A DNA stretch of 64,000 bases from a virus. The translations under genes and the position numbers were made by a program. Location: positions 1 to 64,000 of the IMG/VR virus record IMGVR_UViG_3300002026_000072, one strand, 5' to 3'. How positions within the stretch are numbered: the first letter of the stretch is position 1; each line of letters opens with the position of its first letter. Shown here piece after piece: positions 1 through 64,000 of this stretch. Under the pieces are notes generated by a model. That model worked only from the letters and a program-made list of their open reading frames with translations, ran no database searches and was not told the DNA's origin.

Positions 1-1119
1 CTCATGCTGGGCGCAGCGGCACTCGCTGCCCAGGCGGCAGCGAGCGCGTCGGCCACTGCAGCGCTGACCACAAGCATCCGGCTGGCCGCTTCACCCGCTG
101 CCGTCGCTACCGCTGAGGCCTCGCTGCAGGGTGGGGCGCTCATGGCGGCTGCGCCTGCGGCCGTCGCCACGACCACAGCCGCGCTGACCGTCGGTGTGAG
201 GCTCAGCGCTGCACTGGCTACTTCTGCGTCGGCCACAGCGGCGTTGACAACCAGCATCCAGCTCGCGGCGGCCCCCGCAGCCGCAGCGACCGCGCAGGCA
301 GCGCTGACGACGAGCATCCGCCCCGCTGCCAGCGCTACGGCTAGCGCTACGGCTAGCGCGGCGCTGACCACAGACATCCGCCTCGCTGCTGCACCTGCAG
401 CCGTAGCCACTGCGACCGCCGCGCTCACTGCGCCGGGCGTCACGATGGCCGTCACTGCGACTGCGCAGGCGACCGCCACTGCCGCGCTGACCACTGCCAT
501 CCGCTTCGCAGCGACGCCCGCAGCCGCAGCGACGCTCACCGCTGACGGCACGTTCATCAGGCTCATCGCGTCTGCGCCGGCGGCATCTGCCACGCTCAAC
601 GCCGCGCTGACCACCAGCATCCGGCTGGCCTCGGACGCCATCGCCCAGGCCAGTGCGACCTCAGCCCTGGCGACGAGCATCCGCTTCGCAGCGCAGGCCC
701 AGGCCCAGGCCGCCGGCACGGCCACGCTTACGGGCATCGCCTCACAGCTCGCTGCTGCGGCTATCGCCCAGGCCAGCGCGACCTCAGCCCTGGCGACGCA
801 GATCCGTCTCGCTGCAGATCCTGCGGCTGAGGCCAGCGCGCTCGCTGACCTGTCTGTGCAGGCCCGGTTCTCGGCCTACGCCCAAGCGCTCGCCACGCTG
901 CTCGCCCAGCTCGGCACAGGCAGCGCATCGCTCACCACCCGCACGCTCATCGTCGCTGCGGAGGACCGCACCCTCGTTGCCGGGCTGGCCGAACGCACGC
1001 TGCTCGTGGTCGCGGATTCGCGCCAGCTCAATGTCGATGCTGTAGACCGTACGCTCAACATCGACGCCACAGACCGCACGCTCACGGTCGCCGCCACTGA
1101 CACCCTCGTCTCAGCTTAG
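1..1119 (+). CDS. Ala/Thr-rich repeat protein, probable virion fibre or appendage component (5' end may lie upstream of the window)
   Basis: Frame is open from the window edge (first ATG at 4) to TAG at 1117-1119. About 14 copies of a 20-aa unit AALTTSIRLAAxPAAxATA, then xDRTLxV short repeats. Heads the + strand virion block. Confidence 0.6.
   Translation, partial: LMLGAAALAAQAAASASATAALTTSIRLAASPAAVATAEASLQGGALMAAAPAAVATTTAALTVGVRLSAALATSASATAALTTSIQLAAAPAAAATAQAALTTSIRPAASATASATASAALTTDIRLAAAPAAVATATAALTAPGVTMAVTATAQATATAALTTAIRFAATPAAAATLTADGTFIRLIASAPAASATLNAALTTSIRLASDAIAQASATSALATSIRFAAQAQAQAAGTATLTGIASQLAAAAIAQASATSALATQIRLAADPAAEASALADLSVQARFSAYAQALATLLAQLGTGSASLTTRTLIVAAEDRTLVAGLAERTLLVVADSRQLNVDAVDRTLNIDATDRTLTVAATDTLVSA
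40..840 (+). repeat. In-frame ~60-bp tandem repeat array inside the Ala-rich ORF
   Basis: Units such as gcgctgaccac(a/c)agcatccggctggcc recur at about 61, 241, 301, 361, 481, 601 and 787, at multiples of 60 bp. Confidence 0.7.
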
Positions 1120-1128
1120 GAGAAGACC

Positions 1129-1431
1129 ATGTCCGACACCGAATTCACACAGGCCGCTGGCAAGTGGACCATCGACCGCGACCCCAACGCGGTGCTGGAC
1201 TACAAGGTCGACTTCACGCTATGGCTCGACGCCATGAGCGATACGCTCGCGTCGCACACCACGACACCCACCGACGTCGTCGTGGACTCCAGCTCCATCG
1301 TCGGCAAGAGCGTTGTGCTCTGGATCTCCGGGGGAACAGTCGGAACGCCCGGCAGCGTCAAGATCCACGTGGTCACGACGGGCGGGCGGAGCGACGACCG
1401 CACCATCTATTTCAAGATCAAGGAGCGCTGA
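1129..1431 (+). CDS. hypothetical virion-module protein (100 aa)
   Basis: ATG preceded by aggag (cttaggagaagaccATG). G/C-rich third positions. 9 nt after the upstream stop. Confidence 0.75.
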   Translation: MSDTEFTQAAGKWTIDRDPNAVLDYKVDFTLWLDAMSDTLASHTTTPTDVVVDSSSIVGKSVVLWISGGTVGTPGSVKIHVVTTGGRSDDRTIYFKIKER

Positions 1432-1548
1432 ACACGTGGCATAGACCAGTGGAGGGTGTCGCCACGCTGCGGGTGCGTCTCGGCTCGCTATCCAACCCTC
1501 CATAGCGCAGGCTGGCGGCTACCTTGGTCGCTCGCCTGCGCACCTTTA

Positions 1549-1575
1549 ATCTAAGTTCGATCCGACTTAGAATCC
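1549..1575. promoter_or_regulatory. Phage-specific palindrome motif copy (atctaagttcgat + ccgacttagaatcc)
   Basis: Matches ATC(T/G)AA(C/G)TT(A/C)GAT. Lies in an intergenic gap 26 nt upstream of the 1601 ATG. Confidence 0.6.
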
Positions 1576-1600
1576 AACCAGTTCTTTATAGGAGCCCATC

Positions 1601-2008
1601 ATGGCGAATGCTCTCTACGGCAAAGGCAAGGAGAAGTTCCTCTCCGGTGCCATCAATCTCGTCTCCGACACGATCAAGCTGGCGCTCGTCAGCAGCGCGT
1701 ACTCGCCCACGATGGCGTCCGACGAGTTCTTCTCGACGATCTCCGCCTACGTCTTGAACACGCCCCAGACTCTGGGCGCCAAGACGGTCACGCTCGGGGT
1801 CTTCGACAATACGGTCGATCCGACGTTCACAGCAGTGTCGGCGGGCTCCACGGCGAAGGCTGTGGTGATCTACAAGGACACTGGCGTGGTCGGCACGAGC
1901 CCGCTGATCGCCTACATCGACACCATCACTGGGTTCCCGCTCGCCACGAACGGCGGCGACATCCAGATCGTGTTCGACAGCGGGGCGTACAAGATCTTCT
2001 CGCTCTAA
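1601..2008 (+). CDS. hypothetical structural protein (135 aa)
   Basis: taggagcccatcATG ribosome-binding site. Preceded by the motif-containing gap. Clean coding bias. Confidence 0.8.
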   Translation: MANALYGKGKEKFLSGAINLVSDTIKLALVSSAYSPTMASDEFFSTISAYVLNTPQTLGAKTVTLGVFDNTVDPTFTAVSAGSTAKAVVIYKDTGVVGTSPLIAYIDTITGFPLATNGGDIQIVFDSGAYKIFSL

Positions 2009-2026
2009 CCTGCGCAGGAGTAGGTC

Positions 2027-3340
2027 GTGGCTACGGTCTACGTTCAGGACAGGTTCAGAGGGTCGGGCAATCTCGTCGGCTCCTACCCTGACGCCTACGC
2101 GGCAGGGCTTGGGGCATGGGGAGGTTCGGCCACAACAGAAGTAGTCCGCACAGCAAGCGGTATCACGCTGGCTGGCGGATCGGGACCGGTATCTGCCACC
2201 CTCACAGACGGCACAACCACGCTCGGCACGGGCGTGTTTGTCGTGGAGGTGGATACGCGCGGACCCTGCACTCTTGCGGTGCTGATGGATGCGGGCGGGG
2301 CCAATTACCAAGCCACGATCGACCGCATGAATGCGACTCTCGACCCCATCTACGATGAGGGCGGGAGCTCTGGAAATATCGGGGGCGAACTTCTATCGGG
2401 TGGGGATGTCGGGTGGGGCGGCTCAATCGTTCTGCGGGTTGAGATCACCACCACGACGTTCAAAGCGTTCGCACGCGGGGTGCAGCTCGGGTCCACTTGG
2501 ACATGGACTACGCCGCTTACCACGTCGTCACCGATTACCGTCGCCGGGCTGCTGTTCAACGAGTACACCGCATCGACTGCACTCACGGCGGCCTACATCC
2601 ACGCCGTCCGCGAGACCACATCCGGTGCGCTCGGCGAGCCGATAGGCACCGTCTACCCCGCAACGTCGATCGACCCGACCACCGCGTTCGGCACACCTAC
2701 TGCGCCGCCCATCGCCCTGACGGTCGCACCTACCGCCGAGTTCGGTCTACCCCGCGCCGCTGTGGCTTACGGAGCGACAGCGGTCGCGCCGGAGACGCAG
2801 TTCGGCACCGGTGCGCTCACACTCAACACGGCACGCGCCGCAGCCACGATCGAGCCAACCATCCTGTTCGGCTCGACCGCCGCAGCAGCGGGGTTCATCC
2901 TCACCTTGCCGGGCTATGCGGAGTGGATCGCGCCGACGACTCAGTTCGGCAGGCCAGCGATAACGAAGGCGCTCCACGCAGACGCGACGGGCTGGGCGTC
3001 GAGCAACGTGCCCGCGCCGATGGTCCGACTACCCTCAGTGGCCTCCGGCTTCGTATCGGGGGGCATGGGCGAGCATGGGCTGTTCGCGGCGCAGAACGCG
3101 ACGGGATTCAGGGGCACGACGTTCGGCGCGGTATCGAGTCTCATCCTGGTCAGTGCGGCGGGCATGTGTCGTACACAACTCGGCGTGCTTTCTTCGCAGT
3201 GCCGCGGATCGTTCGAGGCGAACTCGCTGATGGACACGACCTTCGGCACCCCTGATGCAACAAAGAATACCCAGCGCCTGCGGGGCAACTTGTTCCGCAC
3301 CTCCTTCGGCCGGGCACAAGCCGAGAGGACCGCCCCATGA
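2027..3340 (+). CDS. tail-associated protein (437 aa), function unknown
   Basis: GTG start after aggagtaggtc. C-terminal half has repeated xxTxFGxP units (TAFGTPTA, AEFGLPRA, TQFGTGAL, ILFGSTAA, TQFGRPAI). Stop overlaps the next start (ATGA). Confidence 0.7.
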   Translation: MATVYVQDRFRGSGNLVGSYPDAYAAGLGAWGGSATTEVVRTASGITLAGGSGPVSATLTDGTTTLGTGVFVVEVDTRGPCTLAVLMDAGGANYQATIDRMNATLDPIYDEGGSSGNIGGELLSGGDVGWGGSIVLRVEITTTTFKAFARGVQLGSTWTWTTPLTTSSPITVAGLLFNEYTASTALTAAYIHAVRETTSGALGEPIGTVYPATSIDPTTAFGTPTAPPIALTVAPTAEFGLPRAAVAYGATAVAPETQFGTGALTLNTARAAATIEPTILFGSTAAAAGFILTLPGYAEWIAPTTQFGRPAITKALHADATGWASSNVPAPMVRLPSVASGFVSGGMGEHGLFAAQNATGFRGTTFGAVSSLILVSAAGMCRTQLGVLSSQCRGSFEANSLMDTTFGTPDATKNTQRLRGNLFRTSFGRAQAERTAP

Positions 3341-4461
3341 AGCTCCAGAAGTTCCTCGGCATCAACAACGTCGCCGACCGCACGCGGCTGGCTGACGGCG
3401 AGATGCTGACGGCGACGAACGTCGACATCGGCAGTACCGGCAACGTACTCAGTAGGCGCGGGCGCACGCTGCTGCGCGCTGGTTCCGCGCACTCTCTGTT
3501 CGAGTCGCCGTTCGGCACCTTCGCCGTGATCAACAGCGACCTCGTCCTACTCAACGCGGCCGGCGCGCTGCTGCGCACGGTCTACCCGACCCTCGGGTAC
3601 ACACGCGTCTGGTACACCCTGCTGGCCGACGGGCGCGTGGCGTTCTCGAACGGGTACATCAACGGGCTGGCGACAGCGACCACAACGACGGAGTGGGGAA
3701 TCAAGGCACCGGAGTCCGTAGGCTATGCGGCGAGCGGTACGACGATGTACGCCCTCACGCACGTCCGGCTGAGCGACGGCCTCGAAGGCCCGGCGATCTA
3801 CGGCCCGCCCAGCGACCTGAGCAGCCTTACCGGTCTGCCCGTGCGCGAGGGGTTCTCGATAAACATCTACACCGCCCCCTACGGCGAGGAACTGTTCCTG
3901 GCCGGCAACACTACGACAGACACCGCTGCGATTGGGAGCCCCGGTGTAGCGTACCTCGGGGCCGGGCTGGCTGAGCCGCCCGTCGGCACACAGCTCACAA
4001 CCTGGCTCTCGCGGGTGCTGATCGTCGAGGGCAGCACGCTCTGGGCCACGCGCCCGTTCCAGCCGGAGATGATCGACCTGACACGTGACTTCGTCCAGAT
4101 GCCGCGCGACATCACCCTCGTGTACGGCACCAACAGTGGCGTGTTCATCGGCACGTCCGAAGGGATCACGTGGCTCGACGGCACGTCCGTGGCGGAGTGG
4201 AAGAGCCAGCCCATCGCAACGGGCGCAGTCACGCTCGGCTCCGCGGTCGAGATCCCGCTCGGATACCTGCAGAAAGAGGTCCGCCCAAGCGGGTTGCTCC
4301 AGGGCGCACTGTGTCTGGTCGGCGGGGTCGTTCACCTCATCTACGGGAACGGGCAGATCCTGGCGCTGACCAGCCACAAGTACAAGATGGACGCGACCGA
4401 GGTAATCGCGACTGCGCGGGTACGTGACGGGGTCATGCAGTACCTTGCAGCACCGGTGTGA
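3337..4461 (+). CDS. tail-associated protein (374 aa)
   Basis: ATGA overlap with the upstream gene and GTGA overlap with the downstream gene. Strand-rich composition suggests a beta-rich fold. Confidence 0.75.
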   Translation: MKLQKFLGINNVADRTRLADGEMLTATNVDIGSTGNVLSRRGRTLLRAGSAHSLFESPFGTFAVINSDLVLLNAAGALLRTVYPTLGYTRVWYTLLADGRVAFSNGYINGLATATTTTEWGIKAPESVGYAASGTTMYALTHVRLSDGLEGPAIYGPPSDLSSLTGLPVREGFSINIYTAPYGEELFLAGNTTTDTAAIGSPGVAYLGAGLAEPPVGTQLTTWLSRVLIVEGSTLWATRPFQPEMIDLTRDFVQMPRDITLVYGTNSGVFIGTSEGITWLDGTSVAEWKSQPIATGAVTLGSAVEIPLGYLQKEVRPSGLLQGALCLVGGVVHLIYGNGQILALTSHKYKMDATEVIATARVRDGVMQYLAAPV

Positions 4462-6503
4462 AGGACTATTACTTCCACGACCGCGACGGCAACCCCCTGA
4501 CGGGGAAGGTGCCGGTTGCGCTCCACGTGTTCGGCGACGGCGACCAGCAGGCCGCGGTGGCTGAGGCGTCGATCGAGCTCCAGACGTTCCTCATGGATGT
4601 GCAGCTGAGCTCGGCGCCCTACCACCGCAGAGACGTCAGGCTCCTGAACGGGCAGGCGCAGTTCCAGGCCAATCACGGCGAGATTCGCGTCGACGTCTTC
4701 GCTGAGCCGGCAGGCCAGCCCTCACCGACCTTCTACGGCGGCATCCTCCTGAAGATCAACGTGGTCGAGGACGAAGAAGCCTACATGGCGAACGCGCGGC
4801 ATGGGCTCATGACGGTGCCGAACACCGGCGATCTCTGGCCACAAATAAACGACTCATCGGAGCTCGACGACACGGTGGCGAAGATGGAGCGGTATGGGCG
4901 TCACGAGCTCAAGCTCGTTCCGTCCTGCGTCAAGTTCAGCGGCGAGGACGACGAGCACCCTGGCCGGCCCGCGGTCCCTGGCACCCCGGATGGAGCGCTG
5001 ACTGAGTGGCTGATCATCCAGATTGCTCGGGACAGAGACCTGACTGATGAGCCAATCAGGAACGGCGCGATCAAGATCTACCGCATTCACGAACCCAAGT
5101 TTGGCGACATCATCGAGCTGAAGTACTACGACGACGAGTACTTGCTGTCGACCAAGCTCGTGAACGTCGAGGAAGTAGGCGACACCGCCCCTGAGTTCTA
5201 TATGTGCGGGCAGGTAGTTCAGTCGATTCCACCGATGAACTTCGCGGTCAACGAAAGCGGGCTCGGGACGGACGATACCTACAGCCCGAAGAACGCCGGC
5301 AGCGCCCTGCGCACTTTTAACTTTGCCCCGGTGTCGTTTGAAACTGCGGGGGAAAGCGCGAAGGGCATCGTCATCTTCGCAATCGCGGATCAACTCTGGG
5401 CGTGCAACTCAGCTGCTGAAACTCCCGAGTGGTCGCTCCTGGACACCGGAACACGCCCCAGCAGAAACCCCAATCAATACGGGAGGGATTTCACGGAAAG
5501 CATCAGTCCGTCGGGCGTCGCGACAATTACTTGCTCCGGCACAAACGGTGCGGGGGACTGCAGTGGGTTCGTCGTCACTATCACCCCCCAAGAGAACGCC
5601 CCCGCCGTGATAACGGGAAAAATCACTTTGGCGCCGACTGGCGACACCAGCTGGGCGTTTCCAGTCGTCGACGAGTGGAGAGCCAACGGGGCAAACACGA
5701 TCGGGCAAACCCAGATCGAATACACGTACACGAACACATACAAGTTCTGGGTGTGGCCGGGGCAATACGAGACCGACCCGCCAGAGATGATTACGCAGAC
5801 TTACGACGAGATTCACACTTACCCCAGCGACGGGACGGATTCGTCCACTATCACACACGTGATCTACAGTGACAGTGGGTCGGAGACTGTAGATAGATTC
5901 CTGGGCGGGGTGGAAAGATACCAAGCGCTCGTGAACTCCACAAAGGGTAGGACGGTCCGCACTACTAAACAGAACTCGACACTCACTCCAGTCCCGAGCC
6001 CGGACCCTCCGGTTGGGTACACGAGCAGCACATGGTCGCCAGAATTGACATGGGAGACAGAGTATTCGGTGCAGGGGTACTCTGGGGTTGGGACGTTCTC
6101 GTACTACCTCTTTACTGGGATGGAGGAGCCTACCGTATCTGTCACGTCCTATCTCTCTGGCGGAGCATTCGACGAACCCTCGGTACACAAGCACATCTAC
6201 ACCGCACGCGACACGCACACGCGCCAGCTTGCTCTGCGCATCGACCAGGGCAGATCCGGCTCGACGGGATACACGGACATGGTCACAGGAAACATAGGCG
6301 CGGCGGTGGGGACAGTCCAGGCATATCTGCACTACAACTTCAACGCTTGGCGGCTCGACCACAAGCTCTTGCGTCCAGACGGCTCCGTCGTCATCGCGTG
6401 GAATAACGTACCTGCCATGTTCCCGCCCGCAGTGGAGGCCGCCGCGTCAGCCATTCACTGGCAGGAGTTTGTCTCCTACAACATCCCCGGCACGACGATT
6501 TAA
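4458..6503 (+). CDS. large tail or receptor-binding candidate (681 aa)
   Basis: GTG start coupled to the upstream TGA. The central and C-terminal part (~4850-6250) is visibly lower in GC than its neighbours. Confidence 0.75.
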   Translation: MKDYYFHDRDGNPLTGKVPVALHVFGDGDQQAAVAEASIELQTFLMDVQLSSAPYHRRDVRLLNGQAQFQANHGEIRVDVFAEPAGQPSPTFYGGILLKINVVEDEEAYMANARHGLMTVPNTGDLWPQINDSSELDDTVAKMERYGRHELKLVPSCVKFSGEDDEHPGRPAVPGTPDGALTEWLIIQIARDRDLTDEPIRNGAIKIYRIHEPKFGDIIELKYYDDEYLLSTKLVNVEEVGDTAPEFYMCGQVVQSIPPMNFAVNESGLGTDDTYSPKNAGSALRTFNFAPVSFETAGESAKGIVIFAIADQLWACNSAAETPEWSLLDTGTRPSRNPNQYGRDFTESISPSGVATITCSGTNGAGDCSGFVVTITPQENAPAVITGKITLAPTGDTSWAFPVVDEWRANGANTIGQTQIEYTYTNTYKFWVWPGQYETDPPEMITQTYDEIHTYPSDGTDSSTITHVIYSDSGSETVDRFLGGVERYQALVNSTKGRTVRTTKQNSTLTPVPSPDPPVGYTSSTWSPELTWETEYSVQGYSGVGTFSYYLFTGMEEPTVSVTSYLSGGAFDEPSVHKHIYTARDTHTRQLALRIDQGRSGSTGYTDMVTGNIGAAVGTVQAYLHYNFNAWRLDHKLLRPDGSVVIAWNNVPAMFPPAVEAAASAIHWQEFVSYNIPGTTI

Positions 6504-6524
6504 CTCGACACGGAGCGCTGAGCT

Positions 6525-6869
6525 ATGGACTTCCCTAGTAACCGAGGTGGCGACACCATCTGCAAACTCGACGACCGCGTCTACTTCGACCCGCGTACCG
6601 GCGGTTTTGTTGTGCAGATGCTCTGGGTTGCGGGTGAACGTACCAGCAGGGATACTACGGACGTCAATGCTCCGTGGGAAAGCATCATCGCTTTCCCCCT
6701 GGTGTGCGAGACCTACGTCGGGAACAACCTCGGCCACGTACCGCTCAAGGACGTGCTCAATGAGTGGATGGAGCTGGGCGCCACCCACGGCACGCTGGGT
6801 CAGCTCCCGCTCTCATTCAACAAAGTCTTCATCGACGATAGGGTCGCGCTCGACGCGATGTTGATATGA
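6525..6869 (+). CDS. hypothetical protein (114 aa)
   Basis: ATG 21 nt after the upstream stop. Stop overlaps the next ATG (ATGA at 6866). Confidence 0.7.
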   Translation: MDFPSNRGGDTICKLDDRVYFDPRTGGFVVQMLWVAGERTSRDTTDVNAPWESIIAFPLVCETYVGNNLGHVPLKDVLNEWMELGATHGTLGQLPLSFNKVFIDDRVALDAMLI

Positions 6870-7303
6870 ACACGCTCGTCCTCAATCTTGAAAACCTTGC
6901 GGCCACTGAGTACACCACGCCCTTCACCGGGCTGGCTGGTAACTACGAGGCGACCGCGACCGGCGTGTATGCCGCAGGCGGAACCGAAGACGACGGCGTG
7001 GCGTTTGCGTCGGGCATCTCTTTCGGCATGAAGCTGACGGGCAGCGCCCGCAAGCAGCACCCACGCTACCTCTACATCTACCACACAGGCGAGCCGGTGC
7101 TGACCGCCACGATCACAGACAGCGGCGGCGTCTCTCACAGCTACGACGAGGCCCACCGCACTGACCGCGCAGGGAGGTTCACCCTCGGCCGCGGCTTCAG
7201 GGACAACTATCTCGCTGTCGGGCTGACGTCCGACGGCAGCGATGCGTTTGCAATCGACAAGATCGAGTTCGACGCCGACGTCTCAGCCAACCGGAGAATC
7301 TGA
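6866..7303 (+). CDS. hypothetical virion protein (145 aa)
   Basis: Translationally coupled at both ends. Confidence 0.7.
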   Translation: MNTLVLNLENLAATEYTTPFTGLAGNYEATATGVYAAGGTEDDGVAFASGISFGMKLTGSARKQHPRYLYIYHTGEPVLTATITDSGGVSHSYDEAHRTDRAGRFTLGRGFRDNYLAVGLTSDGSDAFAIDKIEFDADVSANRRI

Positions 7304-9144
7304 TGGCTTTCCAACAAGTTGAAGGGCTGTTCAACAGCGCGCAGAACTACGCGAACAACGCGGGCACGGCAGCGAACGGCTTCATTATCGCCCTCGGAAG
7401 TGCGCTAAGCGGCATCGTCCTGCCACCGATGCCGGTGAACACAGCAGCGCCGCCGGCACCCACACCGCCGACCCAGGTCACGATCACAGTGCCGGCGGTG
7501 GCGACGGAGATCTCGAATTACGAGGGTGGCGATACGCCAGAGAAGCCCGACGTGACTGTGGACCGCTCGGGGGCGCCGGCACAACCAGCCTACGCCACCA
7601 ACGTCTATGTGCCAGGGGCGGCGCCACCGCAGCCCACGTTCGACGGCAGTCTGATGGACCTCACGTACTGGAGGCCCACAGTGGGGGCATGGACGTCGCC
7701 CACGCCGCCCACCCTTCTAGAGCTGTCGATCTTGCCGTTTGAGGGGGTCAACACGCACGAGGATTTTCTGTCCAGCATCGAGAAGCCGAAGGAACTCACG
7801 GTCACGCCGCCGACACAGTACACCTACGTGAAGGAGTCCAAATACGTATCAGCGCTGATAGACGCGATCAACAACAACATTCGAGCTCGTCTGAACGGAG
7901 ACAGTGCGCTCCCGCCCGAAGTCGAGGAGGTGATCTGGTCCCGCGGACGTAGCCGCGAGACCGCCATCTGGGCCGCAGCCGCTGCGGAGGTCATCCACAA
8001 CGCCGAAGCTCGGGGATTCTCGCTGCCGACCGGCGCGCTGGCCGCGCAGACCCGCGAAGCACTGAAGGCAGCGTCTGTGAAGACCTCCGAGGTGAACCGC
8101 GACATCATGGTCAAGCAAGCTGAGACTGCGCAGGCCAATGCAAGGCACGCCATCGAGCAGGGCATCGCCCTGGAGTCGCGCCTGATTGAGCACGCAAACA
8201 ACATGGAGCAGCGCACATTCGACGCCGCGAAGTATCTGGCTGAGAACATGATCGAGATCTACAACGCCCGGGTCGGCGCGTACAAAGCACAGATGGATCT
8301 GTACACGGCGGGAGTCACCGCATATCGCGGACTGATAGACGCCGAGCGCGCCAAGGTTGACGCGTACCAAGCCACAGTTAGCGCAGAGCGAGCGAAGGCC
8401 GACATCAACCAAGCGAACGTCGCTGTCTACAGCGCTCAGTTGCAGGCGCGAGAGACGGTGGTCAAAGCGTACGCGGCGGAGATCGAAGCCATGCAGGCTA
8501 TGCTCGCTGCGGACAAACTGCAGGTCGAGATATTCGGCGAACAGATCAAGGCGTACGTCGCCACCATCGGCTCAGAGACTGCGCGGGTCGAAGTGTTCAA
8601 GGCAAAGACCGACGCCAACAAAACTCTGGCGGAGTCCTACCGCGCGGAGGTCGAGGCATACGCAACGGGGGTGCAGGCCCAGGTCGCTACCGCGAAGGCC
8701 AACGCCGAAATCTACGACGCCGTGATGCGCGGGCACGTGTCGCAAGTCCAGGCATACGCAGCCCGAGTCGGCGCTGAGGCAGAAATGGTGCGCGCAGAGG
8801 TCCAGGTCGCCGGGCTGGAAGTGGAGGCGGGCAAAGCGCAGATCAGCCAGAACATCGCCCAGGCGCAAGTAAATGCTGAGCACTTCAAAGCGATGGTCTC
8901 GCTCTACGAGTCGAACAAGTCGCTTGCTCTGCAGCAGGCGAAGATCGTCGGGGATCAGTTCTTCACGATGCGCAGCATGATCGCAGACCAAGCGAAGGTC
9001 GGCGCACAGGTCAACTCTCAGCTTGCAGCGTCGGCCTACGGCACGATCCGGGCGTCGGCCGGGATCAGCGGCACGTCCTCGGATTCGACGCAGTGGAGCT
9101 ACACCGGCAGGACGAGCAACACGAGCGCCTCGCCGTATTCGTGA
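7303..9144 (+). CDS. coiled-coil internal virion or ejection-type protein (613 aa)
   Basis: Pro-rich N-terminal third. Then about 350 aa of Ala/Glu/Gln heptad-like sequence (AERAKVDAYQATVSAERAKADINQ...). First of three large consecutive virion ORFs. Confidence 0.7.
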   Translation: MAFQQVEGLFNSAQNYANNAGTAANGFIIALGSALSGIVLPPMPVNTAAPPAPTPPTQVTITVPAVATEISNYEGGDTPEKPDVTVDRSGAPAQPAYATNVYVPGAAPPQPTFDGSLMDLTYWRPTVGAWTSPTPPTLLELSILPFEGVNTHEDFLSSIEKPKELTVTPPTQYTYVKESKYVSALIDAINNNIRARLNGDSALPPEVEEVIWSRGRSRETAIWAAAAAEVIHNAEARGFSLPTGALAAQTREALKAASVKTSEVNRDIMVKQAETAQANARHAIEQGIALESRLIEHANNMEQRTFDAAKYLAENMIEIYNARVGAYKAQMDLYTAGVTAYRGLIDAERAKVDAYQATVSAERAKADINQANVAVYSAQLQARETVVKAYAAEIEAMQAMLAADKLQVEIFGEQIKAYVATIGSETARVEVFKAKTDANKTLAESYRAEVEAYATGVQAQVATAKANAEIYDAVMRGHVSQVQAYAARVGAEAEMVRAEVQVAGLEVEAGKAQISQNIAQAQVNAEHFKAMVSLYESNKSLALQQAKIVGDQFFTMRSMIADQAKVGAQVNSQLAASAYGTIRASAGISGTSSDSTQWSYTGRTSNTSASPYS

Positions 9145-9160
9145 TCCGCCGACATTTACA

Positions 9161-9178
9161 ATCTAACTTAGATCGAAC
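9161..9178. promoter_or_regulatory. Palindrome motif copy (atctaacttagatcgaac)
   Basis: Intergenic, 11 nt upstream of the 9190 ATG and immediately 5' of the aggag RBS. Confidence 0.6.
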
Positions 9179-9189
9179 AGGAGCCGCGT

Positions 9190-11661
9190 ATGACCCCCGA
9201 ACAAGAAGCAGCACTCAAAGCAGCACGCGAGGCGAAGGCCGCAGCTCCCACCATGCGGGCCACCGCCGGCACGATGGGCGGGTTCGGCCCGCAGAGCGCA
9301 TACACACCACCGCAGCCCGCGGCCGGTCCGTCTGGGCCGCAGAGCGCGTACATGTCGCCCGGCCAGCAGGCGCCGAGTCAAATGCCGCCGCACCCGATGA
9401 ACCCCAAGCCGACGATCGGCAACATGGGGCCGGTGCCACCGTCTTCGATGCCTGCCGGGCCGGCGAGCGTGTACCCGAAGCCCACAGTCGCGACGATGCA
9501 GGCGCCGCCTCCGTCTTCGATGCCCGCAGGGCCGTCGAGCCCCTACATGCCGAAGCCGGAAGGGCCGTCGAGCCGGGTTATCAACGTGCCGCCGTCGTCC
9601 ATGCCTGCGGGGCCGTCGAGCCCGTACGACGGCGCCAACGGCCGCCCACGCAGCATGAGCAACGCCGCCGCGATGGGGCCGAACGCCGGCCCCGTGTACC
9701 AGTCCGTCCCCCGCAGGATCTTCAACGCAGCGGCCGAGGCGGTGCGAAACCCCGGGGCGATAGGGAAGGCGGCGATCGACGCTGCTGCGACCCCGGTCGG
9801 CGCCGCCACGATCCGCGCGGGCATGAGCGGCGCAGCCGCTATCCCCGACGCACTGGCGACGGGAAAGGTGCTCGACGCCCACATACGGGCCGGCTCGCCG
9901 ATTCAGGACACTGTCGTCGACACCGCCACCCAGGCGGCGGAGGGCGTCGGCAAACTCGGCATGGCCGGCGCCGGAGCTCTCGGCGGGGCCAAGCTCGGAG
10001 CTGCCGCAGGAACAATGCTTGCAGGGCCCCCCGGGACCATCATCGGCGGCGCCCTCGGCGGAGTTGTCGGAGGGGCGGCTGGGTACTTCTCAGCTGACGA
10101 GGGCATCAAGGGACTGCGGCAAGGGTTCGGCGTCACTGAAGCCTCGCCCGTCGACCGTTTGCCTACCCCCATCACCGCGGAAGCTGCGGCACAGGCCCGA
10201 GCGAACAAGACCGCTGAGACCTACGCCCGGCTGGGCATGAAGGAGCCTGCAGTCGGCGGTGGGGCAGGGCGCGGCGAGACCGGAGGCGACCCCCGCAAGA
10301 TCACCATGGAGGGCGGGTTCCCGCTTGAGCGCTACCTCGCTGGCTACGGCGAGGACGGCAGAGCGTTTGACCCGACGAGCGGGCGCGGTGGCGGCATCAA
10401 CAACCGCCTACCGACGGACCTGTCGATGCTGCAAGCGGGCGAGGTCTACAAGACCCAGGACCCGATCACTGGGCGCACGATCTACAGCGGGCGGGACGTC
10501 AAAGAGAACGCTGGCATCCGCGACGCCTGGAACGTAAAAACTGGGCAGCTGACGAACACCCCGAACGGCAACAACTTCATCCAGAACTACGACGCGAGCG
10601 GCAAGCCGGTCGCGTCGGCGAACCCGCTGCTCTCCACCGAGCCGAGTAAGGGCGGCATGAGAGAGATGGGCCTCGACCAGCAGCTCTCGGCCGCACGTCA
10701 GGCAGCAGCGGCTCGTGGCGACTTCGCGGCCCTCGACCAGTCCTACGGCAAGGCGCCCGCCGGAGTGTCCGGTGGTGGCGCCATCGCCGGCGGCTTCGGT
10801 GGCGGCAAGAGCTCCTGGCAGCAGGGCATCGACGACCGCAACGCCTCGTTCGAGCGCGACAAGATCATGCGCACGCCGGGCCTGTCGCCCTACGACGCTG
10901 CCCAGCTCGCGAACCAGTTCGACGACCGCCAGCAGCGCATGCGGGAAGCGACGATGCGTGACGAGACATCCCGCTACGGTGCAGACCTCGGTGCCAGCAC
11001 CAGCCGCTACGGCACAGACACGAACGCCGGCATCCATCGCGAGCACAACCAGATCCAGCGCGAGAACAACCAGATCACGCGCCAGATCGCTGCTGGGCAG
11101 CGCGACTACCAGCGCTACAAGGACAACATCGAGCTGGGCATGAAGGAGCGGGAGTACCAAGCAGAGCGCGGTGACAAGGACCTCTCGAACCGGCAGGCGG
11201 CCGAAGGCGCGCTGCAGAAGCAGCTGGAGTCGCGGTTCACGACATCAGGGATCACCGGCGACAAGGTCGACACCGCAGCCGTCGCGAGATACCGCCAAGG
11301 CATCGACCGCTCTGTTGCCCGCATCCCGGGCGCGAGGGGCGTGCACGATCTGGGGCCGCGCGCCACAGAGCAGCTCATCGCGGCAAGCGACCTGCTGGAG
11401 ACGCTGCGCGCTGACGGCAGCAACCTGAACCCGTTCAAGCCGGACTTCCTGAAGACCGTCGACCCGATCGACCTCATCGGTATCCAGCACGACCCGAAGA
11501 ACGACAACTACGTGATCACGAACCCCAAGAGCCGGGCGTACAAGCAAGTGATCCCGGGGCGGTATCTCAGGACTGAAGAAGCGAATCGCATCGAGTTTGG
11601 TGGCATGCGCGGCACGCCGACCAACAAGTACGACATGCTACAGATGGGATCAGGCCAATGA
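9190..11661 (+). CDS. Pro/Gly-rich internal virion or ejection-type protein (823 aa)
   Basis: Three PPSSMPAGPSSPY repeats, a Gly/Ala hydrophobic stretch and a Q/R-rich C-terminus. ATGA coupling to the giant ORF. Confidence 0.7.
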   Translation: MTPEQEAALKAAREAKAAAPTMRATAGTMGGFGPQSAYTPPQPAAGPSGPQSAYMSPGQQAPSQMPPHPMNPKPTIGNMGPVPPSSMPAGPASVYPKPTVATMQAPPPSSMPAGPSSPYMPKPEGPSSRVINVPPSSMPAGPSSPYDGANGRPRSMSNAAAMGPNAGPVYQSVPRRIFNAAAEAVRNPGAIGKAAIDAAATPVGAATIRAGMSGAAAIPDALATGKVLDAHIRAGSPIQDTVVDTATQAAEGVGKLGMAGAGALGGAKLGAAAGTMLAGPPGTIIGGALGGVVGGAAGYFSADEGIKGLRQGFGVTEASPVDRLPTPITAEAAAQARANKTAETYARLGMKEPAVGGGAGRGETGGDPRKITMEGGFPLERYLAGYGEDGRAFDPTSGRGGGINNRLPTDLSMLQAGEVYKTQDPITGRTIYSGRDVKENAGIRDAWNVKTGQLTNTPNGNNFIQNYDASGKPVASANPLLSTEPSKGGMREMGLDQQLSAARQAAAARGDFAALDQSYGKAPAGVSGGGAIAGGFGGGKSSWQQGIDDRNASFERDKIMRTPGLSPYDAAQLANQFDDRQQRMREATMRDETSRYGADLGASTSRYGTDTNAGIHREHNQIQRENNQITRQIAAGQRDYQRYKDNIELGMKEREYQAERGDKDLSNRQAAEGALQKQLESRFTTSGITGDKVDTAAVARYRQGIDRSVARIPGARGVHDLGPRATEQLIAASDLLETLRADGSNLNPFKPDFLKTVDPIDLIGIQHDPKNDNYVITNPKSRAYKQVIPGRYLRTEEANRIEFGGMRGTPTNKYDMLQMGSGQ

Positions 11662-14600
11662 TCAACGATCTCGCCAACCTCAACAAGCCTCTCAGTCAGG
11701 CTGAGCTCGACCGTGCTGCCGGGCAGCAGGGCACCGAGTTCGGCAAGGGCCTGCGGAGCACCACACTCAGCATGCGCTCCGGACTGAGCAACACCCTCGG
11801 TGCTGTCGGTGACGAGCTGGGTTACAGCGGCTACGCCAAAGACCAGTACCAGCAGGCTGATGCGCTGGGGCTGCGAGCGCAGAACGCTGCGCCCCGTGTC
11901 ACTTCGTTCCGCGACATCAACGGGGCGAATGACTTCGGTGACTGGGCCGCTGGCACCCTCGGCGGCCTGCTGCCGTCGGTGGCTGTGGGTGCTGGTGCTG
12001 GCCTGATGACCGGTGGCGCTGCCATCCCGGCCATGCTGGCAGGCACTGCAGCCTACACGCCGTTCGAGGTGGGCGAGACGATTGGCCGCCAGCGCGAAGC
12101 GGGCCAGCCGGTGAACCTGCGCGACGCAGCGCTGGGTGGCATCGGCTCAGCGGCGCTGCAGTCCATCGTGCCTGCCGGGCTGGCTGGCAGCTTGGCTGGC
12201 AAGGTGGCTCGGGCTCCGGGCAGCACGCTGGCAGGTGCCTCCATCAAGGGCGGCCTGATTGAAGGCGCAGGCGAAGGCGCAGGCGAGTACGCCAAGCAGC
12301 TGGGGTCCACCCAGACCCTGGACACGCTGGATCACGGCGCGGCGCTCGACGCCTTCGCCGGTGGCGTGCTGGGCGGCGGCATCATGGGCGGAGCGGGCCA
12401 TTTGGCCCAATACGCCCACCAGAACATCGACCGGGTAGGTGAGGGTGTCCAGGGCGTGAAAAACGCAGCCACGGGCCTCCTGACGAAGGCTGAGGGGGTC
12501 GCAGAGCGGGTCAAGGAGAGCCCGCTGGGCGGCGTGGCTGAGAAGGCCCAGAAGACCTACGAGGGCTACGACCTGGGCGACCTGGGCGCCAGCATGCGCA
12601 AGGTCTGGGACACCGCCCGCGAGAAGGCCACGGGCGTGGCCCAGAAGATCGCCGACAGCGAGGACATCATCGGCGACGCCAAGGAGTACGCCGGGCTGGC
12701 TGGCGACGCGCTCAAGAAGAAGCTCGTCGACGACGACGCGCTGCGCGTCCAGACCGCCGGTAGCTACGTCAAGGATCTGGCCCAGCGCAAGCTGAGCCCC
12801 GAGGACTTCGAGGCGGTGAACACCGCTGCGCAGAACCTCGGCGACAAGGCCAACCAAGCCACGGTGGCCGGGATCAAGATGGCGTCCGACGCCTTCGACC
12901 GCTCCAAGAGCTTCGTCAGCGGTCTACTGACGAAGGCCAGGACCAGGGCTGACGAGATGCAGGGCAAGAGCGCGGTCAAGAAGTCCGAGGACTACAGCGC
13001 CGCGCGGGACGCCATCATGACTGAGCTGATCCCCACGCTCAAGGAGATCAAGCCCGAGGCATTCCGCGGCCACCCGACAGAGGTGCAGCAGCACCTCAAC
13101 GAGCTCGGCGACACCATGCGCTACGTCATCCAGGACATGGCGAGCGGCACACCGGACCTCGCCACTGTGATCCAGGTTGCCAGCATGTTCCCCGGCCACG
13201 CGGACACCGTGTTCGACTCCGTGCGCCGCGTCATGGGCCTCGCCGGCCCCGAGGAGATGGCGAACATCTTCCGCGCCGTCAACACAGTGGCGGATGTGGA
13301 GCGCTCCCACGCCACGGTCGAAGAGGTGCAGCGCAAGCACCTCCGCCCCGATCTGGCGAAGGCTGTGCGGGCGAGTGACCTGCGGGACGAGCGCGACCTG
13401 CTGGTGAAGTGGGCAGACCAGCCGATCTCCATGAGCGGGGGCGTCGGTCAGCACATGCCTGACAGCACGGGCAAAGCTCAGAGCGCCAAGCAGGGGCAGC
13501 TCGACGAAGAGGCCAACCGCTTCAACGACCGCCAAGTGCGCACCGCGCTGGAGTACCGCTACGGCAAGGACGGCGCCGACGCCGTGATCGCTGCGGTCCA
13601 GGCCGGGCGTACCGGCTTCGCTGCCTCGCTCGCCAAGCAGTCAACGGGTCGCCGCGCCGGCGAGAACCAGCTGGAGCGTGGCCGCGTCAAGACTGACGAC
13701 GACGGCAACCCGATCGAGGACGCACCGCCGTACCAGCAGCACACGCTGGACGACGAAGTCGACATGACGGCGCCGACGATGCAGTACTACGGTGCCGGCA
13801 AGGGCGACACGATGTACCTGCACCCCAAGCACGACGACAACCCGTCGAAGTTTGGCCCGGCGGCCCAGCAGCGCATGGACAATCTGACGGGAAAGAATCC
13901 CGGCACGACGCTGCGCTACCTCTCGCCCAGTGAGCTCGGGCCTGACCACCCCTTCGTCAAGAAGCAGCGCGGCCTGCTGGAGAAGGCGGCGATGGCTCTC
14001 CTCGACACCGACGACACCAACGACCCGCAGGTTCAGGCGTACGTGGACGGCGAGATCGACAAGTACGTCGTCATCGGCCACGAGCGCTCCACCTCACCGC
14101 AGAAGATCAGCTATGACGAGCTGGGCGCTATGGGGCTCGACTCCGGCTACGGCTACAGCGAGGCGCGGCTCGACACCGTGGGCAAGGGCAAGTCGGGCAA
14201 CGCGATCCTCGACGCCGTGAAGATCACGAAGGCAATGGAGCGCCGCTTCGAGAAGGAGCAGATGCCGGCTGACAGCGCGGGGTATGTGTCGCGCAAGCTG
14301 CGCATGTTCCTCGAAGGCGTGGCGGCGGTGCAGGACCTGACCGGGCGTGCGTTCGACGTGCCTGACAGCACCGTCATCGCCACCGTGAACGACAAGCCGC
14401 TCACGCTGGGCAGAGCCCGCGCCATTGACCGGCAGGCCCGGCTGACTGACGCGGACAAGCTGACCGACGCTGAGTCTGCTGAGCGCGACCGGCTGAGTGC
14501 TGAGTACCGCACTGCGCTGCCTGACCGGTTCAACAAGGGCGACCGCAAGGTGGCGCGCGAGGCACACTACGAGGGGCGCAAGCTGGCCGCGGACCGCGCT

Positions 14601-17600
14601 GAGCGCCGGGCCTTCGAGCACACCACTGACGACATCCGCTCTGAGAGCGAGGATGAGTCTGGGTTCGACGGCATCATTGAGCGGGGCATCAACCGGCGCG
14701 ACACGCACTCTGCCAAGGGCAAGGACGGGTGGGTGGACGGCGAGGTCGTGAACACTCCCGATCGCCTCGGCGGCACTGAGCAGTCGACGACGCAGACGCC
14801 CCGCCAGCAGCGCATCAACGAGCTGCGCGGCGACCTGTCCATGCTGGAGGCGAAGCTCGAAGCCAAGACGGCCACGGATGCGGACCGCGTCCGCGTCAAG
14901 GCCATAAGCAACGAGATCGACGTCCTGGAGAAGGCAGCGCCCAGCTCGCTGGGCTCTGGCCGCCACGAGATCGACCCGTTCGGCCCCACCCACGACGCAC
15001 TGCGCGGCGAGGGCGAGGCACGCGTGACGAAGAGCGCCGGGCTACGGACTGAGATCTCCCGCGAGGGCAGCGAGGCGGGTGCCATCCACATCAACAGCGA
15101 CGGCAGCGCCAGAGAGACAGTCCGCACGCCGGTGGCGATGGGCAAGCCGCAGATCATGGCTGAGAAGCTGCGCGCCAGCACCTCAGCGGGAGCGCGGGCC
15201 GTGGGCGCCAAGCTGGAGGCTCTGCTCGACATGATGTCGGCTGCAGACGCCAAGGGCATCACCGGCTCCCGTGAGTTCCCGCGTGGTGTGGACATCCCCG
15301 ACAACAGCAACCGCACCAAGCTCGTGGTGGGCGGCAAGGTTGCAGACCCGCAGAGCCTGCGCACGGACCGCGCCCCCGGCGAGCTGACCACCCGCAAGGC
15401 CACCTCAGTCATGAACCGGGCTGACCGCGAAGCACTCTGGGCCGTGGGCGACATGACGAAGGCCAGCGACGTCGCCACTGTGGTGAACCGGCTGGCTGAG
15501 AAGTACCTCAACGGCGAGACCAAGAGCAAGAGCGCGCCTCCGCCGCCCGAGGAGTACACGCTCAAGGAGAAGCCAAGGAGCACCCCCGACCCAAAAGCCG
15601 TAGCCGCCAAGAAGGCGGCGCTCAGCGAGAAAGCCCGCTCTGGTGACGCCGGCCTGATCCGCGACCTGAGCACCAGCACTGACGCGAAGGGGCTGCAGCG
15701 CGCCGTCCAGCACCTGAACTCAGGCAAGGTGGACGCGAACACCGCCGCGGCGATCGAGGCGGCGAACACACGCCTGGGCGAGCTGGTGCGCGGCGACCCG
15801 AACGTGGCCTACGGGCTGGGGATCAAGAAGTACAGTCTCATCAGCTCAGACGAAGAAGGCGCACATGAACAACGACTCATCACCCGACTTGCTGAGGATC
15901 GAAGAGTTTGGCTTGCACATGACCCATCGGTATCAATGGATGGAGGAAAGTTCGGCAAGGATTCGTTCGGCCCTCTCGGCAGGGAATTCACATACTTCTT
16001 TGAGTACGACGGGCGCCGCACCCACACCGCCGTCGTTCCAGATCAATTTGTTGACACCCTCCGGCGCTACCTCTCCCGGGAAACTGACTTCGTAAAACGC
16101 ACGAACCTCATCGGCTACTTCGCTGCTCAGCACGTCGTCTACGACACCAAGACGAACGACGCGACGTCATTTGGACCGCGGGCCACAGACCCCAGCGGCA
16201 AGCTGCTGAGTTCAATGGGCGCTCTGGGCGACACGGGGCGGCAACTGTACGACGGCTCGCCCATTACCCGCGTTGAGGGCGTCTCGACCTTCCAGACCGC
16301 GCGCATGCTCGCCACTGCCCTCGCGTGGTCGAAGCACGCGCTCGACAAAGATCAGCTGGACATAAAGTGGGAGCGAATCTCAGGCGCGAACATCGGCAAG
16401 GTCGGCGAGGGCAAATTCAGCCGCCAAGACGCTCAGCAACTCACCCCGAACACCACCGGCCCGGTCAACCGTGCCGAGGTCGATGCGTTCTTCAAGCGCG
16501 TGGCGCCACACGTCAAGATCGCCTGGGCGAACATCCTCCACGCCGGCGAGTTCGAGCGCACCGGTGGCGGCAACGTGCCGATCGAGGACATCGTGCGCCT
16601 CAGCGTGCACAGCCTGAACCCGCTGAGCCCGGCCTACCACGAGGCGCTGCACGCGTTCTTCGCCAAGCTGACTGACCTCAAGCACGGGCAGATCATGGAC
16701 GTGCTGGAGCGCGCAGCGTCCTCAGCGCCGGTGATGAACCAGCTCAAGCGGCTGCTCAAGGATTCACCCGAGGCACTCAAGCAGCTCAACAACCCCGAAG
16801 AGCGCGCGGCCTACATGTACCAGTTCTGGGCGGCCGGCCAGCTCACCGTGGGCGAGCAGACCAAGAACGTCTTCCAGCGCATCGCTGACTTCCTGCGCTC
16901 AGTGCTGGGCATCTGGAGCAACGACGAGCGCGCCCTGCGCGTCATGGAGTACTTCCACAAGGGCGACTTCGCCAAGGACCTGACCGCACGCATGCCGCGC
17001 GACGTGGTGGCGAAGCGGGTGCTGGAGCCGGGGCGCAACGCCGCGATCGAGCAGGCCCGCAAGATGACTGAGCCGCTGCTGAACCTGGGCGAGGCGCTGC
17101 TGTCTGCCGGCGGTGAGCGGCTGCGCGACACCGGTGTGCCGGCCCTGCGCGAGCTGGCTGACGCGATCAAGCTGCACGGCACGAACGAGGGCGAGGACCC
17201 AGGCTACATGCCCGCTGCCCGCACTGAGCACGCGCAGCGCATGAACAAGCTGGCCCGTGACCTGCGCGGCACCAGCGAGGCGGCTCTGCACGCTGCCCTG
17301 GAGAGCCTGCAGAGCAAGAGCAACGACCCGGTCAAGGCACTGACTGACCCGGGCGACCGCGCCGCTGCCCACGTAGCCAAGCGGGTCATCCGCAAGCACC
17401 TGGACGACGCCTTCGACTACATGCGCGACGCCAAGGTCAAGGTCACGGACCTGGGCTACGGCAAGGACTACTTCCCACGCGTCTACGACGCTGCGTTCAT
17501 CAGCAGCCACCAGCAGGAGTTCCTGGCCGTGCTGCGCAAGCACAACGTCACCGGTGAGACCGACGTGATGAACAAGCTGATGACGAACAACGGCGCGGAG

Positions 17601-18974
17601 TTCAACGTCGAGGTGGACAAGCCCGGCATGCAGCACCTCAAGCCCCGCAAGCTGGCGCACATCCCCGACGACGAGCTGGCGCCCTTCATGCGCAAGGACA
17701 CGCTGAGCATCCTCAGCACCTACACCATGCAGGCCGCGCGCCGGGCAGAGTGGTCGCGCCGCTTCGGTGACGACGGGCTGCGCATCACGCAGCTGATGAT
17801 CCAGGCCAAGCGCGAGGGCGCTACCGACGCGCAGCTTGAGACGGCGCAGAAGTACATCCGCGCCGTGGACGGCACGCTGGGCGACACGATCAACCCCGAG
17901 GCTCGCCGCCTCATGGGCAACATGATGGTCTACCAGAACATCCGGCTGCTGCCCTTCGCTGTCTTCAGCTCGGTCGTGGACCCGATGGGTGTGAGCGTGC
18001 GCGGTGGTTCACTGGGCGATTCCTTCAACACGTTCAAGCGCGGACTCAAGGAGCTGGGCAAGAACTTCAAGAAGAACGCCACCGACGACGACATGACCCA
18101 GCTCGCTGCGGACATCGGCACGATCGACGACACCGCGCTCATGCACACCATGAGTACGCTCTACCTGCAGGGCATGGCGGGCAACACGGCGCAGAAGATC
18201 AACGACACGTTCTTCCGCTGGAACATGCTGGAGCAGTGGAACACCTCCATGCGCGTGGGCGCCACTGAGGCGGCGCTCAGCTTCCTCAAGAAGCACGCTG
18301 ATGGCAAGACCACCAAGCACAGCCAGCGCTGGCTCAATGAGCTGGGCCTGCAGCCCGGCGAGCTGCAGCTGCGCCCCGACGGCCGCATCAAGATCACTGA
18401 GGCCGACGGCCTGACCGCTGAGCAGTCGGCCAAGGTCAAGACCGCAATCAACCGGTGGGTGGATGGCGCCGTGCTGCGCCCTGACGCAGCGGACATGGCG
18501 ATCTGGATGAACGACCCGCACTTCGCGCTGATCGCGCACATGAAGAAGTTCGTGTTCAGCTTCCACCAGACGATCCTCAAGCGCGTGGTGCACGAGTACC
18601 AGAACGGCAACCACGCGCCGGCCATGGCGCTCGCAGGCTACGTGCCGATCATGATCGCGGCGGACCTCGCCAAGGGTCTGATCCAGGGCATGGGCGACCA
18701 GCCCGACTGGAAAGACAAGTGGGGCGTCGAAGATTACCTGTGGAGCGGCATCGAGCGCGCGGGCATCCTGGGCGTCAACCAGTTCGCCTTCGACGCACTG
18801 GGCGGCGGGATCGGCGAGCTTGCAGGTCCGACGTTGGAGCAGTTCGCGCAGGCTGCGGCGGTGCTGGGCGGGCGCGGAGAGTTCGCCCCGCTACTTGTGA
18901 AATCCATGCCCGCGAACGCCCTCTACGCCGAGGCCTTCAAGAGTGAGCCCGCGGAGTCCGCCCACATCGACTGA
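11658..18974 (+). CDS. giant multidomain virion protein (2438 aa) with an HExxH metallopeptidase-like motif
   Basis: Single uninterrupted ORF. N-terminal Gly/Ala hydrophobic segments. HEALH at 16638-16652. Position after the ejection-type proteins fits the polyvalent injected proteins described for phages and conjugative elements. Confidence 0.8.
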   Translation: MINDLANLNKPLSQAELDRAAGQQGTEFGKGLRSTTLSMRSGLSNTLGAVGDELGYSGYAKDQYQQADALGLRAQNAAPRVTSFRDINGANDFGDWAAGTLGGLLPSVAVGAGAGLMTGGAAIPAMLAGTAAYTPFEVGETIGRQREAGQPVNLRDAALGGIGSAALQSIVPAGLAGSLAGKVARAPGSTLAGASIKGGLIEGAGEGAGEYAKQLGSTQTLDTLDHGAALDAFAGGVLGGGIMGGAGHLAQYAHQNIDRVGEGVQGVKNAATGLLTKAEGVAERVKESPLGGVAEKAQKTYEGYDLGDLGASMRKVWDTAREKATGVAQKIADSEDIIGDAKEYAGLAGDALKKKLVDDDALRVQTAGSYVKDLAQRKLSPEDFEAVNTAAQNLGDKANQATVAGIKMASDAFDRSKSFVSGLLTKARTRADEMQGKSAVKKSEDYSAARDAIMTELIPTLKEIKPEAFRGHPTEVQQHLNELGDTMRYVIQDMASGTPDLATVIQVASMFPGHADTVFDSVRRVMGLAGPEEMANIFRAVNTVADVERSHATVEEVQRKHLRPDLAKAVRASDLRDERDLLVKWADQPISMSGGVGQHMPDSTGKAQSAKQGQLDEEANRFNDRQVRTALEYRYGKDGADAVIAAVQAGRTGFAASLAKQSTGRRAGENQLERGRVKTDDDGNPIEDAPPYQQHTLDDEVDMTAPTMQYYGAGKGDTMYLHPKHDDNPSKFGPAAQQRMDNLTGKNPGTTLRYLSPSELGPDHPFVKKQRGLLEKAAMALLDTDDTNDPQVQAYVDGEIDKYVVIGHERSTSPQKISYDELGAMGLDSGYGYSEARLDTVGKGKSGNAILDAVKITKAMERRFEKEQMPADSAGYVSRKLRMFLEGVAAVQDLTGRAFDVPDSTVIATVNDKPLTLGRARAIDRQARLTDADKLTDAESAERDRLSAEYRTALPDRFNKGDRKVAREAHYEGRKLAADRAERRAFEHTTDDIRSESEDESGFDGIIERGINRRDTHSAKGKDGWVDGEVVNTPDRLGGTEQSTTQTPRQQRINELRGDLSMLEAKLEAKTATDADRVRVKAISNEIDVLEKAAPSSLGSGRHEIDPFGPTHDALRGEGEARVTKSAGLRTEISREGSEAGAIHINSDGSARETVRTPVAMGKPQIMAEKLRASTSAGARAVGAKLEALLDMMSAADAKGITGSREFPRGVDIPDNSNRTKLVVGGKVADPQSLRTDRAPGELTTRKATSVMNRADREALWAVGDMTKASDVATVVNRLAEKYLNGETKSKSAPPPPEEYTLKEKPRSTPDPKAVAAKKAALSEKARSGDAGLIRDLSTSTDAKGLQRAVQHLNSGKVDANTAAAIEAANTRLGELVRGDPNVAYGLGIKKYSLISSDEEGAHEQRLITRLAEDRRVWLAHDPSVSMDGGKFGKDSFGPLGREFTYFFEYDGRRTHTAVVPDQFVDTLRRYLSRETDFVKRTNLIGYFAAQHVVYDTKTNDATSFGPRATDPSGKLLSSMGALGDTGRQLYDGSPITRVEGVSTFQTARMLATALAWSKHALDKDQLDIKWERISGANIGKVGEGKFSRQDAQQLTPNTTGPVNRAEVDAFFKRVAPHVKIAWANILHAGEFERTGGGNVPIEDIVRLSVHSLNPLSPAYHEALHAFFAKLTDLKHGQIMDVLERAASSAPVMNQLKRLLKDSPEALKQLNNPEERAAYMYQFWAAGQLTVGEQTKNVFQRIADFLRSVLGIWSNDERALRVMEYFHKGDFAKDLTARMPRDVVAKRVLEPGRNAAIEQARKMTEPLLNLGEALLSAGGERLRDTGVPALRELADAIKLHGTNEGEDPGYMPAARTEHAQRMNKLARDLRGTSEAALHAALESLQSKSNDPVKALTDPGDRAAAHVAKRVIRKHLDDAFDYMRDAKVKVTDLGYGKDYFPRVYDAAFISSHQQEFLAVLRKHNVTGETDVMNKLMTNNGAEFNVEVDKPGMQHLKPRKLAHIPDDELAPFMRKDTLSILSTYTMQAARRAEWSRRFGDDGLRITQLMIQAKREGATDAQLETAQKYIRAVDGTLGDTINPEARRLMGNMMVYQNIRLLPFAVFSSVVDPMGVSVRGGSLGDSFNTFKRGLKELGKNFKKNATDDDMTQLAADIGTIDDTALMHTMSTLYLQGMAGNTAQKINDTFFRWNMLEQWNTSMRVGATEAALSFLKKHADGKTTKHSQRWLNELGLQPGELQLRPDGRIKITEADGLTAEQSAKVKTAINRWVDGAVLRPDAADMAIWMNDPHFALIAHMKKFVFSFHQTILKRVVHEYQNGNHAPAMALAGYVPIMIAADLAKGLIQGMGDQPDWKDKWGVEDYLWSGIERAGILGVNQFAFDALGGGIGELAGPTLEQFAQAAAVLGGRGEFAPLLVKSMPANALYAEAFKSEPAESAHID

Positions 18975-18992
18975 AGCGCGGCGAGATCGCTA

Positions 18993-19160
18993 GGAAAAGC
19001 GCAAGAGTAGGTGCTTAAAAATGAGGCACTCTACCTATGAGAACCTATACTTCTTATATTCTTATACTTATAAACTTATCTCTTGTAAGGAGATAGAAGA
19101 GGTATAAATAGAAAGTGTTTGTCCTATAAAGGATAGGGATCGCAAGTGCAAGATCACAAG
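18993..19160 (+). repeat. AT-rich ~168-bp direct repeat, copy A
   Basis: About 90% identical to 44979-45146 in the same orientation. The first ~50 and last ~45 nt are identical. Contains CTTATA-type hexamer iterations. Confidence 0.85.
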
Positions 19161-19207
19161 AGGCGCTTTTGGCGTTCGTGAAGCGCGCTCCGTGTGAGTG
19201 GTGCAAA

Positions 19208-19238
19208 GCAAAAAAGAAAGCCCACACACTGGTGGGCT
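19208..19238 (-). terminator. rho-independent terminator for the 19299-19535 gene
   Basis: Stem agcccac/gtgggct (19219-25 and 19232-38), followed on the - strand by ttctttttt. Confidence 0.65.
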
Positions 19239-19298
19239 GTTCGCAGCGCCGAGAAAAACTCCGGGCGCTTGGGTGTTTGAAAGAAAACGAAAAGCGCC

Positions 19299-19535
19299 TC
19301 AGCGCTTGTTCTTGTAGCCGTCCACGAAGGCGTCCGCCGTGGACTTGGTGATCTCAGTTGCAGCTCCGATCGCTGCACCAGCTTTGCGTGCCAGTTCTTC
19401 GCGGTTGTCGCGAAGAGCACGAAGAGTTCGGAGTACGGTCTTGATGATCCAGAACGTCCCGTAGATGCCGGCCAGGAGGATGAACATGCCGACAAGCCCG
19501 CTCACGCCCTTGTCGATGATCGCGTCCCAGTTCAT
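19299..19535 (-). CDS. small membrane protein (78 aa), moron-like, next to attP
   Basis: Internal ATG of the 19299-19697 ORF, preceded by aaggagcgccaaac. One TM segment (GLVGMFILLAGIYGTFWII). The upstream part of the long ORF runs across the tRNA-like fragment. Confidence 0.65.
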   Translation of the reverse strand: MNWDAIIDKGVSGLVGMFILLAGIYGTFWIIKTVLRTLRALRDNREELARKAGAAIGAATEITKSTADAFVDGYKNKR

Positions 19536-19670
19536 GTTTGGCGCTCCTTCTTGAAGCCTGCAGTCTAGCGAAGATCTCTGCTCTAAGCTATGTTGACATA
19601 GCAGCCCGTCATAGTTTCGCCAGAACCCGCATGGATGCTGGCGAAACGAGGCAGGGCAGGGACCTTGACA

Positions 19671-19709
19671 TGGTGGGGGTCGTTGGTTCGAGTCCAATCG
19701 CGCCTACCA
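19671..19709 (+). other. tRNA 3'-half-like fragment (T-arm, acceptor 3' strand, ACCA): probable attP core
   Basis: gttgg-ttcgagt-ccaat T-arm, then cgcgcct-a-cca. No complementary 5' acceptor strand (aggcgcg) within 100 nt upstream. The integrase lies 1.4 kb away. Confidence 0.5.
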
Positions 19710-19715
19710 AAACAC

Positions 19716-19741
19716 AGAGGGAGACCACATGGTCTCCCTCT
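19716..19741. terminator. bidirectional hairpin terminator
   Basis: Perfect 11-bp stem agagggagacc/ggtctccctct with loop acat. T-rich flank on the - strand (tgtgttttgg). Confidence 0.6.
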
Positions 19742-19746
19742 CTTTC

Positions 19747-19760
19747 GATCTACGTTCGAT
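19747..19760. promoter_or_regulatory. degenerate palindrome motif copy (gatctacgttcgat)
   Basis: Both half-sites are present but the centre is 2 nt. Confidence 0.3.
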
Positions 19761-19806
19761 GGGCATCAGAACGTGTTCGATTGGTGTGCGATGTCATAAA
19801 GATCGG

Positions 19807-20040
19807 TCATAGGTTCTTCGGGTCGTAGTCGATCTCCTGGAAGCAAGAGCCCTCGTTGCTTTCAGTGCACAAGGGAGTGTTGCGAAAGCTGACCCATACC
19901 CAGGCGTGGACGTAGGCGCCATTCTCTTCGGTCGTGGAGATCGCTGCGCTGTCGTCTATCTCGACCTCACCTTCGCGCATATACCGCTGCCGAGCGAGCT
20001 CGATGACAGCTTTGCGCCATCTTTTCTCTGCGGGCTTCAT
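19807..20040 (-). CDS. hypothetical protein (77 aa)
   Basis: Internal ATG (MKPAEKRW...) 4 nt after the stop of the upstream gene. The longer ORF would overlap 20045-20323. Confidence 0.6.
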   Translation of the reverse strand: MKPAEKRWRKAVIELARQRYMREGEVEIDDSAAISTTEENGAYVHAWVWVSFRNTPLCTESNEGSCFQEIDYDPKNL

Positions 20041-20044
20041 ACCC

Positions 20045-20323
20045 TTATCCTTCAGCCGAGTCGATCTCGTCCTCGTAATCCACCTCGCCGTCCTCGCCCA
20101 CTGCGTAGACCGTGGTGTTCGTCGGACGCTTCCAGTCGACGATGTCCATGCCATCTGAGTTAAGCGAGACCTCCCGCCACTGCTCCTCGCCCTTGAGCTG
20201 GAAGTGGAGGCAGTCCCACTTGATGTACCAGCCGATGACGTCGTCCCAGGTCTTGTCGTCAGGCAGGGTGACGCGGGCTTCGGTGCCGGCGTAGTAGGTC
20301 GTGGTGATGAGGTAGGTGGTCAT
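20045..20323 (-). CDS. hypothetical protein (92 aa)
   Basis: ATGA-type overlap with the upstream gene. Confidence 0.65.
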   Translation of the reverse strand: MTTYLITTTYYAGTEARVTLPDDKTWDDVIGWYIKWDCLHFQLKGEEQWREVSLNSDGMDIVDWKRPTNTTVYAVGEDGEVDYEDEIDSAEG

Positions 20324-20781
20324 GTTGGTTCCTTGACTTCGTACCCATGAGCGCGCAGCAGTTTCGCCGCGCGTCTGAGTTCGGCTTGGCTGACGACCTT
20401 GATCGGCTTGATCAACGGCGGTGCTTTGATGAATGCCCGGACTTCGTTCACGTGCTCAAGGCGCCACTTGGACGACCAGTACTCTTTGAACGCAGGCACC
20501 TTGACCTGCCCTCGCCAAAATGACAACTTGTCGTCGTCGGCAAAAACCTGAAGCGATTCGACATCGGTGTAATCGGATTCAAACAGAGCACGCACGCACG
20601 GCGGGCTCAAACCATCCCACCAGTACCGTTTGGTTTTGCCCGCGCGTACAAATGCGAGGCGTCTCCTATAGAGCTGTGTGGCTCGTTCTTCGCTTACTCC
20701 GAGTGCTTGGGCCACTTCGCCCGCGCTCTTGCCGCGAGACCAGAGCTCGTAGGCTATCTTGGCCTGCGTTGAAACTCTCAT
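20320..20781 (-). CDS. HTH DNA-binding protein (153 aa)
   Basis: N-terminal KSAGEVAQALGVSEERATQLYRR helix-turn-helix. Confidence 0.65.
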   Translation of the reverse strand: MRVSTQAKIAYELWSRGKSAGEVAQALGVSEERATQLYRRRLAFVRAGKTKRYWWDGLSPPCVRALFESDYTDVESLQVFADDDKLSFWRGQVKVPAFKEYWSSKWRLEHVNEVRAFIKAPPLIKPIKVVSQAELRRAAKLLRAHGYEVKEPT

Positions 20782-21095
20782 AGCGCCAAGGTCTCCAGGT
20801 AGTTGCGGATCTTCCTGAGCAATATGTGCTGTGCGCTCTTGCTGGTCGACTCGCGCATGAGAGCGGACGCTGCGTCATGTAGAAGATCAACGGGTGTACC
20901 GTCGATGCCGCGCCACTGAAGGTCTTGCTGTGTAGCCCAGCCATATTGGGCTCTGGCATCTTCCGCCGAGAACCGAACCCTATGCCAGTGCATATCGTCC
21001 CAATAGGCGAAGCAGATGCCGTCACTGAACAGCACCTGATAGACGCCGTGGCGACTGGGCTTCATGTCGGGCGGGAACCATGGAGTGAGCTTCAT
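20778..21095 (-). CDS. hypothetical protein (105 aa)
   Basis: The ATG shares its A with the integrase TGA (TGATG). The upstream part of the 181-aa ORF lies inside int. Confidence 0.6.
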   Translation of the reverse strand: MKLTPWFPPDMKPSRHGVYQVLFSDGICFAYWDDMHWHRVRFSAEDARAQYGWATQQDLQWRGIDGTPVDLLHDAASALMRESTSKSAQHILLRKIRNYLETLAL

Positions 21096-22084
21096 CACTT
21101 CCCCTTCATCGCGTTGTCCGCGTACCCCGCCAAGTAGCCCGGCGAGTGGTGGGCGTAGTGCTTGGTGATCACACGCAGGTCTGCCCATCCGCCAAGTTTT
21201 TGGAGGACGTCCAGGGGCGTGCCGTTTTGAACATGCCATGTGGCCCAGGTGTGCCGGAACCCGTGCCATGTGAATCCGACGTAACGCCCTGTTGCGTAGG
21301 ACCCAACGCCTGCGCGCACACACGCGGCCAGGAAAGCCGTTTTGATTTCCTTGATCGGCTTGCCGCGGAACGTAAACACGAACTCAGCGTGCTGACCTTG
21401 TACGGTCTTGAGAACATTGACGGCTCCTATCGAAAGCGGCACGGCGATAGCGTTGCCAGATTTGGTATCCTGTCCCTCGACCCAGACCAGCTTGCGGTCC
21501 AGGTCGACGCGGCTCCAGGTCAGCCCAAGCACGTTGGCCTGACGCAGCCCGGTCTCAATGGCGAAGGTCGCCATGGGCTGCATGTGGGCCGGCAGCTCAG
21601 CCTGCAGCTTCTTCCACTGCTCGTGGGTCAGCCACGTGCGGGGCTTGGGCCGCTTGTCCACGCGCGTCGCCAGCTTGGGCACCTCGCGCAGCCAGCCCTC
21701 AGCCTTGGCAGCATTCAGGATGGCCGCGATCATGGTGCGGTAGCGGGTGTAGGTGCCGGGCGTCTTGCAGAACGCCAGGGCCTTGTCCACCGCCTCGCGG
21801 GTCACTTGCGTGAGCAGCCGGTCAGGGAAGTGCCGAGCGAACTTGGCGAGGTTGAGCAGCTCGGACTCCGAGCGCTCCTGCAGGCCGCACCAGTGGATAA
21901 CGGCCTTGCCCCAGGTCAGCCCTTTGATAGCAGGCTCGGTCTTCCAGAGCTCTACCTTGACTTCGTCGTGGCGCCTTTGCGCTTCTGTGCGATCAGTTGT
22001 TCCAGATGAGCGACGTACCCGCTGCCCTTGGTGCGAGAGGTTGATCCACCAGACGCCGCTGCCGGCTTGTTTGTAGAGGGACAT
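21095..22084 (-). CDS. int: tyrosine site-specific integrase
   Basis: MSLYKQAGSGVWWI N-terminus, TGLRQ (box I Arg), HGFRHTWATW (HxxR) and LGGWADLRVITKHYAH (catalytic Tyr). Confidence 0.92.
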   Translation of the reverse strand: MSLYKQAGSGVWWINLSHQGQRVRRSSGTTDRTEAQRRHDEVKVELWKTEPAIKGLTWGKAVIHWCGLQERSESELLNLAKFARHFPDRLLTQVTREAVDKALAFCKTPGTYTRYRTMIAAILNAAKAEGWLREVPKLATRVDKRPKPRTWLTHEQWKKLQAELPAHMQPMATFAIETGLRQANVLGLTWSRVDLDRKLVWVEGQDTKSGNAIAVPLSIGAVNVLKTVQGQHAEFVFTFRGKPIKEIKTAFLAACVRAGVGSYATGRYVGFTWHGFRHTWATWHVQNGTPLDVLQKLGGWADLRVITKHYAHHSPGYLAGYADNAMKGK

Positions 22085-22245
22085 TCGTACTGGCTCCTCA
22101 AGTAAGCCAAGAGGTCTTCTTCAATGAAGACCCAGGACCGGCCCACCTTGGCGCCTGGAACCTGCTTCGTGCGGGCGCGTTCCTGCAGCGTGTTCTTGTG
22201 GACACGCAGCAGGGCCGCAGCCTCGACGAGATTCAGGCAGCGCAC
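21952..22245 (-). CDS. xis: excisionase or AlpA-like HTH protein
   Basis: LNLVEAAALLRVHKNTLQERARTKQVPGAKVGRSWVFIEEDLLAYL. Directly upstream of int, with its tail overlapping the int start. Confidence 0.6.
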   Translation of the reverse strand: MRCLNLVEAAALLRVHKNTLQERARTKQVPGAKVGRSWVFIEEDLLAYLRSQYECPSTNKPAAASGGSTSRTKGSGYVAHLEQLIAQKRKGATTKSR

Positions 22246-22712
22246 AGCTCATCGTCGAAGAGCGGGAGGGTGAGGTTGACGAAGCGCGTGTCGGGCTTGG
22301 GCTTCTTGACCTCGGGGATCAGGTCGGGCAGCGCGGCCAGAGCCTCAAGCGTGTACCACTTGCTCGGCTCGACTTGCTTGCCGTTCATGAAGCACTTGGG
22401 GTTCTCGATGCCGCAGCACTCGGCCTTGATGCCCAGCGCGGTCAGGTGCCGTGCGGTCATCTTGGTCGGCCAGTCTGCGAAGGTGAACTCCAGCTTGGCG
22501 ACCGAAACTGCACAACCCGAGATAGCTCGCGTCATGTTGCGAGCAACTTCATCGTCGTCGCGACGCACGGCGATCATGTTGCCCGCTAGCCAGTACACCC
22601 TGCCGTCCGTACGACAGTTGCCGCGCTTGCACGTCCTGCCCTGGTAGAACGCCCCAGCCACAGTCTTGGCAGTCTCAGGGGCATGGTTGCCCCAGCCTCC
22701 ACCCCAGCCCAT
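22233..22712 (-). CDS. hypothetical Cys-rich protein (159 aa)
   Basis: Full ORF with coding bias. Confidence 0.65.
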   Translation of the reverse strand: MGWGGGWGNHAPETAKTVAGAFYQGRTCKRGNCRTDGRVYWLAGNMIAVRRDDDEVARNMTRAISGCAVSVAKLEFTFADWPTKMTARHLTALGIKAECCGIENPKCFMNGKQVEPSKWYTLEALAALPDLIPEVKKPKPDTRFVNLTLPLFDDELCAA

Positions 22713-22714
22713 GA

Positions 22715-22936
22715 TCAGGTCTCAACGCGCCACGATCCATGCGCTGTGAGCGAGTTCATGTACTCGATGAGGGCGGTACGCGAGGTGGGCACTTCGACCT
22801 CAGTCGTTTCGATGCCCGCGACGCCTGACTTCTTCAGCCGTGTGCGGATCTTGGAGGCAGCAGCGGCGCTGGAAGCGTGCTCGACATAGATGCGGGAAGA
22901 GCCGGGGATGTGGCAGATGGTCTTGTAGAGGTTCAT
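22715..22936 (-). CDS. hypothetical protein (73 aa)
   Basis: ATG (MNLYKTICH...) coupled by ATGA to the stop of the upstream gene at 22933. Confidence 0.55.
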   Translation of the reverse strand: MNLYKTICHIPGSSRIYVEHASSAAAASKIRTRLKKSGVAGIETTEVEVPTSRTALIEYMNSLTAHGSWRVET

Positions 22937-23127
22937 GAGAGCTCCAGTTGGTTTATGGAAGTGGTCCACTTCCCATTGACATAGCGGCCCGCAGGGAAGC
23001 CGCGCAGAGGGGCCAGCGGCAGGGTTGTGAACCCTGTATCGCTGGTGAGTCGTACTCGTTCGTTGTTCAGAGGGCCGTCACGGAGAGTGACCAGCGTGCG
23101 GGTGACGCGGTAACGACGGCGGGTCAT
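22933..23127 (-). CDS. hypothetical protein (64 aa)
   Basis: Internal ATG (MTRRRYRV...) coupled to the stop at 23124. Confidence 0.5.
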   Translation of the reverse strand: MTRRRYRVTRTLVTLRDGPLNNERVRLTSDTGFTTLPLAPLRGFPAGRYVNGKWTTSINQLELS

Positions 23128-23540
23128 GGCTGGAGTGCGTCTTGAGCGAGCGCACGGATGTCGTCCAGGCGGTTCGTCAGATCGACGAAGTCGCCACGGT
23201 CCAGGTGCGAAGCGAAGTCCAGGGCGCCTTTCAGCGCATCCTCGTACTTCTTCAGCTTGAGCAGCAGCCCAGCCACATCGGCCGGGCGTGCTCCCTGCTT
23301 GGGAGCGAGGTGCCAGTCCAGATTGGTCAGGGCCTCGGTGTCGATGCCGGCGCAGGCGTTGCAGCACGCCACGATGCGCTCAACGTCCAGAGCTTCAGTG
23401 GCGATGCCGGCGCAGGCGTTGACGCAGGCAACGATGTGGGCGGCATCGGGCATGCTGGCAAGCTCAGCGACGATGCAGTTGTTAGCATCCCAGAGGCTAC
23501 CGCTGTCACTGGCTTGCCAAGGAGTTGGTGAGTGGCTCAT
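23124..23540 (-). CDS. hypothetical protein with an internal duplicated IVACxNACAGIxTEAL motif (138 aa)
   Basis: Two 18-aa repeats. Confidence 0.7.
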   Translation of the reverse strand: MSHSPTPWQASDSGSLWDANNCIVAELASMPDAAHIVACVNACAGIATEALDVERIVACCNACAGIDTEALTNLDWHLAPKQGARPADVAGLLLKLKKYEDALKGALDFASHLDRGDFVDLTNRLDDIRALAQDALQP

Positions 23541-23779
23541 GTCATGGACGCCTTCAGTTCATCAGAAGAGATCTGGTAATGATGCGTGGCGACTTCGAGT
23601 AATGTCTCCAGCGGAACCGCGTCAACGACGGCCGCGACAACGGCCAGATGAAGCAGGGCGTTTATCGTCACCAAGGAATCGGTCTCAGCAGAGCGCTTGA
23701 GCGCCTTAATGATCAGTTCCTGCATTGCGTTGATGCGGGCCTTGGATTCAGTGGAAGCGACTACGGGGCGGTTGTTCAC
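23537..23779 (-). CDS. hypothetical protein (80 aa)
   Basis: GTG start in a GTGA overlap with the upstream stop, preceded by ggaaagga. Confidence 0.5.
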   Translation of the reverse strand: MNNRPVVASTESKARINAMQELIIKALKRSAETDSLVTINALLHLAVVAAVVDAVPLETLLEVATHHYQISSDELKASMT

Positions 23780-24108
23780 GGTTGTCCATCCTTTCCGACC
23801 CAGCCCATCTGGGCCGGTGTTTCTTGGGCTTCGAGCCAAGGCTCGAATTGATCGAGGGCTTGCTTCAAGCCATCTTTGATGCGTTGAAAGTCCGTCAGTG
23901 CGATGAACTGGGTGTTGGCAGACATGGCGCTGACCGTGATCTGCGCTGCTTGCACCAGAGCACGGAGGTCGTGCTCGTAGGCCTCTGCAGGGCCGGTCTC
24001 GGCAGCGGCGTAGCAGGCGTCGAGGGCATTGGCTCCGGCCAGCAAGCACTCGTCGCACTTGGTCAAAACACTGCCGAGTGGTTTGGTGTACGTACAGGTG
24101 CAGGCCAT
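23776..24108 (-). CDS. hypothetical Cys-rich protein (110 aa)
   Basis: ATG (MACTCTYT...) preceded by ggagaggg, 2 nt after the upstream stop. Confidence 0.6.
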   Translation of the reverse strand: MACTCTYTKPLGSVLTKCDECLLAGANALDACYAAAETGPAEAYEHDLRALVQAAQITVSAMSANTQFIALTDFQRIKDGLKQALDQFEPWLEAQETPAQMGWVGKDGQP

Positions 24109-24110
24109 GA

Positions 24111-24341
24111 TCAAGCCCTCTCCACAGTCAGGATTGATCGAGCGGTCCAAGTCCCGTCGTTGTCGAGGATGAGCCTGATCTGCTCTTTGACAGCGTCGTG
24201 CTCCAGGATCAGCTCCATGGAATCTGCGCCGAGAGGGGAGACGGTGAGGTGAACGGGCGAGGCTTCGGTCACGAGCATGCCCAAGAAGCCCAAGAGGTCA
24301 TCCTGGTCGATGGCAAAAGCGGTTTGGAATTTCGTAGGCAT
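24111..24341 (-). CDS. hypothetical protein (76 aa)
   Basis: ATG (MPTKFQ...) 1 nt after the ligase stop. Confidence 0.6.
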   Translation of the reverse strand: MPTKFQTAFAIDQDDLLGFLGMLVTEASPVHLTVSPLGADSMELILEHDAVKEQIRLILDNDGTWTARSILTVERA

Positions 24342-24342
24342 G

Positions 24343-25209
24343 TCATGCTCCCGCAGGTCGCAGCCCGGTAAAGACAGGGTGTCTGGGTTTGTCCTTAACC
24401 CCGATGGGGAAGTACTTGTATCGAACGACCGTGCCGGTGCGCCAGGGTGCAGCACGGTCAGCAGCCGTGAACCCGCTGCCGATGTTGAACTCGACGCCGG
24501 TGGTCAGATCCCTGACCACCAGGGCACCCATGGTGCCCTTGCCCACGAGCCCGGCCTTGGCCGTGCTGCGCTTGGTGCGGCCCAGCTCGTTGGTCTGGGC
24601 CTCGTTGCCGTTGAACATCTCTTCCTCGATGCCGATGACCTCGGCCTCGCTGTCCTCGAAGCGCTTGAGCTTGAGCAAATACCCCTCCTTGGTCGTGCTG
24701 CGTCCGAATTTGTAAGGCGAGCGAGGGGCTCGAAGGATCAGGCCCTCGAAGCCCTTGTTCACCGCCTGTTCCTCGAAGGCATCGAGCTGCGATCTATCTT
24801 CGATCAGAGCCTGATCGAGCAGATCGACGGGCAGGCCGGTGAGCTTCTCGGTGATGCGCTGCAGCTCGTGCCAGCGCTGGCCGTAGTTGTAGGGCGCGTT
24901 CCACATGTCGAACACGTAGTAGCGCACCGGCGGTGTGCCCTCGTGACGCATGACGGCGCTGACCGTATCGCGGTAGACGGTCTCGCTCCAGGCATCGCCC
25001 AGGATCAGCTCTCCGTCGAATCCTTCGAGTAGCGGGCGGCTGAGGAGGTCGTAGAGGTAGCGGTTGGGGATGGGCTTGAGCGTGCGGCTGAGCAGCTTGC
25101 CGTTCACCACTGAAGCCCGGATGCCGTCCAGCTTGGGGCTGGCGAGCACCGGGTAGGTGAGGGTGTCGAGGTCGGCGTTACACGCCAACATGGGCTTGAA
25201 GTCACTCAC
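24343..25209 (-). CDS. ATP-dependent DNA ligase
   Basis: Motif I KLDGIR, FEGLILR, YLLKLK. 288 aa, typical of minimal phage ligases. Confidence 0.9.
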   Translation of the reverse strand: MSDFKPMLACNADLDTLTYPVLASPKLDGIRASVVNGKLLSRTLKPIPNRYLYDLLSRPLLEGFDGELILGDAWSETVYRDTVSAVMRHEGTPPVRYYVFDMWNAPYNYGQRWHELQRITEKLTGLPVDLLDQALIEDRSQLDAFEEQAVNKGFEGLILRAPRSPYKFGRSTTKEGYLLKLKRFEDSEAEVIGIEEEMFNGNEAQTNELGRTKRSTAKAGLVGKGTMGALVVRDLTTGVEFNIGSGFTAADRAAPWRTGTVVRYKYFPIGVKDKPRHPVFTGLRPAGA

Positions 25210-25445
25210 TGGAGGGTCCCCGTCTCTTGGTCCAACATGTGCCCATAGGCGCCGATGAATGCGGCTGTGGCAGTAAGGGCGTCCATACCGAGCGTCTGCG
25301 TCGCTGCGGCGGACAGGCGCAGCAGCGTGGCTGTAGCGATGCCGATGTCACGCTCGCCGTCGGCCTCCATGAATTGGATGACGCGTTGGCCGAGGGAAAT
25401 ACTGCGCGAAGTGAACTCGTCGAGAGTGAGTTCGGGTGTGCTCAT
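25206..25445 (-). CDS. hypothetical protein (79 aa)
   Basis: ATGA coupling at both ends. Confidence 0.6.
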   Translation of the reverse strand: MSTPELTLDEFTSRSISLGQRVIQFMEADGERDIGIATATLLRLSAAATQTLGMDALTATAAFIGAYGHMLDQETGTLQ

Positions 25446-25687
25446 TTCTTCCCTTTCTTGGGGGTTTTGATGTGGCTGGCGGCTATGCACTGAAGTGCGT
25501 GCCGATGAAAGGCCGAGCCATTGCGCGCCTGCCCAACGACGTACGTCCCTGCATGGATGTCGTTGGCGAAAGGCTTGGCGTTGGCTTGGATCATGAGATA
25601 AGGGTGGGCTGTGCCGTTGTTGATGACCGTGCCAAGACGCCATCCTTCGGCAGCAGCGCGCTCGATCATGGAAGGGTCCCAGTTCAT
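25442..25687 (-). CDS. hypothetical protein (81 aa)
   Basis: First gene after a motif-bearing gap. Confidence 0.65.
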   Translation of the reverse strand: MNWDPSMIERAAAEGWRLGTVINNGTAHPYLMIQANAKPFANDIHAGTYVVGQARNGSAFHRHALQCIAASHIKTPKKGKK

Positions 25688-25690
25688 ACG

Positions 25691-25703
25691 ATCTAAGTTC
25701 GAT
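25691..25703. promoter_or_regulatory. Palindrome motif copy (atctaagttcgat)
   Basis: Ends 3 nt from the 25687 start codon on the - strand. Confidence 0.6.
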
Positions 25704-25729
25704 TGCTGGCCCCGGCTATCGCCGGCACC

Positions 25730-26104
25730 TCAGCGTTGTTTGATGGTGATCGACCAGTCCTTCAACGTGATCGTGACCACGTTGTCTTCTTCACTGATCT
25801 CGATGTTGGGCTTGCTCAGGAGTGCAGCAACGGCTTGATCCATCGTGGGCTTGGGTGGGGCAGGGCGGTTCTTCCACACGTACATCCAGCGTGCGCGATT
25901 GTTGTCGCCCTTGGGTGCAGGGAGGCGCAGGACGAGGCCCTTGCGCCACAGGTTGCCCAGATAGTCAGAGACGCGGTTTACGCCACTGGCGTGCGCCTTG
26001 ACTCCAGGCAAGTCGAACAGCATGTTGCAGTCCATCGGTTCAGTTGCTTTTTTCAGTTCGGTCTCCAGAGCGCCGAACAAACCATCTTCGGGTCTGATGC
26101 CCAT
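25730..26104 (-). CDS. hypothetical protein (124 aa), possible winged-helix
   Basis: ccaaggagacagacATG ribosome-binding site. Confidence 0.7.
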   Translation of the reverse strand: MGIRPEDGLFGALETELKKATEPMDCNMLFDLPGVKAHASGVNRVSDYLGNLWRKGLVLRLPAPKGDNNRARWMYVWKNRPAPPKPTMDQAVAALLSKPNIEISEEDNVVTITLKDWSITIKQR

Positions 26105-26131
26105 GTCTGTCTCCTTGGTTTGGTTAAAGGG

Positions 26132-26317
26132 CTATCGTCTGTACTCGATAGCGTCGGGGTCATATCCCCGGAGCTCTTTATACCGTTGAGCCGCTCTAGG
26201 GATCGGCCGACCTTGTTTAAGCCGACGAGCGAGGTAGAGTAGTAAGAGTGTCGTACTCGTAATGCGGTAAACGGCTGTGATGACACGAGCCGTGGTGAAG
26301 AGGGGCTGGAAATTCAC
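26132..26317 (-). CDS. small membrane protein (61 aa)
   Basis: GTG in a GTGA overlap with the upstream stop. One TM (ARVITAVYRITSTTLLLLYLA). Confidence 0.5.
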   Translation of the reverse strand: MNFQPLFTTARVITAVYRITSTTLLLLYLARRLKQGRPIPRAAQRYKELRGYDPDAIEYRR

Positions 26318-26718
26318 AAGCAGTGCTCCTTGATCGCCGCGGCGATGGACTGTCGGGTCTGGAGGTTGACCTTGAAGGTTTCGGTCTTCCATGCTGATGC
26401 CCATGCGTTGGGGTACTGCATGAGGACGCCGCCCTCTTTACAGCCGACGACGACCCAGACATTGCGTCCTTCCAGGTGCCGGCAGCGAAGCCACTCCCGC
26501 TGCAATGCGCTCAGGTCGATGGTTATTCTCGTCTCATCCCTTACGGGTAGCTTGATGAACTTCCACTCGATCCAGAGATCCGCTTTCGAGCCGCTGAGCC
26601 ACGTGTCTGCCGTCCCGCCCCGGTAGGGGTTGGACATCTTCTCGCGGTGGAGCTGGCTCTCGGGTGGTAGGTGGCGGATGACCGACTGGTAGAACGTGGT
26701 CTCAGGCTTAGCGCTCAA
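26314..26718 (-). CDS. PD-(D/E)xK-type nuclease candidate (VRR-NUC or resolvase-like)
   Basis: DLWIEWK motif (D...ExK). I prefer the TTG at 26718 (GGAG 8 nt upstream) over the ATG at 26799, which has no SD and overlaps the upstream gene by 92 nt. Confidence 0.55.
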   Translation of the reverse strand: MSAKPETTFYQSVIRHLPPESQLHREKMSNPYRGGTADTWLSGSKADLWIEWKFIKLPVRDETRITIDLSALQREWLRCRHLEGRNVWVVVGCKEGGVLMQYPNAWASAWKTETFKVNLQTRQSIAAAIKEHCL

Positions 26719-26986
26719 GACCAGTCTCCAGCCGGTCGGCCACCAGCTTGGCGTAGCCGGCGATGTCGATCCAGGAATCGGCGTAGTCGGCGTCCCCATT
26801 CACGATGCGGCCGATCTTGTGGCACACCATGTCCAGCGCCTCCTGCTGGTCAGGTGCCAAGTCCTTTCGCCGCTGGGCGAGGTGCGTACCGATCACGTTC
26901 TTCAGATCCTGCGTGACCGCTGCGTGGCCGGTGAAGGCCCCGTAGCGGTTGCCGCGTTCGCTCAGAGTGGCGGCGAGGTCGTTCAT
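26708..26986 (-). CDS. hypothetical protein (92 aa), conserved phage helical family
   Basis: MNDLAATLSERGNRYG...MVCHKIGRIVNGDADYADSWIDIAGYAKL. ATGA coupling to the exonuclease stop. Confidence 0.65.
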   Translation of the reverse strand: MNDLAATLSERGNRYGAFTGHAAVTQDLKNVIGTHLAQRRKDLAPDQQEALDMVCHKIGRIVNGDADYADSWIDIAGYAKLVADRLETGLER

Positions 26987-27522
26987 GTCGTCACCTTGCC
27001 TATCAGCGCAGCGTGGATCGCCTGCACGTGCCGGGCCTGGGCCACTGCGTCGTGGAGCGCGTTGTGCGCCACAGCTGCCTCTGGTTTGGCGACCTGTTTG
27101 GCGATCGGTAGGCTGCGGTACGTGCGCACGCAGCGGCTGTTCCAGAACTCCCACGGTACTTCCATGCCGTGCGCGGTGAACGCGTGGGCCAGCATGGGGA
27201 GGTCGAAGTCTGCGCCGTTGCTCCAGGGGCAGCGCTTGTTGTGGCCCAGCCAGTCTATGAGCGAGATCAGAGCAGACTCAAGAGTCTGCTTGGGCTCGAC
27301 GAAAACCTGCTGTGCCTCTTTAATTTGTGCCATCCACCAGATGAGGGTGGACTCGCTGATCACTCGCCCTTCGGCGATCTGATCGTCTATGGACAGCGAG
27401 GCGTAGAACCCGTCGTTGTCGATCTTGTTGTTTTCCAGGTCAAATTTGACCGCTCCGATGCTGAGGATGACGGCGTTGGCAGTTGTTGCCATCGTCTCGA
27501 GATCGAACATCACGTGTTTCAT
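26983..27522 (-). CDS. DEDDh 3'-5' exonuclease
   Basis: MFDLETM (Exo I), NGADFDLPML (Exo II), HNALHDAVAQA (Exo III). Internal ATG chosen (MKHVMFDLE). Confidence 0.85.
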   Translation of the reverse strand: MKHVMFDLETMATTANAVILSIGAVKFDLENNKIDNDGFYASLSIDDQIAEGRVISESTLIWWMAQIKEAQQVFVEPKQTLESALISLIDWLGHNKRCPWSNGADFDLPMLAHAFTAHGMEVPWEFWNSRCVRTYRSLPIAKQVAKPEAAVAHNALHDAVAQARHVQAIHAALIGKVTT

Positions 27523-27617
27523 GTAGCCCCTCGATCCAGGTTGGTAAACGGCTCGTGAGCGGGGAGCAGTACGGCCCACACTGATCTCCCGCTACGAGTC
27601 CTGTTGCCGCGTGCCGG

Positions 27618-27980
27618 TTAGGCTTCGACGGCTTCGCCCTTCTTGGCCTTGGGAGCCGGGGCAGTCTCGGCGCCTTCGAGTGCCTGCAGCTTGGCGGTGA
27701 TCTTCGCCGTAGCGGTGGTAGCGCCGCCGCTCAGCTTCGACTGTTCCTTACGGACGCTGTCGAAGGTCTTGAGGCTGGCCTTGACCGCCACGGCGTGCGC
27801 CTTGGTGGCGTCGGCCAGAGCCTTGTCGGCCGCCTTGGCGTTCGCCAAGTGGGCCTTCTCGGCTTCCTTGATGGCCCTGTCAGCCGACTTCACAGTCAAG
27901 TTGTGGGTGCCGAGTTCCTGTTTGAGGACGGCCTTGGCCGAGCGCAGTTCACCGGGGGTCATGGTTTTAGAGCGTGCCAT
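27618..27980 (-). CDS. Lys/Ala-rich coiled-coil protein (120 aa)
   Basis: caaggagagattcaATG ribosome-binding site. Confidence 0.65.
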   Translation of the reverse strand: MARSKTMTPGELRSAKAVLKQELGTHNLTVKSADRAIKEAEKAHLANAKAADKALADATKAHAVAVKASLKTFDSVRKEQSKLSGGATTATAKITAKLQALEGAETAPAPKAKKGEAVEA

Positions 27981-28194
27981 TGAATCTCTCCTTGAGGTAG
28001 GCAACGTAGGACAATTCGCGCAGTCTCACTGCGCGGGAAATCAGCCGGTTGATGACCGACTGGCGGCGAAGGCTCGATGCCTCAAGTTCGAGGCACGCGA
28101 GCACTTCGTCTTCGGTGAGTTCTTCGAGAGTCGTAGTTAGAGCCAGGAAAGAATCCAGGGCTTGTACTACGAGTTCTCGACGAACGGTTGACAT
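27967..28194 (-). CDS. hypothetical protein (75 aa)
   Basis: Compact ORF between two supported genes. Confidence 0.6.
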   Translation of the reverse strand: MSTVRRELVVQALDSFLALTTTLEELTEDEVLACLELEASSLRRQSVINRLISRAVRLRELSYVAYLKERFNGTL

Positions 28195-28197
28195 GGG

Positions 28198-28995
28198 TCA
28201 ACGCCCCCTGACGGCCTTGCGAGCCGGAGAGGCATTGCGTTGGGTGGACAGCGGCTGGTAGCGGCTGGTGTCGGGCTCAGCCATCAGGAGCTCACGAGCT
28301 TCCTCTTTGCGCCCCATATGCACACCGACGTTCTCGTTGAGAACGGGGGTGCCGAAGATGAGCTGCGGGAAGTCCGTGGCAGTGTTCAGACTGACCGTGG
28401 TCACGACTCCCATAGGGGGCACGCCGAACGTGCGGAAGACGCCAGCAACGTACGCATCGAATCCGCGGAGCGCGGTCGGCGACACCTTCAGAATCCAGAT
28501 GGGTGTGCTCTCGTCGGCGTCAGGCGGCAGCACGGCCAGCAGGCGGTTGTTGGTGCAGGCCTTGCCCTTGCCGGTGGGCGACGAACCGAACTCGTTCATC
28601 GGACACCCATCGCAGGTATCGCATTGCCTGTTGGGTGAGTTGTCCGAGGGGATGAGGCCTTTGGGTTGCGGGCTGCGGGCAAAGCAAGCGGGCGGGCAGG
28701 GGTCCTTGGCGTCGTACTTGCGATCGTAGAACGTGTTGCCCGAGATGAAGTCAACGATGACTACGTCCATCGAACCAGGGACCGTCGTGCCATCAGGCAA
28801 GCTGAAGCCCGACTTTGACAGCGAGATCGTCGGCCCGCCGATAGAGCCGATCTGGTCCAGGGTAGCGAGACCCTGCTGCTTGAGCAGGTCTTGGATCGCC
28901 ACGATATTGTTGGTGGGCTTCTTCAGCGCGACGGAGGTAGAGGCGGTGCCGGTGTTCGCCTTGAGGGAAGCAGAGGGAGTCTTCTTGGTAGCCAT
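28198..28995 (-). CDS. early protein with a Cys cluster (265 aa), possibly ssDNA-binding
   Basis: CDTCDGCPMNEFGSSPTGKGKAC zinc-like cluster. First gene after a motif gap. The function is a guess. Confidence 0.7.
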   Translation of the reverse strand: MATKKTPSASLKANTGTASTSVALKKPTNNIVAIQDLLKQQGLATLDQIGSIGGPTISLSKSGFSLPDGTTVPGSMDVVIVDFISGNTFYDRKYDAKDPCPPACFARSPQPKGLIPSDNSPNRQCDTCDGCPMNEFGSSPTGKGKACTNNRLLAVLPPDADESTPIWILKVSPTALRGFDAYVAGVFRTFGVPPMGVVTTVSLNTATDFPQLIFGTPVLNENVGVHMGRKEEARELLMAEPDTSRYQPLSTQRNASPARKAVRGR

Positions 28996-29020
28996 GGTGG
29001 ATGTAGATCCGATCGAAGTT

Positions 29021-29034
29021 AGATTACAGAGAGC
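29021..29034. promoter_or_regulatory. Palindrome motif copy (gatcgaagttagat)
   Basis: About 25 nt upstream of the 28995 start. Confidence 0.6.
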
Positions 29035-29419
29035 GAAGGAGCAAAGTCTTCTTGTTGAAGACCGTCACTCCGGGGATGACGCCGCCCTTAGCGGCCATGA
29101 GCTCAGCCAGGGCGGGCTGACTGATGCGGTTCTGCAGGAGCTGAAAGTTGCCCGTGCGCTTGATGTACTTGTCAAGCGCCTGACGGTCCTCAATGGAGCC
29201 GTACGGTGCGACCTTGACAGAGGCAGTAGCCTTGGTGCCGGTTGCTTTGGCAGTGCCTTCAGCATCGAGTGCCTCGATAACCGCGTCCTGGGCGGCTTCG
29301 TATTCCTTTTCGATCTCCTTGACGATCGCATCTGCGGCGTACTTGCGCTCGCGGAGAGCGTGGAGAGCGTCGATGCGCGCACCGAGGGTGAGCGGCTTGG
29401 TGGGGGTCGCGATATTCAT
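29024..29419 (-). CDS. hypothetical protein (131 aa)
   Basis: Full ORF with coding bias. Confidence 0.7.
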   Translation of the reverse strand: MNIATPTKPLTLGARIDALHALRERKYAADAIVKEIEKEYEAAQDAVIEALDAEGTAKATGTKATASVKVAPYGSIEDRQALDKYIKRTGNFQLLQNRISQPALAELMAAKGGVIPGVTVFNKKTLLLRSL

Positions 29420-29472
29420 TAAAGCTGAATCCTTATGTTGCGATCATGAATCCAATCCACGATCTTGTCAAG

Positions 29473-29485
29473 ATCTAAGTTAGAT
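29473..29485. promoter_or_regulatory. Palindrome motif copy (atctaagttagat)
   Basis: In the gap between 29488 (stop) and 29419 (start). Confidence 0.6.
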
Positions 29486-29487
29486 GT

Positions 29488-29802
29488 CTACGTGTGAATG
29501 CTCCAGCCGTGTTGCGAGCTGTCCACACCGATACCGACGGTGAGCGCCGGGGCGGAGCCGTCGAGTGGCTGTCCAGGCCCGCTGTAGATGAGGCCGCCGT
29601 TGAACCAACGGGTGCCATCTGGCTTGAGCATGAGGAACTCGAAGCTCAGCGGTGCGAAGTCTTTGTGAAGGCAGCAAGTGTTGTCGCCACCTGCGTAGTC
29701 GGTAAGGTAGTCGATCCGTTCGAGAAGTTTGTCCACGCACCCGTTGGCGACAGCGAACTTGATGGCTTCGATGAAGTGGTCAGGGTCTTTGATCTCAATC
29801 AT
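29488..29802 (-). CDS. hypothetical protein (104 aa)
   Basis: Internal ATG (MIEIKDPDHF...) coupled to the upstream stop. Confidence 0.6.
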   Translation of the reverse strand: MIEIKDPDHFIEAIKFAVANGCVDKLLERIDYLTDYAGGDNTCCLHKDFAPLSFEFLMLKPDGTRWFNGGLIYSGPGQPLDGSAPALTVGIGVDSSQHGWSIHT

Positions 29803-30080
29803 GGCAGTCCTAGCTCCTTGCGCTTCTTGAGCGCTCTGTCGGTGTAAATCTGTTGGCCTTGGATCTTGGCTGTGACGACGGCCACACGCGCTTGCATGAA
29901 AGCATCGAGCGCTCCCAGTCTGGAGTCGAAGTTCTGTATTTGCTCGTTGTGGAAGACGATCTGACAGCGCCACAGATCGCCGCCTGACCACAGGCCGAGT
30001 ACGACCCCGTCGCGCATCAGCTCGAAGAGGCCGAACTCGTTGTCGGTGAGAACAAGCTCACTTGGAGTAGTTGACGTCAT
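29799..30080 (-). CDS. hypothetical protein (93 aa)
   Basis: ATG preceded by gaaggtgggt. Overlaps the polA stop by 23 nt. Confidence 0.6.
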   Translation of the reverse strand: MTSTTPSELVLTDNEFGLFELMRDGVVLGLWSGGDLWRCQIVFHNEQIQNFDSRLGALDAFMQARVAVVTAKIQGQQIYTDRALKKRKELGLP

Positions 30081-33000
30081 ACCCACCTTCACAGTTGAGA
30101 GGGATGTCCGGGCACCACTCCAGCGGCGTACGCATCACCTTTTGCATGAAGTCGAGCGCCTTGGGCGCCGCCGCCTTCTTCACGTGAGTGCTGACCTCAT
30201 CATGTGTGGTCATCACAACGCGGTACTTGCGGCTGATGTCGAGCATTTGCTTGCCGACGATGATCCGGGCCAGCGCCTGAACCAGGTTCTCGCACAACAA
30301 CCCGCCGTATATCTTCTTGCGGATGGTGCCGCTGGCGTAGGTCCACTCGTCCCAGCCCTGGTCATTGAGTCGGGTCTGGAGGTCGGGGTACTTGAGCGAC
30401 ATGCCGTTCGGGAGCCAGATCGTCTCCTTCTCCCAGCTGATCGGACCGTGCCGGCCTTCACGCCCGATCGCCATGTCAGCGATGATTTGCTTGCAGACCT
30501 CCCACCCGTCGCGGATCTTGTGGTTCTGGCGGCGGTAGGTGTTGATGATGGCTTGGCACTTGTCCAGCTCGAAGAACACCGGCGGGCCACCGAGGGCGCC
30601 CTTCGCCAGGGTGATCTGCAGCTTGGCTGCACCCATTTGGTACCCCAGCCCAAGCACGCAATTGAGCACCAAGGCGTTGGACGCCGTGAATCTAAAGCGC
30701 GGGCCAGCGTTTGCTATGTCATAGACGCGAGCCGTGCGGCGATAGCTCGCCAGTTCTTCCGCCTGTCGATCACTGCAAATTTCGCCTCCAGAATGATCTG
30801 TGTAGCAGTCATCCCGCGTTTGACCCGTCGATAAGTGGCCGTTACTGAGAACGGGCTCCTCCACTCCAAGATGTGCACAGGCCCGGTTTGAGTCTGAACG
30901 TAGACCGACGCTCGCTTGTTGCGGTTCTGTTGCGTTCGTGTCGCGAGCCGCAAATTCTTGGGGCTGTAGTGCCCGTCGTTGTCGATTCGGTCGATCTCCA
31001 CCCCCTTGTAATTCGGGTGAGGCAGGTTCTTCGACACCCAAAGGATGAAGCTCATTCGGGTCTTGAACATGCACTTGATGCCCCGCCCACCGTAGCTCGC
31101 CCATTGTGGATTCGCTGGGTTGGTGCATCGAGCTTGGATCGCGTCGTATCGGCGTCCTAACACCCCCGCATTGGGTACAGGCCGGCGACCGTTCTTCAGG
31201 AACGAGGTCGTCTTTCCGTTCTTGAGATTGTTCAGATAGACCAGCTTCGTGACCCCAGAGAGCGAGCAGTGCGCCATGACGTACGGAGAGCCGTTTACGC
31301 GGTGTATCTGCGACGACGTGATCGTCACTGAACCAAAGGTTTGCCCGACCAGCTCCGGTCTTTTGGAGCCTGACCATCTCGGATGCTGCTTGCCCGAGCG
31401 GAATGATCCGTCCGCATGTCGTGAAGACTTGGTGGTCTGGGGTCGCTGTGAGTCCGTCATAGGTGATGACCTCCTTGATGCCTTGGTCGATGACCCCTGC
31501 ATGATGTACCCATTCTAACCCATCCCATAACCGATCTAACTTAGATATGTCTTGAATAGGGACTAGCCCCCGGTCTGTGAGAATCAGCTCGCCTTCAGCT
31601 ACGCAGACCTTGCCAACGAAGCGCTCGGTCTTGTCCTCTTTCGTGATCTCGCGGCCGTAGATCGAGTCGCCGAACTTGCAGTACGCGTCGCGGTCCTTGC
31701 CGCGGGCGAGGCCCATCGTCTTCTCGTTCCACGTGTCCGCAGCCTTGAAAGACTCCAGCAGGTCGTGCTGGCCCCAGAGCCACGCGTTGACTCGGGCCTC
31801 AATCTGGCCTGAGTCCACTGTGCAGATCATGTGCTCAGGCGCGGCTAGGATGGACAGGCGCAGTTCCCCACCTCGGGTGAGGTTCTGCATGTTCATTTTG
31901 TTGTTGCCGCCCCAGCGCCCGGTGTGCGCCCGGTAGTACGCGTAGCCCACGGGCAGGTTCCAGCCATTGGCGCCAGCCTTGAGGAAGCGCTCAGCCCGGG
32001 TTACGTTCGTCGTGGACTTCACGGCCAGCCGGCAGTCAACCAGGGCGCGCAGCCGGTCTTGCCGGGCAGCGAGCTTCTTCACGTCAGCGATCTTGGCGAG
32101 GTTCAGACCGGTGCTGAGTGCCTCGACATCGTCGGGCAGGTTGACGAACTTCTCGTCGTCCTTGGCGAACGCGAAGGTGTACTTGTCCGCATCGTCACGC
32201 TCGTCCTTGTGCTTCTTCATCCAGGCCGGACTGACTTTGCGCGGCGGTTCCACGCCCTCAGCGCGCAGCAGGTCAGCGAACTTGTCGTTGCTGCCCACCA
32301 CCCGCTTGGTGATCAGGATGTCACGCTCCTCGCCGACCAGTGCCTTCTCAGCCTTGCCTTTGAGGACGTCGGTGTACTGGCTGGTATCGACCAGCGAGGT
32401 CAGCATGACCCGACGCCGCTCGACCTCGCGGTCGTACTCAGCCTGGACGCGGGGCAGATCGAGCTTGAGCACCGGGTCGCAGAACATGCGGACGGTGAGG
32501 TCGATCAGGTCCATCTCATCGCGCGGCATCTGCGGCACCATGAGCTTGAAGATCTCGAACATCTCATCGACATCGACGCCGCAGTACTCAGCGCCGATGT
32601 CGTAGATCTTCTGGGCGACGAGCTGCTTGTAGCTCAGCCCCTTCATCTGTTCGAGGGAGCCTTTGAGCTTACCGCCACGACCATAGAAGACGGATACTTC
32701 GTCGAGCCCAGCTCCGATCTCGTTGCTGTGCAGACCCCGTGCCATGGACAGACTGCAGTAGTACTTGGCAGGCACCACACCGTAGTGATGGCTGAGGATG
32801 AACCCGTCGAACTGGGTGTTATGACACAGGAGAGCATGTGTGCTCCAAGGGATCGTCTTGAGGAACGCCTTGATCTTCGGGCCGGGAATCACGACCCGCT
32901 TCTTCTTGCCGACCTTGACACCCATCATCAGCGCCTCGAAGCGCTCGTCGCGGATGTACTCGCTGGTGCTGAGCTTGCTCAGCGTGTAGTCGGTGTCGTA

Positions 33001-33123
33001 GAAGGTCTCAAAGTCGATGCAGACCAGCCGGTCCCAATCGACCTGATCGGTCGGGAAGTCCGGGCGCTTGAACGTCGGCTTGGGTGGTGCCGGGTGGCGG
33101 CGAGTCGCGGTGGCCCAGGACAT
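30058..33123 (-). CDS. family-A DNA polymerase with 3'-5' exonuclease domain, interrupted by an intein
   Basis: CIDFETFYD and HNTQFDGFIL (exo), VDSGQIEARV (motif A), TTHDEV (motif C). Motif B is split: ERFVGKV / CVLGLGYQMGAAKL. Exteins sum to 706 aa. Confidence 0.92.
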   Translation of the reverse strand: MSWATATRRHPAPPKPTFKRPDFPTDQVDWDRLVCIDFETFYDTDYTLSKLSTSEYIRDERFEALMMGVKVGKKKRVVIPGPKIKAFLKTIPWSTHALLCHNTQFDGFILSHHYGVVPAKYYCSLSMARGLHSNEIGAGLDEVSVFYGRGGKLKGSLEQMKGLSYKQLVAQKIYDIGAEYCGVDVDEMFEIFKLMVPQMPRDEMDLIDLTVRMFCDPVLKLDLPRVQAEYDREVERRRVMLTSLVDTSQYTDVLKGKAEKALVGEERDILITKRVVGSNDKFADLLRAEGVEPPRKVSPAWMKKHKDERDDADKYTFAFAKDDEKFVNLPDDVEALSTGLNLAKIADVKKLAARQDRLRALVDCRLAVKSTTNVTRAERFLKAGANGWNLPVGYAYYRAHTGRWGGNNKMNMQNLTRGGELRLSILAAPEHMICTVDSGQIEARVNAWLWGQHDLLESFKAADTWNEKTMGLARGKDRDAYCKFGDSIYGREITKEDKTERFVGKVCVAEGELILTDRGLVPIQDISKLDRLWDGLEWVHHAGVIDQGIKEVITYDGLTATPDHQVFTTCGRIIPLGQAASEMVRLQKTGAGRANLWFSDDHVVADTPRKRLSVRHGALLALWGHEAGLSEQSQERKDDLVPEERSPACTQCGGVRTPIRRDPSSMHQPSESTMGELRWAGHQVHVQDPNELHPLGVEEPASPELQGGGDRPNRQRRALQPQEFAARDTNATEPQQASVGLRSDSNRACAHLGVEEPVLSNGHLSTGQTRDDCYTDHSGGEICSDRQAEELASYRRTARVYDIANAGPRFRFTASNALVLNCVLGLGYQMGAAKLQITLAKGALGGPPVFFELDKCQAIINTYRRQNHKIRDGWEVCKQIIADMAIGREGRHGPISWEKETIWLPNGMSLKYPDLQTRLNDQGWDEWTYASGTIRKKIYGGLLCENLVQALARIIVGKQMLDISRKYRVVMTTHDEVSTHVKKAAAPKALDFMQKVMRTPLEWCPDIPLNCEGGYDVNYSK
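30714..31502 (-). CDS. HNH homing endonuclease ORF nested in the intein, one nucleotide out of the polymerase frame
   Basis: LVGQTFGSVTI, YGGRGIKCMF, GVEIDRIDNDGHYSPKNLRLATRTQQNRN. G/C-rich third positions in this frame but not in the pol frame. The true start is uncertain; the first ~50 aa overprint the Hint N-domain. Confidence 0.7.
   Translation of the reverse strand: MQGSSTKASRRSSPMTDSQRPQTTKSSRHADGSFRSGKQHPRWSGSKRPELVGQTFGSVTITSSQIHRVNGSPYVMAHCSLSGVTKLVYLNNLKNGKTTSFLKNGRRPVPNAGVLGRRYDAIQARCTNPANPQWASYGGRGIKCMFKTRMSFILWVSKNLPHPNYKGVEIDRIDNDGHYSPKNLRLATRTQQNRNKRASVYVQTQTGPVHILEWRSPFSVTATYRRVKRGMTATQIILEAKFAVIDRRKNWRAIAARLASMT
31534..31546. promoter_or_regulatory. Palindrome motif copy embedded in intein coding sequence (atctaacttagat)
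   Basis: Encodes ISKLD in the pol frame. Ends 30 nt upstream of the HNH-frame ATG at 31502. Confidence 0.55.
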
Positions 33124-33485
33124 CAGCGCACCCGAACCGAGATTTCGAGGTTGTCCGCTGCAGCCTGAACCATATTTCCGATGTCGACATTGGCGATACC
33201 GTCACGCACAGCGTCGTCCCAGTCATAGTTGTCGCAGGCTTCTTTGATCTTCGAGTCGAAGTCGTACTCTTCGACGACATACGCAAGCACTGAGTTCGCC
33301 TTCTCAGTAAATTCGTCACTGACTTCCTGGTCGTTGCCGATCAGTTCGATCAGCGCGGACTTCATGTCCGCCGGCTTCAGCTCCGGCTGGAGCATCTTCG
33401 ACGCCAGTGCGTCGTCGATCTTCTTGGTGATGTACTCGTCGATCAGGGTGATGACATTTGCGAAAACTGCGGGTAGTTGAGTCAT
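33123..33485 (-). CDS. acidic hypothetical protein (120 aa)
   Basis: Stop shares a base with the polA ATG. Confidence 0.7.
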   Translation of the reverse strand: MTQLPAVFANVITLIDEYITKKIDDALASKMLQPELKPADMKSALIELIGNDQEVSDEFTEKANSVLAYVVEEYDFDSKIKEACDNYDWDDAVRDGIANVDIGNMVQAAADNLEISVRVR

Positions 33486-33733
33486 GAAACCTCCGTAGGA
33501 AAAACGTGGATGTCGGGTGTCATCGGAACGATGAGGAACCGGTTGTTGGCAGTCAGCAGCGCCGTGCGTGTGAAGCGGGAAGGCTGTCGCAGCCGCTTGT
33601 AGATGACCGTGCCTTTGCGTATGCCTGAGTAATAGGCGTCCATCTGTTCAGACGTGAGCGGGACATTCGCGCTGACTGCGCCTAGAAACATCCCCTCGAC
33701 GACCCACTCAGACTTGACGTTGACCAGCTTCAC
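33482..33733 (-). CDS. hypothetical protein (83 aa)
   Basis: ATGA coupling at both ends. Confidence 0.65.
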   Translation of the reverse strand: MKLVNVKSEWVVEGMFLGAVSANVPLTSEQMDAYYSGIRKGTVIYKRLRQPSRFTRTALLTANNRFLIVPMTPDIHVFPTEVS

Positions 33734-35133
33734 GCTGGTTCGAGTTCGGTCATCGACGCGAACAGGTCCAGCAGGTTGCGCATGCGGCCTTCTTTGGGCA
33801 TGAGGATCTCGTGGTAGATCCGCTCCTCGATCGTGTCCGCAGCGAGGCAGACAACGATCTCAGTCTTATGCTTCTGGCCGATGCGGGCCTGCCGTTTGTT
33901 ACCCTGCTTGAACCACTCCAAGTCAGGAGTGGGGCCAGTCCAGATCGTCGACGTGCCGGTCGTCAGTGTCAGCCCGTGAGCCGCGCTCTTGGGGTGCGCG
34001 AACATGACGTCGAACTGGCCTAGCTGGTACTGCGTTACCATGGCGTTGCGCTCCTTGTCAGTGGCGTCGCCATCGAGCACACAGTACGTCATGCCGCGGG
34101 CCTCAGCCTCCTGCGTCAACGCATCACGCTGGTGCTGCCAGAAGAAGAACACGAGCGGGTGCTTACGCACCTCGCACATGTCCAGGATCGACTCGTAACG
34201 GGTGCGGTCGATCAGGTGGGGTTTGCCGTCGTTGTCGTAGACCGCGCCTGACGCGATCTGGCAGAGCTTGGTCTGCACAGCTGCTGCGTTGACGGCGGTC
34301 ATTACCGGTGCTGGCTTGCCCCTGCTGGCCTTGCCGGTGACGAGGACCTGGGCGTCCATCATGTCGTTGTACGCCTTGCGCTGCTTGGGCGTCATCTCGT
34401 ACTCGACCGTGTAGTGGTGCGTGGCGGGGATGTCCACGCAGTCCTCGAACTTGTGGCGGACGACGAGGTCACTGATCAGCCCGAACACAGCCTCCTCGGC
34501 GCCTTCCTTGTCCTGCCAGCGCACTGCCTGCGCCATACGGCCGACCTGGACGGGCGTGCACACGCTGTTGCGGAAACCGTAGAAGCTGGTGCCGAGCCGC
34601 TTGCCGCCGTCGAGCAGTGCCACCTGATGCCAAATGTCACAGATGCCGTTGCTCGTCGGTGTAGCGGTCAAGAGCGCCCTGCGCTTGAAGACCTTGATCT
34701 TGGCCGGCTGGAAGATCCGCAGTGCAGCCTTGGAGCGCTGGCTGGTGTGGTGCTTGTATGCGGTGCTCTCGTCCCCCACCACGTCGCCGTCCTTGAAGCG
34801 CGTCCAGAAGGCAGACTTCTGCTTGATGAGCCACTTCACAGCGTCGTGGTTGGTCACGTACACGTCAGCGTCGACAGCGAAGGCAGCTTCGCGCTTCTCC
34901 GCAGTCGCCACAGACACCTTCATGTCAGGGGCGAACTTGGCGAAGTCGTTCGCCCAGGCCGCGCGCAGCAAGCTGCGGGGAGCCAGCACCAGCATGCAAC
35001 CGGCCTTCTTCTTTCGCCGGCGTTCGGCGAAGCTGACGATGCGTACGAAGGTCTTGCCCGTGCCCGGGTCACTCATGTCAAACACGGCGTCTGTCGTGGC
35101 GTCGTGTTTGAGGCTGGCAGCTTGGTGCGCCAT
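33730..35133 (-). CDS. SNF2/DEAD-like helicase
   Basis: DPGTGKT (Walker A), VVGDESTAYK (DExx), LLTATPTSNG (motif III), QARIGQKHKT (motif VI). An alternative GTG start at 35223 would overlap the upstream gene by 64 nt. Confidence 0.85.
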   Translation of the reverse strand: MAHQAASLKHDATTDAVFDMSDPGTGKTFVRIVSFAERRRKKKAGCMLVLAPRSLLRAAWANDFAKFAPDMKVSVATAEKREAAFAVDADVYVTNHDAVKWLIKQKSAFWTRFKDGDVVGDESTAYKHHTSQRSKAALRIFQPAKIKVFKRRALLTATPTSNGICDIWHQVALLDGGKRLGTSFYGFRNSVCTPVQVGRMAQAVRWQDKEGAEEAVFGLISDLVVRHKFEDCVDIPATHHYTVEYEMTPKQRKAYNDMMDAQVLVTGKASRGKPAPVMTAVNAAAVQTKLCQIASGAVYDNDGKPHLIDRTRYESILDMCEVRKHPLVFFFWQHQRDALTQEAEARGMTYCVLDGDATDKERNAMVTQYQLGQFDVMFAHPKSAAHGLTLTTGTSTIWTGPTPDLEWFKQGNKRQARIGQKHKTEIVVCLAADTIEERIYHEILMPKEGRMRNLLDLFASMTELEPA

Positions 35134-35159
35134 AGCCTTGGCCTTGGCTCGGGATGGGA

Positions 35160-35867
35160 TCACTTCCTGACTCCTTCTTGGCAGTGCCCACTGTTCCAGG
35201 GGCCGTACTGGCACCACTGGCACGAGTAGACGTTGGGGTTGGGCGGGAATTCAGTGCAGGTCGTGACCGCCTTGCCCCGGTTGTTCAGCCCGGTCTTGAA
35301 GCGCAGCCCCTGGTCGCGGGTGAAAGTGCGTACCGTCGTCTCGCCGATGTCGAGATACCAGAGGTGGGTGTGGATCACCTCCAGCTTGGGGTAGCGCAGG
35401 AACGCGCACAGCTGGTACAGCTGGAGTTGCTCACCGTGCTTGATCTCGTTGCCGTACTTCTTGCCAGTCTTGAAGTCGATGGCGATGCCCTCGGTGTCTG
35501 ATAGGTGCACGAATGCATCGAGCTTGAGCCGCAGCCACGCCTTTGCCCACGGCGCCGGGTCCCAGTTCTTGTCGTGGCCCCACTCATGCTCCACGCTGAC
35601 CTGACCCTCGTCATGGAGCACACGCAGCAGGTCAATCTGTGGGCCGAAGTGCTTCTCTGCTTCGGGCGCGAGCTCATTACTCTTGCCAGTGATGTAGTGC
35701 TCGCAGCTCTCGTGGACCCTTGAGCCCCGGTCGTTAGCGTGCTCGGTCTGACCCGGCCGGAGCTCCCGCTCGGGCTCTGGGATGCGCTGGTCGTGCTTCA
35801 ACCAGAACATGAACTTGCACTTCTCGAAGTCAACGAGCTTGGAATGGGACCACGAGTTGACGGCCAT
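35160..35867 (-). CDS. Cas4/RecB-like PD-(D/E)xK exonuclease with Fe-S Cys cluster
   Basis: N-terminal Cys (FEKCKFMFW), IAIDFKTGK, QLQLYQL, and C-terminal CQWCQYGPWNSGHC. Confidence 0.8.
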   Translation of the reverse strand: MAVNSWSHSKLVDFEKCKFMFWLKHDQRIPEPERELRPGQTEHANDRGSRVHESCEHYITGKSNELAPEAEKHFGPQIDLLRVLHDEGQVSVEHEWGHDKNWDPAPWAKAWLRLKLDAFVHLSDTEGIAIDFKTGKKYGNEIKHGEQLQLYQLCAFLRYPKLEVIHTHLWYLDIGETTVRTFTRDQGLRFKTGLNNRGKAVTTCTEFPPNPNVYSCQWCQYGPWNSGHCQEGVRK

Positions 35868-35884
35868 GATGTGTCTCTAGAGTA

Positions 35885-35898
35885 GATCGAACTTAGAT
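35885..35898. promoter_or_regulatory. Palindrome motif copy (gatcgaacttagat)
   Basis: 17 nt upstream of the 35867 start. Confidence 0.6.
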
Positions 35899-36480
35899 GA
35901 TAGAGCCGTCTTCGTCGAACTTGTAGTCGTTGTCAGCGAACATCTCTTTGAGACGCTCATCCGAGGTGAGATAGTCGTACTCGTTCTGGAGGTTCTGGAG
36001 GAACCACTCGGCGAAGGAGTTGATCGCGGATTCAATCGCCTCTGGGACGTCGGCTTCATAGTAGCTGCATGAATCCATCGAGAAAGACAGCGTATAGATT
36101 TGACGCCAGCTGGTGCTGCTGATGTGAACACACAGCTCATCGCCCGTCTCGATCATGTAGGTCATGGACGCCACAGTGAGAGCTTCGGACAAGGCGTGCA
36201 ACGTGCTGTCGATCGGAGCTTCACTCTTGACTTTGGCAATCGCGTCTGGGGCGAACGTGTACGACCCTGAAAAGCACAAGCCAACATCGAGCTCAAAAGA
36301 GACGCTGCGAGCGTCAATCTCGATGCCGAGCATGGCCCCAATGCGGGTAGCGTCCTCGTAGGTGCACTCCCACCAGCCGTGGTCTATCACGTTCCAGTCG
36401 CGAGCTTTGTCGAGCGCCTTCTCCTGAGCCCTTGGACTGAGCTCGTCGAAGGTGTAGACCTTGTCGTCTACGTCGTTCAT
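35893..36480 (-). CDS. acidic hypothetical protein (195 aa)
   Basis: MNDVDDKVYTFDELSPRAQEKALDKARDW... resembles a plasmid and phage family of unknown role. Its 3' end overlaps the motif. Confidence 0.7.
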   Translation of the reverse strand: MNDVDDKVYTFDELSPRAQEKALDKARDWNVIDHGWWECTYEDATRIGAMLGIEIDARSVSFELDVGLCFSGSYTFAPDAIAKVKSEAPIDSTLHALSEALTVASMTYMIETGDELCVHISSTSWRQIYTLSFSMDSCSYYEADVPEAIESAINSFAEWFLQNLQNEYDYLTSDERLKEMFADNDYKFDEDGSII

Positions 36481-36770
36481 TCCGGCACGGAGCCTTCGTA
36501 GTCGTCCGGTGGCGTGCTCTTGGGCATGACGCTCGTGGACGGGTCACGAGGCATGTCTGAGGCGACAGCGCGAAGACGTCCGCCTCCAAGCTTCTGCAGC
36601 GAGAAGTACGGCGTACGATCCGAGAAACGTGCGTGCTGGCCTGCTGCATAGACCACTCGGCCTGCGAGATACCCGAGAGTACGTGCCTGAGAAATGTAGC
36701 TGGGATCGGCGAGTACGCGATCTGCTGCGTCGCTGAGGATGCGGGTCAGGTTGGTAACGTGCTTATCCAT
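36477..36770 (-). CDS. hypothetical protein (97 aa)
   Basis: ATGA coupling downstream. gaagga SD. Confidence 0.6.
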   Translation of the reverse strand: MDKHVTNLTRILSDAADRVLADPSYISQARTLGYLAGRVVYAAGQHARFSDRTPYFSLQKLGGGRLRAVASDMPRDPSTSVMPKSTPPDDYEGSVPE

Positions 36771-36976
36771 CGCAGGGTCCTTCTAAGGGTGAGTTGAGCT
36801 CGCTTGAACTTGATGAGCTCGGGGGTGGGGGGAATCTGTTGTTTCTTGAGCCCGTTGCAGATGTACTCATCCGTGAGCGGGGTCATTGCGTGTACCCAGT
36901 CCGGTGGACGAGGTCTACGTTCTGGGTGACGGCGTGCAAAGTCTCGAACGAACCGTTGACGATCCTGTGGGCTCAT
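36746..36976 (-). CDS. hypothetical basic protein (76 aa)
   Basis: ATG in an ATGA overlap with the vWA gene stop (36973-36976). Confidence 0.5.
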   Translation of the reverse strand: MSPQDRQRFVRDFARRHPERRPRPPDWVHAMTPLTDEYICNGLKKQQIPPTPELIKFKRAQLTLRRTLRWISTLPT

Positions 36977-38094
36977 TCTTCGACCTTCAGCGTCTCGCCC
37001 CACGGGGCGATGTGGTTCGTGGTGGCGCACCAGAGCACGGGGTAGCCTGGGGGTGAGTCCGGGAACGGACCCTCCAGGTCAGTGAGGTACACGAGGCACG
37101 CAGGCTGTATGCCCTGTTCGTCCAGCCACTTGAACGGCGGCCTGAAGTCCGTACCACCGCCGCCGTGGCACTTGAGCTCGAACAAGTCGTCAGCCTCCAG
37201 GTCGTCGACGTGATTCACTGCGGCATCGCAGCTGATCACGATCGTGCGCTGAGGCTGCACGGCGTCGCGGATGCTGGCGATCTCGTTGCCGAATGCTTGC
37301 AGGATCTTGTCGCCGATCGAGCCGCTGTCGTCAGTGACGATCGCCATCGTGCCCATGCACTCAGAGTGCATACCAGGGAGAAAGAGACCGTGAGCCAGCA
37401 TCTTGCGGTTGAGCCGCATGTAGCTGTAGTCGTTCTTCGTCTCCTCGACGGCGAACTGGCGCAAGCGCAGTCGCCAGTCAGTCTTGACCGCAGTCATCTC
37501 ACCGACGAGCCGGGCGATGCCGCCGGGCAGCTTGTCCTGGCCGCGGGCTGAGTTCGCTGCCTGGATGACAGCGTTCTTCCACTGGTCAGACTGCGAAGGG
37601 GCGTCGCTATTCTCGACATCCTTGCTCTTGGGTGCGTCGCGGACAGTGTCGAACTGCGGAGGGCGCCGGCCTTTGCCGCTGCGGTGGGGCAGGAGGTTGT
37701 AGATCTCCTCAGCCGTCATGTTTGCGTAGCGCGGGTCGTAGAGCCCAGTGCTGGGCATCTCAAAGCCGGCGTCCTTGAGGAGCGCATTGGCTGCGTAGTC
37801 GCAAGCGATGTTCCAGTCGACTGGGTCGCGTCCAGCGCGCCGTCCCTGGTGGTCCAGGACGCAGTGCATGATCTCGTGGGCGACGATAAAGACGGTGTCG
37901 GGGAACGAGCACTTGGCGATGAACTCAGGGTGGAAGTAGAGCTTCTCCCCATCAGTGCCCATCGTGGGCGGGGTCATGTCTGCGTCTTCGACGGGCTGGA
38001 GATAGAACGCCAGCTCGCCGAAGAAGGGCTGCTGAATCAGCAGCCTGACCCGAGCCTGCAGGAACTTGTGCAGCGCGGGCGAGGTTTCAGCCAT
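36973..38094 (-). CDS. HExxH metallopeptidase-like plus vWA (MIDAS) protein
   Basis: AHEIMHCVLDH. MAIVTDDSGSIGD (DxSxS). Typical partner of MoxR-type ATPases. Confidence 0.8.
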   Translation of the reverse strand: MAETSPALHKFLQARVRLLIQQPFFGELAFYLQPVEDADMTPPTMGTDGEKLYFHPEFIAKCSFPDTVFIVAHEIMHCVLDHQGRRAGRDPVDWNIACDYAANALLKDAGFEMPSTGLYDPRYANMTAEEIYNLLPHRSGKGRRPPQFDTVRDAPKSKDVENSDAPSQSDQWKNAVIQAANSARGQDKLPGGIARLVGEMTAVKTDWRLRLRQFAVEETKNDYSYMRLNRKMLAHGLFLPGMHSECMGTMAIVTDDSGSIGDKILQAFGNEIASIRDAVQPQRTIVISCDAAVNHVDDLEADDLFELKCHGGGGTDFRPPFKWLDEQGIQPACLVYLTDLEGPFPDSPPGYPVLWCATTNHIAPWGETLKVEE

Positions 38095-38317
38095 TTGAAC
38101 TTCCTTTGATGCGCATGGTCATCAGTTGAGGAATGAGGACTTCGTTGAACGGCAAGTCCTGCTTGAGCATAGTGTTCATCGCCTTGATGACGTGGCCGTC
38201 TGCTTTCCAGTAGGCGGCATGTGCTCTGCAGGCTTCCACGTTGCCGCGGGCCTGCGCGTGGTGTATGAGGCCGAGGAGCCACCACGCCTCAGCGCTGTTC
38301 TCGACTTTCAGGCCCAT
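38087..38317 (-). CDS. hypothetical protein (76 aa)
   Basis: Overlaps both neighbours by a few nt. Confidence 0.55.
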   Translation of the reverse strand: MGLKVENSAEAWWLLGLIHHAQARGNVEACRAHAAYWKADGHVIKAMNTMLKQDLPFNEVLIPQLMTMRIKGSSNG

Positions 38318-39138
38318 GGCAGCCGCGCCAGAATCGCGTCAGCCTTCTTGGCCGTGGTGGCGCGCAGCCGCTTGTCCTGGCGCAGCCGATCCGCAGGCAC
38401 CAGGAGCTGGCGGATGTCCTGCTCGATGCCAGTGAGGATCGGGTCTTTTGTGAAATTCAGCGCGGGCAGGATGTCCACGAATTCACGAGCGTTCTCGATG
38501 GCGCTGTCGAAGATCCGCCGGTCCTCGTCGTGCGTCTGCTCGTGGATCTTCCCCACGATCGTGCGGGCACGGGCGTAGACCTCCTTGACGGCGTCCATCT
38601 GCCGCTCAGTGAGTCGCTCAGTGAGGTCGCGCTTGATGTGCTCGACGTGCTCAGCACTGAGCGCCACCCGAAAGTCGTCAGCTGAGGGCACCGGGCTGAA
38701 GCTAGTGCCGAAGCTGAAGCGGTCAGCAATGTCGCCCGGATAATCATCCGGGTCATACATTGTGCCCAGGCGCTTGCGTGCCTCAGTCTTGAGCTGGGGG
38801 TAGTCGTTGATGAACGTACGCACACGAGCCTCGAACTCGATGCGGAAGTTCTGCATGTCCTGTGTGTACCCCATGAACAACGTGGCAGGCAGCAGCCGAT
38901 CGCCGTTGTCACCCCATGCAAGCGTGAGCTTGTAGTGGTGTGCACGGGCAGCGCCGGCAATCTTCTCGGCAGGCTCCAGCGCAGCCTTGTCGATCAGCAG
39001 CTTGTTGTAGCGCCCGCCGTCCTTGGCGCCATGAGTCTTGTCGACCTCACTGGTGACGGCGCGGTCGTGCTTACGCGCCGACCACTGCCGGATGTTCAGT
39101 GCGACCAGCATGGCGTGGTCAGTGAGAGAAGTTGTCAT
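38308..39138 (-). CDS. DUF3150-like protein (276 aa)
   Basis: MLVALNIRQWSARKHD... N-terminus as I recall for that family. Sits between the AAA and vWA genes. Confidence 0.65.
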   Translation of the reverse strand: MTTSLTDHAMLVALNIRQWSARKHDRAVTSEVDKTHGAKDGGRYNKLLIDKAALEPAEKIAGAARAHHYKLTLAWGDNGDRLLPATLFMGYTQDMQNFRIEFEARVRTFINDYPQLKTEARKRLGTMYDPDDYPGDIADRFSFGTSFSPVPSADDFRVALSAEHVEHIKRDLTERLTERQMDAVKEVYARARTIVGKIHEQTHDEDRRIFDSAIENAREFVDILPALNFTKDPILTGIEQDIRQLLVPADRLRQDKRLRATTAKKADAILARLPWA

Positions 39139-40143
39139 TCAAGTCACCAAGTCTGTATTTGTGAGTGCCCAAGTCTTGTAGGTCGGATCAAGGGCGACCT
39201 CCGGGCAGTGAGCCAGCGAGGCCTTGATGAAGGCCATCTGGTAGTCCCGAGGAATGCGGTTGACGTAATCGAGGAACGGCCCGAACGTCTTGGTCGTCGT
39301 GGCACGCTCCAGCATCGTGACGATGGCGTGGAGCACAGCCGGCGAGGTGGGCACAGGGACCTTCGTCGGGTTGAGCAGGATCTCTTCGCGTGTAGGCAGT
39401 GAGCTGACGACCTGAAGGAACGCGAGGTATTCACCAGCAGCACCATCGCCGACGGTTCCGCACAGCACTTGCCGCAGCGTGTCGCCTTTGAGGTCGCCTT
39501 CGCGGATGATCTTGTCAGCGAAGAACCACGAGCGCGGGCTTGGGAATGCGTGCCCCTTGGCGTTGGGGTTGAAGTTGTGCAGCAGGCTTGGGCGGAACCG
39601 AGCAAAGCTGACGGTGTTCTCAGTGATGTCGTTCTTGCTGGCGTACAGCGCCCATTCGTCCAGGTCGACTTCAAGAGTCAAGTGGATCAGCCTGTTGGCA
39701 AGCGCCGTGCTCATACGGTGAGTGACGGCGCGGTCTGTCTCGTTGTTGCCGGCAGCAACCACGTCCCATCCCACGGGGAGCTCATAGTCCCCTACCTTAC
39801 GGTTGAGAATGAGCTGGTACGCAGCAGCCTGCACCATGGGCGGCGCTGCATTCATCTCGTCGAGGAACAGCAGACCGTTGCCCTTGGTAGGCAACCAGTT
39901 CGGCGGCAACCACGCCATGTGCTTCTTGACGGTGTCGGGCATCGGGAAGCCCTTGATGTCCGTCGGGTCGAGCATGCCCAGGCGTACATCACGCAGGGCG
40001 TAGCCCTTGATGCGCTTGGCGCGATGCGCAGTGACCTGCGCAGTGATGTCACTCTTGCCGATACCCGGCGGACCCCAGATGAAAGCGGGGAGGCGGCAGT
40101 CGATGAGCGTGTTGAGGGCGGTGAAGAGTTGGGAAGGTTTCAT
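39139..40143 (-). CDS. MoxR/CbbQ-like AAA+ ATPase
   Basis: GPPGIGKS (Walker A), LLFLDEMN (Walker B). 334 aa. Confidence 0.88.
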   Translation of the reverse strand: MKPSQLFTALNTLIDCRLPAFIWGPPGIGKSDITAQVTAHRAKRIKGYALRDVRLGMLDPTDIKGFPMPDTVKKHMAWLPPNWLPTKGNGLLFLDEMNAAPPMVQAAAYQLILNRKVGDYELPVGWDVVAAGNNETDRAVTHRMSTALANRLIHLTLEVDLDEWALYASKNDITENTVSFARFRPSLLHNFNPNAKGHAFPSPRSWFFADKIIREGDLKGDTLRQVLCGTVGDGAAGEYLAFLQVVSSLPTREEILLNPTKVPVPTSPAVLHAIVTMLERATTTKTFGPFLDYVNRIPRDYQMAFIKASLAHCPEVALDPTYKTWALTNTDLVT

Positions 40144-40250
40144 GCAGCGGCTCCAAGTTTTGTGTGAGTGAATGGGGAGGAGTTAGGCAGCGGACTCGAA
40201 CCGCTCAGTGGGGTAAATGACTCCCCACCTGCACCTGCACCGGCGTTGAA

Positions 40251-40394
40251 CTACTTGGCGATCAGTGCGCCGATGCCGAAGAAGATTGCGACTGCGACTG
40301 CGAACGACACAACGGCGAGGGCAAGCAGCACTGCTGCCTCACGGGCTCGCCGCCGACGGCTGTCGAGGAAGATGGTGCGAGGGTAGGGCGGCAC
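40251..40394 (-). CDS. small membrane protein (47 aa), below the ORF-track size cutoff
   Basis: GTG preceded by aaggagatctacc. Sequence PPYPRTIFLDSRRRRAREAAVLLALAVVSFAVAVAIFFGIGALIAK, with one TM. Confidence 0.5.
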   Translation of the reverse strand: MPPYPRTIFLDSRRRRAREAAVLLALAVVSFAVAVAIFFGIGALIAK

Positions 40395-40407
40395 GGTAGA
40401 TCTCCTT

Positions 40408-40423
40408 TAGATCGAAGTTCGAG
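40408..40423. promoter_or_regulatory. Palindrome motif copy (tagatcgaagttcgag)
   Basis: Immediately 5' of the RBS of the 40394 start. Confidence 0.6.
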
Positions 40424-40471
40424 AGTAAGAGTTGCGGAGGCAGAGCGGGATCAAGAATTTCTATCGGGTGC

Positions 40472-40873
40472 TCAGACCTCATCGCCCAGCTCTCGCAGCA
40501 GGGCAGGTCCTGCCTTGTAGAACGACGTGTGGTCGGCGATGCGGCGAGTGATGACGTTCCGCCGTAGGAGTGGGTACAAGTACCTGTTGAGGCTGCAGCG
40601 CTCGTGCAGCCCAAACTTGACCCGCATGTCCTTGGTGGACATTTCAATGTCGGGGCAGGACGTGAAGAAGATCAGCGCCCTGGTGGCTACGGGCATCGCA
40701 CCGTCCACTGGGTTGGGCTCAGGCTTTACCTCGGGCTCGGGTTCCAGCAACCGCATCATCTCGGTGTAGGTCTCGTAGCCCATGCGGTGAGCGAGGACCT
40801 CCTGCGCTGCACGCCGGGACTGGCCGGTGGCACGCATGATGTCCCGCACGTATGCAGCGTGGGCTTCGCTCAT
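40472..40873 (-). CDS. hypothetical protein (133 aa)
   Basis: ATGA overlap with the upstream stop at 40870. Confidence 0.65.
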   Translation of the reverse strand: MSEAHAAYVRDIMRATGQSRRAAQEVLAHRMGYETYTEMMRLLEPEPEVKPEPNPVDGAMPVATRALIFFTSCPDIEMSTKDMRVKFGLHERCSLNRYLYPLLRRNVITRRIADHTSFYKAGPALLRELGDEV

Positions 40874-41391
40874 ACCGACTCCTTCCAATACCTATGCGGG
40901 TTCGTCGGCTTGTACTGCGCGCCGTCAATGCACAGCACCACTGCATTGCAACTGCCGGATGCTCCGCGGGAGCATGTGCGGCAGTCGAGAAGTGGCGTGG
41001 CCGGTGCTGGGGTTGGCGGTGCTGCGTAGAGGGGAATACTCCACTCTTCCGCCGACACTCCAGGATTCGCCTTTACGTACGCAGCGATGACGCTGCCGGT
41101 TGACGACATCCATGCCACCGGCTCGCCCTGCGGCTGGGTGGGCGGTGTGAGGTAGAGCGGCACGAAGTCAGCACACCGCCGTGTCGGCTCGACCCGCGAG
41201 AGGTGCGGGGCCACCCGCGCCTTTGCGAGGTGGTCGGGCTGTATCCAGACCGCAGGCTCACCCTGCGGCTGTGCCAAGGCGGCACGCAGGTCTTCCCAGA
41301 CTTCCTCTATCGGCTGCTGTATGTCGTTGCCAGCCAAGAAATTGTCCAAACAGTCGAACGCCGCCTGTGCGGCTTTGCGTAGGTCTGTCAT
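40870..41391 (-). CDS. hypothetical protein (173 aa) with AQPQGEP repeats
   Basis: Two QPQGEP(A/V)W motifs. Shares LRAALAQPQGEP with the next gene. Confidence 0.7.
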   Translation of the reverse strand: MTDLRKAAQAAFDCLDNFLAGNDIQQPIEEVWEDLRAALAQPQGEPAVWIQPDHLAKARVAPHLSRVEPTRRCADFVPLYLTPPTQPQGEPVAWMSSTGSVIAAYVKANPGVSAEEWSIPLYAAPPTPAPATPLLDCRTCSRGASGSCNAVVLCIDGAQYKPTNPHRYWKESV

Positions 41392-41807
41392 GGCTTAGCT
41401 CCCGTGATGCCGTGGGCTGCTTCGACGGCGCGGGCGAATTCAAACGCCAACCGCTCATCCTGCGAGCGCAGTGTTTGGTTTGTTGCTGTGATATACGCCG
41501 TGTAGATTTCACCGTTCGTCAGCGGCGTGCGCTGGGGTGGGGCTGCAGCGCGCACGGTCTTTGGTTCATACCCGCACTGGATGCACGGGCGGGCCAGTGC
41601 TTTTCCGCGTTCCTCGTACAGCCGCTTGTACGTCTCAAGCTCCGGCTCCCCCTGCGGCTGTGCCAAGGCGGCACGCAGGGCTGCTTCGACTTCAGCCCGC
41701 TTCTCCTCAGCGTAGTCGTTCAAGCTGACATCACGCCAGCAGAACTCCACGAACTCAAGCGCCAACTCACAAGCGTTCTTTGTCAGTTCGTCCATAGCGG
41801 TCTCCAT
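41388..41807 (-). CDS. hypothetical protein (~139 aa)
   Basis: Start uncertain (41807 or 41795). Carries the LRAALAQPQGEP module. Confidence 0.6.
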   Translation of the reverse strand: METAMDELTKNACELALEFVEFCWRDVSLNDYAEEKRAEVEAALRAALAQPQGEPELETYKRLYEERGKALARPCIQCGYEPKTVRAAAPPQRTPLTNGEIYTAYITATNQTLRSQDERLAFEFARAVEAAHGITGAKP

Positions 41808-41878
41808 GTCAGGCAGTAGATGACACCGGCGGCGAGCTGCAGCCATGCGATCGCAACGACGAGCTTGTTGCGGTTCAT
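41783..41878 (-). CDS. possible 31-aa hydrophobic peptide
   Basis: ATGA overlap with the upstream stop. Sequence MNRNKLVVAIAWLQLAAGVIYCLTWRPLWTN. Confidence 0.3.
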   Translation of the reverse strand: MNRNKLVVAIAWLQLAAGVIYCLTWRPLWTN

Positions 41879-42120
41879 ACCGTTGCTCCCAGCGCCCACA
41901 CGCTGTTGAGGTAGATCTTCTTCGGCCGTGTCAGTGAGTAGACAAAAGACCCCAGCTTGCCAGTCCTGAAGAAGACCTCGTGGTCCATGCCGCAGCGCAG
42001 GACACGATCGAGCACGTGGCGGTCCATCTCAGTGAACTTGCGCAGTTCGCTGAATGTCTTTGGGCCAGAGGCGAGCGCGGCGATGACCGTGTTACGGCCT
42101 TCCTGGTTGTAGGTCTTCAT
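41875..42120 (-). CDS. winged-helix-like DNA-binding protein (81 aa)
   Basis: GRNTVIAALASGPKTFSELRKFTEMDRHVLDRVLR. ATGA coupling upstream. Confidence 0.6.
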   Translation of the reverse strand: MKTYNQEGRNTVIAALASGPKTFSELRKFTEMDRHVLDRVLRCGMDHEVFFRTGKLGSFVYSLTRPKKIYLNSVWALGATV

Positions 42121-42386
42121 ATCCGTATTCCTTGTGCATACGCCCACACGCTGGGCGTGCGAGGCACATCGCAGCCCATCGTCTCGGCCACGTTGGCCAT
42201 GACGTACATAGCGCCGTCGCGCTCTTCGACGTCGCCTATGCGGTCAATCACGTTGTCCCTCACCAGTCGGTTCAGGATGATGGACAAGGCACCGCCCTTC
42301 GGGTCGAGATGAGAGAACTCGGAGCGCTTGCAGTACGGGTGCTCGGTGATGAACGCGACCACACGGTCGCGGAGAGTGGGCTTCAT
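42117..42386 (-). CDS. winged-helix-like DNA-binding protein (89 aa)
   Basis: LRDRVVAFITEHPYCKRSEFSHL...LSIILNRLVRDNVIDRI. Confidence 0.6.
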   Translation of the reverse strand: MKPTLRDRVVAFITEHPYCKRSEFSHLDPKGGALSIILNRLVRDNVIDRIGDVEERDGAMYVMANVAETMGCDVPRTPSVWAYAQGIRI

Positions 42387-42541
42387 GACTCAGCTCCAGG
42401 TGCGGTGGTTCTCAGCGACGTGCTCGAAGCCGTCGTATTCGTCGACGTGCCAGTTGTCGCCGACCTCGTCGGGGATCTCAAGCCACTGTTCACGGTGTCT
42501 GCGTCGTACGGCTTGCTGCACCCGCTGCATGTGCGGCTCAT
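42383..42541 (-). CDS. possible small CxxC protein (52 aa)
   Basis: ATGA overlaps at both ends. A competing 46-aa frame exists. Confidence 0.3.
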   Translation of the reverse strand: MSRTCSGCSKPYDADTVNSGLRSPTRSATTGTSTNTTASSTSLRTTAPGAES

Positions 42542-44901
42542 GCTGCTGCCTTTCTCTTCAGCGGCACAACCTTCGATGCCTTGGGTGCTGGGGGTATGAG
42601 GATGTCGCGGTACGCAGGCCACGACTTCGCGTCCTGCCACACGACCTTGATGCCGTTCACAGTCTTGCTGGGCACCCACACAGCCGAGATGTGGATGCGG
42701 TGATGTTTCAAGAGACTTGTGAACTTGTTCGGGCTGCTGGGCATGCCACCGACGGTGTAGTCAGCCAGCGTGCGCAGCTCATCACGTGAGATCGAGCAGC
42801 CGCCATCACGCACATCTGTGCGCTCAAGCAGCGCCTTGAGCACATCGCGGTAGTTCTCCACCCGGTTGTGCTCAGCTGCATTGGCCTTGTAGGCGTCGCT
42901 CGTAGGCAACTGATCAATGAAGAACTCGAAGTTCCCTTCGAGTAGCGCACCACACACGGAGTCGATCGACGACTCGGAGATGCTGATCATCGTGTCCCGG
43001 TCCTGGTTCTGCAGCACGGTGCGTGCGCGATCCGCATCGACGGCGTACGACATGAGATAGTCGTGAAACGCCTGCAACTCGCTGGGGATCGTGGCGATCT
43101 CCTTGTCCGTGATCACCAGCTTGTGCGGCTGGTAACTGGCGACATTGAAGCGGCGATCGCCTTTGTCGATACTGACCGGGTCGCTCATGTTGCTGAGGAA
43201 CAGCCAGTTCGTGTAGTTCCGCGCCTCAATGGCGTTCGCATACATCATGCGCACTGGCACCATGGGCTCAGTGATGAAGTTCTTGAGCTTCGCCATGACT
43301 GAGCGCTCGTTCTGCAACGCCTTGGTCTGAACTTCATCCACAAACACGAGGAACGAGTTCCTCATGAAGTGGTTGTATGGGCTATCGAGTTCTTCCATCC
43401 TGCGAGCTGCGGTCTGGTTCTGGCCAAACACAGGGCGCAAGATGTCATTGCACAGCAGGCCCTTGCCTGTGCCATGCGTACCGTGCAGCACCCATGCAGT
43501 CTTGGTGCGGTCACGCTCCTGCAAGATGAATGCGAGCCAGTTCAAGAAGTGATCGAGCACCTCCGGGCTACCGCCCAGCGCGTGGTCCATCACCTTGAGG
43601 ATGGTCTTCGGGACCTGGTTGACCTTCTTGACCTGAGCCAGCATGAAGCTGGTGGGCTGAAAGAGATTGATCGTGCGGTTGACTGGGTCCACACGCACGT
43701 TATCTTTCGGGTCAAACGTGATGTCCCACTCAGGGATGAAATCACCAAGCGGTGTGCCAGTCTGTTTGGCGAAGTGCCTGATCTGCGTCTCGTTCTTCGC
43801 TGGGTGCAGAGTCAGCGTGTCCGTGTTCGTGTCGTACGAGCCACGCCAGTAGGTTGAAGTGGCGCGATCGAGGAAGGCCAGCTTCAGGATGCCCTGGCTC
43901 GTTACCTTCGAGTTGATCGTGGAGTGCAGCTGCTCCCAGTAGTCAGGCAGCAGCTCTTTGGTGAGGTACGCTGGCTCTCCCTTGAAGGAGTAGATGAAGT
44001 CCGGGCTGTTTTCCGGGTGGTAGTACGCCCAGCTGTCGCCACCATTGAGATTGAAGTACACGAACCCACGCTCGGTCTTCATCTCTGTGATCACGCACGC
44101 ATCAGGCTTGACCATCACCTCAGTCGTGCCGTGCATCTTGTAGGTGATCTTGCGCTTGGGCAGACCAGCTGCTTCACGCAATCGGGAGATGGCGGTGTTG
44201 GTCAGCTCGCGGTTCTTGTCCGTGGAGTTGACTTGCCCGCTGAGCTTGAGACAAGACTGTCCGCGCAGGTTGAGCTGAATGCGCTGGTTCTTGCCCATCG
44301 GGTCCTTCAGTCCGCGCAGGACTGGAGGCGCGATGTAAATCAGCTTGTCGTTTTGAGACGCGCTGATGTCCAGCGGCCAGCGGATTGAGTTGCCGGTCTT
44401 GGTCAGAGTGAGTGCACTCGACAGCAACTCGACCTCATGGTTCTTCTGGATGAGGTACTGCTTGAGCAGAGGTGCTGCGTACGTGCGGTCGAGCAGCATG
44501 ATGATGTGCGCGTGGAGCAACTTGTCGGAGATCCCCTGGCTCGCTGACCACTGAACGATGTGGGAGACATCGGCGACGCCAAGGGCGAGGAGAAAGTCAT
44601 CGACGGATGCGACATCAAGTCCGTCGAGATCGAAGACGATGAACTCAGTCATGTCGCCGGTGACAGTGGACCCTGCACGGGACTCGTTCACCAGCGGATG
44701 GTGCAGCGTGCCCTTCAGCAGACAGTGCCCGAGCGATGCGTGATTGACCAGGGCGGTGTGCATCTGCTGCAGCGTGGTGATGTCTTCGATGTGGGAGGTG
44801 AACTCCCAGATGAAGGGGTAAGGCTGCTTTGTGAGGGCTCCGGCCTTCATCGTGAAGGTCTTGGTCAGAGGCACTGAAGCCTCAAGAAAACATAAGTGCA
44901 T
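42538..44901 (-). CDS. bifunctional prim-pol (AEP) primase / SF3 (D5-like) helicase
   Basis: FIVFDLDG and LLHAHIIML (AEP motifs), GTHGTGKG (Walker A), LVFVDEV (Walker B). ATG at 44901 chosen because the 44988 start would run across the intergenic palindrome. Confidence 0.85.
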   Translation of the reverse strand: MHLCFLEASVPLTKTFTMKAGALTKQPYPFIWEFTSHIEDITTLQQMHTALVNHASLGHCLLKGTLHHPLVNESRAGSTVTGDMTEFIVFDLDGLDVASVDDFLLALGVADVSHIVQWSASQGISDKLLHAHIIMLLDRTYAAPLLKQYLIQKNHEVELLSSALTLTKTGNSIRWPLDISASQNDKLIYIAPPVLRGLKDPMGKNQRIQLNLRGQSCLKLSGQVNSTDKNRELTNTAISRLREAAGLPKRKITYKMHGTTEVMVKPDACVITEMKTERGFVYFNLNGGDSWAYYHPENSPDFIYSFKGEPAYLTKELLPDYWEQLHSTINSKVTSQGILKLAFLDRATSTYWRGSYDTNTDTLTLHPAKNETQIRHFAKQTGTPLGDFIPEWDITFDPKDNVRVDPVNRTINLFQPTSFMLAQVKKVNQVPKTILKVMDHALGGSPEVLDHFLNWLAFILQERDRTKTAWVLHGTHGTGKGLLCNDILRPVFGQNQTAARRMEELDSPYNHFMRNSFLVFVDEVQTKALQNERSVMAKLKNFITEPMVPVRMMYANAIEARNYTNWLFLSNMSDPVSIDKGDRRFNVASYQPHKLVITDKEIATIPSELQAFHDYLMSYAVDADRARTVLQNQDRDTMISISESSIDSVCGALLEGNFEFFIDQLPTSDAYKANAAEHNRVENYRDVLKALLERTDVRDGGCSISRDELRTLADYTVGGMPSSPNKFTSLLKHHRIHISAVWVPSKTVNGIKVVWQDAKSWPAYRDILIPPAPKASKVVPLKRKAAA

Positions 44902-44931
44902 GAAGGGCCTCGGGGAGGAGAGTCGAAGACA

Positions 44932-44946
44932 GATCGAAGTTCGATC
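44932..44946. promoter_or_regulatory. Palindrome motif copy (gatcgaagttcgatc)
   Basis: 30 nt upstream of the 44901 ATG. Confidence 0.6.
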
Positions 44947-44978
44947 GTACAGCGATTTTGGGGAGAGGCAAAGCACAA

Positions 44979-45146
44979 GGAAAAGCACAAGGAGAGGTGC
45001 TTAAAAATGAGGCACTCTACCTATGAGAACCTATACTTCTTATACTCTTATACTTATAATCTTATCTCTTGTAAGGAGTATAAAGAGTATAAATATAGAA
45101 ATGTTTTTCCTATAAAGGATAGGGATCGCAAGTGCAAGATCACAAG
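44979..45146 (+). repeat. AT-rich ~168-bp direct repeat, copy B
   Basis: See copy A (18993-19160). Lies directly upstream (- strand sense) of the primase operon. Confidence 0.85.
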
Positions 45147-45178
45147 GGCAGTCCGTTGCCCTTCCCGCAGAGCGTGAG

Positions 45179-45208
45179 AGCCGCTCAGGCTGTGGGGCCT
45201 GAGCGGCT
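45179..45208 (-). terminator. strong hairpin after the 45219 gene
   Basis: 12-bp perfect stem agccgctcaggc/gcctgagcggct with a 6-nt loop. No clear U-tract. Confidence 0.5.
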
Positions 45209-45218
45209 GGACTGAGGG

Positions 45219-46145
45219 CTACTCGATGTCGACGAAGCGCGGGTGGTTCATCGCCGCGTCGAGAGACTTGAGGTAAGGCTTGCGCTCCTTGCGGAACTTG
45301 GCGAACTCAAGACCGTCGATCTTGTCGTCGGCTGCAGCACGGTCGATGAACTTGCCGACTGCACGACGCGCGCCTTGCATGAGCTTGAGCTGCATGGTTG
45401 CAGGAAGATGATCGAATGGGTAGTACTCGTTGTCGTACGCGATGTCGCGTTTGGCATCCGTGAGGCGGAATGCGCGCAGCAACATGAGTAGTGCGACGCT
45501 GCGCTGCTTGTCCCAGTTCAGAGACTGCAGAGCCTTGGCCTTGGCCTTCATCTGCAGGGATTCAAGGATCTCCTTCTTGAGGTCAAGATCGCCCTCGGCT
45601 TCATCTGCTGCTAGATCTTCCCACTTGAGGTAGGTCGTGGGAGTCGCTGTACGCAGACGTGGGTTGGCGATGAACTCCTCAAGGTCAGGTTCCTGGTAGT
45701 CGGTCTTGCCATCTCCGAGGAGACGATGGCATTCCAGACGCAAGCTGTACAGGTTCTGCAGGAGCAGATGGTTGTCAGGTGCGTCGATGCCCATATCCAA
45801 CAACAACTGCTTGTTGTTCTCCATGGACTGGACGTAGTGCAAGAACTCGGAGTACGACTCCCACGGCTTGACCTCATCCTCGCCGACGTCAGCGTTGTAG
45901 AACTGGCTGAGCAGACGGCCGAGAGTGATGTTGATGTGCGCGTCGCAGCTGAACGCGAGGGAGTTCAACAGTTCGTTGCGCATCACTTCAGAGGTGATGG
46001 TGCGGATGTGTTCGACGAGGTCGAAGTCGAAGATCGTCTTGACCGCGGGGAGGGGATTGAAGAGCAGATCGCTCTTGCCCTCAGCCGCACGAGCAGCAGC
46101 TTCGGTAGAGGCGTGGGTATTGCTGATGAAATGAATGCGAGACAT
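45219..46145 (-). CDS. hypothetical protein (308 aa)
   Basis: Internal ATG (MSRIHFISN...) preceded by cggagctttcaa. Confidence 0.75.
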   Translation of the reverse strand: MSRIHFISNTHASTEAAARAAEGKSDLLFNPLPAVKTIFDFDLVEHIRTITSEVMRNELLNSLAFSCDAHINITLGRLLSQFYNADVGEDEVKPWESYSEFLHYVQSMENNKQLLLDMGIDAPDNHLLLQNLYSLRLECHRLLGDGKTDYQEPDLEEFIANPRLRTATPTTYLKWEDLAADEAEGDLDLKKEILESLQMKAKAKALQSLNWDKQRSVALLMLLRAFRLTDAKRDIAYDNEYYPFDHLPATMQLKLMQGARRAVGKFIDRAAADDKIDGLEFAKFRKERKPYLKSLDAAMNHPRFVDIE

Positions 46146-46213
46146 TTGAAAGCTCCGATGGTTGAGATTGATGTGAGCCCATGACGTGGTGCTCATACGC
46201 GAGTGCAGAAACG

Positions 46214-46253
46214 CACACGGGCTTGTGCCCAATGAAGGACACAAGCCCGTGTG
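46214..46253 (-). terminator. 14-bp-stem hairpin terminator
   Basis: cacacgggcttgtg/cacaagcccgtgtg, followed on the - strand by cgtttctgc. Confidence 0.55.
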
Positions 46254-46286
46254 AGTACGGGGGCAGCTGAGTCGCTGCCTGAGTTG

Positions 46287-46442
46287 TTAAGTGCGAGGCA
46301 TGAAGAACAGCGGGATACCTGACTGCTCTTCACGTTGCGAGAGGACGACGAATGGATCGGATGAGTCATCCGGTTCATCGACGTCATCATCGACGTCATC
46401 ATCGACGTCGAATCCAAGTTCGAGTTGGGGACGTGGTTTCAT
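46287..46442 (-). CDS. small highly acidic protein (51 aa)
   Basis: ATGA overlap with the upstream stop. DVDDDVDDDVDEPDD run. Confidence 0.5.
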   Translation of the reverse strand: MKPRPQLELGFDVDDDVDDDVDEPDDSSDPFVVLSQREEQSGIPLFFMPRT

Positions 46443-46720
46443 AGTTTGTGCTCCATGTTGATCACGCCAGAGTGGTAGCGCTTGTTCTCGACGTAGCCGA
46501 AAGCCCAGCGGCCTAACGACAACGTCAAGGAACAGAACAAAGCTCCCACTGCGGCGACCATGAGGCCACTGAAGGTGCCCCAGTGCAGCAGTGAGAGGAA
46601 AAGAAAAATCATCACATCGACAGCGAGTGGATTGCTCAGCATCCACATGCGGCGCGGCCACGAGAGCCGTGCGAACATGACGATGAGGCCAAGCCCCACG
46701 ACCACGCCCATTTCAAGCAT
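46439..46720 (-). CDS. membrane protein (93 aa, about 3 TM)
   Basis: Hydrophobic segments GVVVGLGLIVMF, VMIFLFLSLLHWGTF, MVAAVGALFCSL. Confidence 0.7.
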   Translation of the reverse strand: MLEMGVVVGLGLIVMFARLSWPRRMWMLSNPLAVDVMIFLFLSLLHWGTFSGLMVAAVGALFCSLTLSLGRWAFGYVENKRYHSGVINMEHKL

Positions 46721-47156
46721 GTGCGTTCTCCTTGCCGCCGAAGAACCCGCTGATGCGGGACTTCATCGTGCGCATATCAAACGCACGGGCTTGCTCAAAC
46801 ACCCACATGCCGCATGTGTACGTGGACATGACGACGAGGATCGTGCCGATGAACGCCACGAGAAACGTGACGAACGCAGAGCCGGTAAGCGACGCAGTCC
46901 ACAGCACGAGTGACGTGAGCCACTGCGCGCCGAAGAAGTATGCAGAGCCCGCAGCAATGAGGCCGAGCAACGATGCGACTGCAGTGCGCATCCAAGTCGG
47001 GCGAGCAGTGGACTGCATCCACTGATCAACCGCGACGCGTGCGCGCTCGAACAAGCTCTGTTCTTCGCTGACGTCCGCCGTGACTGGCGTGTCCTCGATG
47101 ATGGGTGTGACGACAGTCTTTGCTGCACGAGCTTTGGTAGTGGTACGTGATGCCAT
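46713..47156 (-). CDS. membrane protein (147 aa)
   Basis: cggagaactaccATG. Three to four TM segments in the C-terminal half. Confidence 0.7.
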   Translation of the reverse strand: MASRTTTKARAAKTVVTPIIEDTPVTADVSEEQSLFERARVAVDQWMQSTARPTWMRTAVASLLGLIAAGSAYFFGAQWLTSLVLWTASLTGSAFVTFLVAFIGTILVVMSTYTCGMWVFEQARAFDMRTMKSRISGFFGGKENAHA

Positions 47157-47256
47157 GGTAGTTCTCCGTTGGTTGAAAGTTGAGATGGCGCATGAACGCC
47201 GATGTGCACCGCAAGCGATGCACAGCGCTGTTCACAACAACGCAATCGCAAACCGA

Positions 47257-47281
47257 GTGAGCTTCGCGAAGCGAAGCTCAC
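47257..47281 (-). terminator. GAA-triloop hairpin, unit 3
   Basis: gtgagcttcgc-gaa-gcgaagctcac. The T/G-rich tail tcggtttgcgattgcgttgttgtg follows on the - strand. Overlaps the stop of the 39-aa gene. Confidence 0.55.
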
Positions 47282-47397
47282 AACAGTGCAGCGATAACCC
47301 ACAGCACGATGAGTGCCGCGTACACCATGAGGGCCAAACCAAAAACGCCCCGAAGGGCGCTCTTGATGTTGGCGTGATAGCGAGCGTTGGTCTTCAT
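47278..47397 (-). CDS. small membrane peptide (39 aa)
   Basis: MKTNARYHANIKSALRGVFGLALMVYAALIVLWVIAALL. Its ATG is 1 nt after the upstream stop. Confidence 0.45.
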   Translation of the reverse strand: MKTNARYHANIKSALRGVFGLALMVYAALIVLWVIAALL

Positions 47398-47398
47398 G

Positions 47399-47644
47399 TC
47401 AGGCTCCGACGCGCACGGACTTGCCGGTGCGCATGGCGAGTTCACGTGCGGCGGCAAGCGAGGCACGGAAGGCGAGCTGCTCAGCAGTCGGCGCCGGCGG
47501 TGTGTACACCGGGCGAGTAGGCTTGAGCGCAGGCTTGTTGGCGGACAGCTCAGCGACCTTAACGCGCAGCGCTTCGCGTTCCTTGTTGGCCTCGATCAAG
47601 AGGGCGATGAGCTCAGCCTTGGTGGCGGACTTGATAGTGGACAT
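47399..47644 (-). CDS. hypothetical protein (81 aa)
   Basis: taataggagttacctcATG ribosome-binding site. Confidence 0.65.
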   Translation of the reverse strand: MSTIKSATKAELIALLIEANKEREALRVKVAELSANKPALKPTRPVYTPPAPTAEQLAFRASLAAARELAMRTGKSVRVGA

Positions 47645-47688
47645 GAGGTAACTCCTATTAGGGTGGAAAGAACACAAGCGCACAACGA

Positions 47689-47713
47689 CTGAGCCCGCGG
47701 AACGCGGGCTCAG
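47689..47713 (-). terminator. GAA-triloop hairpin, unit 1
   Basis: ctgagcccgcg-gaa-cgcgggctcag, then tcgttgtgcgcttgtgttctttcc on the - strand. Confidence 0.55.
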
Positions 47714-47725
47714 TGGAGGAGGGGA

Positions 47726-47986
47726 TCAGACGGTGGCGTCGGCCTTGGCCTTGGCACGCCGGTACTGCACGATTGCCCATGCGATACCGTCGACCGTGTA
47801 GTCGGTGGCACGGTCAGCGATGACGGTGAGCTCCTCACGGAAGAGAACCGTGAGGAAGGCGGCGAGCAGGCAGCTGAGCCATGTCCAGAGGAAGACGCTC
47901 AACGAGCAGGCGAGGCCGAACGCAGCGATGGTGCCGACGGCAATGCGCATCGTGGTGCGGATGACGGTGATGGTGGATTCGTTCAT
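47726..47986 (-). CDS. membrane protein (86 aa)
   Basis: Internal ATG (MNESTITV...). Two TM segments. Confidence 0.65.
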   Translation of the reverse strand: MNESTITVIRTTMRIAVGTIAAFGLACSLSVFLWTWLSCLLAAFLTVLFREELTVIADRATDYTVDGIAWAIVQYRRAKAKADATV

Positions 47987-48032
47987 GGTGGTGTACCTAT
48001 CAGGTGGGTGAAAGAACACAACCGCCGAACGA

Positions 48033-48057
48033 GTGAGCGCAGCGAAGCGAAGCTCAC
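48033..48057 (-). promoter_or_regulatory. leader hairpin, unit 2 (imperfect GAA-loop hairpin upstream of the first early gene)
   Basis: agtgagc...gctcact stem, followed by the same cgtt..ggttgtgttctttcaccc tail as unit 1. Confidence 0.45.
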
Positions 48058-48190
48058 TGGTGGATAAGCATCCTTATCTCCCGAAGCGGAAACGGAATCC
48101 GAACCCGGTACGTCGAATGACGACCGGGTGATAAGAGCCTCACGAGGCTGGATCTGCAAAATTTTTTGCCAAAATTTCTGTGTCGAAATT

Positions 48191-48208
48191 CGACCTACCT
48201 TAGAATCC
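48191..48208. promoter_or_regulatory. Motif half-site copy (cgacctaccttagaatcc)
   Basis: Resembles 1562-1575. Lies 8 nt upstream of the terS ATG. Confidence 0.45.
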
Positions 48209-48215
48209 AAGCCTC

Positions 48216-48887
48216 ATGACCAAGCCCCAGCCACCAAACCCCGACGGACTGAACAACTTCGGCAATGGACGAGGCAAGAAGGTCGTCACTCGACCCCTCA
48301 CGAAGAAGCGCGGCGCTTCTAAAGACCGTGAACCCCACATCGCCGACAACCGCGCCAAATATCGCAACGCGACGAACATCCCGACAGCGGAAATCGCGAC
48401 GACGATCGACCCGAACAAGCCGCTGACCGAAAAAGCCAAGCTCTTCGTCAAGTACTGGGCGCAAGGCGAGTCAATTTCCTCAGCCTCTGCGCGCGCCGGA
48501 TACGGTGACGGGGCCTCTTACGCGTATAAGCTGGTCCATTTCCCGCAGGCGATCGCCCTCTACAACGCCGAAAAGGCCGCCTATGAGGAAGCCTCTCAAA
48601 TGACGCGAAAACGCGTCATGGACGGGCTGCTCGACGGCATTGAGATGTGCAAGATGACCTCGGACGGCGCGGGCGTGATCACCGGCTGGAAGACCGTGGG
48701 TCAGATGTGCGGGTACTTCGAGCCTGTGAAGCGTCGTTTGGACATCAACGTGACCGGTTCCATCGAGATGAACCGCTTGAACCGGCTTTCCGACGCCGAA
48801 TTGCTCCGAATCATCCAGCAGGGCGCCACGCAAGAGCTCGCACTGCTCGAAAACACGCCGGAGCCGGGGGAAGAGGATGAAGAGTGA
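48216..48887 (+). CDS. terS: terminase small subunit
   Basis: LTEKAKLFVKYWAQGESISSASARAGY HTH typical of Terminase_2-type TerS. Acidic tail. GTGA coupling to terL. Confidence 0.8.
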   Translation: MTKPQPPNPDGLNNFGNGRGKKVVTRPLTKKRGASKDREPHIADNRAKYRNATNIPTAEIATTIDPNKPLTEKAKLFVKYWAQGESISSASARAGYGDGASYAYKLVHFPQAIALYNAEKAAYEEASQMTRKRVMDGLLDGIEMCKMTSDGAGVITGWKTVGQMCGYFEPVKRRLDINVTGSIEMNRLNRLSDAELLRIIQQGATQELALLENTPEPGEEDEE

Positions 48888-50356
48888 CTCAAAACCCCCA
48901 AAGTCGCCCAAAACTGACCCCCAAAGCCCTCGCAGTTCAGCGTGAGCTGGCCGCTCGTGTCCTCGCTCGACGCCGTCTGATCCCGTTCACGCAGCGCATC
49001 AACCCCCGGTACATGGCCGGATGGGTCCACGAGGACATTGCGCGCCGCCTGGAGCGCTTCAGCGACGACGTCGCCAAGGGCCTGAGCCCCAGGCTCCTCG
49101 GGCGCCACCCAGACCACGAGATCATCGCCTGCTCGTACAACGTGAGCCTCGCCATGACCTTCAGCCGCAAGGTGAAGGACACGATCAACGACCCGGTCTA
49201 TCAGACGGTGTTCGACGCGCGGTTGAATCCAGATCACCAGAGTGCCGAGGAGTGGGGCGTGCAGGGGAGTCCGGGCGGCTACGTCGCCGCCGGCGTGGGT
49301 GGCGGTATCACGGGCAAGGGCTGTTTCTGCCTACTTATTGACGATCCGATCAAGAACGCTGAGGACGCTGACAGCGCAGACATCCGCGAGAAGTTGTGGG
49401 ACTGGTACGGCTCGACCGCCTACACGCGTCTTGCCCCCGGCGGGGGCGTACTTTTGATACAGACCAGCTGGCACGATGATGACCTCGCCGGCCGGCTGCA
49501 GATGGCCATGAAGGCAGACCCCGACGCGGACCAATTTGAAATAGTCAAGTACCCAGCCGTCGCTGAACATGACGAGTGGCTCGACCTCACCACGGACCAG
49601 ATCGTGCCCAAGGATGACCTGGAGGAGGGGTTCGAGGTCAAGCTGAACCGGATCAAGAAGACGATCCCGCCGCGGTTCTGGAGCGCCCTGTACCAGCAGA
49701 ACCCGGTGCCTGACGACGGCGCGTACTTCACGAAGGACCAGTTCAAGCGCACCCCAACGCCCAACGTCAAGCGGTGCAACGTCTATATCGCGTGGGACTT
49801 CGCGATCAGTGAGAAGAAGCAGAACGACTACACGGTCGGCACCGTCGGGCTGCAGGACGACGACGACATGCTGCACGTCGCGGAGGTACTGCGCTTCAAG
49901 TCCGGTGATATTTTCTTCATCGTGGAATCTATCTTGAATCTAAGTTCGAGGTGGTACAGTCCGCACCTGATATTGGGCTTTGAGGACGGGCAGATTTTCC
50001 GGGCTATCGAATCACTGCTGAAGCGCCGCATGCGCGAGCGGAGGGTCTACCCGGTCATCGAGGTGCTCAAGCCCCTCACCGACAAGATGGCACGGGCACG
50101 GGTCCTCCAGGGACGGATGCAGCAGGGCATGGTCAGCTTCAGCGACAAAGGCGAGTGGTTCGACACGGTCAGGGCGGAGATGCTGCGCTTCCCCGCCGGC
50201 GTCCACGACGACTGCGTTGACTCCGCCGCCTGGATGGCCGCCCTGGTCGTGAACCGCCCGCCGCCCGCCAAGCTCAAGAGCAAAGACCTCGGCTCCTGGC
50301 GCGACAAGCTCCGGGTTTCGCCCCACGTAGGCGGGGCAACACACATGGCGGCCTGA
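48884..50356 (+). CDS. terL: terminase large subunit, apparently lacking the Walker-A segment
   Basis: GGGITGKGCFCLLIDDP (Walker B region), TSWHDDDLAG, ALYQQNP, and nuclease-domain WDFA...VHDDCVD. The expected (I/L)xxPPRxxKS block between SPRLL and GRHPD (49091-49114) is absent. Confidence 0.85.
   Translation: MTQNPQSRPKLTPKALAVQRELAARVLARRRLIPFTQRINPRYMAGWVHEDIARRLERFSDDVAKGLSPRLLGRHPDHEIIACSYNVSLAMTFSRKVKDTINDPVYQTVFDARLNPDHQSAEEWGVQGSPGGYVAAGVGGGITGKGCFCLLIDDPIKNAEDADSADIREKLWDWYGSTAYTRLAPGGGVLLIQTSWHDDDLAGRLQMAMKADPDADQFEIVKYPAVAEHDEWLDLTTDQIVPKDDLEEGFEVKLNRIKKTIPPRFWSALYQQNPVPDDGAYFTKDQFKRTPTPNVKRCNVYIAWDFAISEKKQNDYTVGTVGLQDDDDMLHVAEVLRFKSGDIFFIVESILNLSSRWYSPHLILGFEDGQIFRAIESLLKRRMRERRVYPVIEVLKPLTDKMARARVLQGRMQQGMVSFSDKGEWFDTVRAEMLRFPAGVHDDCVDSAAWMAALVVNRPPPAKLKSKDLGSWRDKLRVSPHVGGATHMAA
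49937..49949. promoter_or_regulatory. Palindrome motif copy embedded in terL coding sequence (aatctaagttcga)
   Basis: Exact 13-mer match to 1548-1560. Encodes NLSS. Confidence 0.5.
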
Positions 50357-50357
50357 C

Positions 50358-50570
50358 ATGACCCCTGAACAGTTCATCTTCTGGATGCGCGGCTTCCTGA
50401 GCGGGTACGCCCTGGACTCGACTGTCGCCATACCGGCCAGCGTGCTGGCTCAGGCTCTGGCCCAGGTGGTCGCCAGCCCCACCCCTGCGAAGCCCGCCCC
50501 GCTGTGGGAGAAGGCGCAGTGGCCGGCGAACCCGACCATCACGTGCGGCACGCTCCCTGAAGGGTACTGA
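50358..50570 (+). CDS. hypothetical protein (70 aa)
   Basis: ATG 1 nt after the terL stop. Confidence 0.6.
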   Translation: MTPEQFIFWMRGFLSGYALDSTVAIPASVLAQALAQVVASPTPAKPAPLWEKAQWPANPTITCGTLPEGY

Positions 50571-50571
50571 C

Positions 50572-50949
50572 ATGACCACGCACGACAAGTCCAAGCCCTG
50601 TGCTGATGAGCTCATCGCCCGCTGTTTCGCAGCGCGCACCGCGACGCACTTCGCGCACCTCCGCACCCGCTCCTACGCTGCCCACGTGGCGCTCAAGGAG
50701 TTCTACGAGGACATCATCGACGCCATCGACGAGTTCGCGGAGTGCTACCAGGGTGTGTTTGGTGTGATCCCCAGCTACCCCGAGATCCCGGTCCACCCGG
50801 GCGAACTTACCCCCATCAAGGACCTGCGCGAGTGGCTCGCAGCGCACCGGGCTGATGCCGCCCGGGGACAGCGCGAGCTGGAGAACCTGATCGACGAGAT
50901 CACGGCTCTGTGTGACCGAGCGCTCTACAAGCTCGCCAACCTGAAGTAG
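50572..50949 (+). CDS. four-helix-bundle (Dps/ferritin-like) candidate (125 aa)
   Basis: Helical pattern THFAHLRTRSYAAHVALKEFYEDIID. The family assignment is tentative. Confidence 0.6.
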   Translation: MTTHDKSKPCADELIARCFAARTATHFAHLRTRSYAAHVALKEFYEDIIDAIDEFAECYQGVFGVIPSYPEIPVHPGELTPIKDLREWLAAHRADAARGQRELENLIDEITALCDRALYKLANLK

Positions 50950-50956
50950 GTCCGCC

Positions 50957-53116
50957 ATGCCACTTGATACTGGTACATCCATCAAAGTTTGGCACCGCTA
51001 CGCCTGGGCCAGAGACAACGGGCACGCAAAGTTCGTCGAGAAGGCGGACTTGTGCGAGCGTTACTTCGCCGGCGACCAGTGGGAGGCCAAGGACAAGGCC
51101 ACTCTCCAGGCCTCGCGCCGCCCGGCGCTGACGATCAACAAGATCATCAGCACGATGAGCAACGTGATGGGCGAGCAGATCTTCAACCGCAGTGAGATCA
51201 GCTTCCGGCCCCGGTCAGGCGCGCCGGAGGAGACTGCGGCGATCCTGGTCAAGGTGTTCAAGCAGATCAGCGACAACAACCAGCTCGACTGGAAGCGCAG
51301 CGACATGTTCGCTGACGGGGTGATCCGCAGCCGGGGCTTCCTGGACGTGCGGCTGGACTTCAACGACTCCATGCAGGGCGAGGTTCGCATCGAGAACCTG
51401 AACTCGAAGAACGTCATCATTGACCCGGACGGCGAGCACTACGACCCGGACACCTGGAACGAGGTGTTCGTGACGAAGTGGATGACCGCTGACGACATAG
51501 CGATCCTCTACAACCCCGAGGACGCCGAGGCGCTGCGCAACCGCGAGCAGAGCTTCTTCCCCTACGGCTACGACAGCATCCAGAGCCGCCGCGACCGCTT
51601 CGGGGACCGGTTCAACCCGATGTACAACGGCACGTATGACGAATCCTCGGTCATGCGGAACATCCGCGTCATCGAGCGCCAGTACCGCGTGCTGGACAAG
51701 CAGAAGCACTTCGTCAGCCCCGAGACGGGCGACATGCGTGCCATCCCGAAGGACTTCGACCGCAACAAGATCGCGTGGTTCGTCGAGAAGTTCGGCTTCC
51801 AGGTCGTGCCCAAGCTGGTGCACCGGATCAAGTGGATCGTGGTGGCCGACAACTTCGTGCTCCACGACGACTGGAGCCCGTACAAGCACTTCACGCCGGT
51901 GCCGTACTTCCCGTACTTCCGCTACGGGAACACGATCGGCCTCGTCGAGAACCTCACCGGGCCGCAGGAGCTGCTCAACAAGGCCACCAGTCAGGAGCTG
52001 CACGTGGTCAACACCACGGCGAACAGCGGCTGGAAGGTCAAGGCCGGTGCGCTGATCAACATGAGCATCGAGGAGCTGGAGCAGCGCGGTGCTGAGACTG
52101 GCCTCGTACTGGAGACCGCCGGTGATCCCGACAAGGACTTCGTCAAGATCACCCCGAATGCCGTACCGCAGGGGCTGGATCGGGTTGCGTTCAAGGCTGA
52201 GGAGTCGATCAAGACGATTTCTGGCGTGTCCGACAGCATGCAGGGTTTTGATCGCGAGGATGTTGCTGCGAAAGCGATTCAGGCCAAGCGTCAGGCTGGA
52301 TCTACCAATCTCGCGAAGCCGCTGGATAGCCTCGTGCGTACGGATTACATCCTCGCCCGTAACGTACTGGACCTCATCCAGGAGTTCTACACCGAGCCCC
52401 GCCTGCTGACGATTACGCACGACAAGATTACCGGCGAGACTGAGACCTTCGGGATCAACCAGCCCAACCCCGAGCCGATGACCGGGGAAGAAGGCTCTCC
52501 GTACCAGGAGATCCTCAACGACCTCACGCTCGGCGAGTACGACGTCGTCATCAGCAGCGTGCCGCAGCGCGAGACCCTGGAGGACAGCCAGTTCGAGCAG
52601 GCCATGAGCATGCGCGAGGCCGGCGTCAGTATTCCCGACGACGTGTTGATCGCTGCCAGCCGCTTGATCAACAAGAAGGAGATCGTCGAGAAGATGAACG
52701 CCGCTGCGAACAGCCCCGAGGCTCAGCAGCAGCAGCAGCTCCAGCTGCGCGCCATGGAGGCTGAGGTCGTCAAGACTGAGGCTGAGGCGCAGAACAAGAC
52801 TGCGGACACCGGGCTGCGGCAGGCGAAGACCCAGAAGGAGATGGCCACAGCCCAGAAGGAGGCCGCCACGCCTCCCGAGGACAACGGCCTCCAGGTGAAG
52901 ATGATGACCGCCCAGGCGGACATGGCCCTGGAGACTCAGAAGTTCGAGCACCAGAAGGAGCTCGACTACGCCGAGCTGCACCACAAGATGCAGATCGAGC
53001 GCCAGCAGGCTCAGCAGGACGCGCAGCTCAAGGCTGAGCAGGCCGCCACTGAGCGGCAGATCCGCATCCAGCAGGCTGCGAACCCACAACCTCAACCCAC
53101 TACCCAAGGAGCCTGA
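50957..53116 (+). CDS. portal protein
   Basis: 719 aa directly after the terminase genes. Long Gln/Glu/Ala helical C-terminal extension (barrel-like). Confidence 0.85.
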   Translation: MPLDTGTSIKVWHRYAWARDNGHAKFVEKADLCERYFAGDQWEAKDKATLQASRRPALTINKIISTMSNVMGEQIFNRSEISFRPRSGAPEETAAILVKVFKQISDNNQLDWKRSDMFADGVIRSRGFLDVRLDFNDSMQGEVRIENLNSKNVIIDPDGEHYDPDTWNEVFVTKWMTADDIAILYNPEDAEALRNREQSFFPYGYDSIQSRRDRFGDRFNPMYNGTYDESSVMRNIRVIERQYRVLDKQKHFVSPETGDMRAIPKDFDRNKIAWFVEKFGFQVVPKLVHRIKWIVVADNFVLHDDWSPYKHFTPVPYFPYFRYGNTIGLVENLTGPQELLNKATSQELHVVNTTANSGWKVKAGALINMSIEELEQRGAETGLVLETAGDPDKDFVKITPNAVPQGLDRVAFKAEESIKTISGVSDSMQGFDREDVAAKAIQAKRQAGSTNLAKPLDSLVRTDYILARNVLDLIQEFYTEPRLLTITHDKITGETETFGINQPNPEPMTGEEGSPYQEILNDLTLGEYDVVISSVPQRETLEDSQFEQAMSMREAGVSIPDDVLIAASRLINKKEIVEKMNAAANSPEAQQQQQLQLRAMEAEVVKTEAEAQNKTADTGLRQAKTQKEMATAQKEAATPPEDNGLQVKMMTAQADMALETQKFEHQKELDYAELHHKMQIERQQAQQDAQLKAEQAATERQIRIQQAANPQPQPTTQGA

Positions 53117-53117
53117 T

Positions 53118-54086
53118 ATGGCCGGCGAAACTGAAGACCGTGGCGACAACTGGACCCCGACCGAGGACGTCGAAGACAAGAAGCCCGACCCAGCCAAGGC
53201 TGAGGTCACTGACGAGGACCTGAAGAAGGTCGGCGTCGAAGACAAGGCTGAGGCCGACGAGGCGGAGGGGGGCGAGGACAAGGAGGACAAGGAGGACAAG
53301 GAGGCCAAGAAGAAGGCCGCGCCTCGTATCCCGCTCGCTCGCCACAAAGAGATCCTGGAGAAGGAGCGCGAGCAGCGCGCCGCCCTGGAGAAGGAGCTCG
53401 CCAACGTCCGTCAGGGCCAGCAGCTCGCTGCCACGAACGAGCAGCTCACTGAGGCTGAGGACAGGCTGCTCAAGCTCGAAGAGAGCTACGCCAAGCTGGT
53501 CACTGACGGCGACGCTGAGAAGGCCGGCAAGACTATGTCCGAGATCCGCCGCCTGGAGCGGTCGATCATCGAGAGCAAGTCCATGGCCGCCATCCAGGCT
53601 GCGGAGGGCAGGGCGTACGAGCGCGTGCGCTACGACACCACCGTCGAGCGCCTGGAGGCTGCGTACCCGGCTCTGAACCCGGACCACGATGACTTCGACG
53701 AGGCCCAGACCCGTGAGGTCGTCGAGCTGCGCGACGCCTACGTCGCCACCGGTCGGTACAGCCGTGCTGAGGCGATCCAGAAGGCGGTCAAGACGGTCAT
53801 GAAGCCTGCCACGGTGCGCCAGGAGCGCGCTGTTGAGGCTGAGGTCCGGGTCGACAAGGCGGACCTCGCCAAGGCCGCCGCCGAGGAACGCGCCAAGGCC
53901 GCTCGCAGCAAGGCGGTCGATGCCGCCACGCGCCAGCCACCGAACACGAACAAGGTCGGCCTCGATAGTGACAAGCTGGGCACGCTGAATGCCAAGGAGG
54001 TCATGAAGATGGGCCAGGACGAGTTTGCCAAGCTGGACGAGAAGACCCTCGCCAAGCTGCGCGGAGATGAATTTGTAGGGGTTTGA
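53118..54086 (+). CDS. scaffolding protein
   Basis: Highly charged helical 322-aa protein (EDKEDKEDKE run) between the portal and capsid genes. Confidence 0.75.
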   Translation: MAGETEDRGDNWTPTEDVEDKKPDPAKAEVTDEDLKKVGVEDKAEADEAEGGEDKEDKEDKEAKKKAAPRIPLARHKEILEKEREQRAALEKELANVRQGQQLAATNEQLTEAEDRLLKLEESYAKLVTDGDAEKAGKTMSEIRRLERSIIESKSMAAIQAAEGRAYERVRYDTTVERLEAAYPALNPDHDDFDEAQTREVVELRDAYVATGRYSRAEAIQKAVKTVMKPATVRQERAVEAEVRVDKADLAKAAAEERAKAARSKAVDAATRQPPNTNKVGLDSDKLGTLNAKEVMKMGQDEFAKLDEKTLAKLRGDEFVGV

Positions 54087-54104
54087 CCGTTGGGGAACGG
54101 CTTT

Positions 54105-54135
54105 GGGTCGGCTTTGTGCCGGCCCTCTTTTCTTC
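54105..54135 (+). terminator. rho-independent terminator after the scaffold gene
   Basis: gggtcggc-tttgt-gccggccc followed by tcttttcttc. Confidence 0.65.
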
Positions 54136-54138
54136 TGG

Positions 54139-54161
54139 TCTAACTTAGAGTAGAGTTCGAC
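54139..54161. promoter_or_regulatory. Palindrome motif copy (tctaacttagag + tagagttcgac)
   Basis: Directly after the terminator, 117 nt upstream of the capsid ATG. Confidence 0.55.
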
Positions 54162-54277
54162 CCAATCCGGTTAAGGCAAGGTCCCGACAGCACCTTCCAC
54201 CCTTCGCAGGTCGTGGCGACACACGGCAAGGCGCCCATCACGGGCATTCGTCTTGTCATCTGTGAAGGAGAGCCGTC

Positions 54278-55399
54278 ATGGCACTCACTAATTTTGGCCT
54301 GCTCACGTCTGAACAGAAGACGGTATGGAGCATGGATTTGTGGCGCCAAGCGCGCAACCAGTCGTTCCTCAACCGCTTCATGGGCAAAGGCCCGAACAGC
54401 CTGATTCAGCACATCACCGAGCTGAAGAAGACCGAGAAGGGCGCCCGCGCAGTCATCACGCTGCTGGCCGACCTGCAGGGCGACGGCGTTGCCGGCGACC
54501 GCACCTTGGAAGGCAACGAAGAGGCGATGCAGACCTTTGATCAGGTCATCCGCATCGACCAGATTCGCCACGCCAACCGGCATGAAGGCCGCATGGCCGA
54601 CCAGAAGAGCATCGTCGAATTCCGTGGCAACAGCCGCGACGTTCTGGCGTACTGGCTCGCTGACCGCATCGACCAGATGGCGTTCCTGACGCTCTCCGGC
54701 GTGCCGTACACGAACTTCAACACGGGCTACGCCCGCACCGGGTCTGACTTGTCCAGCCTGGAGTTCGCCGCTGACGTCACTGCACCGACGGCTAACCGCC
54801 GCCTGCGCTGGGATGGCACGAGCGCCACCAAGAAGCTCATCACCAACGCCGCCACGAGCGACGTGGTTGCGACGGACACCCCCACCTGGGAGATGTTCGT
54901 GCAGCTCAAGGCGTTCGCCAAGGAGCGCTATGTGCGCGGCATCAAGGAAGACGGCGGCGAGGAGACTTACCACGCCTTCCTGTCGCCTTCGGCCATGGCC
55001 AAGCTGAAGCTCGACCCGAGCTACATGCAGAACCTGCGCTACTCGTCCCAGACGAGCAAGAACGAGGCTCTGTTCAGCGGCTCCAGCGTCAAGGTCGACG
55101 GCATCTACCTGCACGAGTTCCGCCACGTCTACAACACCCGTAACGCTGTCAGCGGCACGGGCAAGTGGGGCGCCGGCAACCTCGTCGACGGATGCCAGAT
55201 GCTGTTCTGCGGCGCGCAAGCTCTGGGCATGGCCGACATCGGCGCACCCGAGTGGGTCGAGAAGGAGTTCGACTACGGCAACCAGCAGGGTATCTCGGTT
55301 GGCAAGATCCTCGGGTTCAAGAAGCCTGTCTTCAAGAACATCTACGAGGCGGGCGCGACCGAGGACTTCGGCGTGATCTCTGTCTACGTTGCCCAGTAA
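54278..55399 (+). CDS. major capsid protein (N4-gp56-type by recollection)
   Basis: gaaggagagccgtcATG. 373 aa. N-terminal pattern LLTSEQKTVWSMDLWRQARNQSFLNRFMGKG...DLQGDGVAGDRTLEGNEE. Confidence 0.85.
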   Translation: MALTNFGLLTSEQKTVWSMDLWRQARNQSFLNRFMGKGPNSLIQHITELKKTEKGARAVITLLADLQGDGVAGDRTLEGNEEAMQTFDQVIRIDQIRHANRHEGRMADQKSIVEFRGNSRDVLAYWLADRIDQMAFLTLSGVPYTNFNTGYARTGSDLSSLEFAADVTAPTANRRLRWDGTSATKKLITNAATSDVVATDTPTWEMFVQLKAFAKERYVRGIKEDGGEETYHAFLSPSAMAKLKLDPSYMQNLRYSSQTSKNEALFSGSSVKVDGIYLHEFRHVYNTRNAVSGTGKWGAGNLVDGCQMLFCGAQALGMADIGAPEWVEKEFDYGNQQGISVGKILGFKKPVFKNIYEAGATEDFGVISVYVAQ

Positions 55400-55411
55400 T
55401 CTAACTTAGAT
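55399..55411. promoter_or_regulatory. Palindrome motif copy (atctaacttagat)
   Basis: Overlaps the capsid TAA. Lies 5' of the ggag RBS of the 55425 gene. Confidence 0.6.
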
Positions 55412-55424
55412 CGGAGAACAGACC

Positions 55425-55856
55425 ATGGCAACTCTACGTCCCTCGCGCACTGCGCAAACCGTGCTGACCGCTGAGTTCAGCTGGGCCTTCGGCGACACCA
55501 TGACGAACACGTCGGGTGCGTCGGACAACTTCACGACCGCCGCGGCTCACGCCTTCGACATCATCAACCTGCCGCCCAACGCGGTGGTGGTTGGCGGCGA
55601 GCTGGTTGTGACGACTGCCTTCGACGGCACGACCTACGCGCTGATCGTCGGCGACTCGGGCAGCACCAACCGCTACCTCGCCACTGCTGACCGCAAGGCG
55701 GCTGGGCGTACGGCGCTGGTGCCCACCGGCTACGTCGGTACGGGCGAGGCGATCCGCCTCACCGTGACGCCCACCGGCGCGACGACTGCTGGAGCTGCGA
55801 CGCTGCGGGTCCAGTACATCGTGGTCGGCCGCGCGACCGAAGTCCAGGCTTCCTAA
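55425..55856 (+). CDS. probable head-associated or decoration protein (143 aa)
   Basis: Immediately follows the capsid gene. A terminator follows it. Confidence 0.65.
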   Translation: MATLRPSRTAQTVLTAEFSWAFGDTMTNTSGASDNFTTAAAHAFDIINLPPNAVVVGGELVVTTAFDGTTYALIVGDSGSTNRYLATADRKAAGRTALVPTGYVGTGEAIRLTVTPTGATTAGAATLRVQYIVVGRATEVQAS

Positions 55857-55868
55857 GCCTGCAACCGG

Positions 55869-55894
55869 GCGGGACCTTCGGGTCCCGCTCTTCC
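55869..55894 (+). terminator. rho-independent terminator
   Basis: gcgggacc-ttcg-ggtcccgc followed by tcttcc. Confidence 0.6.
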
Positions 55895-55910
55895 ATCAAG
55901 GTGCTGAGCT

Positions 55911-56279
55911 ATGCGATTCGTTCTGATGCGTGACAAGGTGGTCGCGACCAAACAAGGCCACTTCCTTCGCTTCGAGAAGGGCGTGCCGACTTTTGTACCT
56001 CCGCAGCTCTGGGACGACGTCTTGGCCGCAGGCGGATTCCCCGAAGAAGAGATACCCGAGCCCACTGGCCCCAAGACGGTTGACCCGACGGACCCCGTCG
56101 AGCGCTCCGGCTTGATCCAGGCCGCTATCGAGATCATCGCCACCCGCAACCGCCGCGAAGACTTCAGCGCCGGTGGGTCGCCCCACGCCAAGGTGCTCAG
56201 CACCGAGCTGGGCTTCCCCGTGACGCCGAAGGAGCGCGACGTTGAGTGGACGAAGTTCATGGCGGGCAAGGACGACTAA
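55911..56279 (+). CDS. hypothetical protein (122 aa)
   Basis: Full ORF with coding bias. Confidence 0.65.
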   Translation: MRFVLMRDKVVATKQGHFLRFEKGVPTFVPPQLWDDVLAAGGFPEEEIPEPTGPKTVDPTDPVERSGLIQAAIEIIATRNRREDFSAGGSPHAKVLSTELGFPVTPKERDVEWTKFMAGKDD

Positions 56280-56295
56280 CCCGTAGGAGAGCTTC

Positions 56296-57090
56296 ATGTT
56301 GGTAAGCGAAATCATCGCCCTCTTCCGCACCGAGGTCGCGGACATCGAGATGCCGTATCTGTGGACGGAGGACGAGGTACTCACTTACCTCAACGACGCC
56401 TACACGATGTTCACGCGCTTCCTCGGAGGCGTCTCTGACGCATCCTCGACGGTCACGTCAGTGACCGTGGCGGCGAACGACACCGAGATCACTCTCGACC
56501 CGTCGATCATCCGTGTGGTGCGCGCCTTCCGCGCGGACGGCACTGAGATCGGGATCATCGAGAACACCGACACGCCGCTGGTGAAGGATGCCTCGGGCAA
56601 GCTCACGCTGCTGCGCGTCGGCTCGCGCACCGGCCCGGTCGAGTTCCTGGTGCTGGGCGCTGAGAAGAGCGACGCCGCGCTGCACCCGATCCCGCTGGTG
56701 GGGGACACCCTCAAGCTCCAGGTGCGCCGCCTGCCGATCAAGTCGCTCGGGCTCACTGCCAGCGCGACCGTGGCGACATCACCCGACGACCTGCGCACAG
56801 AGCACCACATCCACTTGCTCAAGTGGATGAAGGCCATGGCGTACCGCAAGCAGGACTCGGAGACGCTGGACCCAGCCAAGGCCCAGGAGAACGAGGCGCT
56901 GTTCCTGCAGTACTGCTCGCAGTCTGTCTACGAGCAGGAGCGCATGCGCCGCAAGAGCCGCGCCTCGCTGCGCACTGGTCGCGACATGAAGAACCCGATG
57001 CTGGCGGCCAGCGCGTACACGGCGCGGCCGTACTCGGGGGACGTGCGGCCTCCGCAGCGCCAGGGCCGGGACACAGGGAGTGACCAGTGA
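56296..57090 (+). CDS. head-completion or adaptor-like protein, paralogue 1 (264 aa)
   Basis: Shares the ALFR(T/A)E(V/I)xD(I/V)ExPY(L/V)W(T/S)xxEVxxYxNDAYTMF N-terminus and HHxHLxKWMK with the next gene. Confidence 0.7.
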   Translation: MLVSEIIALFRTEVADIEMPYLWTEDEVLTYLNDAYTMFTRFLGGVSDASSTVTSVTVAANDTEITLDPSIIRVVRAFRADGTEIGIIENTDTPLVKDASGKLTLLRVGSRTGPVEFLVLGAEKSDAALHPIPLVGDTLKLQVRRLPIKSLGLTASATVATSPDDLRTEHHIHLLKWMKAMAYRKQDSETLDPAKAQENEALFLQYCSQSVYEQERMRRKSRASLRTGRDMKNPMLAASAYTARPYSGDVRPPQRQGRDTGSDQ

Positions 57091-57752
57091 ACACTGGAGA
57101 GCTCGTCGCGCTCTTTCGGGCTGAGATAGGGGATGTCGAGCATCCCTACGTCTGGTCCGACGCCGAGGTGTACGCGTATGCCAACGACGCCTACACGATG
57201 TTCGTGCGGCTGCGCGGCGGGGTCTCCGACTTCACTTCTGACGACACCGCCATCCGGGTGGTGGCGGGTCAGCCCTACGCTGAGATCAGCGACAAGATCC
57301 TGCGCATCATGTCCGCCCGCCGGCGCTCAGACGGGCGTGACGTCGCCATCATCAACGGCGCGGACCTTGACCGGCGCTACTCGGTCCACCCACTGTCTTC
57401 AGTGAGTACGCCCGGGCCGGTCAAGGAGATGGTCATCGGCCTGGAGCCCGGCATCGTGCGCTGGGTGCAGACGCCGGTCGCTGACGACATCGTCGACATC
57501 CACGTCTACCGGCTCCCGTCGAGCGGGCTCACCGGCCCGACCTCCGCGCTGGCGGACATTGACCCGATGCACCACCTCCACTTGACCAAGTGGATGAAGT
57601 CGCTCGCGTACGCGAAGGCTGACGCCGACACGTTCAACCGCACGCGTGCGGAAGAGAACGACAAGGCGTTCCGCGAGTACTGCGGGATGGTTGAGCGCGA
57701 GTGGAACCGCGCCAAACACAAGACGCGAGTCGTCGCCTACGGGGGGATATGA
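57087..57752 (+). CDS. head-completion or adaptor-like protein, paralogue 2 (221 aa)
   Basis: Paralogous to 56296-57090. GTGA-type overlap. Confidence 0.7.
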   Translation: MNTGELVALFRAEIGDVEHPYVWSDAEVYAYANDAYTMFVRLRGGVSDFTSDDTAIRVVAGQPYAEISDKILRIMSARRRSDGRDVAIINGADLDRRYSVHPLSSVSTPGPVKEMVIGLEPGIVRWVQTPVADDIVDIHVYRLPSSGLTGPTSALADIDPMHHLHLTKWMKSLAYAKADADTFNRTRAEENDKAFREYCGMVEREWNRAKHKTRVVAYGGI

Positions 57753-58219
57753 GCAACCCCCGCATCCTCGCCGCTGTCGCTGTCGCCTGCGGCATCGCTG
57801 TGCCTGCGGAGGGGTTGCGTCAGGTCGCCTACCGCGACCCTCCGGGCATCCTCACTGTCTGCTGGGGCAGCACCACCAACGTGCAGCCCGGCCGCACCTA
57901 CAGCCTGGACGAATGCCGCCAGCGCCTTGAGGCCGACATGACAGCGGCTGTTGTGGCTGTTGAGCGCTGCCAGCCCGGCCTGCCGCCCGCGGTGCTCGCG
58001 GCGTTCTCGGATGCGGTCTTCAATTTGGGCCCAAGGATCGTTTGCGATCCGATGCACAGCACGGCCGCCCGTCTGCTCAAGGAAGGCAAGATCAAAGAGG
58101 CTTGTGAGCAGCTCCCGCGCTGGTCGCGCGCCAAGGTAGCCGGCGTGTTCATCTCGTTGCCCGGCCTAGTCAAGCGTCGCGCCACCGAGCGCGATCTGTG
58201 CCTCACAGGTGCCCCATGA
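57749..58219 (+). CDS. SAR-type endolysin (T4-lysozyme/GH24-like)
   Basis: ATGA coupling. N-terminal weakly hydrophobic ILAAVAVACGIAV. E-x8-D-x5-T triad (AEGLRQVAYRDPPGILT). Confidence 0.85.
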   Translation: MSNPRILAAVAVACGIAVPAEGLRQVAYRDPPGILTVCWGSTTNVQPGRTYSLDECRQRLEADMTAAVVAVERCQPGLPPAVLAAFSDAVFNLGPRIVCDPMHSTAARLLKEGKIKEACEQLPRWSRAKVAGVFISLPGLVKRRATERDLCLTGAP

Positions 58220-58716
58220 CGACCTACCTTGTCGCCGGCCTCACCCTGCTGGCCGCAGTCATCAGCGCCTGGGCGACCCTGCACTTTGCCCAGCAGGAGC
58301 GCGATGCCCTGCGTGCAGAACTGACCGTGGCCCGCGCCACATGGGCAGCAGCCTCACAGGCAAGCGATGAGCGGCAACGCGAGATTGAACGACTCAGAAC
58401 CAAGGCGGTTGACCATGTCGCATCTAACGCCAAAGCCGACGCCTCTCAGGATGAGCGCCGCATTGCTGAGCTTCGCGCTACTGCTGACAGGCTGCGCGCA
58501 CACATCAAGCTCCTTGCCGCCAGTACCCGTGCGAGCAGCAGCGATACCACCACTGCCACCGGAGGCGAAGCAGCCACCGGCCCCGGCTTGGTGCTTGCCG
58601 ACCTGTACCGAGGCGTTGACGATGAGGCGATTGAACTCGCTGCAGCGCTTGACGCATCCAGACGTGCGGGGCTTACCTGCGAACGAATCTACGACGCAAC
58701 CAGGGATACCCAATGA
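58216..58716 (+). CDS. i-spanin (Rz-like)
   Basis: N-terminal TM TTYLVAGLTLLAAVISAW, then a coiled-coil periplasmic domain. ATGA overlap with the endolysin stop. Confidence 0.75.
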   Translation: MTTYLVAGLTLLAAVISAWATLHFAQQERDALRAELTVARATWAAASQASDERQREIERLRTKAVDHVASNAKADASQDERRIAELRATADRLRAHIKLLAASTRASSSDTTTATGGEAATGPGLVLADLYRGVDDEAIELAAALDASRRAGLTCERIYDATRDTQ

Positions 58717-58729
58717 CAACCCCCACTGA
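58451..58729 (+). CDS. o-spanin (Rz1-like lipoprotein), overlapped in another frame
   Basis: MSAALLSFALLLTGC lipobox and a Pro-rich mature part. Extends 13 nt past the Rz-like stop. Confidence 0.7.
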   Translation: MSAALLSFALLLTGCAHTSSSLPPVPVRAAAIPPLPPEAKQPPAPAWCLPTCTEALTMRRLNSLQRLTHPDVRGLPANESTTQPGIPNDNPH

Positions 58730-59207
58730 CTGGGACGACTACGAACGTCGAGCAGAGGCCGCTTCGCCGCCTCCAGGCGACGGCAAGGGTGGATTCACGC
58801 TGGAACAGCTCTCATACCTTGAGTCCCGCATCAGCCGCGAGGTCACGGTGATCCACACGATGCTGCGCGCCCACGTATCCGACGAAAGCCGCCAACTCGA
58901 CCTGATCAAAGCCATGATCGACCGCAGCGCCGCAGCCAGCGAAGCCCGACATGAGATGCTGCTGCAGAAGCTGGCCGCATACCAGACCCGCACCGACTCA
59001 ATGGAGCAGGCGTTTTTGGACGGCCCAATGGGCCTGCCTGACTACCACGGCCACCACCAGGACCACAGCATCCGCGCAGCCACCGGCAAGTGGTGGAGCG
59101 GCGTCAAGTCCACCGTGGTGTCCGACGGCATCAAAGCAGCGCTCGGTGGCCTGATCGTGTGGCTGGCGATGATCGTCTATCAATCGTCGCAGGGAGTCGG
59201 GCCATGA
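58713..59207 (+). CDS. lysis-cassette protein with a C-terminal TM (164 aa)
   Basis: ATGA coupling at both ends. TM segment AALGGLIVWLAMIVY. Confidence 0.65.
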   Translation: MTTPTDWDDYERRAEAASPPPGDGKGGFTLEQLSYLESRISREVTVIHTMLRAHVSDESRQLDLIKAMIDRSAAASEARHEMLLQKLAAYQTRTDSMEQAFLDGPMGLPDYHGHHQDHSIRAATGKWWSGVKSTVVSDGIKAALGGLIVWLAMIVYQSSQGVGP

Positions 59208-59470
59208 GCGACGTTGACGACGCCCGCGCCAGCACGGCCAAGACGACCGACACGGCTACGCCAAAGATATTGGCCATCGTCATCACCTTGGGCTTCTTTG
59301 CCGTGCTGGCCTACCTGCTGGCCAACGGCAAACCAGAGGTCGGCGGCGACGTGCTGCTGGTGATGCTGGGCAGCCTGGGCACAGCCTGGACCCAGATCGT
59401 TGCCTATTTTTTCGGCAGCAGCGCAGGCAGCAAGGCCAAAACGGCGCTGCTGGCGAAGGCAGGCAAATGA
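59204..59470 (+). CDS. holin or pinholin candidate (88 aa, 2 TM)
   Basis: ILAIVITLGFFAVLAYLLA and VLLVMLGSLGTAWTQIVAYFF, with a charged C-terminus. Confidence 0.65.
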   Translation: MSDVDDARASTAKTTDTATPKILAIVITLGFFAVLAYLLANGKPEVGGDVLLVMLGSLGTAWTQIVAYFFGSSAGSKAKTALLAKAGK

Positions 59471-59473
59471 TCC

Positions 59474-59737
59474 ATGCGCAGCAACTGCCTGATCTGGGCG
59501 ATCCTCATGCACCGTAGGCGCGTGCTCAAGGGCCACGAGGGGTACTTGCTGCTGCGCTGGTCGCGCTGGGGGCCGTTCCCTCACGCGCTGTATGCAGAAC
59601 TCCGACGCACCGGCTCGCTGCGCTTAGTGAGCTACCGGCCCTCCACACCCAAACCTAAACCCGTACCGCCGCTGCTGTTCAGGGGCACGAGTCGTTGGGG
59701 CGACTTCGTAGACACGAAGCCTGATCGCTCGGCGTGA
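59474..59737 (+). CDS. hypothetical basic protein (87 aa)
   Basis: Full ORF. Confidence 0.55.
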   Translation: MRSNCLIWAILMHRRRVLKGHEGYLLLRWSRWGPFPHALYAELRRTGSLRLVSYRPSTPKPKPVPPLLFRGTSRWGDFVDTKPDRSA

Positions 59738-59738
59738 T

Positions 59739-59768
59739 AATCTAACGTCTAACTTAGATCTAACTAGG
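59739..59768. promoter_or_regulatory. Triple motif half-site array (aatctaacgtctaacttagatctaactagg)
   Basis: Fills the gap between 59737 and the RBS of the 59777 gene. Carries stop codons in several frames. Confidence 0.6.
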
Positions 59769-59776
59769 AGATCACC

Positions 59777-60256
59777 ATGGCATCAATGTCCGACTTCCTC
59801 GAAAACAAGCTGATCGACTGGCTCTTCCGGGGCCAAGCCATCGGCATCACCGGCGCCAGCGCCGCAGCCGGCACGGGGCCGACGAACCTGTATGTGGGCC
59901 TGCTGACCGCGACCCCGACAGACAGCACGGCAGGCACTGAGGTCTCCACCTCCGGCACGGCCTACGCTCGCGTCACGGTGGCGTCGAACACGACGAACTG
60001 GGACAACACCCAGAACCTGAACACGACCGCAGTCAGCTCGGGTACGGGCGGCACCACGCGCAACAGCACGGCGATCACGTTCCCGGCGCCTGTCGGCTCG
60101 AACTGGGGCTCGATCACAGGCGTGGGCATCTACGACGCAGCCTCGGGCGGCAACCTGTTGATCTGGGCTCCGCTGACCACTGGCAAGACCGTGAACGCTG
60201 GCGACGCCGCCCCGAGCTTCGCCATCAACGCGCTCACGTTCCAGATCGACAACTGA
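59777..60256 (+). CDS. conserved phage tail-region protein (159 aa)
   Basis: N-terminus MSDFLENKLIDWLFRGQ...LYVGLLTATPTDSTAGTEVS..YARV matches a common phage family I recognise without knowing its function. Confidence 0.75.
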   Translation: MASMSDFLENKLIDWLFRGQAIGITGASAAAGTGPTNLYVGLLTATPTDSTAGTEVSTSGTAYARVTVASNTTNWDNTQNLNTTAVSSGTGGTTRNSTAITFPAPVGSNWGSITGVGIYDAASGGNLLIWAPLTTGKTVNAGDAAPSFAINALTFQIDN

Positions 60257-60259
60257 GCC

Positions 60260-60526
60260 GTGGACGCTAGGCAGTGGTTCGTTCAGCTCTTCATCGCGGT
60301 TGACCAGCTCATAAACGTGCTGGTCACTCCGCTCAGTGCGGGGGCGTGGGCGGACGAGACACTGTCGTCGCGTGCATACCGCATGTGGGCGAAGGGCCGG
60401 CCGTGGGGTCGCTTCTGGATGCCCATCATCGACTGGTTGTTCGCGTGGCAAGGCCCCTGGCACTGCAAGAGCGCGTTCGAGAAAGAGCGTGCTCGGCTGC
60501 AGGCGCCGCCTGAGACAAGGAGCTGA
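60260..60526 (+). CDS. hypothetical protein (88 aa)
   Basis: GTG start 3 nt after the upstream stop. Confidence 0.6.
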   Translation: MDARQWFVQLFIAVDQLINVLVTPLSAGAWADETLSSRAYRMWAKGRPWGRFWMPIIDWLFAWQGPWHCKSAFEKERARLQAPPETRS

Positions 60527-60528
60527 CC

Positions 60529-61014
60529 GTGCTTTGGAAGATCGAATTCAACGACGCGACCACTGGATGGTCTGAAGTGGACTCAGGCCGGCTGTTCGAC
60601 GACGCCGGCACTGAGCTGCACGGGGACTTCGGCTACTCGCCGACTGACACTGCCCCGGTGCAGCCGGCGTGGTACGTTGAGCCCGAACCCTACGTCTACG
60701 AGCCGCCGCCCCCGCTGTCGTGGTCAGACCCGAACTTGTCGGCGGAGTATTTCTGGATCGACGTTGGCCCGTTCTTCGACCGTTTCGGGGCGAAGGCGCT
60801 CGCCATCACCAGCAGCACTGACCCTCTTATCCAGGGGCTGGTCACGCTGATCCTGCCGCGCAAGTACATCGACCTGAAGAGGGCTGACTTACCCAGCCTT
60901 GTGTCGATCCTCGTAGGCAAGGGCGTCATCACGAGCGACGACATGACGACTGTGCTCGCGCAGGTTACGGCCGAAGACGAGCGCCACATCAAGGGCTTGC
61001 CCCAACCGGAGTGA
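60529..61014 (+). CDS. hypothetical tail-region protein (161 aa)
   Basis: GTG start. Compact spacing. Confidence 0.6.
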   Translation: MLWKIEFNDATTGWSEVDSGRLFDDAGTELHGDFGYSPTDTAPVQPAWYVEPEPYVYEPPPPLSWSDPNLSAEYFWIDVGPFFDRFGAKALAITSSTDPLIQGLVTLILPRKYIDLKRADLPSLVSILVGKGVITSDDMTTVLAQVTAEDERHIKGLPQPE

Positions 61015-61017
61015 GTC

Positions 61018-61374
61018 ATGCCTGTCTTCCGAGATCGAGTTAAAGACCTAGGCGAAACCGCCGGCTTCGCCGACGTCTGGTTGTCGGGCACCGCCCCACT
61101 GGGCTACCAGAGCTTCTTCACCGCGTTCGGTGTGGGCGTGCCGTTCCTGTACTGCATCGTGGACAACACTACTGGGCAGTGGGAGACGGGGACCGGCTAC
61201 CTGACTTCAATGGTCATGCTCGTGCGCGACTCCGTATTCGACGGCAGCGACGGCGTCGGCGTGAAGGTGAACTTCATGGCCGGCACCAAGGACGTCTTCT
61301 GCACGATTGCGTCGCACTGGTGCGAGGATACCGGCGCGCTGCTACACCGCTCACTCAACATGGCACTACCTTAA
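61018..61374 (+). CDS. hypothetical tail-region protein (118 aa)
   Basis: ATG 3 nt after the upstream stop. Confidence 0.65.
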   Translation: MPVFRDRVKDLGETAGFADVWLSGTAPLGYQSFFTAFGVGVPFLYCIVDNTTGQWETGTGYLTSMVMLVRDSVFDGSDGVGVKVNFMAGTKDVFCTIASHWCEDTGALLHRSLNMALP

Positions 61375-61383
61375 AGGACCAAT

Positions 61384-61824
61384 ATGGCTCTCCCGAACAA
61401 CGATCCAATCTATTCCAAGGTCGGTGACATCCAGTGCATCAGCGGGCTGCAGGGCACGACCGCGAACACTGCACAGAACGGCACCGGCACGCTCTACCCC
61501 GTCTTCCAGGCCGACGCCACGAACGGTGGCTACCTGCAGAGGCTGTCGTTCCAGCCGGTCACCACAACGGCAGCGACGGTATGCCGGATCTTTATCAGCT
61601 CGATCACGGGCACATGGACCGGCAACTCGAACGCTGATACCTGGTTGTTCACCGAGGTAACGCTGCCGGCGATTACGGTGTCCCAGACAGCAGCGGCGCC
61701 TCACATCGAAGTGCCAATGAGCTTGGCCCTGCCCCCAGGTTATCGCGTCGTCGTTGGGTTCGGCACGACCACTGGAGCTGCGACGACGGGCTGGATGGTG
61801 ATCGGCATCGGTGGAAAGTATTAA
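61384..61824 (+). CDS. hypothetical tail-region protein (146 aa)
   Basis: Full ORF directly before the fibre paralogues. Confidence 0.65.
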   Translation: MALPNNDPIYSKVGDIQCISGLQGTTANTAQNGTGTLYPVFQADATNGGYLQRLSFQPVTTTAATVCRIFISSITGTWTGNSNADTWLFTEVTLPAITVSQTAAAPHIEVPMSLALPPGYRVVVGFGTTTGAATTGWMVIGIGGKY

Positions 61825-61827
61825 GCC

Positions 61828-62679
61828 GTGCTCGACTTCGGCCACATCCCTGATACCGGACATGTCCGAAGCACGGTGTTTTGTGGCCTCCGTGGGTTCA
61901 CTTGGCAAAAACCCCGTGGCATCAGCATGGTGCGTATATTCGCCGTGGGTCAGGGCGGTAACGCCCCTGTAGTAGCGCCGGGCGGTACTGGTGGCGTGGG
62001 GGGCGGGTCGGGCGCGCAGTCAGTACTGCTTGCGCCCGCCGCTTATTTGCCCGACCTGCTTCATATCTCCACCGGCCCTGGCGGGGCCGGCACTGCTACG
62101 CCAACCATCGTTGCAATACGGCCGTGTGGCGCTACCTTCTCGTCGATACCTTTGGCGCAAGACACACTCCTAGTCGCGGGAGGCGCTATTGGCAACGCGG
62201 TGACCGCAGGCGCCGTCGGTAGTCTTGCGACGGCGATTCTGTCGGGGCTAGGGCAGGCTCAGTTTTCCACCGGGACTGCGGGTGGTGCCGTCGCTACAGC
62301 GGTGGCGTGGCCGACGACCGGGCGTTTGGTTTGTGGCGGCGGCGGCGGCGGATCTTCGGGTATGCCCGGTTCAAACGGCGGGGGCATAACGGGCACGGCG
62401 CGGCGCCCATTCATCCTGCCGGCTGGCGGGATCGGGTCTGTCACTTCTGGCGTGGCCGGAACTTGTGGAGGGAGTGGGTACACCTCAGTCCCCGATATGT
62501 TCTTCACCGGAGGCGCTGGTGGTGGTGGCGGCTACACCACCGTCGCAAGCAGTGGAGGCGCTGGCGGTAATGGCGGCTGGGGCTGTGGTGGCGGGGGCGG
62601 GGGCGGTGCGCCGACTGGGCTGAGCACCGGGACCCCTGGCAAAGGTGGTCCTGGTTTCGTGATCATTACCTGTTGGTAG
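61828..62679 (+). CDS. glycine-rich tail-fibre paralogue 1 (283 aa)
   Basis: MLDFGHIPD N-terminus, WQKPRGISMV, poly-Gly tracts, and C-terminal PGKGGPGFVIITCW. Confidence 0.8.
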   Translation: MLDFGHIPDTGHVRSTVFCGLRGFTWQKPRGISMVRIFAVGQGGNAPVVAPGGTGGVGGGSGAQSVLLAPAAYLPDLLHISTGPGGAGTATPTIVAIRPCGATFSSIPLAQDTLLVAGGAIGNAVTAGAVGSLATAILSGLGQAQFSTGTAGGAVATAVAWPTTGRLVCGGGGGGSSGMPGSNGGGITGTARRPFILPAGGIGSVTSGVAGTCGGSGYTSVPDMFFTGGAGGGGGYTTVASSGGAGGNGGWGCGGGGGGGAPTGLSTGTPGKGGPGFVIITCW

Positions 62680-62682
62680 CCC

Positions 62683-63546
62683 ATGCTTGACTTCGGACAT
62701 ATCCCCGACATCTCTCACGTCCGTGAGAGTGTGTTTGTCGGCAACGCCAAAATTAACGGCCCTGCGACGATGGTTTGGCAAAAACCCCGTGGCATCAGCA
62801 TGGTCCGTTTTCTGGCAGTCGGTCAGGGCGGCAATGGGGGGTTTTCAACGGCTGCCGCCACCAGTCCAATACCGAAATCAGGCGCTGGTGGGCATGGCGG
62901 AGGGTCAGGCGGACAGACCTTGCTGACTATCCCTGCGGTGCTCCTCCCAGATGTTCTCTACATCCAGGCAGGGGCCGGTGGGGCCGGCACCGCCGTAATC
63001 ACCTACGTCGCGTCTGCCCCACACGGAGCGACCTACAACTCGGTTCCTTTTGCTCACTATGTCCTAGCTGCTAATGGGGCTCCTGGGAATTCAGTAACGG
63101 CAGGGGCAAATATGATTACTGGGTGGCTGTATCGCGGAAATTTCAGGGTTTGGGCTGGGCTTGCTGGGAGAACCGCAACTACTTCTACGGGGGGTCCGCC
63201 TGCGGCTAACAACATCGGGCTTTTAGTCAGCGGGGGAGGTGCCGGTGGAGGAACGAATCAGTCTTTTGGCACAGCGGGTGGGGCCGGAGCGACTACAGCA
63301 CCTCGTACCCCCTACACCATCGCTAGAGGAGGAGCAGGCGGGACTTCTGGTGTCAACGGAGGGGCTGGTACACCCGGCATAACGTCTCTGAGGGACCTTA
63401 TGTTCACTGCCGGTGGAGGCGGTGGTGGCGGTTTTCCGTTGGCGACAAAGTCGAGCGGTGGTGGCGGTGGCGCTGGCGGCTGGGGTTGTGGCGGCGGGAC
63501 CCCTGGCAAAGGTGGCCCTGGTTTTGTGATCATTACCTGCTGGTAG
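62683..63546 (+). CDS. glycine-rich tail-fibre paralogue 2 (287 aa)
   Basis: Same N- and C-terminal modules as paralogue 1, with a divergent middle. Confidence 0.8.
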   Translation: MLDFGHIPDISHVRESVFVGNAKINGPATMVWQKPRGISMVRFLAVGQGGNGGFSTAAATSPIPKSGAGGHGGGSGGQTLLTIPAVLLPDVLYIQAGAGGAGTAVITYVASAPHGATYNSVPFAHYVLAANGAPGNSVTAGANMITGWLYRGNFRVWAGLAGRTATTSTGGPPAANNIGLLVSGGGAGGGTNQSFGTAGGAGATTAPRTPYTIARGGAGGTSGVNGGAGTPGITSLRDLMFTAGGGGGGGFPLATKSSGGGGGAGGWGCGGGTPGKGGPGFVIITCW

Positions 63547-63552
63547 ACCAAC

Positions 63553-64000
63553 ATGCTTGATTTCGGACACCTGCCTGGACAAGACGAACGCACACGCTTG
63601 TTCGTTGGTCACGGTAATTACAACCAGGGGCGCAACGACGAACCTGCGTACTACCAGTGGCAGAAGCCTCGTGGTGTCAGCATGATCTTCATGCTCGCTG
63701 TCGGTTCGGGCTCGAACGGGCAGACCGGGTCTGCTGGAGCGCCGGATGCCTCCTCGTGGGGGGGTCAAGGTGGAGGCGGTGGGAGCATGTCAACCCTCCT
63801 GATACCGGCTGCGGGGTTGCCAGACACGCTCTACCTCGTCGCAACATCAGGAGGTAGTCGGAACACGTTTATTGCCACGTCCCCTTACGGGGCCACCGCA
63901 GGGTCAGACCCGTTAGCTTCCGACACCGTGCTGAAGGCTCTCTCTGGAATCGCCGGGACTACGTCGGCAGCAGTAGCAATCGCGCAGTGTCTCTTGGCTA
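63553..64000 (+). CDS. glycine-rich tail-fibre paralogue 3 (3'-truncated by the window)
   Basis: ATG at 63553. MLDFGHLPGQ...YQWQKPRGVSMIFMLAVGSGSNG. Same frame and spacing as paralogues 1 and 2. Open to the window end, so absent from the ORF track. Confidence 0.75.
   Translation, partial: MLDFGHLPGQDERTRLFVGHGNYNQGRNDEPAYYQWQKPRGVSMIFMLAVGSGSNGQTGSAGAPDASSWGGQGGGGGSMSTLLIPAAGLPDTLYLVATSGGSRNTFIATSPYGATAGSDPLASDTVLKALSGIAGTTSAAVAIAQCLLA

Follow-up and report, generated by a model that had tools for sequence, protein, structure and literature searches.

The conserved inverted repeats (CIRs) of the Streptomyces phage phiC31 are reportedly bound by the c repressor of that phage. In IncP-1 plasmids, the global repressor KorB, a member of the ParB family, acts on OB (TTTAGCSGCTAAA), a 13-bp palindrome with a central G/C, and the boxes of Fur, PerR and Zur are said to follow a 7-1-7 design. 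L5 and the Cluster A phages carry operators and stoperators (Brown et al. 1997, via PMC9283540); the proposed role of the L5 sites is to silence the whole prophage, and these sites are asymmetric, bound by a monomer and active in one orientation only (PMC9283540). Repeats have also been described as the start-associated sequences of Cluster K mycobacteriophages and as the 22-bp intergenic repeats of T1-like phages (PMC4319613). Here, we describe a repeated palindrome in the window, i.e. the whole 64,000-nucleotide stretch analysed (positions 1 to 64,000 of IMG/VR virus record IMGVR_UViG_3300002026_000072). We think it reasonably probable that this motif is an operator recognised, at no fewer than 13 promoters, by a single dimeric DNA-binding regulator that the phage itself encodes and that is probably a repressor. 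It would then belong to a known kind of system, the multi-copy phage operator, found here in a new phage group, and, if this reading is true, a single regulator would switch most of the genome on or off.

A sequence-only reading of this DNA had proposed a genome-wide palindrome at gene starts, and both its abundance and its placement bear this out. The exact pattern ATCKAASTTMGAT is present nine times in the window, with none expected from 100 dinucleotide shuffles, and tolerating up to two mismatches raises the count to 18 against 1.5 expected. A symmetrised 15-bp weight matrix (cut-off score >=12) finds 16 sites where 0.1-0.15 would be expected, and 12 of these are non-coding, although non-coding DNA makes up just 5.0% of the window (binomial P=4e-13). 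The suggestion that the motif occupies the scarce genuine gaps ahead of gene blocks, whichever the strand, is supported. The next start codon follows at 3, 13, 16, 16, 16, 17, 18, 31, 39, 53 or 127 nt, and the sites at 29012, 35886 and 55399 share bases with the preceding gene's stop codon. Both the minus-strand replication/recombination block and the plus-strand structural block carry the motif before genes; the block at 45.2-48.0 kb is the sole transcription unit without a strong site. At 24792 (ligase gene) and 46412 (small acidic gene) the motif falls within coding sequence and could be there by chance.

The positions reported by that reading hold for 1549, 9161, 25691, 29473 and 55399, whereas several others were a few bases off: 29021 becomes 29012, 35885 becomes 35886, 44932 becomes 44933, 40408 becomes 40411 (one mismatch), 54139 becomes 54138 (two mismatches) and 19747 becomes 19748 (one mismatch). 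Two copies had been missed, an exact one at 31534 and one with a single mismatch at 49938. The supposed triple at 59739 is a core at 59747 plus overlapping ATCTAAC half-sites, and what had been taken for half-sites at 1562 and 48191 is CTTAGAATCC, which contains the -10-like TAGAAT; a degenerate dyad at 48182 precedes the one at 48191. The copies other than those at 24792 and 46412 are collected in Table 1.

Table 1. Motif copies and the candidate binder in the window
Position	Strand	Feature	Context	Further observations
1549..1561	+	exact copy, ATCTAAGTTCGAT	39 nt 5' of ATG 1601	-10-like TAGAAT at 1568-1573, 6 nt downstream
9161..9173	+	exact copy, ATCTAACTTAGAT	16 nt 5' of ATG 9190	TACAAT (9157-9162) overlaps left edge
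19748..19760	-	one-mismatch copy	adjoins bidirectional terminator 19716-19741 and attP-like tRNA fragment	no gene directly downstream
25691..25703	-	exact copy	between stop of winged-helix gene (25730-26104) and start of 81-aa gene (25687)	position conserved in relatives L195 and L198
25730..26104	-	candidate binder, 124-aa winged-helix protein of unnamed family		homology and predicted structure
29012..29024	-	exact copy	overlaps stop of 29024-29419; 16 nt 5' of ATG 28995	conserved in relatives L169/L170, L195 and L198
29473..29485	-	exact copy	upstream of DUF7307 gene 29024-29419	TTGACA-N17-CATGAT directly follows; conserved in L083, L087, L085, L169 and L198
31534..31546	-	exact copy	within sequence interrupting polA	followed by TAGAAT-N9-ATG of HNH endonuclease ORF 30714-31502
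35886..35898	-	exact copy	overlaps stop of 35893-36480; 18 nt 5' of nuclease ATG 35867	TATCAT across left edge; TACTCT begins at +15; conserved in L104, L096 and L083
40411..40423	-	one-mismatch copy	16 nt 5' of GTG 40394	
44933..44945	-	exact copy, full 15-bp symmetry (GATCGAAGTTCGATC)	between AT-rich repeat and primase start 44901	TACGAT across left edge; conserved in L004, L104 and L133
48182..48194	+	degenerate dyad, GTCGAAATTCGAC	upstream of small terminase gene	precedes TAGAAT (48201-48206)-N9-ATG of that gene; homologous site in L022/L109 is a perfect copy within TTGACC-N19-TAGAAT
49938..49950	+	one-mismatch copy	inside large terminase gene	lies in spacer of embedded promoter-like TTGAAT...TGgTACAGT; maintained by rare AT-rich codons; L028 and L133 also have one
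54138..54150	+	two-mismatch copy	between terminator and -10 hexamer TAGAGT (54151-54156)	hexamer belongs to conserved capsid-gene promoter
55399..55411	+	exact copy	overlaps capsid gene stop; 13 nt 5' of ATG 55425	insertion relative to most relatives; common to window and L003
59739..59765	+	composite ATCTAAC-GTCTAACTTAGAT-CTAAC	core 59747; 17 nt 5' of ATG 59777	core flanked by overlapping ATCTAAC half-sites; GATAAT just upstream; degenerate counterparts in L055, L003 and L015

The full operator-like site is a 15-bp 7-1-7 dyad, G-ATC(T/G)AA-S-TT(A/C)GAT-C (= G-ATCKAA-S-TTMGAT-C), which in relatives is completed by the flanks (C at +14 in 32/45, G at -1 in 23/45), and palindrome sites are often flanked by additional overlapping half-sites. 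The variable positions 4 and 10 are independent of each other (37/81 pairs complementary vs 32 expected, p=0.47), so that ATCTAA and ATCGAA half-sites are freely combined, and for five of six motif sites the predicted folding energy is -1.2 to 0 kcal/mol, no better than for shuffled sequence. Since the half-sites are independent and there is no stable hairpin, the motif appears to be read as duplex DNA by a dimer. We therefore regard it as a putative duplex-DNA site for a dimeric protein, in agreement with the original proposal of a DNA site rather than an RNA hairpin. It is true that perfect copies could be drawn as a 5-bp stem closing a 3-nt loop and that sites lie just 5' of ribosome-binding sites, as might suit a hairpin in RNA or single-stranded DNA that marks a site of processing, serves as an operator in translation or acts as a hairpin promoter of the N4 type. 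Nonetheless, given the folding energies, the missing covariation between positions 4 and 10, the lack of any Rfam family match and the failure to find a phage RNA polymerase gene, such a hairpin is extremely improbable.

The motif had also been considered too near to several ATGs for a conventional promoter, and here our analysis disagrees. A -10-like TAnnAT (TAnnnT class) runs across the left edge of the motif at 16/62 sites in the forward direction vs 3 in reverse (~2.2 expected), and TAnnnT starts at +15 in 11/62 sites in the gene direction vs none in reverse (~0.4 expected). Hexamers of the -10 type thus adjoin or overlap the motif, with two registers favoured and in the gene direction only. 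Several downstream genes have a very short leader or none (e.g. TAGAAT-N9-ATG at 48201 and 31514), which, taken together with the hexamers, indicates that the motif sits on or against core promoters. Because -35 elements near the motif are mostly unrecognisable and a two-hexamer promoter scan of positions 1-20000 found no promoter, these promoters are inferred from -10-like hexamers and conservation; sites 55399, 25691 and 19748 have no convincing -10 nearby.

Sites of this kind might also serve an activator or promoter-specificity element, with an early phage protein recruiting host RNA polymerase to -35-less promoters from a dyad just upstream of the -10 and so turning on the delayed-early and late blocks in lytic growth; the T4 MotA box and the MerR-type operator in a promoter spacer are analogues. 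Many sites are indeed immediately 5' of a good -10 without a recognisable -35 (54138-TAGAGT, 1549-N6-TAGAAT, 48182-N6-TAGAAT, and GATC-TACACT or TACTCT in relatives), the 45.2-48.0 kb block, whose genes co-occur with the motif in relatives, could be immediate-early, and the L022/L109 dyad is central in a 19-bp TTGACC/TAGAAT spacer, much as in MerR-type promoters. However, only one relative shows this 19-bp spacer layout, and the distance between motif and -10 varies, the -10 being found at -9, -4, or +14 to +20 from the motif start. Activation is also impossible from copies lying over the -10 or the start site, among them those at the capsid promoter of relatives and those of the TAnnAT-overlap class. 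This makes an activator unlikely. Upstream of the capsid gene, nearly all relatives keep terminator, T-tract and TAnAnT, but the motif directly precedes that -10 in the window, follows it by 3 nt in L031, L022, L044, L047, L002 and L026, and is absent in many other relatives. Such a shift at one homologous promoter argues for operator behaviour and not for a promoter element.

A further group of explanations, decidedly improbable in our view, would make the motif a roadblock only (a stoperator without operator function) or a non-regulatory DNA signal, such as a recombination-promoting module boundary, a signal for nicking or packaging, or an insulator of translation acting through its stop codons. 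The in-operon copies 55399, 9161 and 40411 are separated from a ribosome-binding site by only a few bases and lack a clear promoter, and the 55399 insertion together with the arrival of the 31534 copy with an inserted HNH gene suggests spread along with gene cassettes. Yet recombination, nicking or packaging would not lead one to expect an oriented enrichment of -10-like hexamers or siting on conserved promoters, and a dyad whose half-sites vary independently is indicative of sequence-specific recognition by a dimer. As for the multi-frame stop proposed by the sequence-only reading, with K=T and M=A two of the three frames do contain TAA or TAG, but one third of the half-sites are ATCGAA, which has no stop codon, and the conserved 13-15 bp dyad is left unexplained.

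Conservation in related phages, which had been named as a check, agrees with the operator reading: related metagenomic phages keep the motif at homologous intergenic positions, with shared copies upstream of nuclease, DUF7307, primase, small terminase and capsid genes and another inside the large terminase gene. These relatives have far fewer copies than the window (0-5 per roughly 20 kb), and the motif-bearing ones span 55% to 67% GC; the lytic relative KPP25, with a capsid protein 65% identical, has zero copies. The exact 15-mer gives 56 matches in IMG/VR, 52 of them single matches in AT-rich unrelated contigs; the only four in contigs above 60% GC are all relatives with 2-4 copies each. It is very unlikely that the dyad is read by a host regulator, that is, by a conserved betaproteobacterial DNA-binding protein tying phage expression to host physiology in the way that some prophages use LexA as their repressor. 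The occurrence of the same motif over this GC range and the failure to find a canonical phage repressor (neither a CI- or Cro-like repressor nor a divergent switch region was found in the phage) would fit such a protein. Nevertheless, among viral contigs rich in GC only this phage lineage has the exact 15-mer, unrelated phages of similar hosts, e.g. Acidovorax phage AP1, lack the motif, and its presence tracks a phage-encoded winged-helix gene; to our knowledge, no host regulator has this consensus.

That conserved winged-helix protein (25730-26104) seems to be the best candidate binder, better than the HTH candidates suggested earlier. It has >170 homologues with an invariant NRVSDYLGnLWRKG helix, and its model (pLDDT 76) combines a winged helix with a C-terminal beta domain. 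BlaI-like, PerR/Fur/Zur and MarR/MepR repressors are the nearest folds in Foldseek, the matches being weak (E 3e-3 to 7e-2, TM about 0.45) and covering the N-terminal domain only. Contigs with a homologue have the motif, intact or degenerate, at syntenic positions, and it is missing from two relatives in which the region is covered but the gene is absent. This association is confounded by phylogeny, since the gene shares a conserved module with several sites and the relatives that lack the gene are at the same time the most distant ones; genes 45219-46145, 46713-47156 and 47399-47644 likewise co-occur with the motif. The HTH or wHTH proteins at 20320-20781, 41875-42120 and 42117-42386, proposed previously as binders, find no support: they have no homologue in any motif-bearing relative even though the loci cover the same regions.

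The phage is temperate, with an integrase, an excisionase and an attP-like tRNA 3' fragment, and its putative host is a GC-rich betaproteobacterium. Since no phage RNA polymerase gene was found, we infer transcription by a host sigma-70-type polymerase, which would start at many small promoters, one per gene block. With the operator on or against the -10 region, a bound dimer would block initiation, and in-operon copies just 5' of a ribosome-binding site might block elongation. As both replication and structural genes carry the site, prophage silencing is its most likely role: a single repressor could silence most of the prophage, and the 45.2-48.0 kb block, having no strong site, may remain expressed.

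Among the systems introduced above, the Cluster K and T1-like repeats resemble the motif in being short, of putative function, present in 10-20 copies and immediately 5' of gene starts, but they lack symmetry, in Cluster K the ribosome-binding site is part of the sequence, and T1-like phages are lytic. Fur/PerR/Zur boxes share the 15-bp 7-1-7 inverted repeat with overlapping extra half-sites, and the winged-helix model most resembles this type with its C-terminal dimerisation domain; the match is weak, confined to the winged helix and unaccompanied by sequence homology. KorB-OB has a similar layout, ~12 copies over a ~60-kb proteobacterial replicon in varying position relative to promoters, although that replicon is a plasmid, the sequence differs and no ParB-like protein was detected in the phage. 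The phage likewise has no homologue of L5 gp71, and, unlike in L5, the core is dyadic and its half-sites are independent, orientation being confined to the flanks and neighbouring -10 hexamers. Nonetheless, L5 too is a temperate phage with >12 13-bp sites spread along both genome arms, in promoters and short intergenic gaps, often touching stop or start codons. The phiC31 CIRs are 17 bp long, unrelated in sequence, concentrated in the early region (here structural genes carry the site too) and found in a phage of an actinomycete and not, as is putatively the case here, of a betaproteobacterium, and no homology to the c repressor was seen in this phage. What the two share is the design: a temperate phage with one inverted-repeat operator that, beyond any single switch region, occurs in many highly conserved intergenic copies genome-wide.

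The palindrome is real, strongly non-random, conserved and lineage-specific. In the window, ATCKAASTTMGAT occurs exactly nine times against an expectation of 0, and 18 times with up to two mismatches against 1.5, while a symmetrised 15-bp matrix scores at least 12 at 16 sites, 0.1 being expected. Twelve of these 16 sites lie in non-coding DNA, which accounts for 5.0% of the window according to a curated gene map (P=4e-13), and both strands carry them. The next start follows at 3 to 127 nt (within 13-31 nt for 7 of 11 sites), and three sites overlap the stop codon of the preceding gene. A thirteenth, at 31534, is found 31 nt upstream of the HNH endonuclease ORF that splits the polymerase gene. 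These figures bear out the enrichment suggested by an earlier sequence-only reading, whose list of sites was a real observation, although some of its coordinates were off by 1-9 nt and two copies, 31534 (exact) and 49938 (one mismatch), had been missed.

The same reading took the motif for a duplex site of a dimer, with no useful RNA hairpin, and the anatomy of the site agrees. Across the window and relatives, positions 4 and 10 are complementary in 37 of 81 pairs, 32 being expected for independent positions (chi-square p=0.47), so that any hairpin would be mismatched in four of the nine exact copies in the window. When six copies were folded as RNA, five gave 0 to -1.8 kcal/mol; the motif hairpin, where formed, contributes only -1.2 kcal/mol, and none is more stable than shuffled sequence. 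An N4-type hairpin promoter or an RNA hairpin, which would call for a stable 5-7 bp stem with a 3-nt loop and for maintained pairing, was rejected because folding is near zero and positions 4 and 10 do not covary. Taken together, the independent half-sites and the lack of a stable fold argue that the site is read as duplex DNA, one half-site at a time, by a predicted symmetric dimer. In relatives the flanks complete a 7-1-7 dyad, G-ATCKAA-S-TTMGAT-C, with C after the motif in 32 of 45 copies and G before it in 23 of 45. The core is likewise symmetric in the window, where the downstream C is present in 12/12 and the upstream G in 1/12, partly because a stop codon (TAA-TC) often occupies the upstream flank. 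Many copies are overlapped by additional half-sites, as at 59739 (ATCTAAC-GTCTAACTTAGAT-CTAAC).

The motif is associated with promoters, in the orientation of the genes and at several registers. We counted TAnnnT hexamers at 62 sites of unambiguous gene direction: TAnnAT overlaps the left edge of the motif at 16 sites in the forward and 3 in the reverse orientation (about 2.2 expected), and TAnnnT starts right after the downstream C at 11 and 0, respectively (about 0.4 expected). The earlier view that the motif lies too near the ATGs for promoters does not hold, since -10-like hexamers overlap or abut it, oriented with the genes. In nearly all relatives the capsid gene is preceded by an intrinsic terminator with its T-tract, then a -10-like hexamer (TACACT, TAGACT, TAGAGT, TATCAT or TAGAAT), then a leader, likewise conserved, some 120-130 nt long. 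Here the motif stands immediately upstream of the hexamer in the window (GTCTAACTTAGAG-TAGAGT) and 3 nt downstream of it in six relatives (TAGAGT-TCG-ATCTAAC...), and is absent in many relatives. In the window the terminator, hexamer and leader are at 54087-54277. The leader, with conserved stretches ...CGACAGCAnCTTCCA...TCGnnGGTCGnGACGAnACAnCGnCAA... and a fold z-score of -1.9, has no counterpart in Rfam and is a candidate for a structured 5' UTR at the major capsid gene. Before the small terminase gene, a conserved TAGAAT or TAGACT lies 9-12 nt before the ATG, without a ribosome-binding site, and the motif 2-7 nt upstream of the hexamer; TAGAAT-N9-ATG also follows the 31534 copy. The region upstream of this gene (48066-48130 and relatives) also holds conserved GAATCCGAAC(C/G)CGGGTAC, GATAAG/CTTATC inverted repeats and AAAATTTT tracts, which may be packaging or regulatory signals. 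Within the large terminase gene (49925-49965), codons whose DNA sequence is kept in many relatives form a promoter-like TTGAAT-N15-TGgTAyAGT with the motif inside the spacer. A standard promoter scan of positions 1-20000 detected no two-hexamer promoter.

An oriented association with promoters at varying registers is the pattern of an operator, not of a promoter element or of an activator site with fixed geometry. As a sigma-70 -35 or -10 element, which would be a fixed hexamer at a set distance from the transcription start, the motif was rejected: it is symmetric, it is accompanied by separate -10-like hexamers at several registers, and ATCGAA half-sites contain no TAnnnT. A MerR-type promoter would have the dyad centred in a 19-20 bp spacer, an arrangement seen only in the related loci L022/L109 (TTGACC-N19-TAGAAT); elsewhere the spacing from motif to -10 is 0 to 7 nt and -35 elements are not evident. 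Sigma-E-like GAACTT...TCTAA, IHF, LysR (T-N11-A) and Dam (GATC) sites were set aside too, since their fixed features are not the ones conserved here.

To follow the motif beyond the window, we gathered 137 related loci from viral and genome collections via portal, helicase, primase and virion proteins. With at most one mismatch it is present in 46 of the 137, and copies stand at places homologous to those in the window (see the table); conservation in related phages, which the earlier reading made a test of its idea, is observed. The first 80 loci hold 43 copies in 1.06 Mb, fewer than two being expected by an estimate scaled from window shuffles; copy density in relatives, at 0-5 per ~20 kb, is below that of the window. 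Enumerating perfect palindromes in relatives proved too strict to be useful. Individual copies have their own histories. The one in the large terminase gene is kept by rare AT-rich codons, and S changes to T through the allowed central G-to-C change. The 55399 copy is an insertion; in most relatives the capsid stop codon abuts the ribosome-binding site. The 31534 copy was brought in by the HNH insertion, since in L169/L170 polA is in one piece.

Positions of gene blocks and of motif copies in the window, with related loci (L numbers, from viral and genome collections) carrying the motif at the same place
Feature	Window position	Strand	Content or related loci
Dyad written out			GATCTAACTTAGATC
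Structural genes	48.2 kb to window end, then window start to 19 kb	+	small and large terminase, portal, major capsid, 2,438-aa virion protein
Minus-strand block	48.0 kb down to 19.8 kb	-	primase/helicase (DUF5906/VapE type), MoxR-like ATPase, SNF2 helicase, PD-(D/E)XK nuclease, family A DNA polymerase, exonuclease, ligase, excisionase, integrase
Integrase	21095-22084
Excisionase	21952-22245
Motif, gap upstream of nuclease gene	35886		L104, L096, L083
Motif, gaps upstream of and just after DUF7307 gene	29473 and 29012		L083, L087, L085, L169/L170, L195, L198
Motif, gap upstream of primase	44933		L004, L104, L133
Motif, upstream of small terminase gene	48182 (degenerate)		L022/L109 (perfect)
Motif, upstream of capsid gene	54138		L031, L022, L044, L047, L002, L026
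Motif, after capsid gene	55399		L003
Motif, gap before 59777			L055; degenerate in L003 and L015
Motif, inside large terminase gene	49938		L028, L133

The lineage specificity is evident from the 56 matches that the exact 15-mer has across all IMG/VR contigs. Fifty-two are lone matches in unrelated contigs of 28-49% GC and are due to chance; among contigs above 60% GC only four match, and these, each with 2-4 copies, are related to the phage. KPP25 has no copy of the motif. It has a different repeat of its own, TGTTACGAAATTTT, which occurs partly as inverted pairs and is clustered at 26396-26830 and 58259-58300 (loci L081/L082). Acidovorax phage AP1 and MW202615 (33% GC), which share only head genes with the window, also lack the motif. 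A literature search for the motif string returned nothing relevant, and papers on KPP25-like phages do not mention such a motif.

The 64-kb window represents most of a temperate phage genome of ~62% GC, and a recorded contig of 66,384 bp encodes two of its proteins. Megablast with two large pieces against 50,697 phage records gave no nucleotide hit. Among isolates, the lytic Pseudomonas phages KPP25 and phiR18 come closest (capsid protein 65%, terminase 40% identical), and related prophages occur in the Betaproteobacteria Herminiimonas, Verminephrobacter, Polaromonas, Caldimonas, Uliginosibacterium and Zoogloeaceae. A tRNA 3' end (...GGTTCGAGTCCAATCGCGCCTACCA) at ~19660-19710 is followed by a strong bidirectional terminator (region 19655-19745); the fragment is probably attP, in which case the phage would insert into a tRNA gene. 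An AT-rich element of ~170 bp with 'cttatac'-type sub-repeats is present in two copies, 18992-19160 and 44978-45146, 91-96% identical and 25,986 bp apart. One copy lies directly upstream of the primase/helicase gene, where relatives also hold an AT-rich stretch, and by analogy with P4 ori/crr the pair may be an origin and a second cis-acting replication site. The polA gene (30058-33123, minus strand) is broken by the HNH endonuclease ORF (30714-31502) in another frame; within the insert (~30720-31600) the GC3 signal changes frame and the polymerase frame remains open throughout. Rfam detects no group I intron there, nor any match in the whole window. Three tandem paralogous genes with glycine-rich ends (61828-62679, 62683-63546 and 63554 onward) and the first ORF of the window, which contains an alanine-rich 60-nt (20-aa) periodic repeat (regions 61828-64000 and 1-1119), probably encode tail fibre or spike proteins. 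A three-gene block at 36973-40143 (minus strand), encoding a DUF2201 metallopeptidase/VWA-like protein, a DUF3150 protein and a MoxR-like AAA ATPase, is kept in most relatives.

As to the protein that would read the site, the HTH and wHTH products proposed from the sequence (20320-20781, 41875-42120, 42117-42386) can be set aside, for neither they nor the winged-helix-like ORF 40472-40888 have a homologue in any motif-bearing relative. The 153-aa HTH protein beside the integrase has none at all in a 5.8-billion-protein collection. Among the proteins scanned, none has a CI-, Cro-, ParB- or LexA-like domain, and no Pfam/PHROG repressor family matched these HTH candidates or any early protein. 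Three genes of the 45.2-48.0 kb block, which is free of the motif, follow its presence and absence (positive:negative loci 8:0 for 45219-46145, 14:2 for 46713-47156 and 7:0 for 47399-47644); their products show no DNA-binding signature. Of these, the 81-aa product of 47399-47644 has just two weak homologues and no structural relative, and the 308-aa product of 45219-46145 no PDB relative; both were rejected.

A better candidate is the 124-aa product of 25730-26104 (minus strand). Metagenomes gave more than 170 homologues of it, roughly 50-77% identical, and it fits none of the Pfam or PHROG families. Within its helix NRVSDYLGnLWRKG, V45-G50 and W53-K55 are invariant. The AlphaFold2 model (46 sequences, mean pLDDT 76) consists of a canonical winged helix and a C-terminal beta domain. 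Its best PDB matches by Foldseek are dimeric winged-helix repressors (BlaI-like Rv1846c, PerR/Fur/Zur, MarR and MepR), all weak (E 3e-3 to 7e-2, TM 0.43-0.46) and limited to the N-terminal winged-helix domain. All examined contigs with a homologue have the motif or a degenerate form at syntenic gaps: L083, L087, L136, L137, L167-170, L195 and L198 conform to the strict pattern, L084, L196 and L197 to a degenerate one. KPP25 and another relative, L086, span the region without this gene and have no motif copy. The motif directly after the winged-helix stop codon is also conserved (window 25691, L195 10451, L198 9501). Since it is confounded by shared ancestry, this association is a lead, not proof. 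The dyad would be read by a probably new, predicted winged-helix family; naming this very protein as the regulator of the operator is a tentative assignment, somewhat more apt to prove wrong than right.

From the observed site and its properties we infer binding, a direction of effect and a protein. A dimer of the phage regulator would bind the 15-bp dyad at ~13-16 places. Host RNA polymerase would be shut out where the dyad occupies the -10 hexamer, spacer or start site (54138, 1549, 48182, 49938, 9161, 35886, 44933 and 40411). Two copies are promoter-proximal and do not overlap, at 29473 (directly upstream of a -35-like TTGACA) and 31534 (20 nt upstream of TAGAAT). At 55399, 25691 and 19748, which have no evident promoter, the copy may be a roadblock or have no effect. 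Both early and late blocks have the site, and the phage can enter lysogeny; repression of the bulk of the prophage via the dyad is therefore the simplest reading. No strong site is found in the block at 45.2-48.0 kb, which is rich in predicted small membrane proteins and could stay expressed in the lysogen. Before each of three small genes in this part of the genome (47236-47281, 47668-47713 and 48012-48057) there is a unit AAGAACACAA...GTGAGC-loop-GCTCAC (hairpin). The fullest version, in which the one small winged-helix protein silences most of a 66-kb betaproteobacterial prophage through ~16 dyads that serve as operators at promoters and also block elongation shortly before ribosome-binding sites, we consider unlikely.

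If operator control by one phage regulator holds, the regulon is compact, with one 15-bp site and one small protein serving more than 12 promoters of early and late genes, and it would be easily tested in a group of temperate, podovirus-like phages of Betaproteobacteria. Genome-wide operator networks would then not be peculiar to actinobacteriophages, and a widespread unnamed protein family with >170 metagenomic homologues would gain a function. We know of no stoperator-like genome-wide silencing outside actinobacteriophages; silencing by the 25730-26104 protein, if true, would be the first, and would pair a dimer with a symmetric site instead of a monomer with an asymmetric one. The sites also show where the transcription units lie in a metagenomic genome that otherwise resists annotation, and the regulator with its site could be used as an orthogonal repressor-operator module in GC-rich hosts. 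General principles are left unchanged by the finding.

Among known systems, the asymmetric intergenic repeats of T1-like phages, of unproven role (PMC4319613), and the start-associated sequences of Cluster K have only their placement in common with the dyad. In architecture the site resembles the KorB-OB regulon and Fur-type 7-1-7 boxes. KorB is a ParB-family binder of OB sites; membership of that family was rejected, as no ParB-like domain is found among the early proteins scanned. The 7-1-7 operator geometry of Fur/PerR is reproduced by G-ATCKAA-S-TTMGAT-C, and the 25730-26104 protein has no match to the Fur family by Pfam, its PerR/Fur/Zur fold matches (E ~1e-2, TM ~0.45) covering the winged helix only. 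The feature is a further case of a known kind of phage regulatory system, closest in kind to the phiC31 CIR/c-repressor and L5 operator/stoperator systems. In phiC31, one inverted-repeat operator is present in many conserved intergenic copies, and the c repressor gene has an autoregulatory copy; the dyad, a proposed operator, is likewise a single inverted repeat with many intergenic copies conserved in relatives. At an L5-type stoperator, the bound repressor halts elongating RNA polymerase and the orientation of the site follows transcription. Like L5, the window phage has many copies in promoters and short gaps, in both arms and on both strands, and is temperate (integrase, excisionase). L5 sites are asymmetric, 13 bp long and bound by a monomeric repressor (PMC9283540), of which there is no homologue here, and membership of the L5 family was rejected. 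Unlike them, the sites described here have a dyad core, independent half-sites and, in relatives, 7-1-7 flanks.

What the first reader, a model, noticed from the sequence alone, without database searches (positions are those of the whole stretch)
30661..31605. PolA motif-B intein whose interior is an intact HNH endonuclease gene in a different reading frame
Seen, the intein: the PolA ORF is split between ...ERFVGKV and CVLGLGYQMGAAKL (motif B) by exactly 315 codons. These begin CVAEGELILTDRG, contain TPDH (block B) and end VYDIANAGPRFRFTASNALVLN followed by Cys. The two exteins sum to 706 aa.

Seen, the two frames: the central ~250 codons read in the polymerase frame are low-complexity (e.g. 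GRANLWFSDDHVVADTPRKRLSVRHGALLALWGHEAGLSEQSQERKDD) with mixed third positions. The frame offset by one nt (30714-31502) has G/C-rich third positions and encodes a textbook HNH homing endonuclease (LVGQTFGSVTI, YGGRGIKCMF, GVEIDRIDNDGHYSPKNLRLATRTQQNRN, HTH-like tail).

Seen, the junctions: the HNH frame becomes meaningful exactly where the Hint N-domain ends (~31355), and its TAG lies inside intein block F. The polymerase frame stays open across the whole HNH gene, so the intein can still be translated and, in principle, spliced.

Interpretations (inference):
- (a) overprinting: a mini-intein whose linker is the off-frame reading of an independently expressed homing endonuclease
- (b) expression of a Hint-HNH fusion by programmed frameshifting
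- (c) a formerly in-frame HNH intein that suffered two compensating indels very recently
- (d) two sequencing errors

Caveat: long off-frame ORFs are common in this GC-rich genome, so the open polymerase frame alone is weak evidence for selection. I am not aware of a described intein with a nested out-of-frame HEG.
Basis: partly seen in the sequence, partly recalled or inferred. Interest (0 to 1): 0.85.

Follow-up and report, generated by a model that had tools for sequence, protein, structure and literature searches.

The report
Intein carrying an out-of-frame nuclease gene
The phage's DNA polymerase gene is interrupted by a self-splicing protein insert (an intein) whose middle also encodes, one base out of step, a separate homing-endonuclease-like gene; this layout is real and conserved in over a hundred related phages and prophages, but similar cases are already on record.

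Summary
The family A polymerase ORF (30058-33123, minus strand) carries a 315-codon intein (30661-31605) at motif B. A 248-262 codon ORF in the +1 frame (30714-31460/31502) encodes an HNH-like endonuclease.

It is not a sequencing error or a recent pair of indels. About 100 full-length homologues (GC 37-62%) were examined:
- The nuclease is always +1 to the splicing blocks.
- The polymerase frame has no stops, where 3-30 are expected.
- T is never used at a nuclease third position where it would create a polymerase-frame stop.

Against the closest relative, dN/dS is 0.12 in the nuclease frame in the centre and 0.14-0.19 in the polymerase frame at the N-terminal end. A strong Shine-Dalgarno site (AAGGAGG) and an ATG lie inside the splicing-domain coding sequence and are conserved. 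This favours independent translation over frameshifting.

The closest polymerase alleles lack the intein, and deletion-derived mini-inteins exist, as in a homing cycle.

It is not unprecedented. APSE-1 records annotate an HNH ORF (P46) nested in the +1 frame of its polymerase intein. Preprints from 2025-2026 describe out-of-frame endonucleases in inteins.

"Textbook HNH" is overstated. There is no Pfam or PDB match, and an invariant Asp-Arg replaces the catalytic Asp-His.

The parts
30058..33123 (-). Family A DNA polymerase precursor ORF (1021 aa, stop included), made of N-extein, intein and C-extein
   Evidence: PF00476; phrog_17, E = 1.8e-54; the exact protein is in NCBI/JGI
31606..33123 (-). 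N-extein (506 aa), ending ...DKTERFVGKV in polymerase motif B
   Evidence: Intein-free alleles read ERFVGKV|CVLGLG without a break.
30661..31605 (-). Intein, 315 codons in the polymerase frame (Cys1 ... Asn315)
   Evidence: It is exactly the insert relative to intein-free alleles.
31336..31605 (-). N-terminal lobe of the splicing (Hint) domain, intein residues 1 to about 90, with block A Cys1 and block B TPDH (31432-31443)
   Evidence: HMM match scoring 118. This stretch is retained in 110-184 aa mini-inteins. Polymerase-frame dN/dS is 0.14-0.19.
30727..31335 (-). Polymerase-frame 'linker' (about 203 codons). It is the -1 reading of the HNH gene, kept stop-free but otherwise unconserved.
   Evidence: Amino-acid identity is 0.23-0.24 in the polymerase frame against 0.42-0.46 in the HNH frame. 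Polymerase-frame dN/dS is 2.06. The AF2 model shows no secondary structure and pLDDT about 30-38. It is deleted in mini-inteins.
30661..30726 (-). C-terminal lobe of the splicing domain (blocks F and G: VYDIANAGPRFRFTASNALVLN), followed by the +1 Cys of the C-extein
   Evidence: The wobble position returns to polymerase-frame position 3.
30058..30660 (-). C-extein (200 aa plus stop), starting CVLGLGYQMG (rest of motif B)
30714..31460 (-). Nested HNH-like endonuclease gene in the +1 frame (248 aa from ATG 31460; TAG at 30714-30716). The frame is open back to ATG 31502.
   Evidence: homologues called as 248-aa ORFs; pLDDT 89.7; dN/dS 0.12
31470..31476 (-). Shine-Dalgarno sequence AAGGAGG, 9 nt upstream of ATG 31460. 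It is written in the polymerase-frame codons Lys-Glu-Val of the Hint domain.
   Evidence: -12.1 kcal/mol; family mean -8.9 against background -2.3; GAG preferred 34:12
30717..31370 (-). Confidently folded part of the HNH-like protein (residues 31-248): N-terminal beta domain, YGGRGI helical region, beta-beta-alpha core and C-terminal helical (helix-turn-helix-like) tail
30918..30998 (-). Beta-beta-alpha core EIDRIDNDGHYSPKNLRLATRTQQNRN. D157, R158, Y165 and N169 are invariant and N181 nearly so.
   Evidence: Weak PHROG matches to HNH and endonuclease VII families fall on this stretch.

Best explanation
This is a two-gene mobile element written in two reading frames of one DNA stretch.

In the polymerase frame, ribosomes read through the whole 945-nt insert. 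The two ends of the insert (about 90 plus 22 residues) form a class 1 splicing domain. That domain excises the insert, including about 200 residues of meaningless linker, and rejoins motif B of the polymerase.

In the +1 frame, the same mRNA carries an independent gene for an HNH-like, I-HmuI-type homing endonuclease. It is translated from its own ribosome-binding site and ATG (31470-31476 and 31460), which are embedded in the coding sequence of the splicing domain. It ends at a TAG inside block F.

The endonuclease is presumed to cut intein-free polymerase alleles during co-infection, so that repair copies the whole insert in. The intein keeps that insertion harmless.

The window's copy belongs to a large family, all built in the same +1 way.

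Shown here: the anatomy, its conservation, frame-specific purifying selection, exact stop avoidance, the conserved SD and ATG, and the sporadic presence of the intein.

Inferred: protein splicing, internal initiation, nuclease activity and homing.
For: 1. Same arrangement in every full-length homologue. These comprise 57 distinct IMG/VR sequences, 33 bacterial-genome loci, Streptococcus Javan phages, Gardnerella phage AB1 and a MAG contig. In all of them the N- and C-terminal Hint blocks share one frame, the HNH is at +1, and there are 0 polymerase-frame stops. GC ranges from 0.37 to 0.62.

2. Open polymerase frame. Shuffles that keep the HNH protein predict 3-30 polymerase-frame stops per sequence, with P(0) = 0 of 2000 for most and 0.001-0.006 for the window. 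T at HNH third positions is 0.000 before AA/AG/GA and 0.261 elsewhere. In exteins the figures are 0.223 and 0.249.

3. The constrained frame switches along the insert. The most variable codon position is polymerase position 3 at the ends and polymerase position 1 (HNH position 3) in the centre. Against the closest relative L180 (945 nt, no gaps), dN/dS is 0.14 and 0.19 in the polymerase frame over Hint-N, and 0.12 in the HNH frame over the centre, where the polymerase frame gives 2.06.

4. Translation start. ATG at intein nt 145 is present in 41 of 57 sequences. Its anti-SD duplex averages -8.9 kcal/mol against -2.3 for other internal ATGs; 83% against 4.7% reach -7 or lower, Mann-Whitney p = 1e-22. 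The window has AAGGAGG at -12.1. The Glu codon is GAG 34:12 here, against 1182:1473 in exteins. Sequences without this ATG have another start with an SD at nt 103-187.

5. Fold. The HNH frame folds confidently (pLDDT 89.7, beta-beta-alpha at residues 155-180). Its disordered 30-residue leader lies within the stretch that overlaps Hint block B. The polymerase-frame centre has no predicted structure.

6. Mobility signs.
- About 35 of 46 relatives of the window's polymerase lack the intein at an intact ERFVGKV|CVLGLG site, including the closest at 74-77% identity.
- Mini-inteins with the HNH deleted occur at the same site.
- Some pairs have HNH identity far above extein identity, 0.52 against 0.22.
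- Intein GC3 (0.54-0.73) is below extein GC3 (0.86).
Against: There is no expression, splicing or cleavage data for any member.

- Nuclease assignment. It rests on PHROG labels and BFVD names. There is no Pfam HNH hit in 64 members, no PDB sequence or fold match, and an invariant Asp-Arg stands where HNH enzymes have the metal-ligand Asp and the general-base His.
- Zinc ribbon. The window's subclade has lost the CxxC...CxxC cysteines present in most relatives.
- Start codon. The ATG at nt 145 is missing in about a quarter of sequences, so the start is not fixed.
- Inheritance. Extein and HNH identities correlate at 0.95, so inheritance is mostly vertical, and active homing in this lineage is not shown.
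- Splicing residues. The penultimate intein residue is Leu, not His.
- Hint fold. The model was uninformative, with a 6-sequence alignment and pLDDT 39.7. The SD statistics are not corrected for shared ancestry.
Confidence: 0.8

Rival explanations
1. Programmed +1 (or -2) ribosomal frameshifting near the end of the Hint N-lobe makes an N-extein-HintN-HNH fusion. The endonuclease is therefore not translated independently.
For: The HNH homology begins where the Hint N-lobe ends. The junction DNA (ACC GGA GNT GGT CGG) is conserved in both frames. SD-like sequences can also stimulate frameshifting (established for prfB and dnaX).
Against: - No slippery motif is shared by the window, Javan113 and Gardnerella AB1 at the junction.
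- There is no Rfam frameshift element and no conserved RNA structure.
- The SD sits 8-9 nt before a conserved ATG, which is initiation geometry. Sequences that lack that ATG have other SD-plus-start pairs at different positions.
- A fusion would end at the TAG in block F, lack the C-terminal splicing blocks, and carry 506 residues of dead polymerase.
- Related inteins hold the same nuclease in the +2 frame, which would need a different shift.
Confidence: 0.06
2. A formerly in-frame HNH intein suffered two compensating indels very recently in this phage.
For: In-frame HNH inteins are known (cited in bioRxiv 10.1101/2025.01.02.630785). One database protein (P0125) appears to read from Hint-N straight into HNH.
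Against: - The same +1 offset is present in every full-length homologue examined, at 30-75% HNH identity and across several bacterial phyla. No in-frame member was found.
- P0125 comes from a long-read contig in which the polymerase is broken into four ORFs, the HNH has an internal stop, and Hint-C is in yet another frame.
- Stop avoidance is exact, and dN/dS is 0.12 in the HNH frame.
Confidence: 0.01
3. Two sequencing or assembly errors in this contig created the apparent frame difference.
For: None beyond prior plausibility for metagenomic contigs.
Against: Independent assemblies and isolate phage genomes (Javan113, Gardnerella AB1, the L180 MAG, complete Gardnerella, Megasphaera and other genomes) show the same frames and lengths. 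L180 aligns to the window's intein over 945 nt without a single gap.
Confidence: 0.005
4. The nested ORF is conserved but is not (or no longer) a homing nuclease. It could be a DNA-binding or otherwise co-opted protein, or be catalytically inactive in this lineage. In that case the intein is now inherited vertically.
For: - An invariant Arg replaces the HNH general-base His.
- There is no Pfam or PDB nuclease match.
- The window's subclade lost the zinc-ribbon cysteines.
- Extein and HNH identity correlate at 0.95.
Against: - Asp, Asn and Asn at the metal-site positions and the beta-beta-alpha topology are conserved.
- Presence and absence are sporadic among close polymerase alleles, and mini-intein decay products occur, as expected of a homing cycle.
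- Some intein/extein pairs are discordant.
- Free-standing relatives are common in phages, where they are annotated as homing endonucleases.
Confidence: 0.12

Closest known systems
Hamiltonella phage APSE-1 DNA polymerase P45 intein with nested ORF P46 (NC_000935; genome paper van der Wilk et al. 1999, which I could not read)
   Same: Related Hint N-domain (45% identity over 65 aa). The same YGGRGI...DRI(D/N)N...N HNH-like family lies in the +1 frame on the same strand inside a family A polymerase intein. RefSeq annotates the nested ORF as 'HNH endonuclease'.
   Different: The insertion site is different (..TYGGKS|C, about 110 residues downstream of motif B). The annotated P46 is a truncated 140-aa version of the open frame. 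Whether the literature ever discussed it as an out-of-frame homing gene could not be checked.
[quoted passage not shown]
   Same: A same-strand endonuclease ORF in another frame lies between the splicing blocks. The in-frame reading has no recognisable structure. The authors propose origin by invasion of an intein by a free-standing endonuclease gene.
   Different: The nuclease is described as endonuclease VII-like and is in 'frame 3'. The hosts are actinophage proteins (the DNA polymerase listed is Pol III alpha); family A polymerase is not listed. No SD/ATG or selection analysis appears in the sections read.
Salmonella Jerseyvirus (SETP3-like) 'intein-containing DNA polymerase precursor', and a CLGPDT... 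intein in relatives of the window's polymerase
   Same: The motif-B insertion site is the same (R..GK.|C). The Hint domain is distantly related, the nested HNH-like family is the same, and the polymerase frame is open.
   Different: The nuclease is in the +2 frame, not +1. The Hint domain is more divergent, and the nuclease has a different N-terminus and a coiled-coil-like tail.
Antisense LAGLIDADG endonuclease in the cyanobacterial DnaX intein (Gorbalenya 1998 and Gogarten 2002, as cited; bioRxiv 10.64898/2026.09.14.751524, title only)
   Same: The endonuclease gene lies inside the intein's DNA but is not part of the intein polypeptide.
   Different: Opposite strand, LAGLIDADG family, cellular host gene.
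ShiLan 'hidden' out-of-frame HNH insertion in mycobacteriophage methylases (PMC11855218; also Applejack gp54/55, PMC12613952)
   Same: An out-of-frame HNH ORF is nested in a host gene whose own frame stays open across it.
   Different: There are no splicing blocks, so the insert is thought to stay in the protein. The authors detected no ribosome-binding site and proposed leaderless initiation from a GTG.
Canonical bifunctional inteins (in-frame LAGLIDADG or HNH domain) and group I introns with an endonuclease ORF in a loop
   Same: The logic is the same: a splicing element neutralises the insertion and an endonuclease drives homing. The decay to mini-inteins follows the same life cycle.
   Different: In canonical inteins the nuclease is a domain of the same polypeptide. 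Here the relation is intron-like (a separate ORF) but achieved by overprinting within a translated sequence.

Membership tests
Intein (class 1 Hint splicing domain) | N-terminal nucleophile (Cys/Ser) at position 1 | tested here: met
   Cys1 (TGC, 31603-31605). It is invariant in the three-sequence alignment, and nearly every intein recovered starts with Cys.
Intein (class 1 Hint splicing domain) | Block B Thr-x-x-His | tested here: met
   TPDH at residues 55-58 (31432-31443). T..H is conserved in the family alignment.
Intein (class 1 Hint splicing domain) | Blocks F and G ending in Asn, followed by a Cys/Ser/Thr at +1 | tested here: met
   VYDIANAGPRFRFTASNALVLN|C. The terminal Asn and the +1 Cys are present. 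The penultimate residue is Leu, not His, as in the close relatives L003, L004 and L180.
Intein (class 1 Hint splicing domain) | The insert is exactly delimited relative to uninterrupted alleles, in a conserved site of the host protein | tested here: met
   About 35 intein-free alleles read ERFVGKV|CVLGLG(F/Y)QMG without a break. The site is polymerase motif B.
Intein (class 1 Hint splicing domain) | Hint fold | tested here: inconclusive
   No Pfam match. The AF2 model from a 6-sequence alignment has pLDDT 39.7; beta strands are predicted in residues 7-99, at low confidence.
Intein (class 1 Hint splicing domain) | Protein splicing activity | not testable with these tools
   Inferred only, because the insert splits the motif B (O-helix) region of the only family A polymerase gene found in the window.
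HNH (beta-beta-alpha-metal) homing endonuclease, I-HmuI-like | Significant match to curated HNH profiles | tested here: inconclusive
   PHROG families labelled HNH endonuclease match at E = 2.6e-25, and phrog_1035 (endonuclease VII) at 0.006. There is no Pfam HNH hit in any of 64 members, no NCBIfam hit and no PDB sequence hit.
HNH (beta-beta-alpha-metal) homing endonuclease, I-HmuI-like | Catalytic Asp-His (general base) at the end of strand 1 | tested here: not met
   D157-R158 is invariant in 64 of 64 sequences. Arg stands where His is expected; that placement is my own reading against the HNH motif recalled from memory.
HNH (beta-beta-alpha-metal) homing endonuclease, I-HmuI-like | Structural Asn and metal-ligand Asn/His on a beta-beta-alpha scaffold | tested here: met
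   N169 is invariant and N181 is at least 90% conserved. The model has strands 155-158 and 170-173 and a helix at 175-180.
HNH (beta-beta-alpha-metal) homing endonuclease, I-HmuI-like | Fold similarity to a solved HNH nuclease | tested here: not met
   Foldseek against the PDB gave a best E of 0.2 and no nuclease among the top 50. BFVD matches are predicted viral proteins named HNH or HTH homing endonuclease or AP2, at E down to 2e-13.
HNH (beta-beta-alpha-metal) homing endonuclease, I-HmuI-like | Site-specific cleavage of the empty allele; homing | not testable with these tools
   Only indirect signs are available: sporadic distribution, mini-intein decay products and discordant intein/extein similarity.
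Overprinted (same-strand overlapping) gene pair | Both frames open far beyond chance | tested here: met
Overprinted (same-strand overlapping) gene pair | Purifying selection attributable to each frame | tested here: met
   The wobble position switches between frames. dN/dS is 0.12 in the HNH frame over the centre and 0.14-0.19 in the polymerase frame over Hint-N.
Overprinted (same-strand overlapping) gene pair | Independent translation signals for the nested gene | tested here: met
   SD plus ATG are conserved, and codon choice is biased towards the SD. Use of these signals in vivo is untested.
Family A DNA polymerase (host gene) | Pfam DNA_pol_A and phage polymerase profile match | tested here: met
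   PF00476 matches at E = 4.9e-07, below the gathering score because the intein splits the domain. phrog_17 matches at 1.8e-54. Homologues carry PF00476.

The most novel reading that the evidence does not exclude
This is a member of an old, widespread and so far undescribed class of family A polymerase inteins.

- Extent: at least 258 IMG/VR contigs and prophages in several bacterial phyla.
- Architecture: the endonuclease has never been a domain of the intein. It is a separate cistron, overprinted on the linker and started from a ribosome-binding site encoded inside the splicing domain.
- Variants: sister lineages carry the same nuclease family in the +2 frame and at a second polymerase site. 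This implies repeated capture of free-standing HNH-like genes by mini-inteins.

If so, the class would be natural evidence for the 'splicing element first, endonuclease invades later' origin of mobile inteins. It would also show that a Hint domain can splice around about 200 residues of non-evolved polypeptide.
Probability: 0.55. Interest if true: 0.65.

Novelty: new member of a known kind. Interest (0 to 1): 0.55.

Why it matters
- **Annotation.** Gene callers report only the polymerase here, so the nested nuclease is missing from this contig's annotation and from the Javan and Gardnerella phage records. Dozens to hundreds of phage and prophage genomes therefore carry an unannotated, selected gene.
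- **Origin of mobile inteins.** A family in which the nuclease is always a separate overlapping cistron, in +1 or +2 frames and at two sites of the same gene, supports an intron-like origin: a free-standing homing gene lodged in a splicing element.
- **Evolution of overlapping genes.** It is a clean natural example of how overprinting is maintained. All polymerase-frame stops start with T, which falls on the nuclease's third codon position. One frame can therefore evolve freely while the other is kept open by synonymous choices alone.
- **Protein engineering.** Inteins that tolerate a 200-residue unstructured insert, and compact HNH-like site-specific nucleases with an unusual Asp-Arg centre, are both of interest.

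Tried and rejected
- Megablast of the polymerase gene against 50,697 phage records found no near relative.
- Pfam and NCBIfam on the HNH frame and on the intein gave nothing.
- PDB sequence searches with 3- and 64-sequence profiles gave only chance hits.
- Foldseek of the HNH model against the PDB gave no significant hit, so the HNH fold could not be confirmed against a solved structure.
- AF2 of the polymerase-frame intein was too shallow to say anything about the Hint fold. The protein search with the intein returned only 5 hits.
- A group I/II intron or a known frameshift element was rejected: the Rfam E-value scan of 30000-33200 was empty.
- An SD-sequestering hairpin was rejected: there was no consensus structure in 24 sequences.
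- The scan of 30000-33400 found no sigma-70-like promoter on either strand, so none lies inside polA.
- P0125 looked like an in-frame Hint-HNH fusion. It turned out to be a frameshift-riddled long-read contig or pseudogene.
- The papers on APSE-1 (PubMed 10489345) and on the cyanobacterial dnaX intein (2026 preprint) could not be read.


Full report
**1. The observation**

The minus strand of the window holds a 1021-codon ORF (30058-33123) that matches family A DNA polymerases. Between ...DKTERFVGKV and CVLGLGYQMG lie exactly 315 codons (30661-31605). They begin CVAEGELILT, contain TPDH and end NALVLN before a Cys. The exteins sum to 706 aa.

One base downstream in phase, a second frame is open from 31502 to a TAG at 30714-30716, which falls inside block F. 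Within the intein:
- the polymerase frame has no stop;
- the +1 frame has stops only in the first 30 codons and at codon 296;
- the third frame has 14 stops.

The +1 product matches PHROG families labelled HNH endonuclease (E = 2.6e-25). It has no Pfam or NCBIfam match.

**2. Not an artefact and not recent**

A tblastn search with the +1 product hit full-length inside the annotated DNA polymerase I genes of Streptococcus phages (Javan113 and others) and of Gardnerella phage vB_Gva_AB1. In both genomes:
- the polymerase ORF runs through an insert with the same splicing blocks (CIAEGELVLT...TATPDH...YDIRNAGP.HRFTVS.KLVHN|C);
- the nuclease homology sits in the same +1 phase;
- the DNA is only 43-44% GC.

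A pattern search with the intein alignment found 258 relatives in IMG/VR, of which 80 were fetched. The same search found 46 in bacterial genomes, including Gardnerella, Anaerococcus, Peptoniphilus, Megasphaera, Streptococcus, Aggregatibacter and spirochaete MAGs.

HMMs for the N-terminal splicing blocks, the nuclease core and the C-terminal blocks were run on frame translations. In all 57 distinct full-length viral sequences and all 33 full-length genomic ones, the two splicing lobes share a frame, the nuclease is +1, the polymerase frame has zero stops, and the nuclease ORF is intact at about 200-350 aa. No intact in-frame member was seen. The one apparent fusion (P0125) comes from a long-read contig in which the polymerase is broken into four ORFs, the nuclease has an internal stop, and Hint-C is in a third frame. 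Interpretations (c) and (d) are thus excluded.

**3. Both frames are under selection**

Synonymous codons were reshuffled while keeping each nuclease protein. This predicts 3-18 polymerase-frame stops with the region's own codons, or 2.5-30 with extein codon usage. None of 2000 shuffles was stop-free for most sequences. For the window, 5-6 stops are expected and P(0) is 0.001-0.006.

The mechanism of stop avoidance is visible. A polymerase-frame stop needs T at a nuclease third position followed by AA, AG or GA. T is used at 0.0% of such positions and at 26% of other third positions. Exteins use T at 22% in the same context.

Across the family, the most variable codon position switches along the insert:

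| Intein nt | Mean pairwise identity at polymerase codon positions 1/2/3 |
|---|---|
| 1-144 | 0.69 / 0.81 / 0.39 |
| 145-258 | 0.64 / 0.68 / 0.49 |
| 259-879 | about 0.37 / 0.55 / 0.60 |
| 880-945 | 0.77 / 0.81 / 0.45 |

In the centre, polymerase position 1 is the nuclease's third position. Amino-acid identity there is 0.42-0.46 in the nuclease frame and 0.23-0.24 in the polymerase frame. At the ends the relation is reversed.

The closest relative with DNA is L180, a MAG contig with the same 945 nt and no gaps. Differences and dN/dS against it are:

| Segment | Differences at polymerase positions 1/2/3 | dN/dS |
|---|---|---|
| Hint-N (1-144) | 6 / 3 / 19 | 0.14 (polymerase frame) |
| Hint-N with HNH leader (145-258) | 4 / 5 / 12 | 0.19 (polymerase frame) |
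| Centre (259-879) | 102 / 38 / 31 | 0.12 (nuclease frame); 2.06 (polymerase frame) |
| Hint-C (880-945) | 3 / 4 / 14 | not computable (pS saturated) |

**4. Where the splicing domain ends**

Mini-inteins of the same family (110-184 aa) occur at the same polymerase site. They keep polymerase-frame residues 1 to about 87 (through LLQTG.G) plus blocks F and G, and have lost the nuclease. So intein residues about 91-293 of the window (30727-31335) are dispensable linker.

The nuclease ORF overlaps real Hint coding sequence for about 115 nt at its 5' end and about 13 nt at its 3' end.

The AF2 model of the nuclease frame is confident: pLDDT 89.7, with residues 31-248 mostly above 85. Only the first 30 residues are disordered, and they lie within the part that overlaps Hint block B. 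The polymerase-frame model has no secondary structure across residues about 100-268 (pLDDT about 30-38). That alignment was shallow, so the Hint fold itself was not confirmed.

**5. How the nuclease is probably made**

In the window, AAGGAGG (31470-31476) lies 9 nt before ATG 31460. Both are written in the polymerase-frame codons ...Lys-Glu-Val-Ile-Thr-Tyr-Asp....
- The ATG (from TAT GAN) is present in 41 of 57 sequences.
- Its predicted anti-SD pairing averages -8.9 kcal/mol, against -2.3 for other internal ATGs. 83% against 4.7% reach -7 or lower.
- The Glu and Lys codons prefer GAG and AAG beyond extein usage, even in AT-rich genomes.
- Sequences lacking this ATG have another start with an SD between nt 103 and 187.
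- Gene callers on short contigs independently-aa and 230-aa ORFs for close homologues.

No slippery motif is shared at the junction, no Rfam element was found, and no conserved RNA structure was found. I therefore favour internal initiation on the polymerase mRNA. I give programmed frameshifting about 6%.

**6. Signs of mobility**

Of 46 IMG/VR relatives of the window's spliced polymerase, about 35 lack any intein and read ERFVGKV|CVLGLG(F/Y)QMG. These include the closest, at 74-77% identity.

The others show that this gene is a hotspot:
- the same +1 intein (L130);
- a different intein (CLGPDT...) at the same site, with the same nuclease family in the +2 frame (L122, L125, L128, L129);
- an intein at a second site about 110 residues downstream, with the nuclease at +1 (L118, L131).

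Extein and nuclease identities correlate strongly (r = 0.95), so inheritance is mostly vertical. Some pairs are discordant: L003 and L004 against L009 have 0.22 extein identity and 0.52 nuclease identity. In the window, intein GC3 (0.54 in Hint-N, 0.73 in the nuclease) is well below extein GC3 (0.86). Together with the mini-inteins, this fits the invade, persist, decay cycle. Homing itself is inferred.

**7. What kind of nuclease**

The family conserves YGGRGI...(E/L)(I/L)DRIDN.G.Y.PGN(L/I)R...N..N. The model has strands at 155-158 and 170-173 and a helix at 175-180, a beta-beta-alpha arrangement.

D157, N169 and N181 fit the metal-ligand Asp, structural Asn and metal-ligand Asn of I-HmuI-type HNH enzymes. 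That comparison is from my own knowledge, not a tool result. The general-base His is replaced by an invariant Arg158, and Tyr165 is also invariant.

None of 64 members matches a Pfam HNH model. There is no PDB sequence or fold match. The best structural neighbours are predicted viral proteins named HNH endonuclease, HTH homing endonuclease or AP2-domain protein.

The window's subclade (with L003, L004, L009 and L180) has replaced the CxxC...CxxC zinc-ribbon cysteines. The substituted segment is itself conserved within the subclade.

I file it as 'HNH-like, works like a homing endonuclease' and not as a proven HNH member.

**8. Comparison with what is known**

- **APSE-1.** The Hint domain is related to that of the APSE-1 polymerase intein. 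The RefSeq record annotates P46 'HNH endonuclease' nested in P45 in the +1 frame, and it belongs to the same nuclease family. That intein sits at the second polymerase site.
- **Salmonella Jerseyviruses.** These are annotated 'intein-containing DNA polymerase precursor'. They carry the nuclease in the +2 frame at the motif-B site.
- **Actinophage inteins.** A 2025 preprint describes actinophage inteins with antisense LAGLIDADG or VSR-like endonucleases and a same-strand 'frame 3' endonuclease VII-like endonuclease. It proposes invasion of inteins by free-standing endonuclease genes.
- **Other cases.** A 2025 paper describes out-of-frame HNH insertions in methylases that lack splicing blocks. 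A 2026 preprint title reports an out-of-frame endonuclease in the cyanobacterial dnaX intein.

I found no paper treating the family A polymerase family described here, its size, its +1 and +2 variants or the embedded ribosome-binding site. The library is limited, however, and the 1999 APSE-1 paper could not be read.

**9. Verdict**

The arrangement is a new member of a kind already recorded, not a new kind.

Interest is moderate (0.55). A specialist would not be astonished in 2026. The family's breadth, the exactness of the stop avoidance, the SD written inside a Hint domain and the atypical Asp-Arg centre are, however, directly testable and useful for the question of how inteins acquired endonucleases.

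Noticed in passing
L084/L085 (Salmonella Jerseyvirus polA, intein about 2501-3400); L122, L125, L128, L129: A related intein sits at the same motif-B site and carries the same HNH-like family in the +2 frame instead of +1. The polymerase frame is open, and an ATG with an SD of about -6 to -7 kcal/mol lies inside the Hint-N coding region.
   Followed up: partly
L083 (APSE-1) 2501-3353; L086 (Caulobacter phage GB2A); L118, L131; second Hint hit in L007/L008 at 3937-4095: There is a second intein insertion site in family A polymerases (..TYGGK|C, about 110 residues after motif B), with the nuclease nested at +1. L007 and L008 carry both a decayed motif-B mini-intein and a second-site intein in one gene.
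   Followed up: partly
L073 1984-4020 (intein 3001-3516): A mini-intein of the same Hint family sits in a different host protein, a DEAD/SNF2-type helicase, next to motif VI (QQVGRVLRPSPGKTD|C...N|CLILDHAGNT). This suggests a switch of host gene.
   Followed up: partly
window 30918-30998 and alignment A3: The nuclease family has an invariant Asp-Arg where HNH enzymes have Asp-His, plus invariant Tyr165, Arg111-Cys112 and Tyr123-Gly124. No Pfam model covers this large phage family (314 homologues at E < 1e-5).
   Followed up: partly
window about 31180-31290 (HNH residues about 57-94); L003, L004, L009, L180: This subclade has replaced the four or five zinc-ribbon cysteines (CxxC...CxxC) found in most relatives with a conserved Cys-poor segment (C.L.G.TKL.YLNNLKNGKTTSFL.NG).
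   Followed up: partly
window 30661-31605 against its flanks: Intein GC is 0.564 against 0.616 for the exteins. Third-position GC is 0.54-0.73 against 0.86. The intein's composition is therefore not adapted to this 62% GC genome.
   Followed up: yes
window 36973-38094 (-): A separate 373-aa gene matches phrog_1314 'HNH endonuclease' (E = 1.6e-92) in the replication module, between the helicase (33730-35223) and an ATPase (39139-40143).
   Followed up: no
window 11658-18974 (+): A very large ORF of 2438 aa lies in the + strand gene block (4..18974), opposite the minus-strand replication genes. It was not examined.
   Followed up: no
L179 (ENA ERZ21878447 ctg26867l) 263-2945 and 3270-4576: This copy of the polymerase and intein is riddled with frameshifts (four ORFs, a stop inside the nuclease). 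It lies next to a PhdYeFM/PIN toxin-antitoxin pair and a resolvase. It is either a decaying prophage or a product of long-read indel errors.
   Followed up: partly
L016 1041-1295; L050/L051 5243-5689; L071 2195-2449; L096 1103-1360: Additional matches to the same HNH-like family lie outside the intein, near the polymerase gene. They look like free-standing copies in the same genomes.
   Followed up: no
MK448670.1 (Javan113), MW387018.1 (Gardnerella AB1), and the window's own source contig (JFJP01...): The nested nuclease ORF is not annotated in these public records, and the window's exact ORF is absent from the 15-billion-protein collection. APSE-1 annotates only a truncated 140-aa version.
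   Followed up: yes
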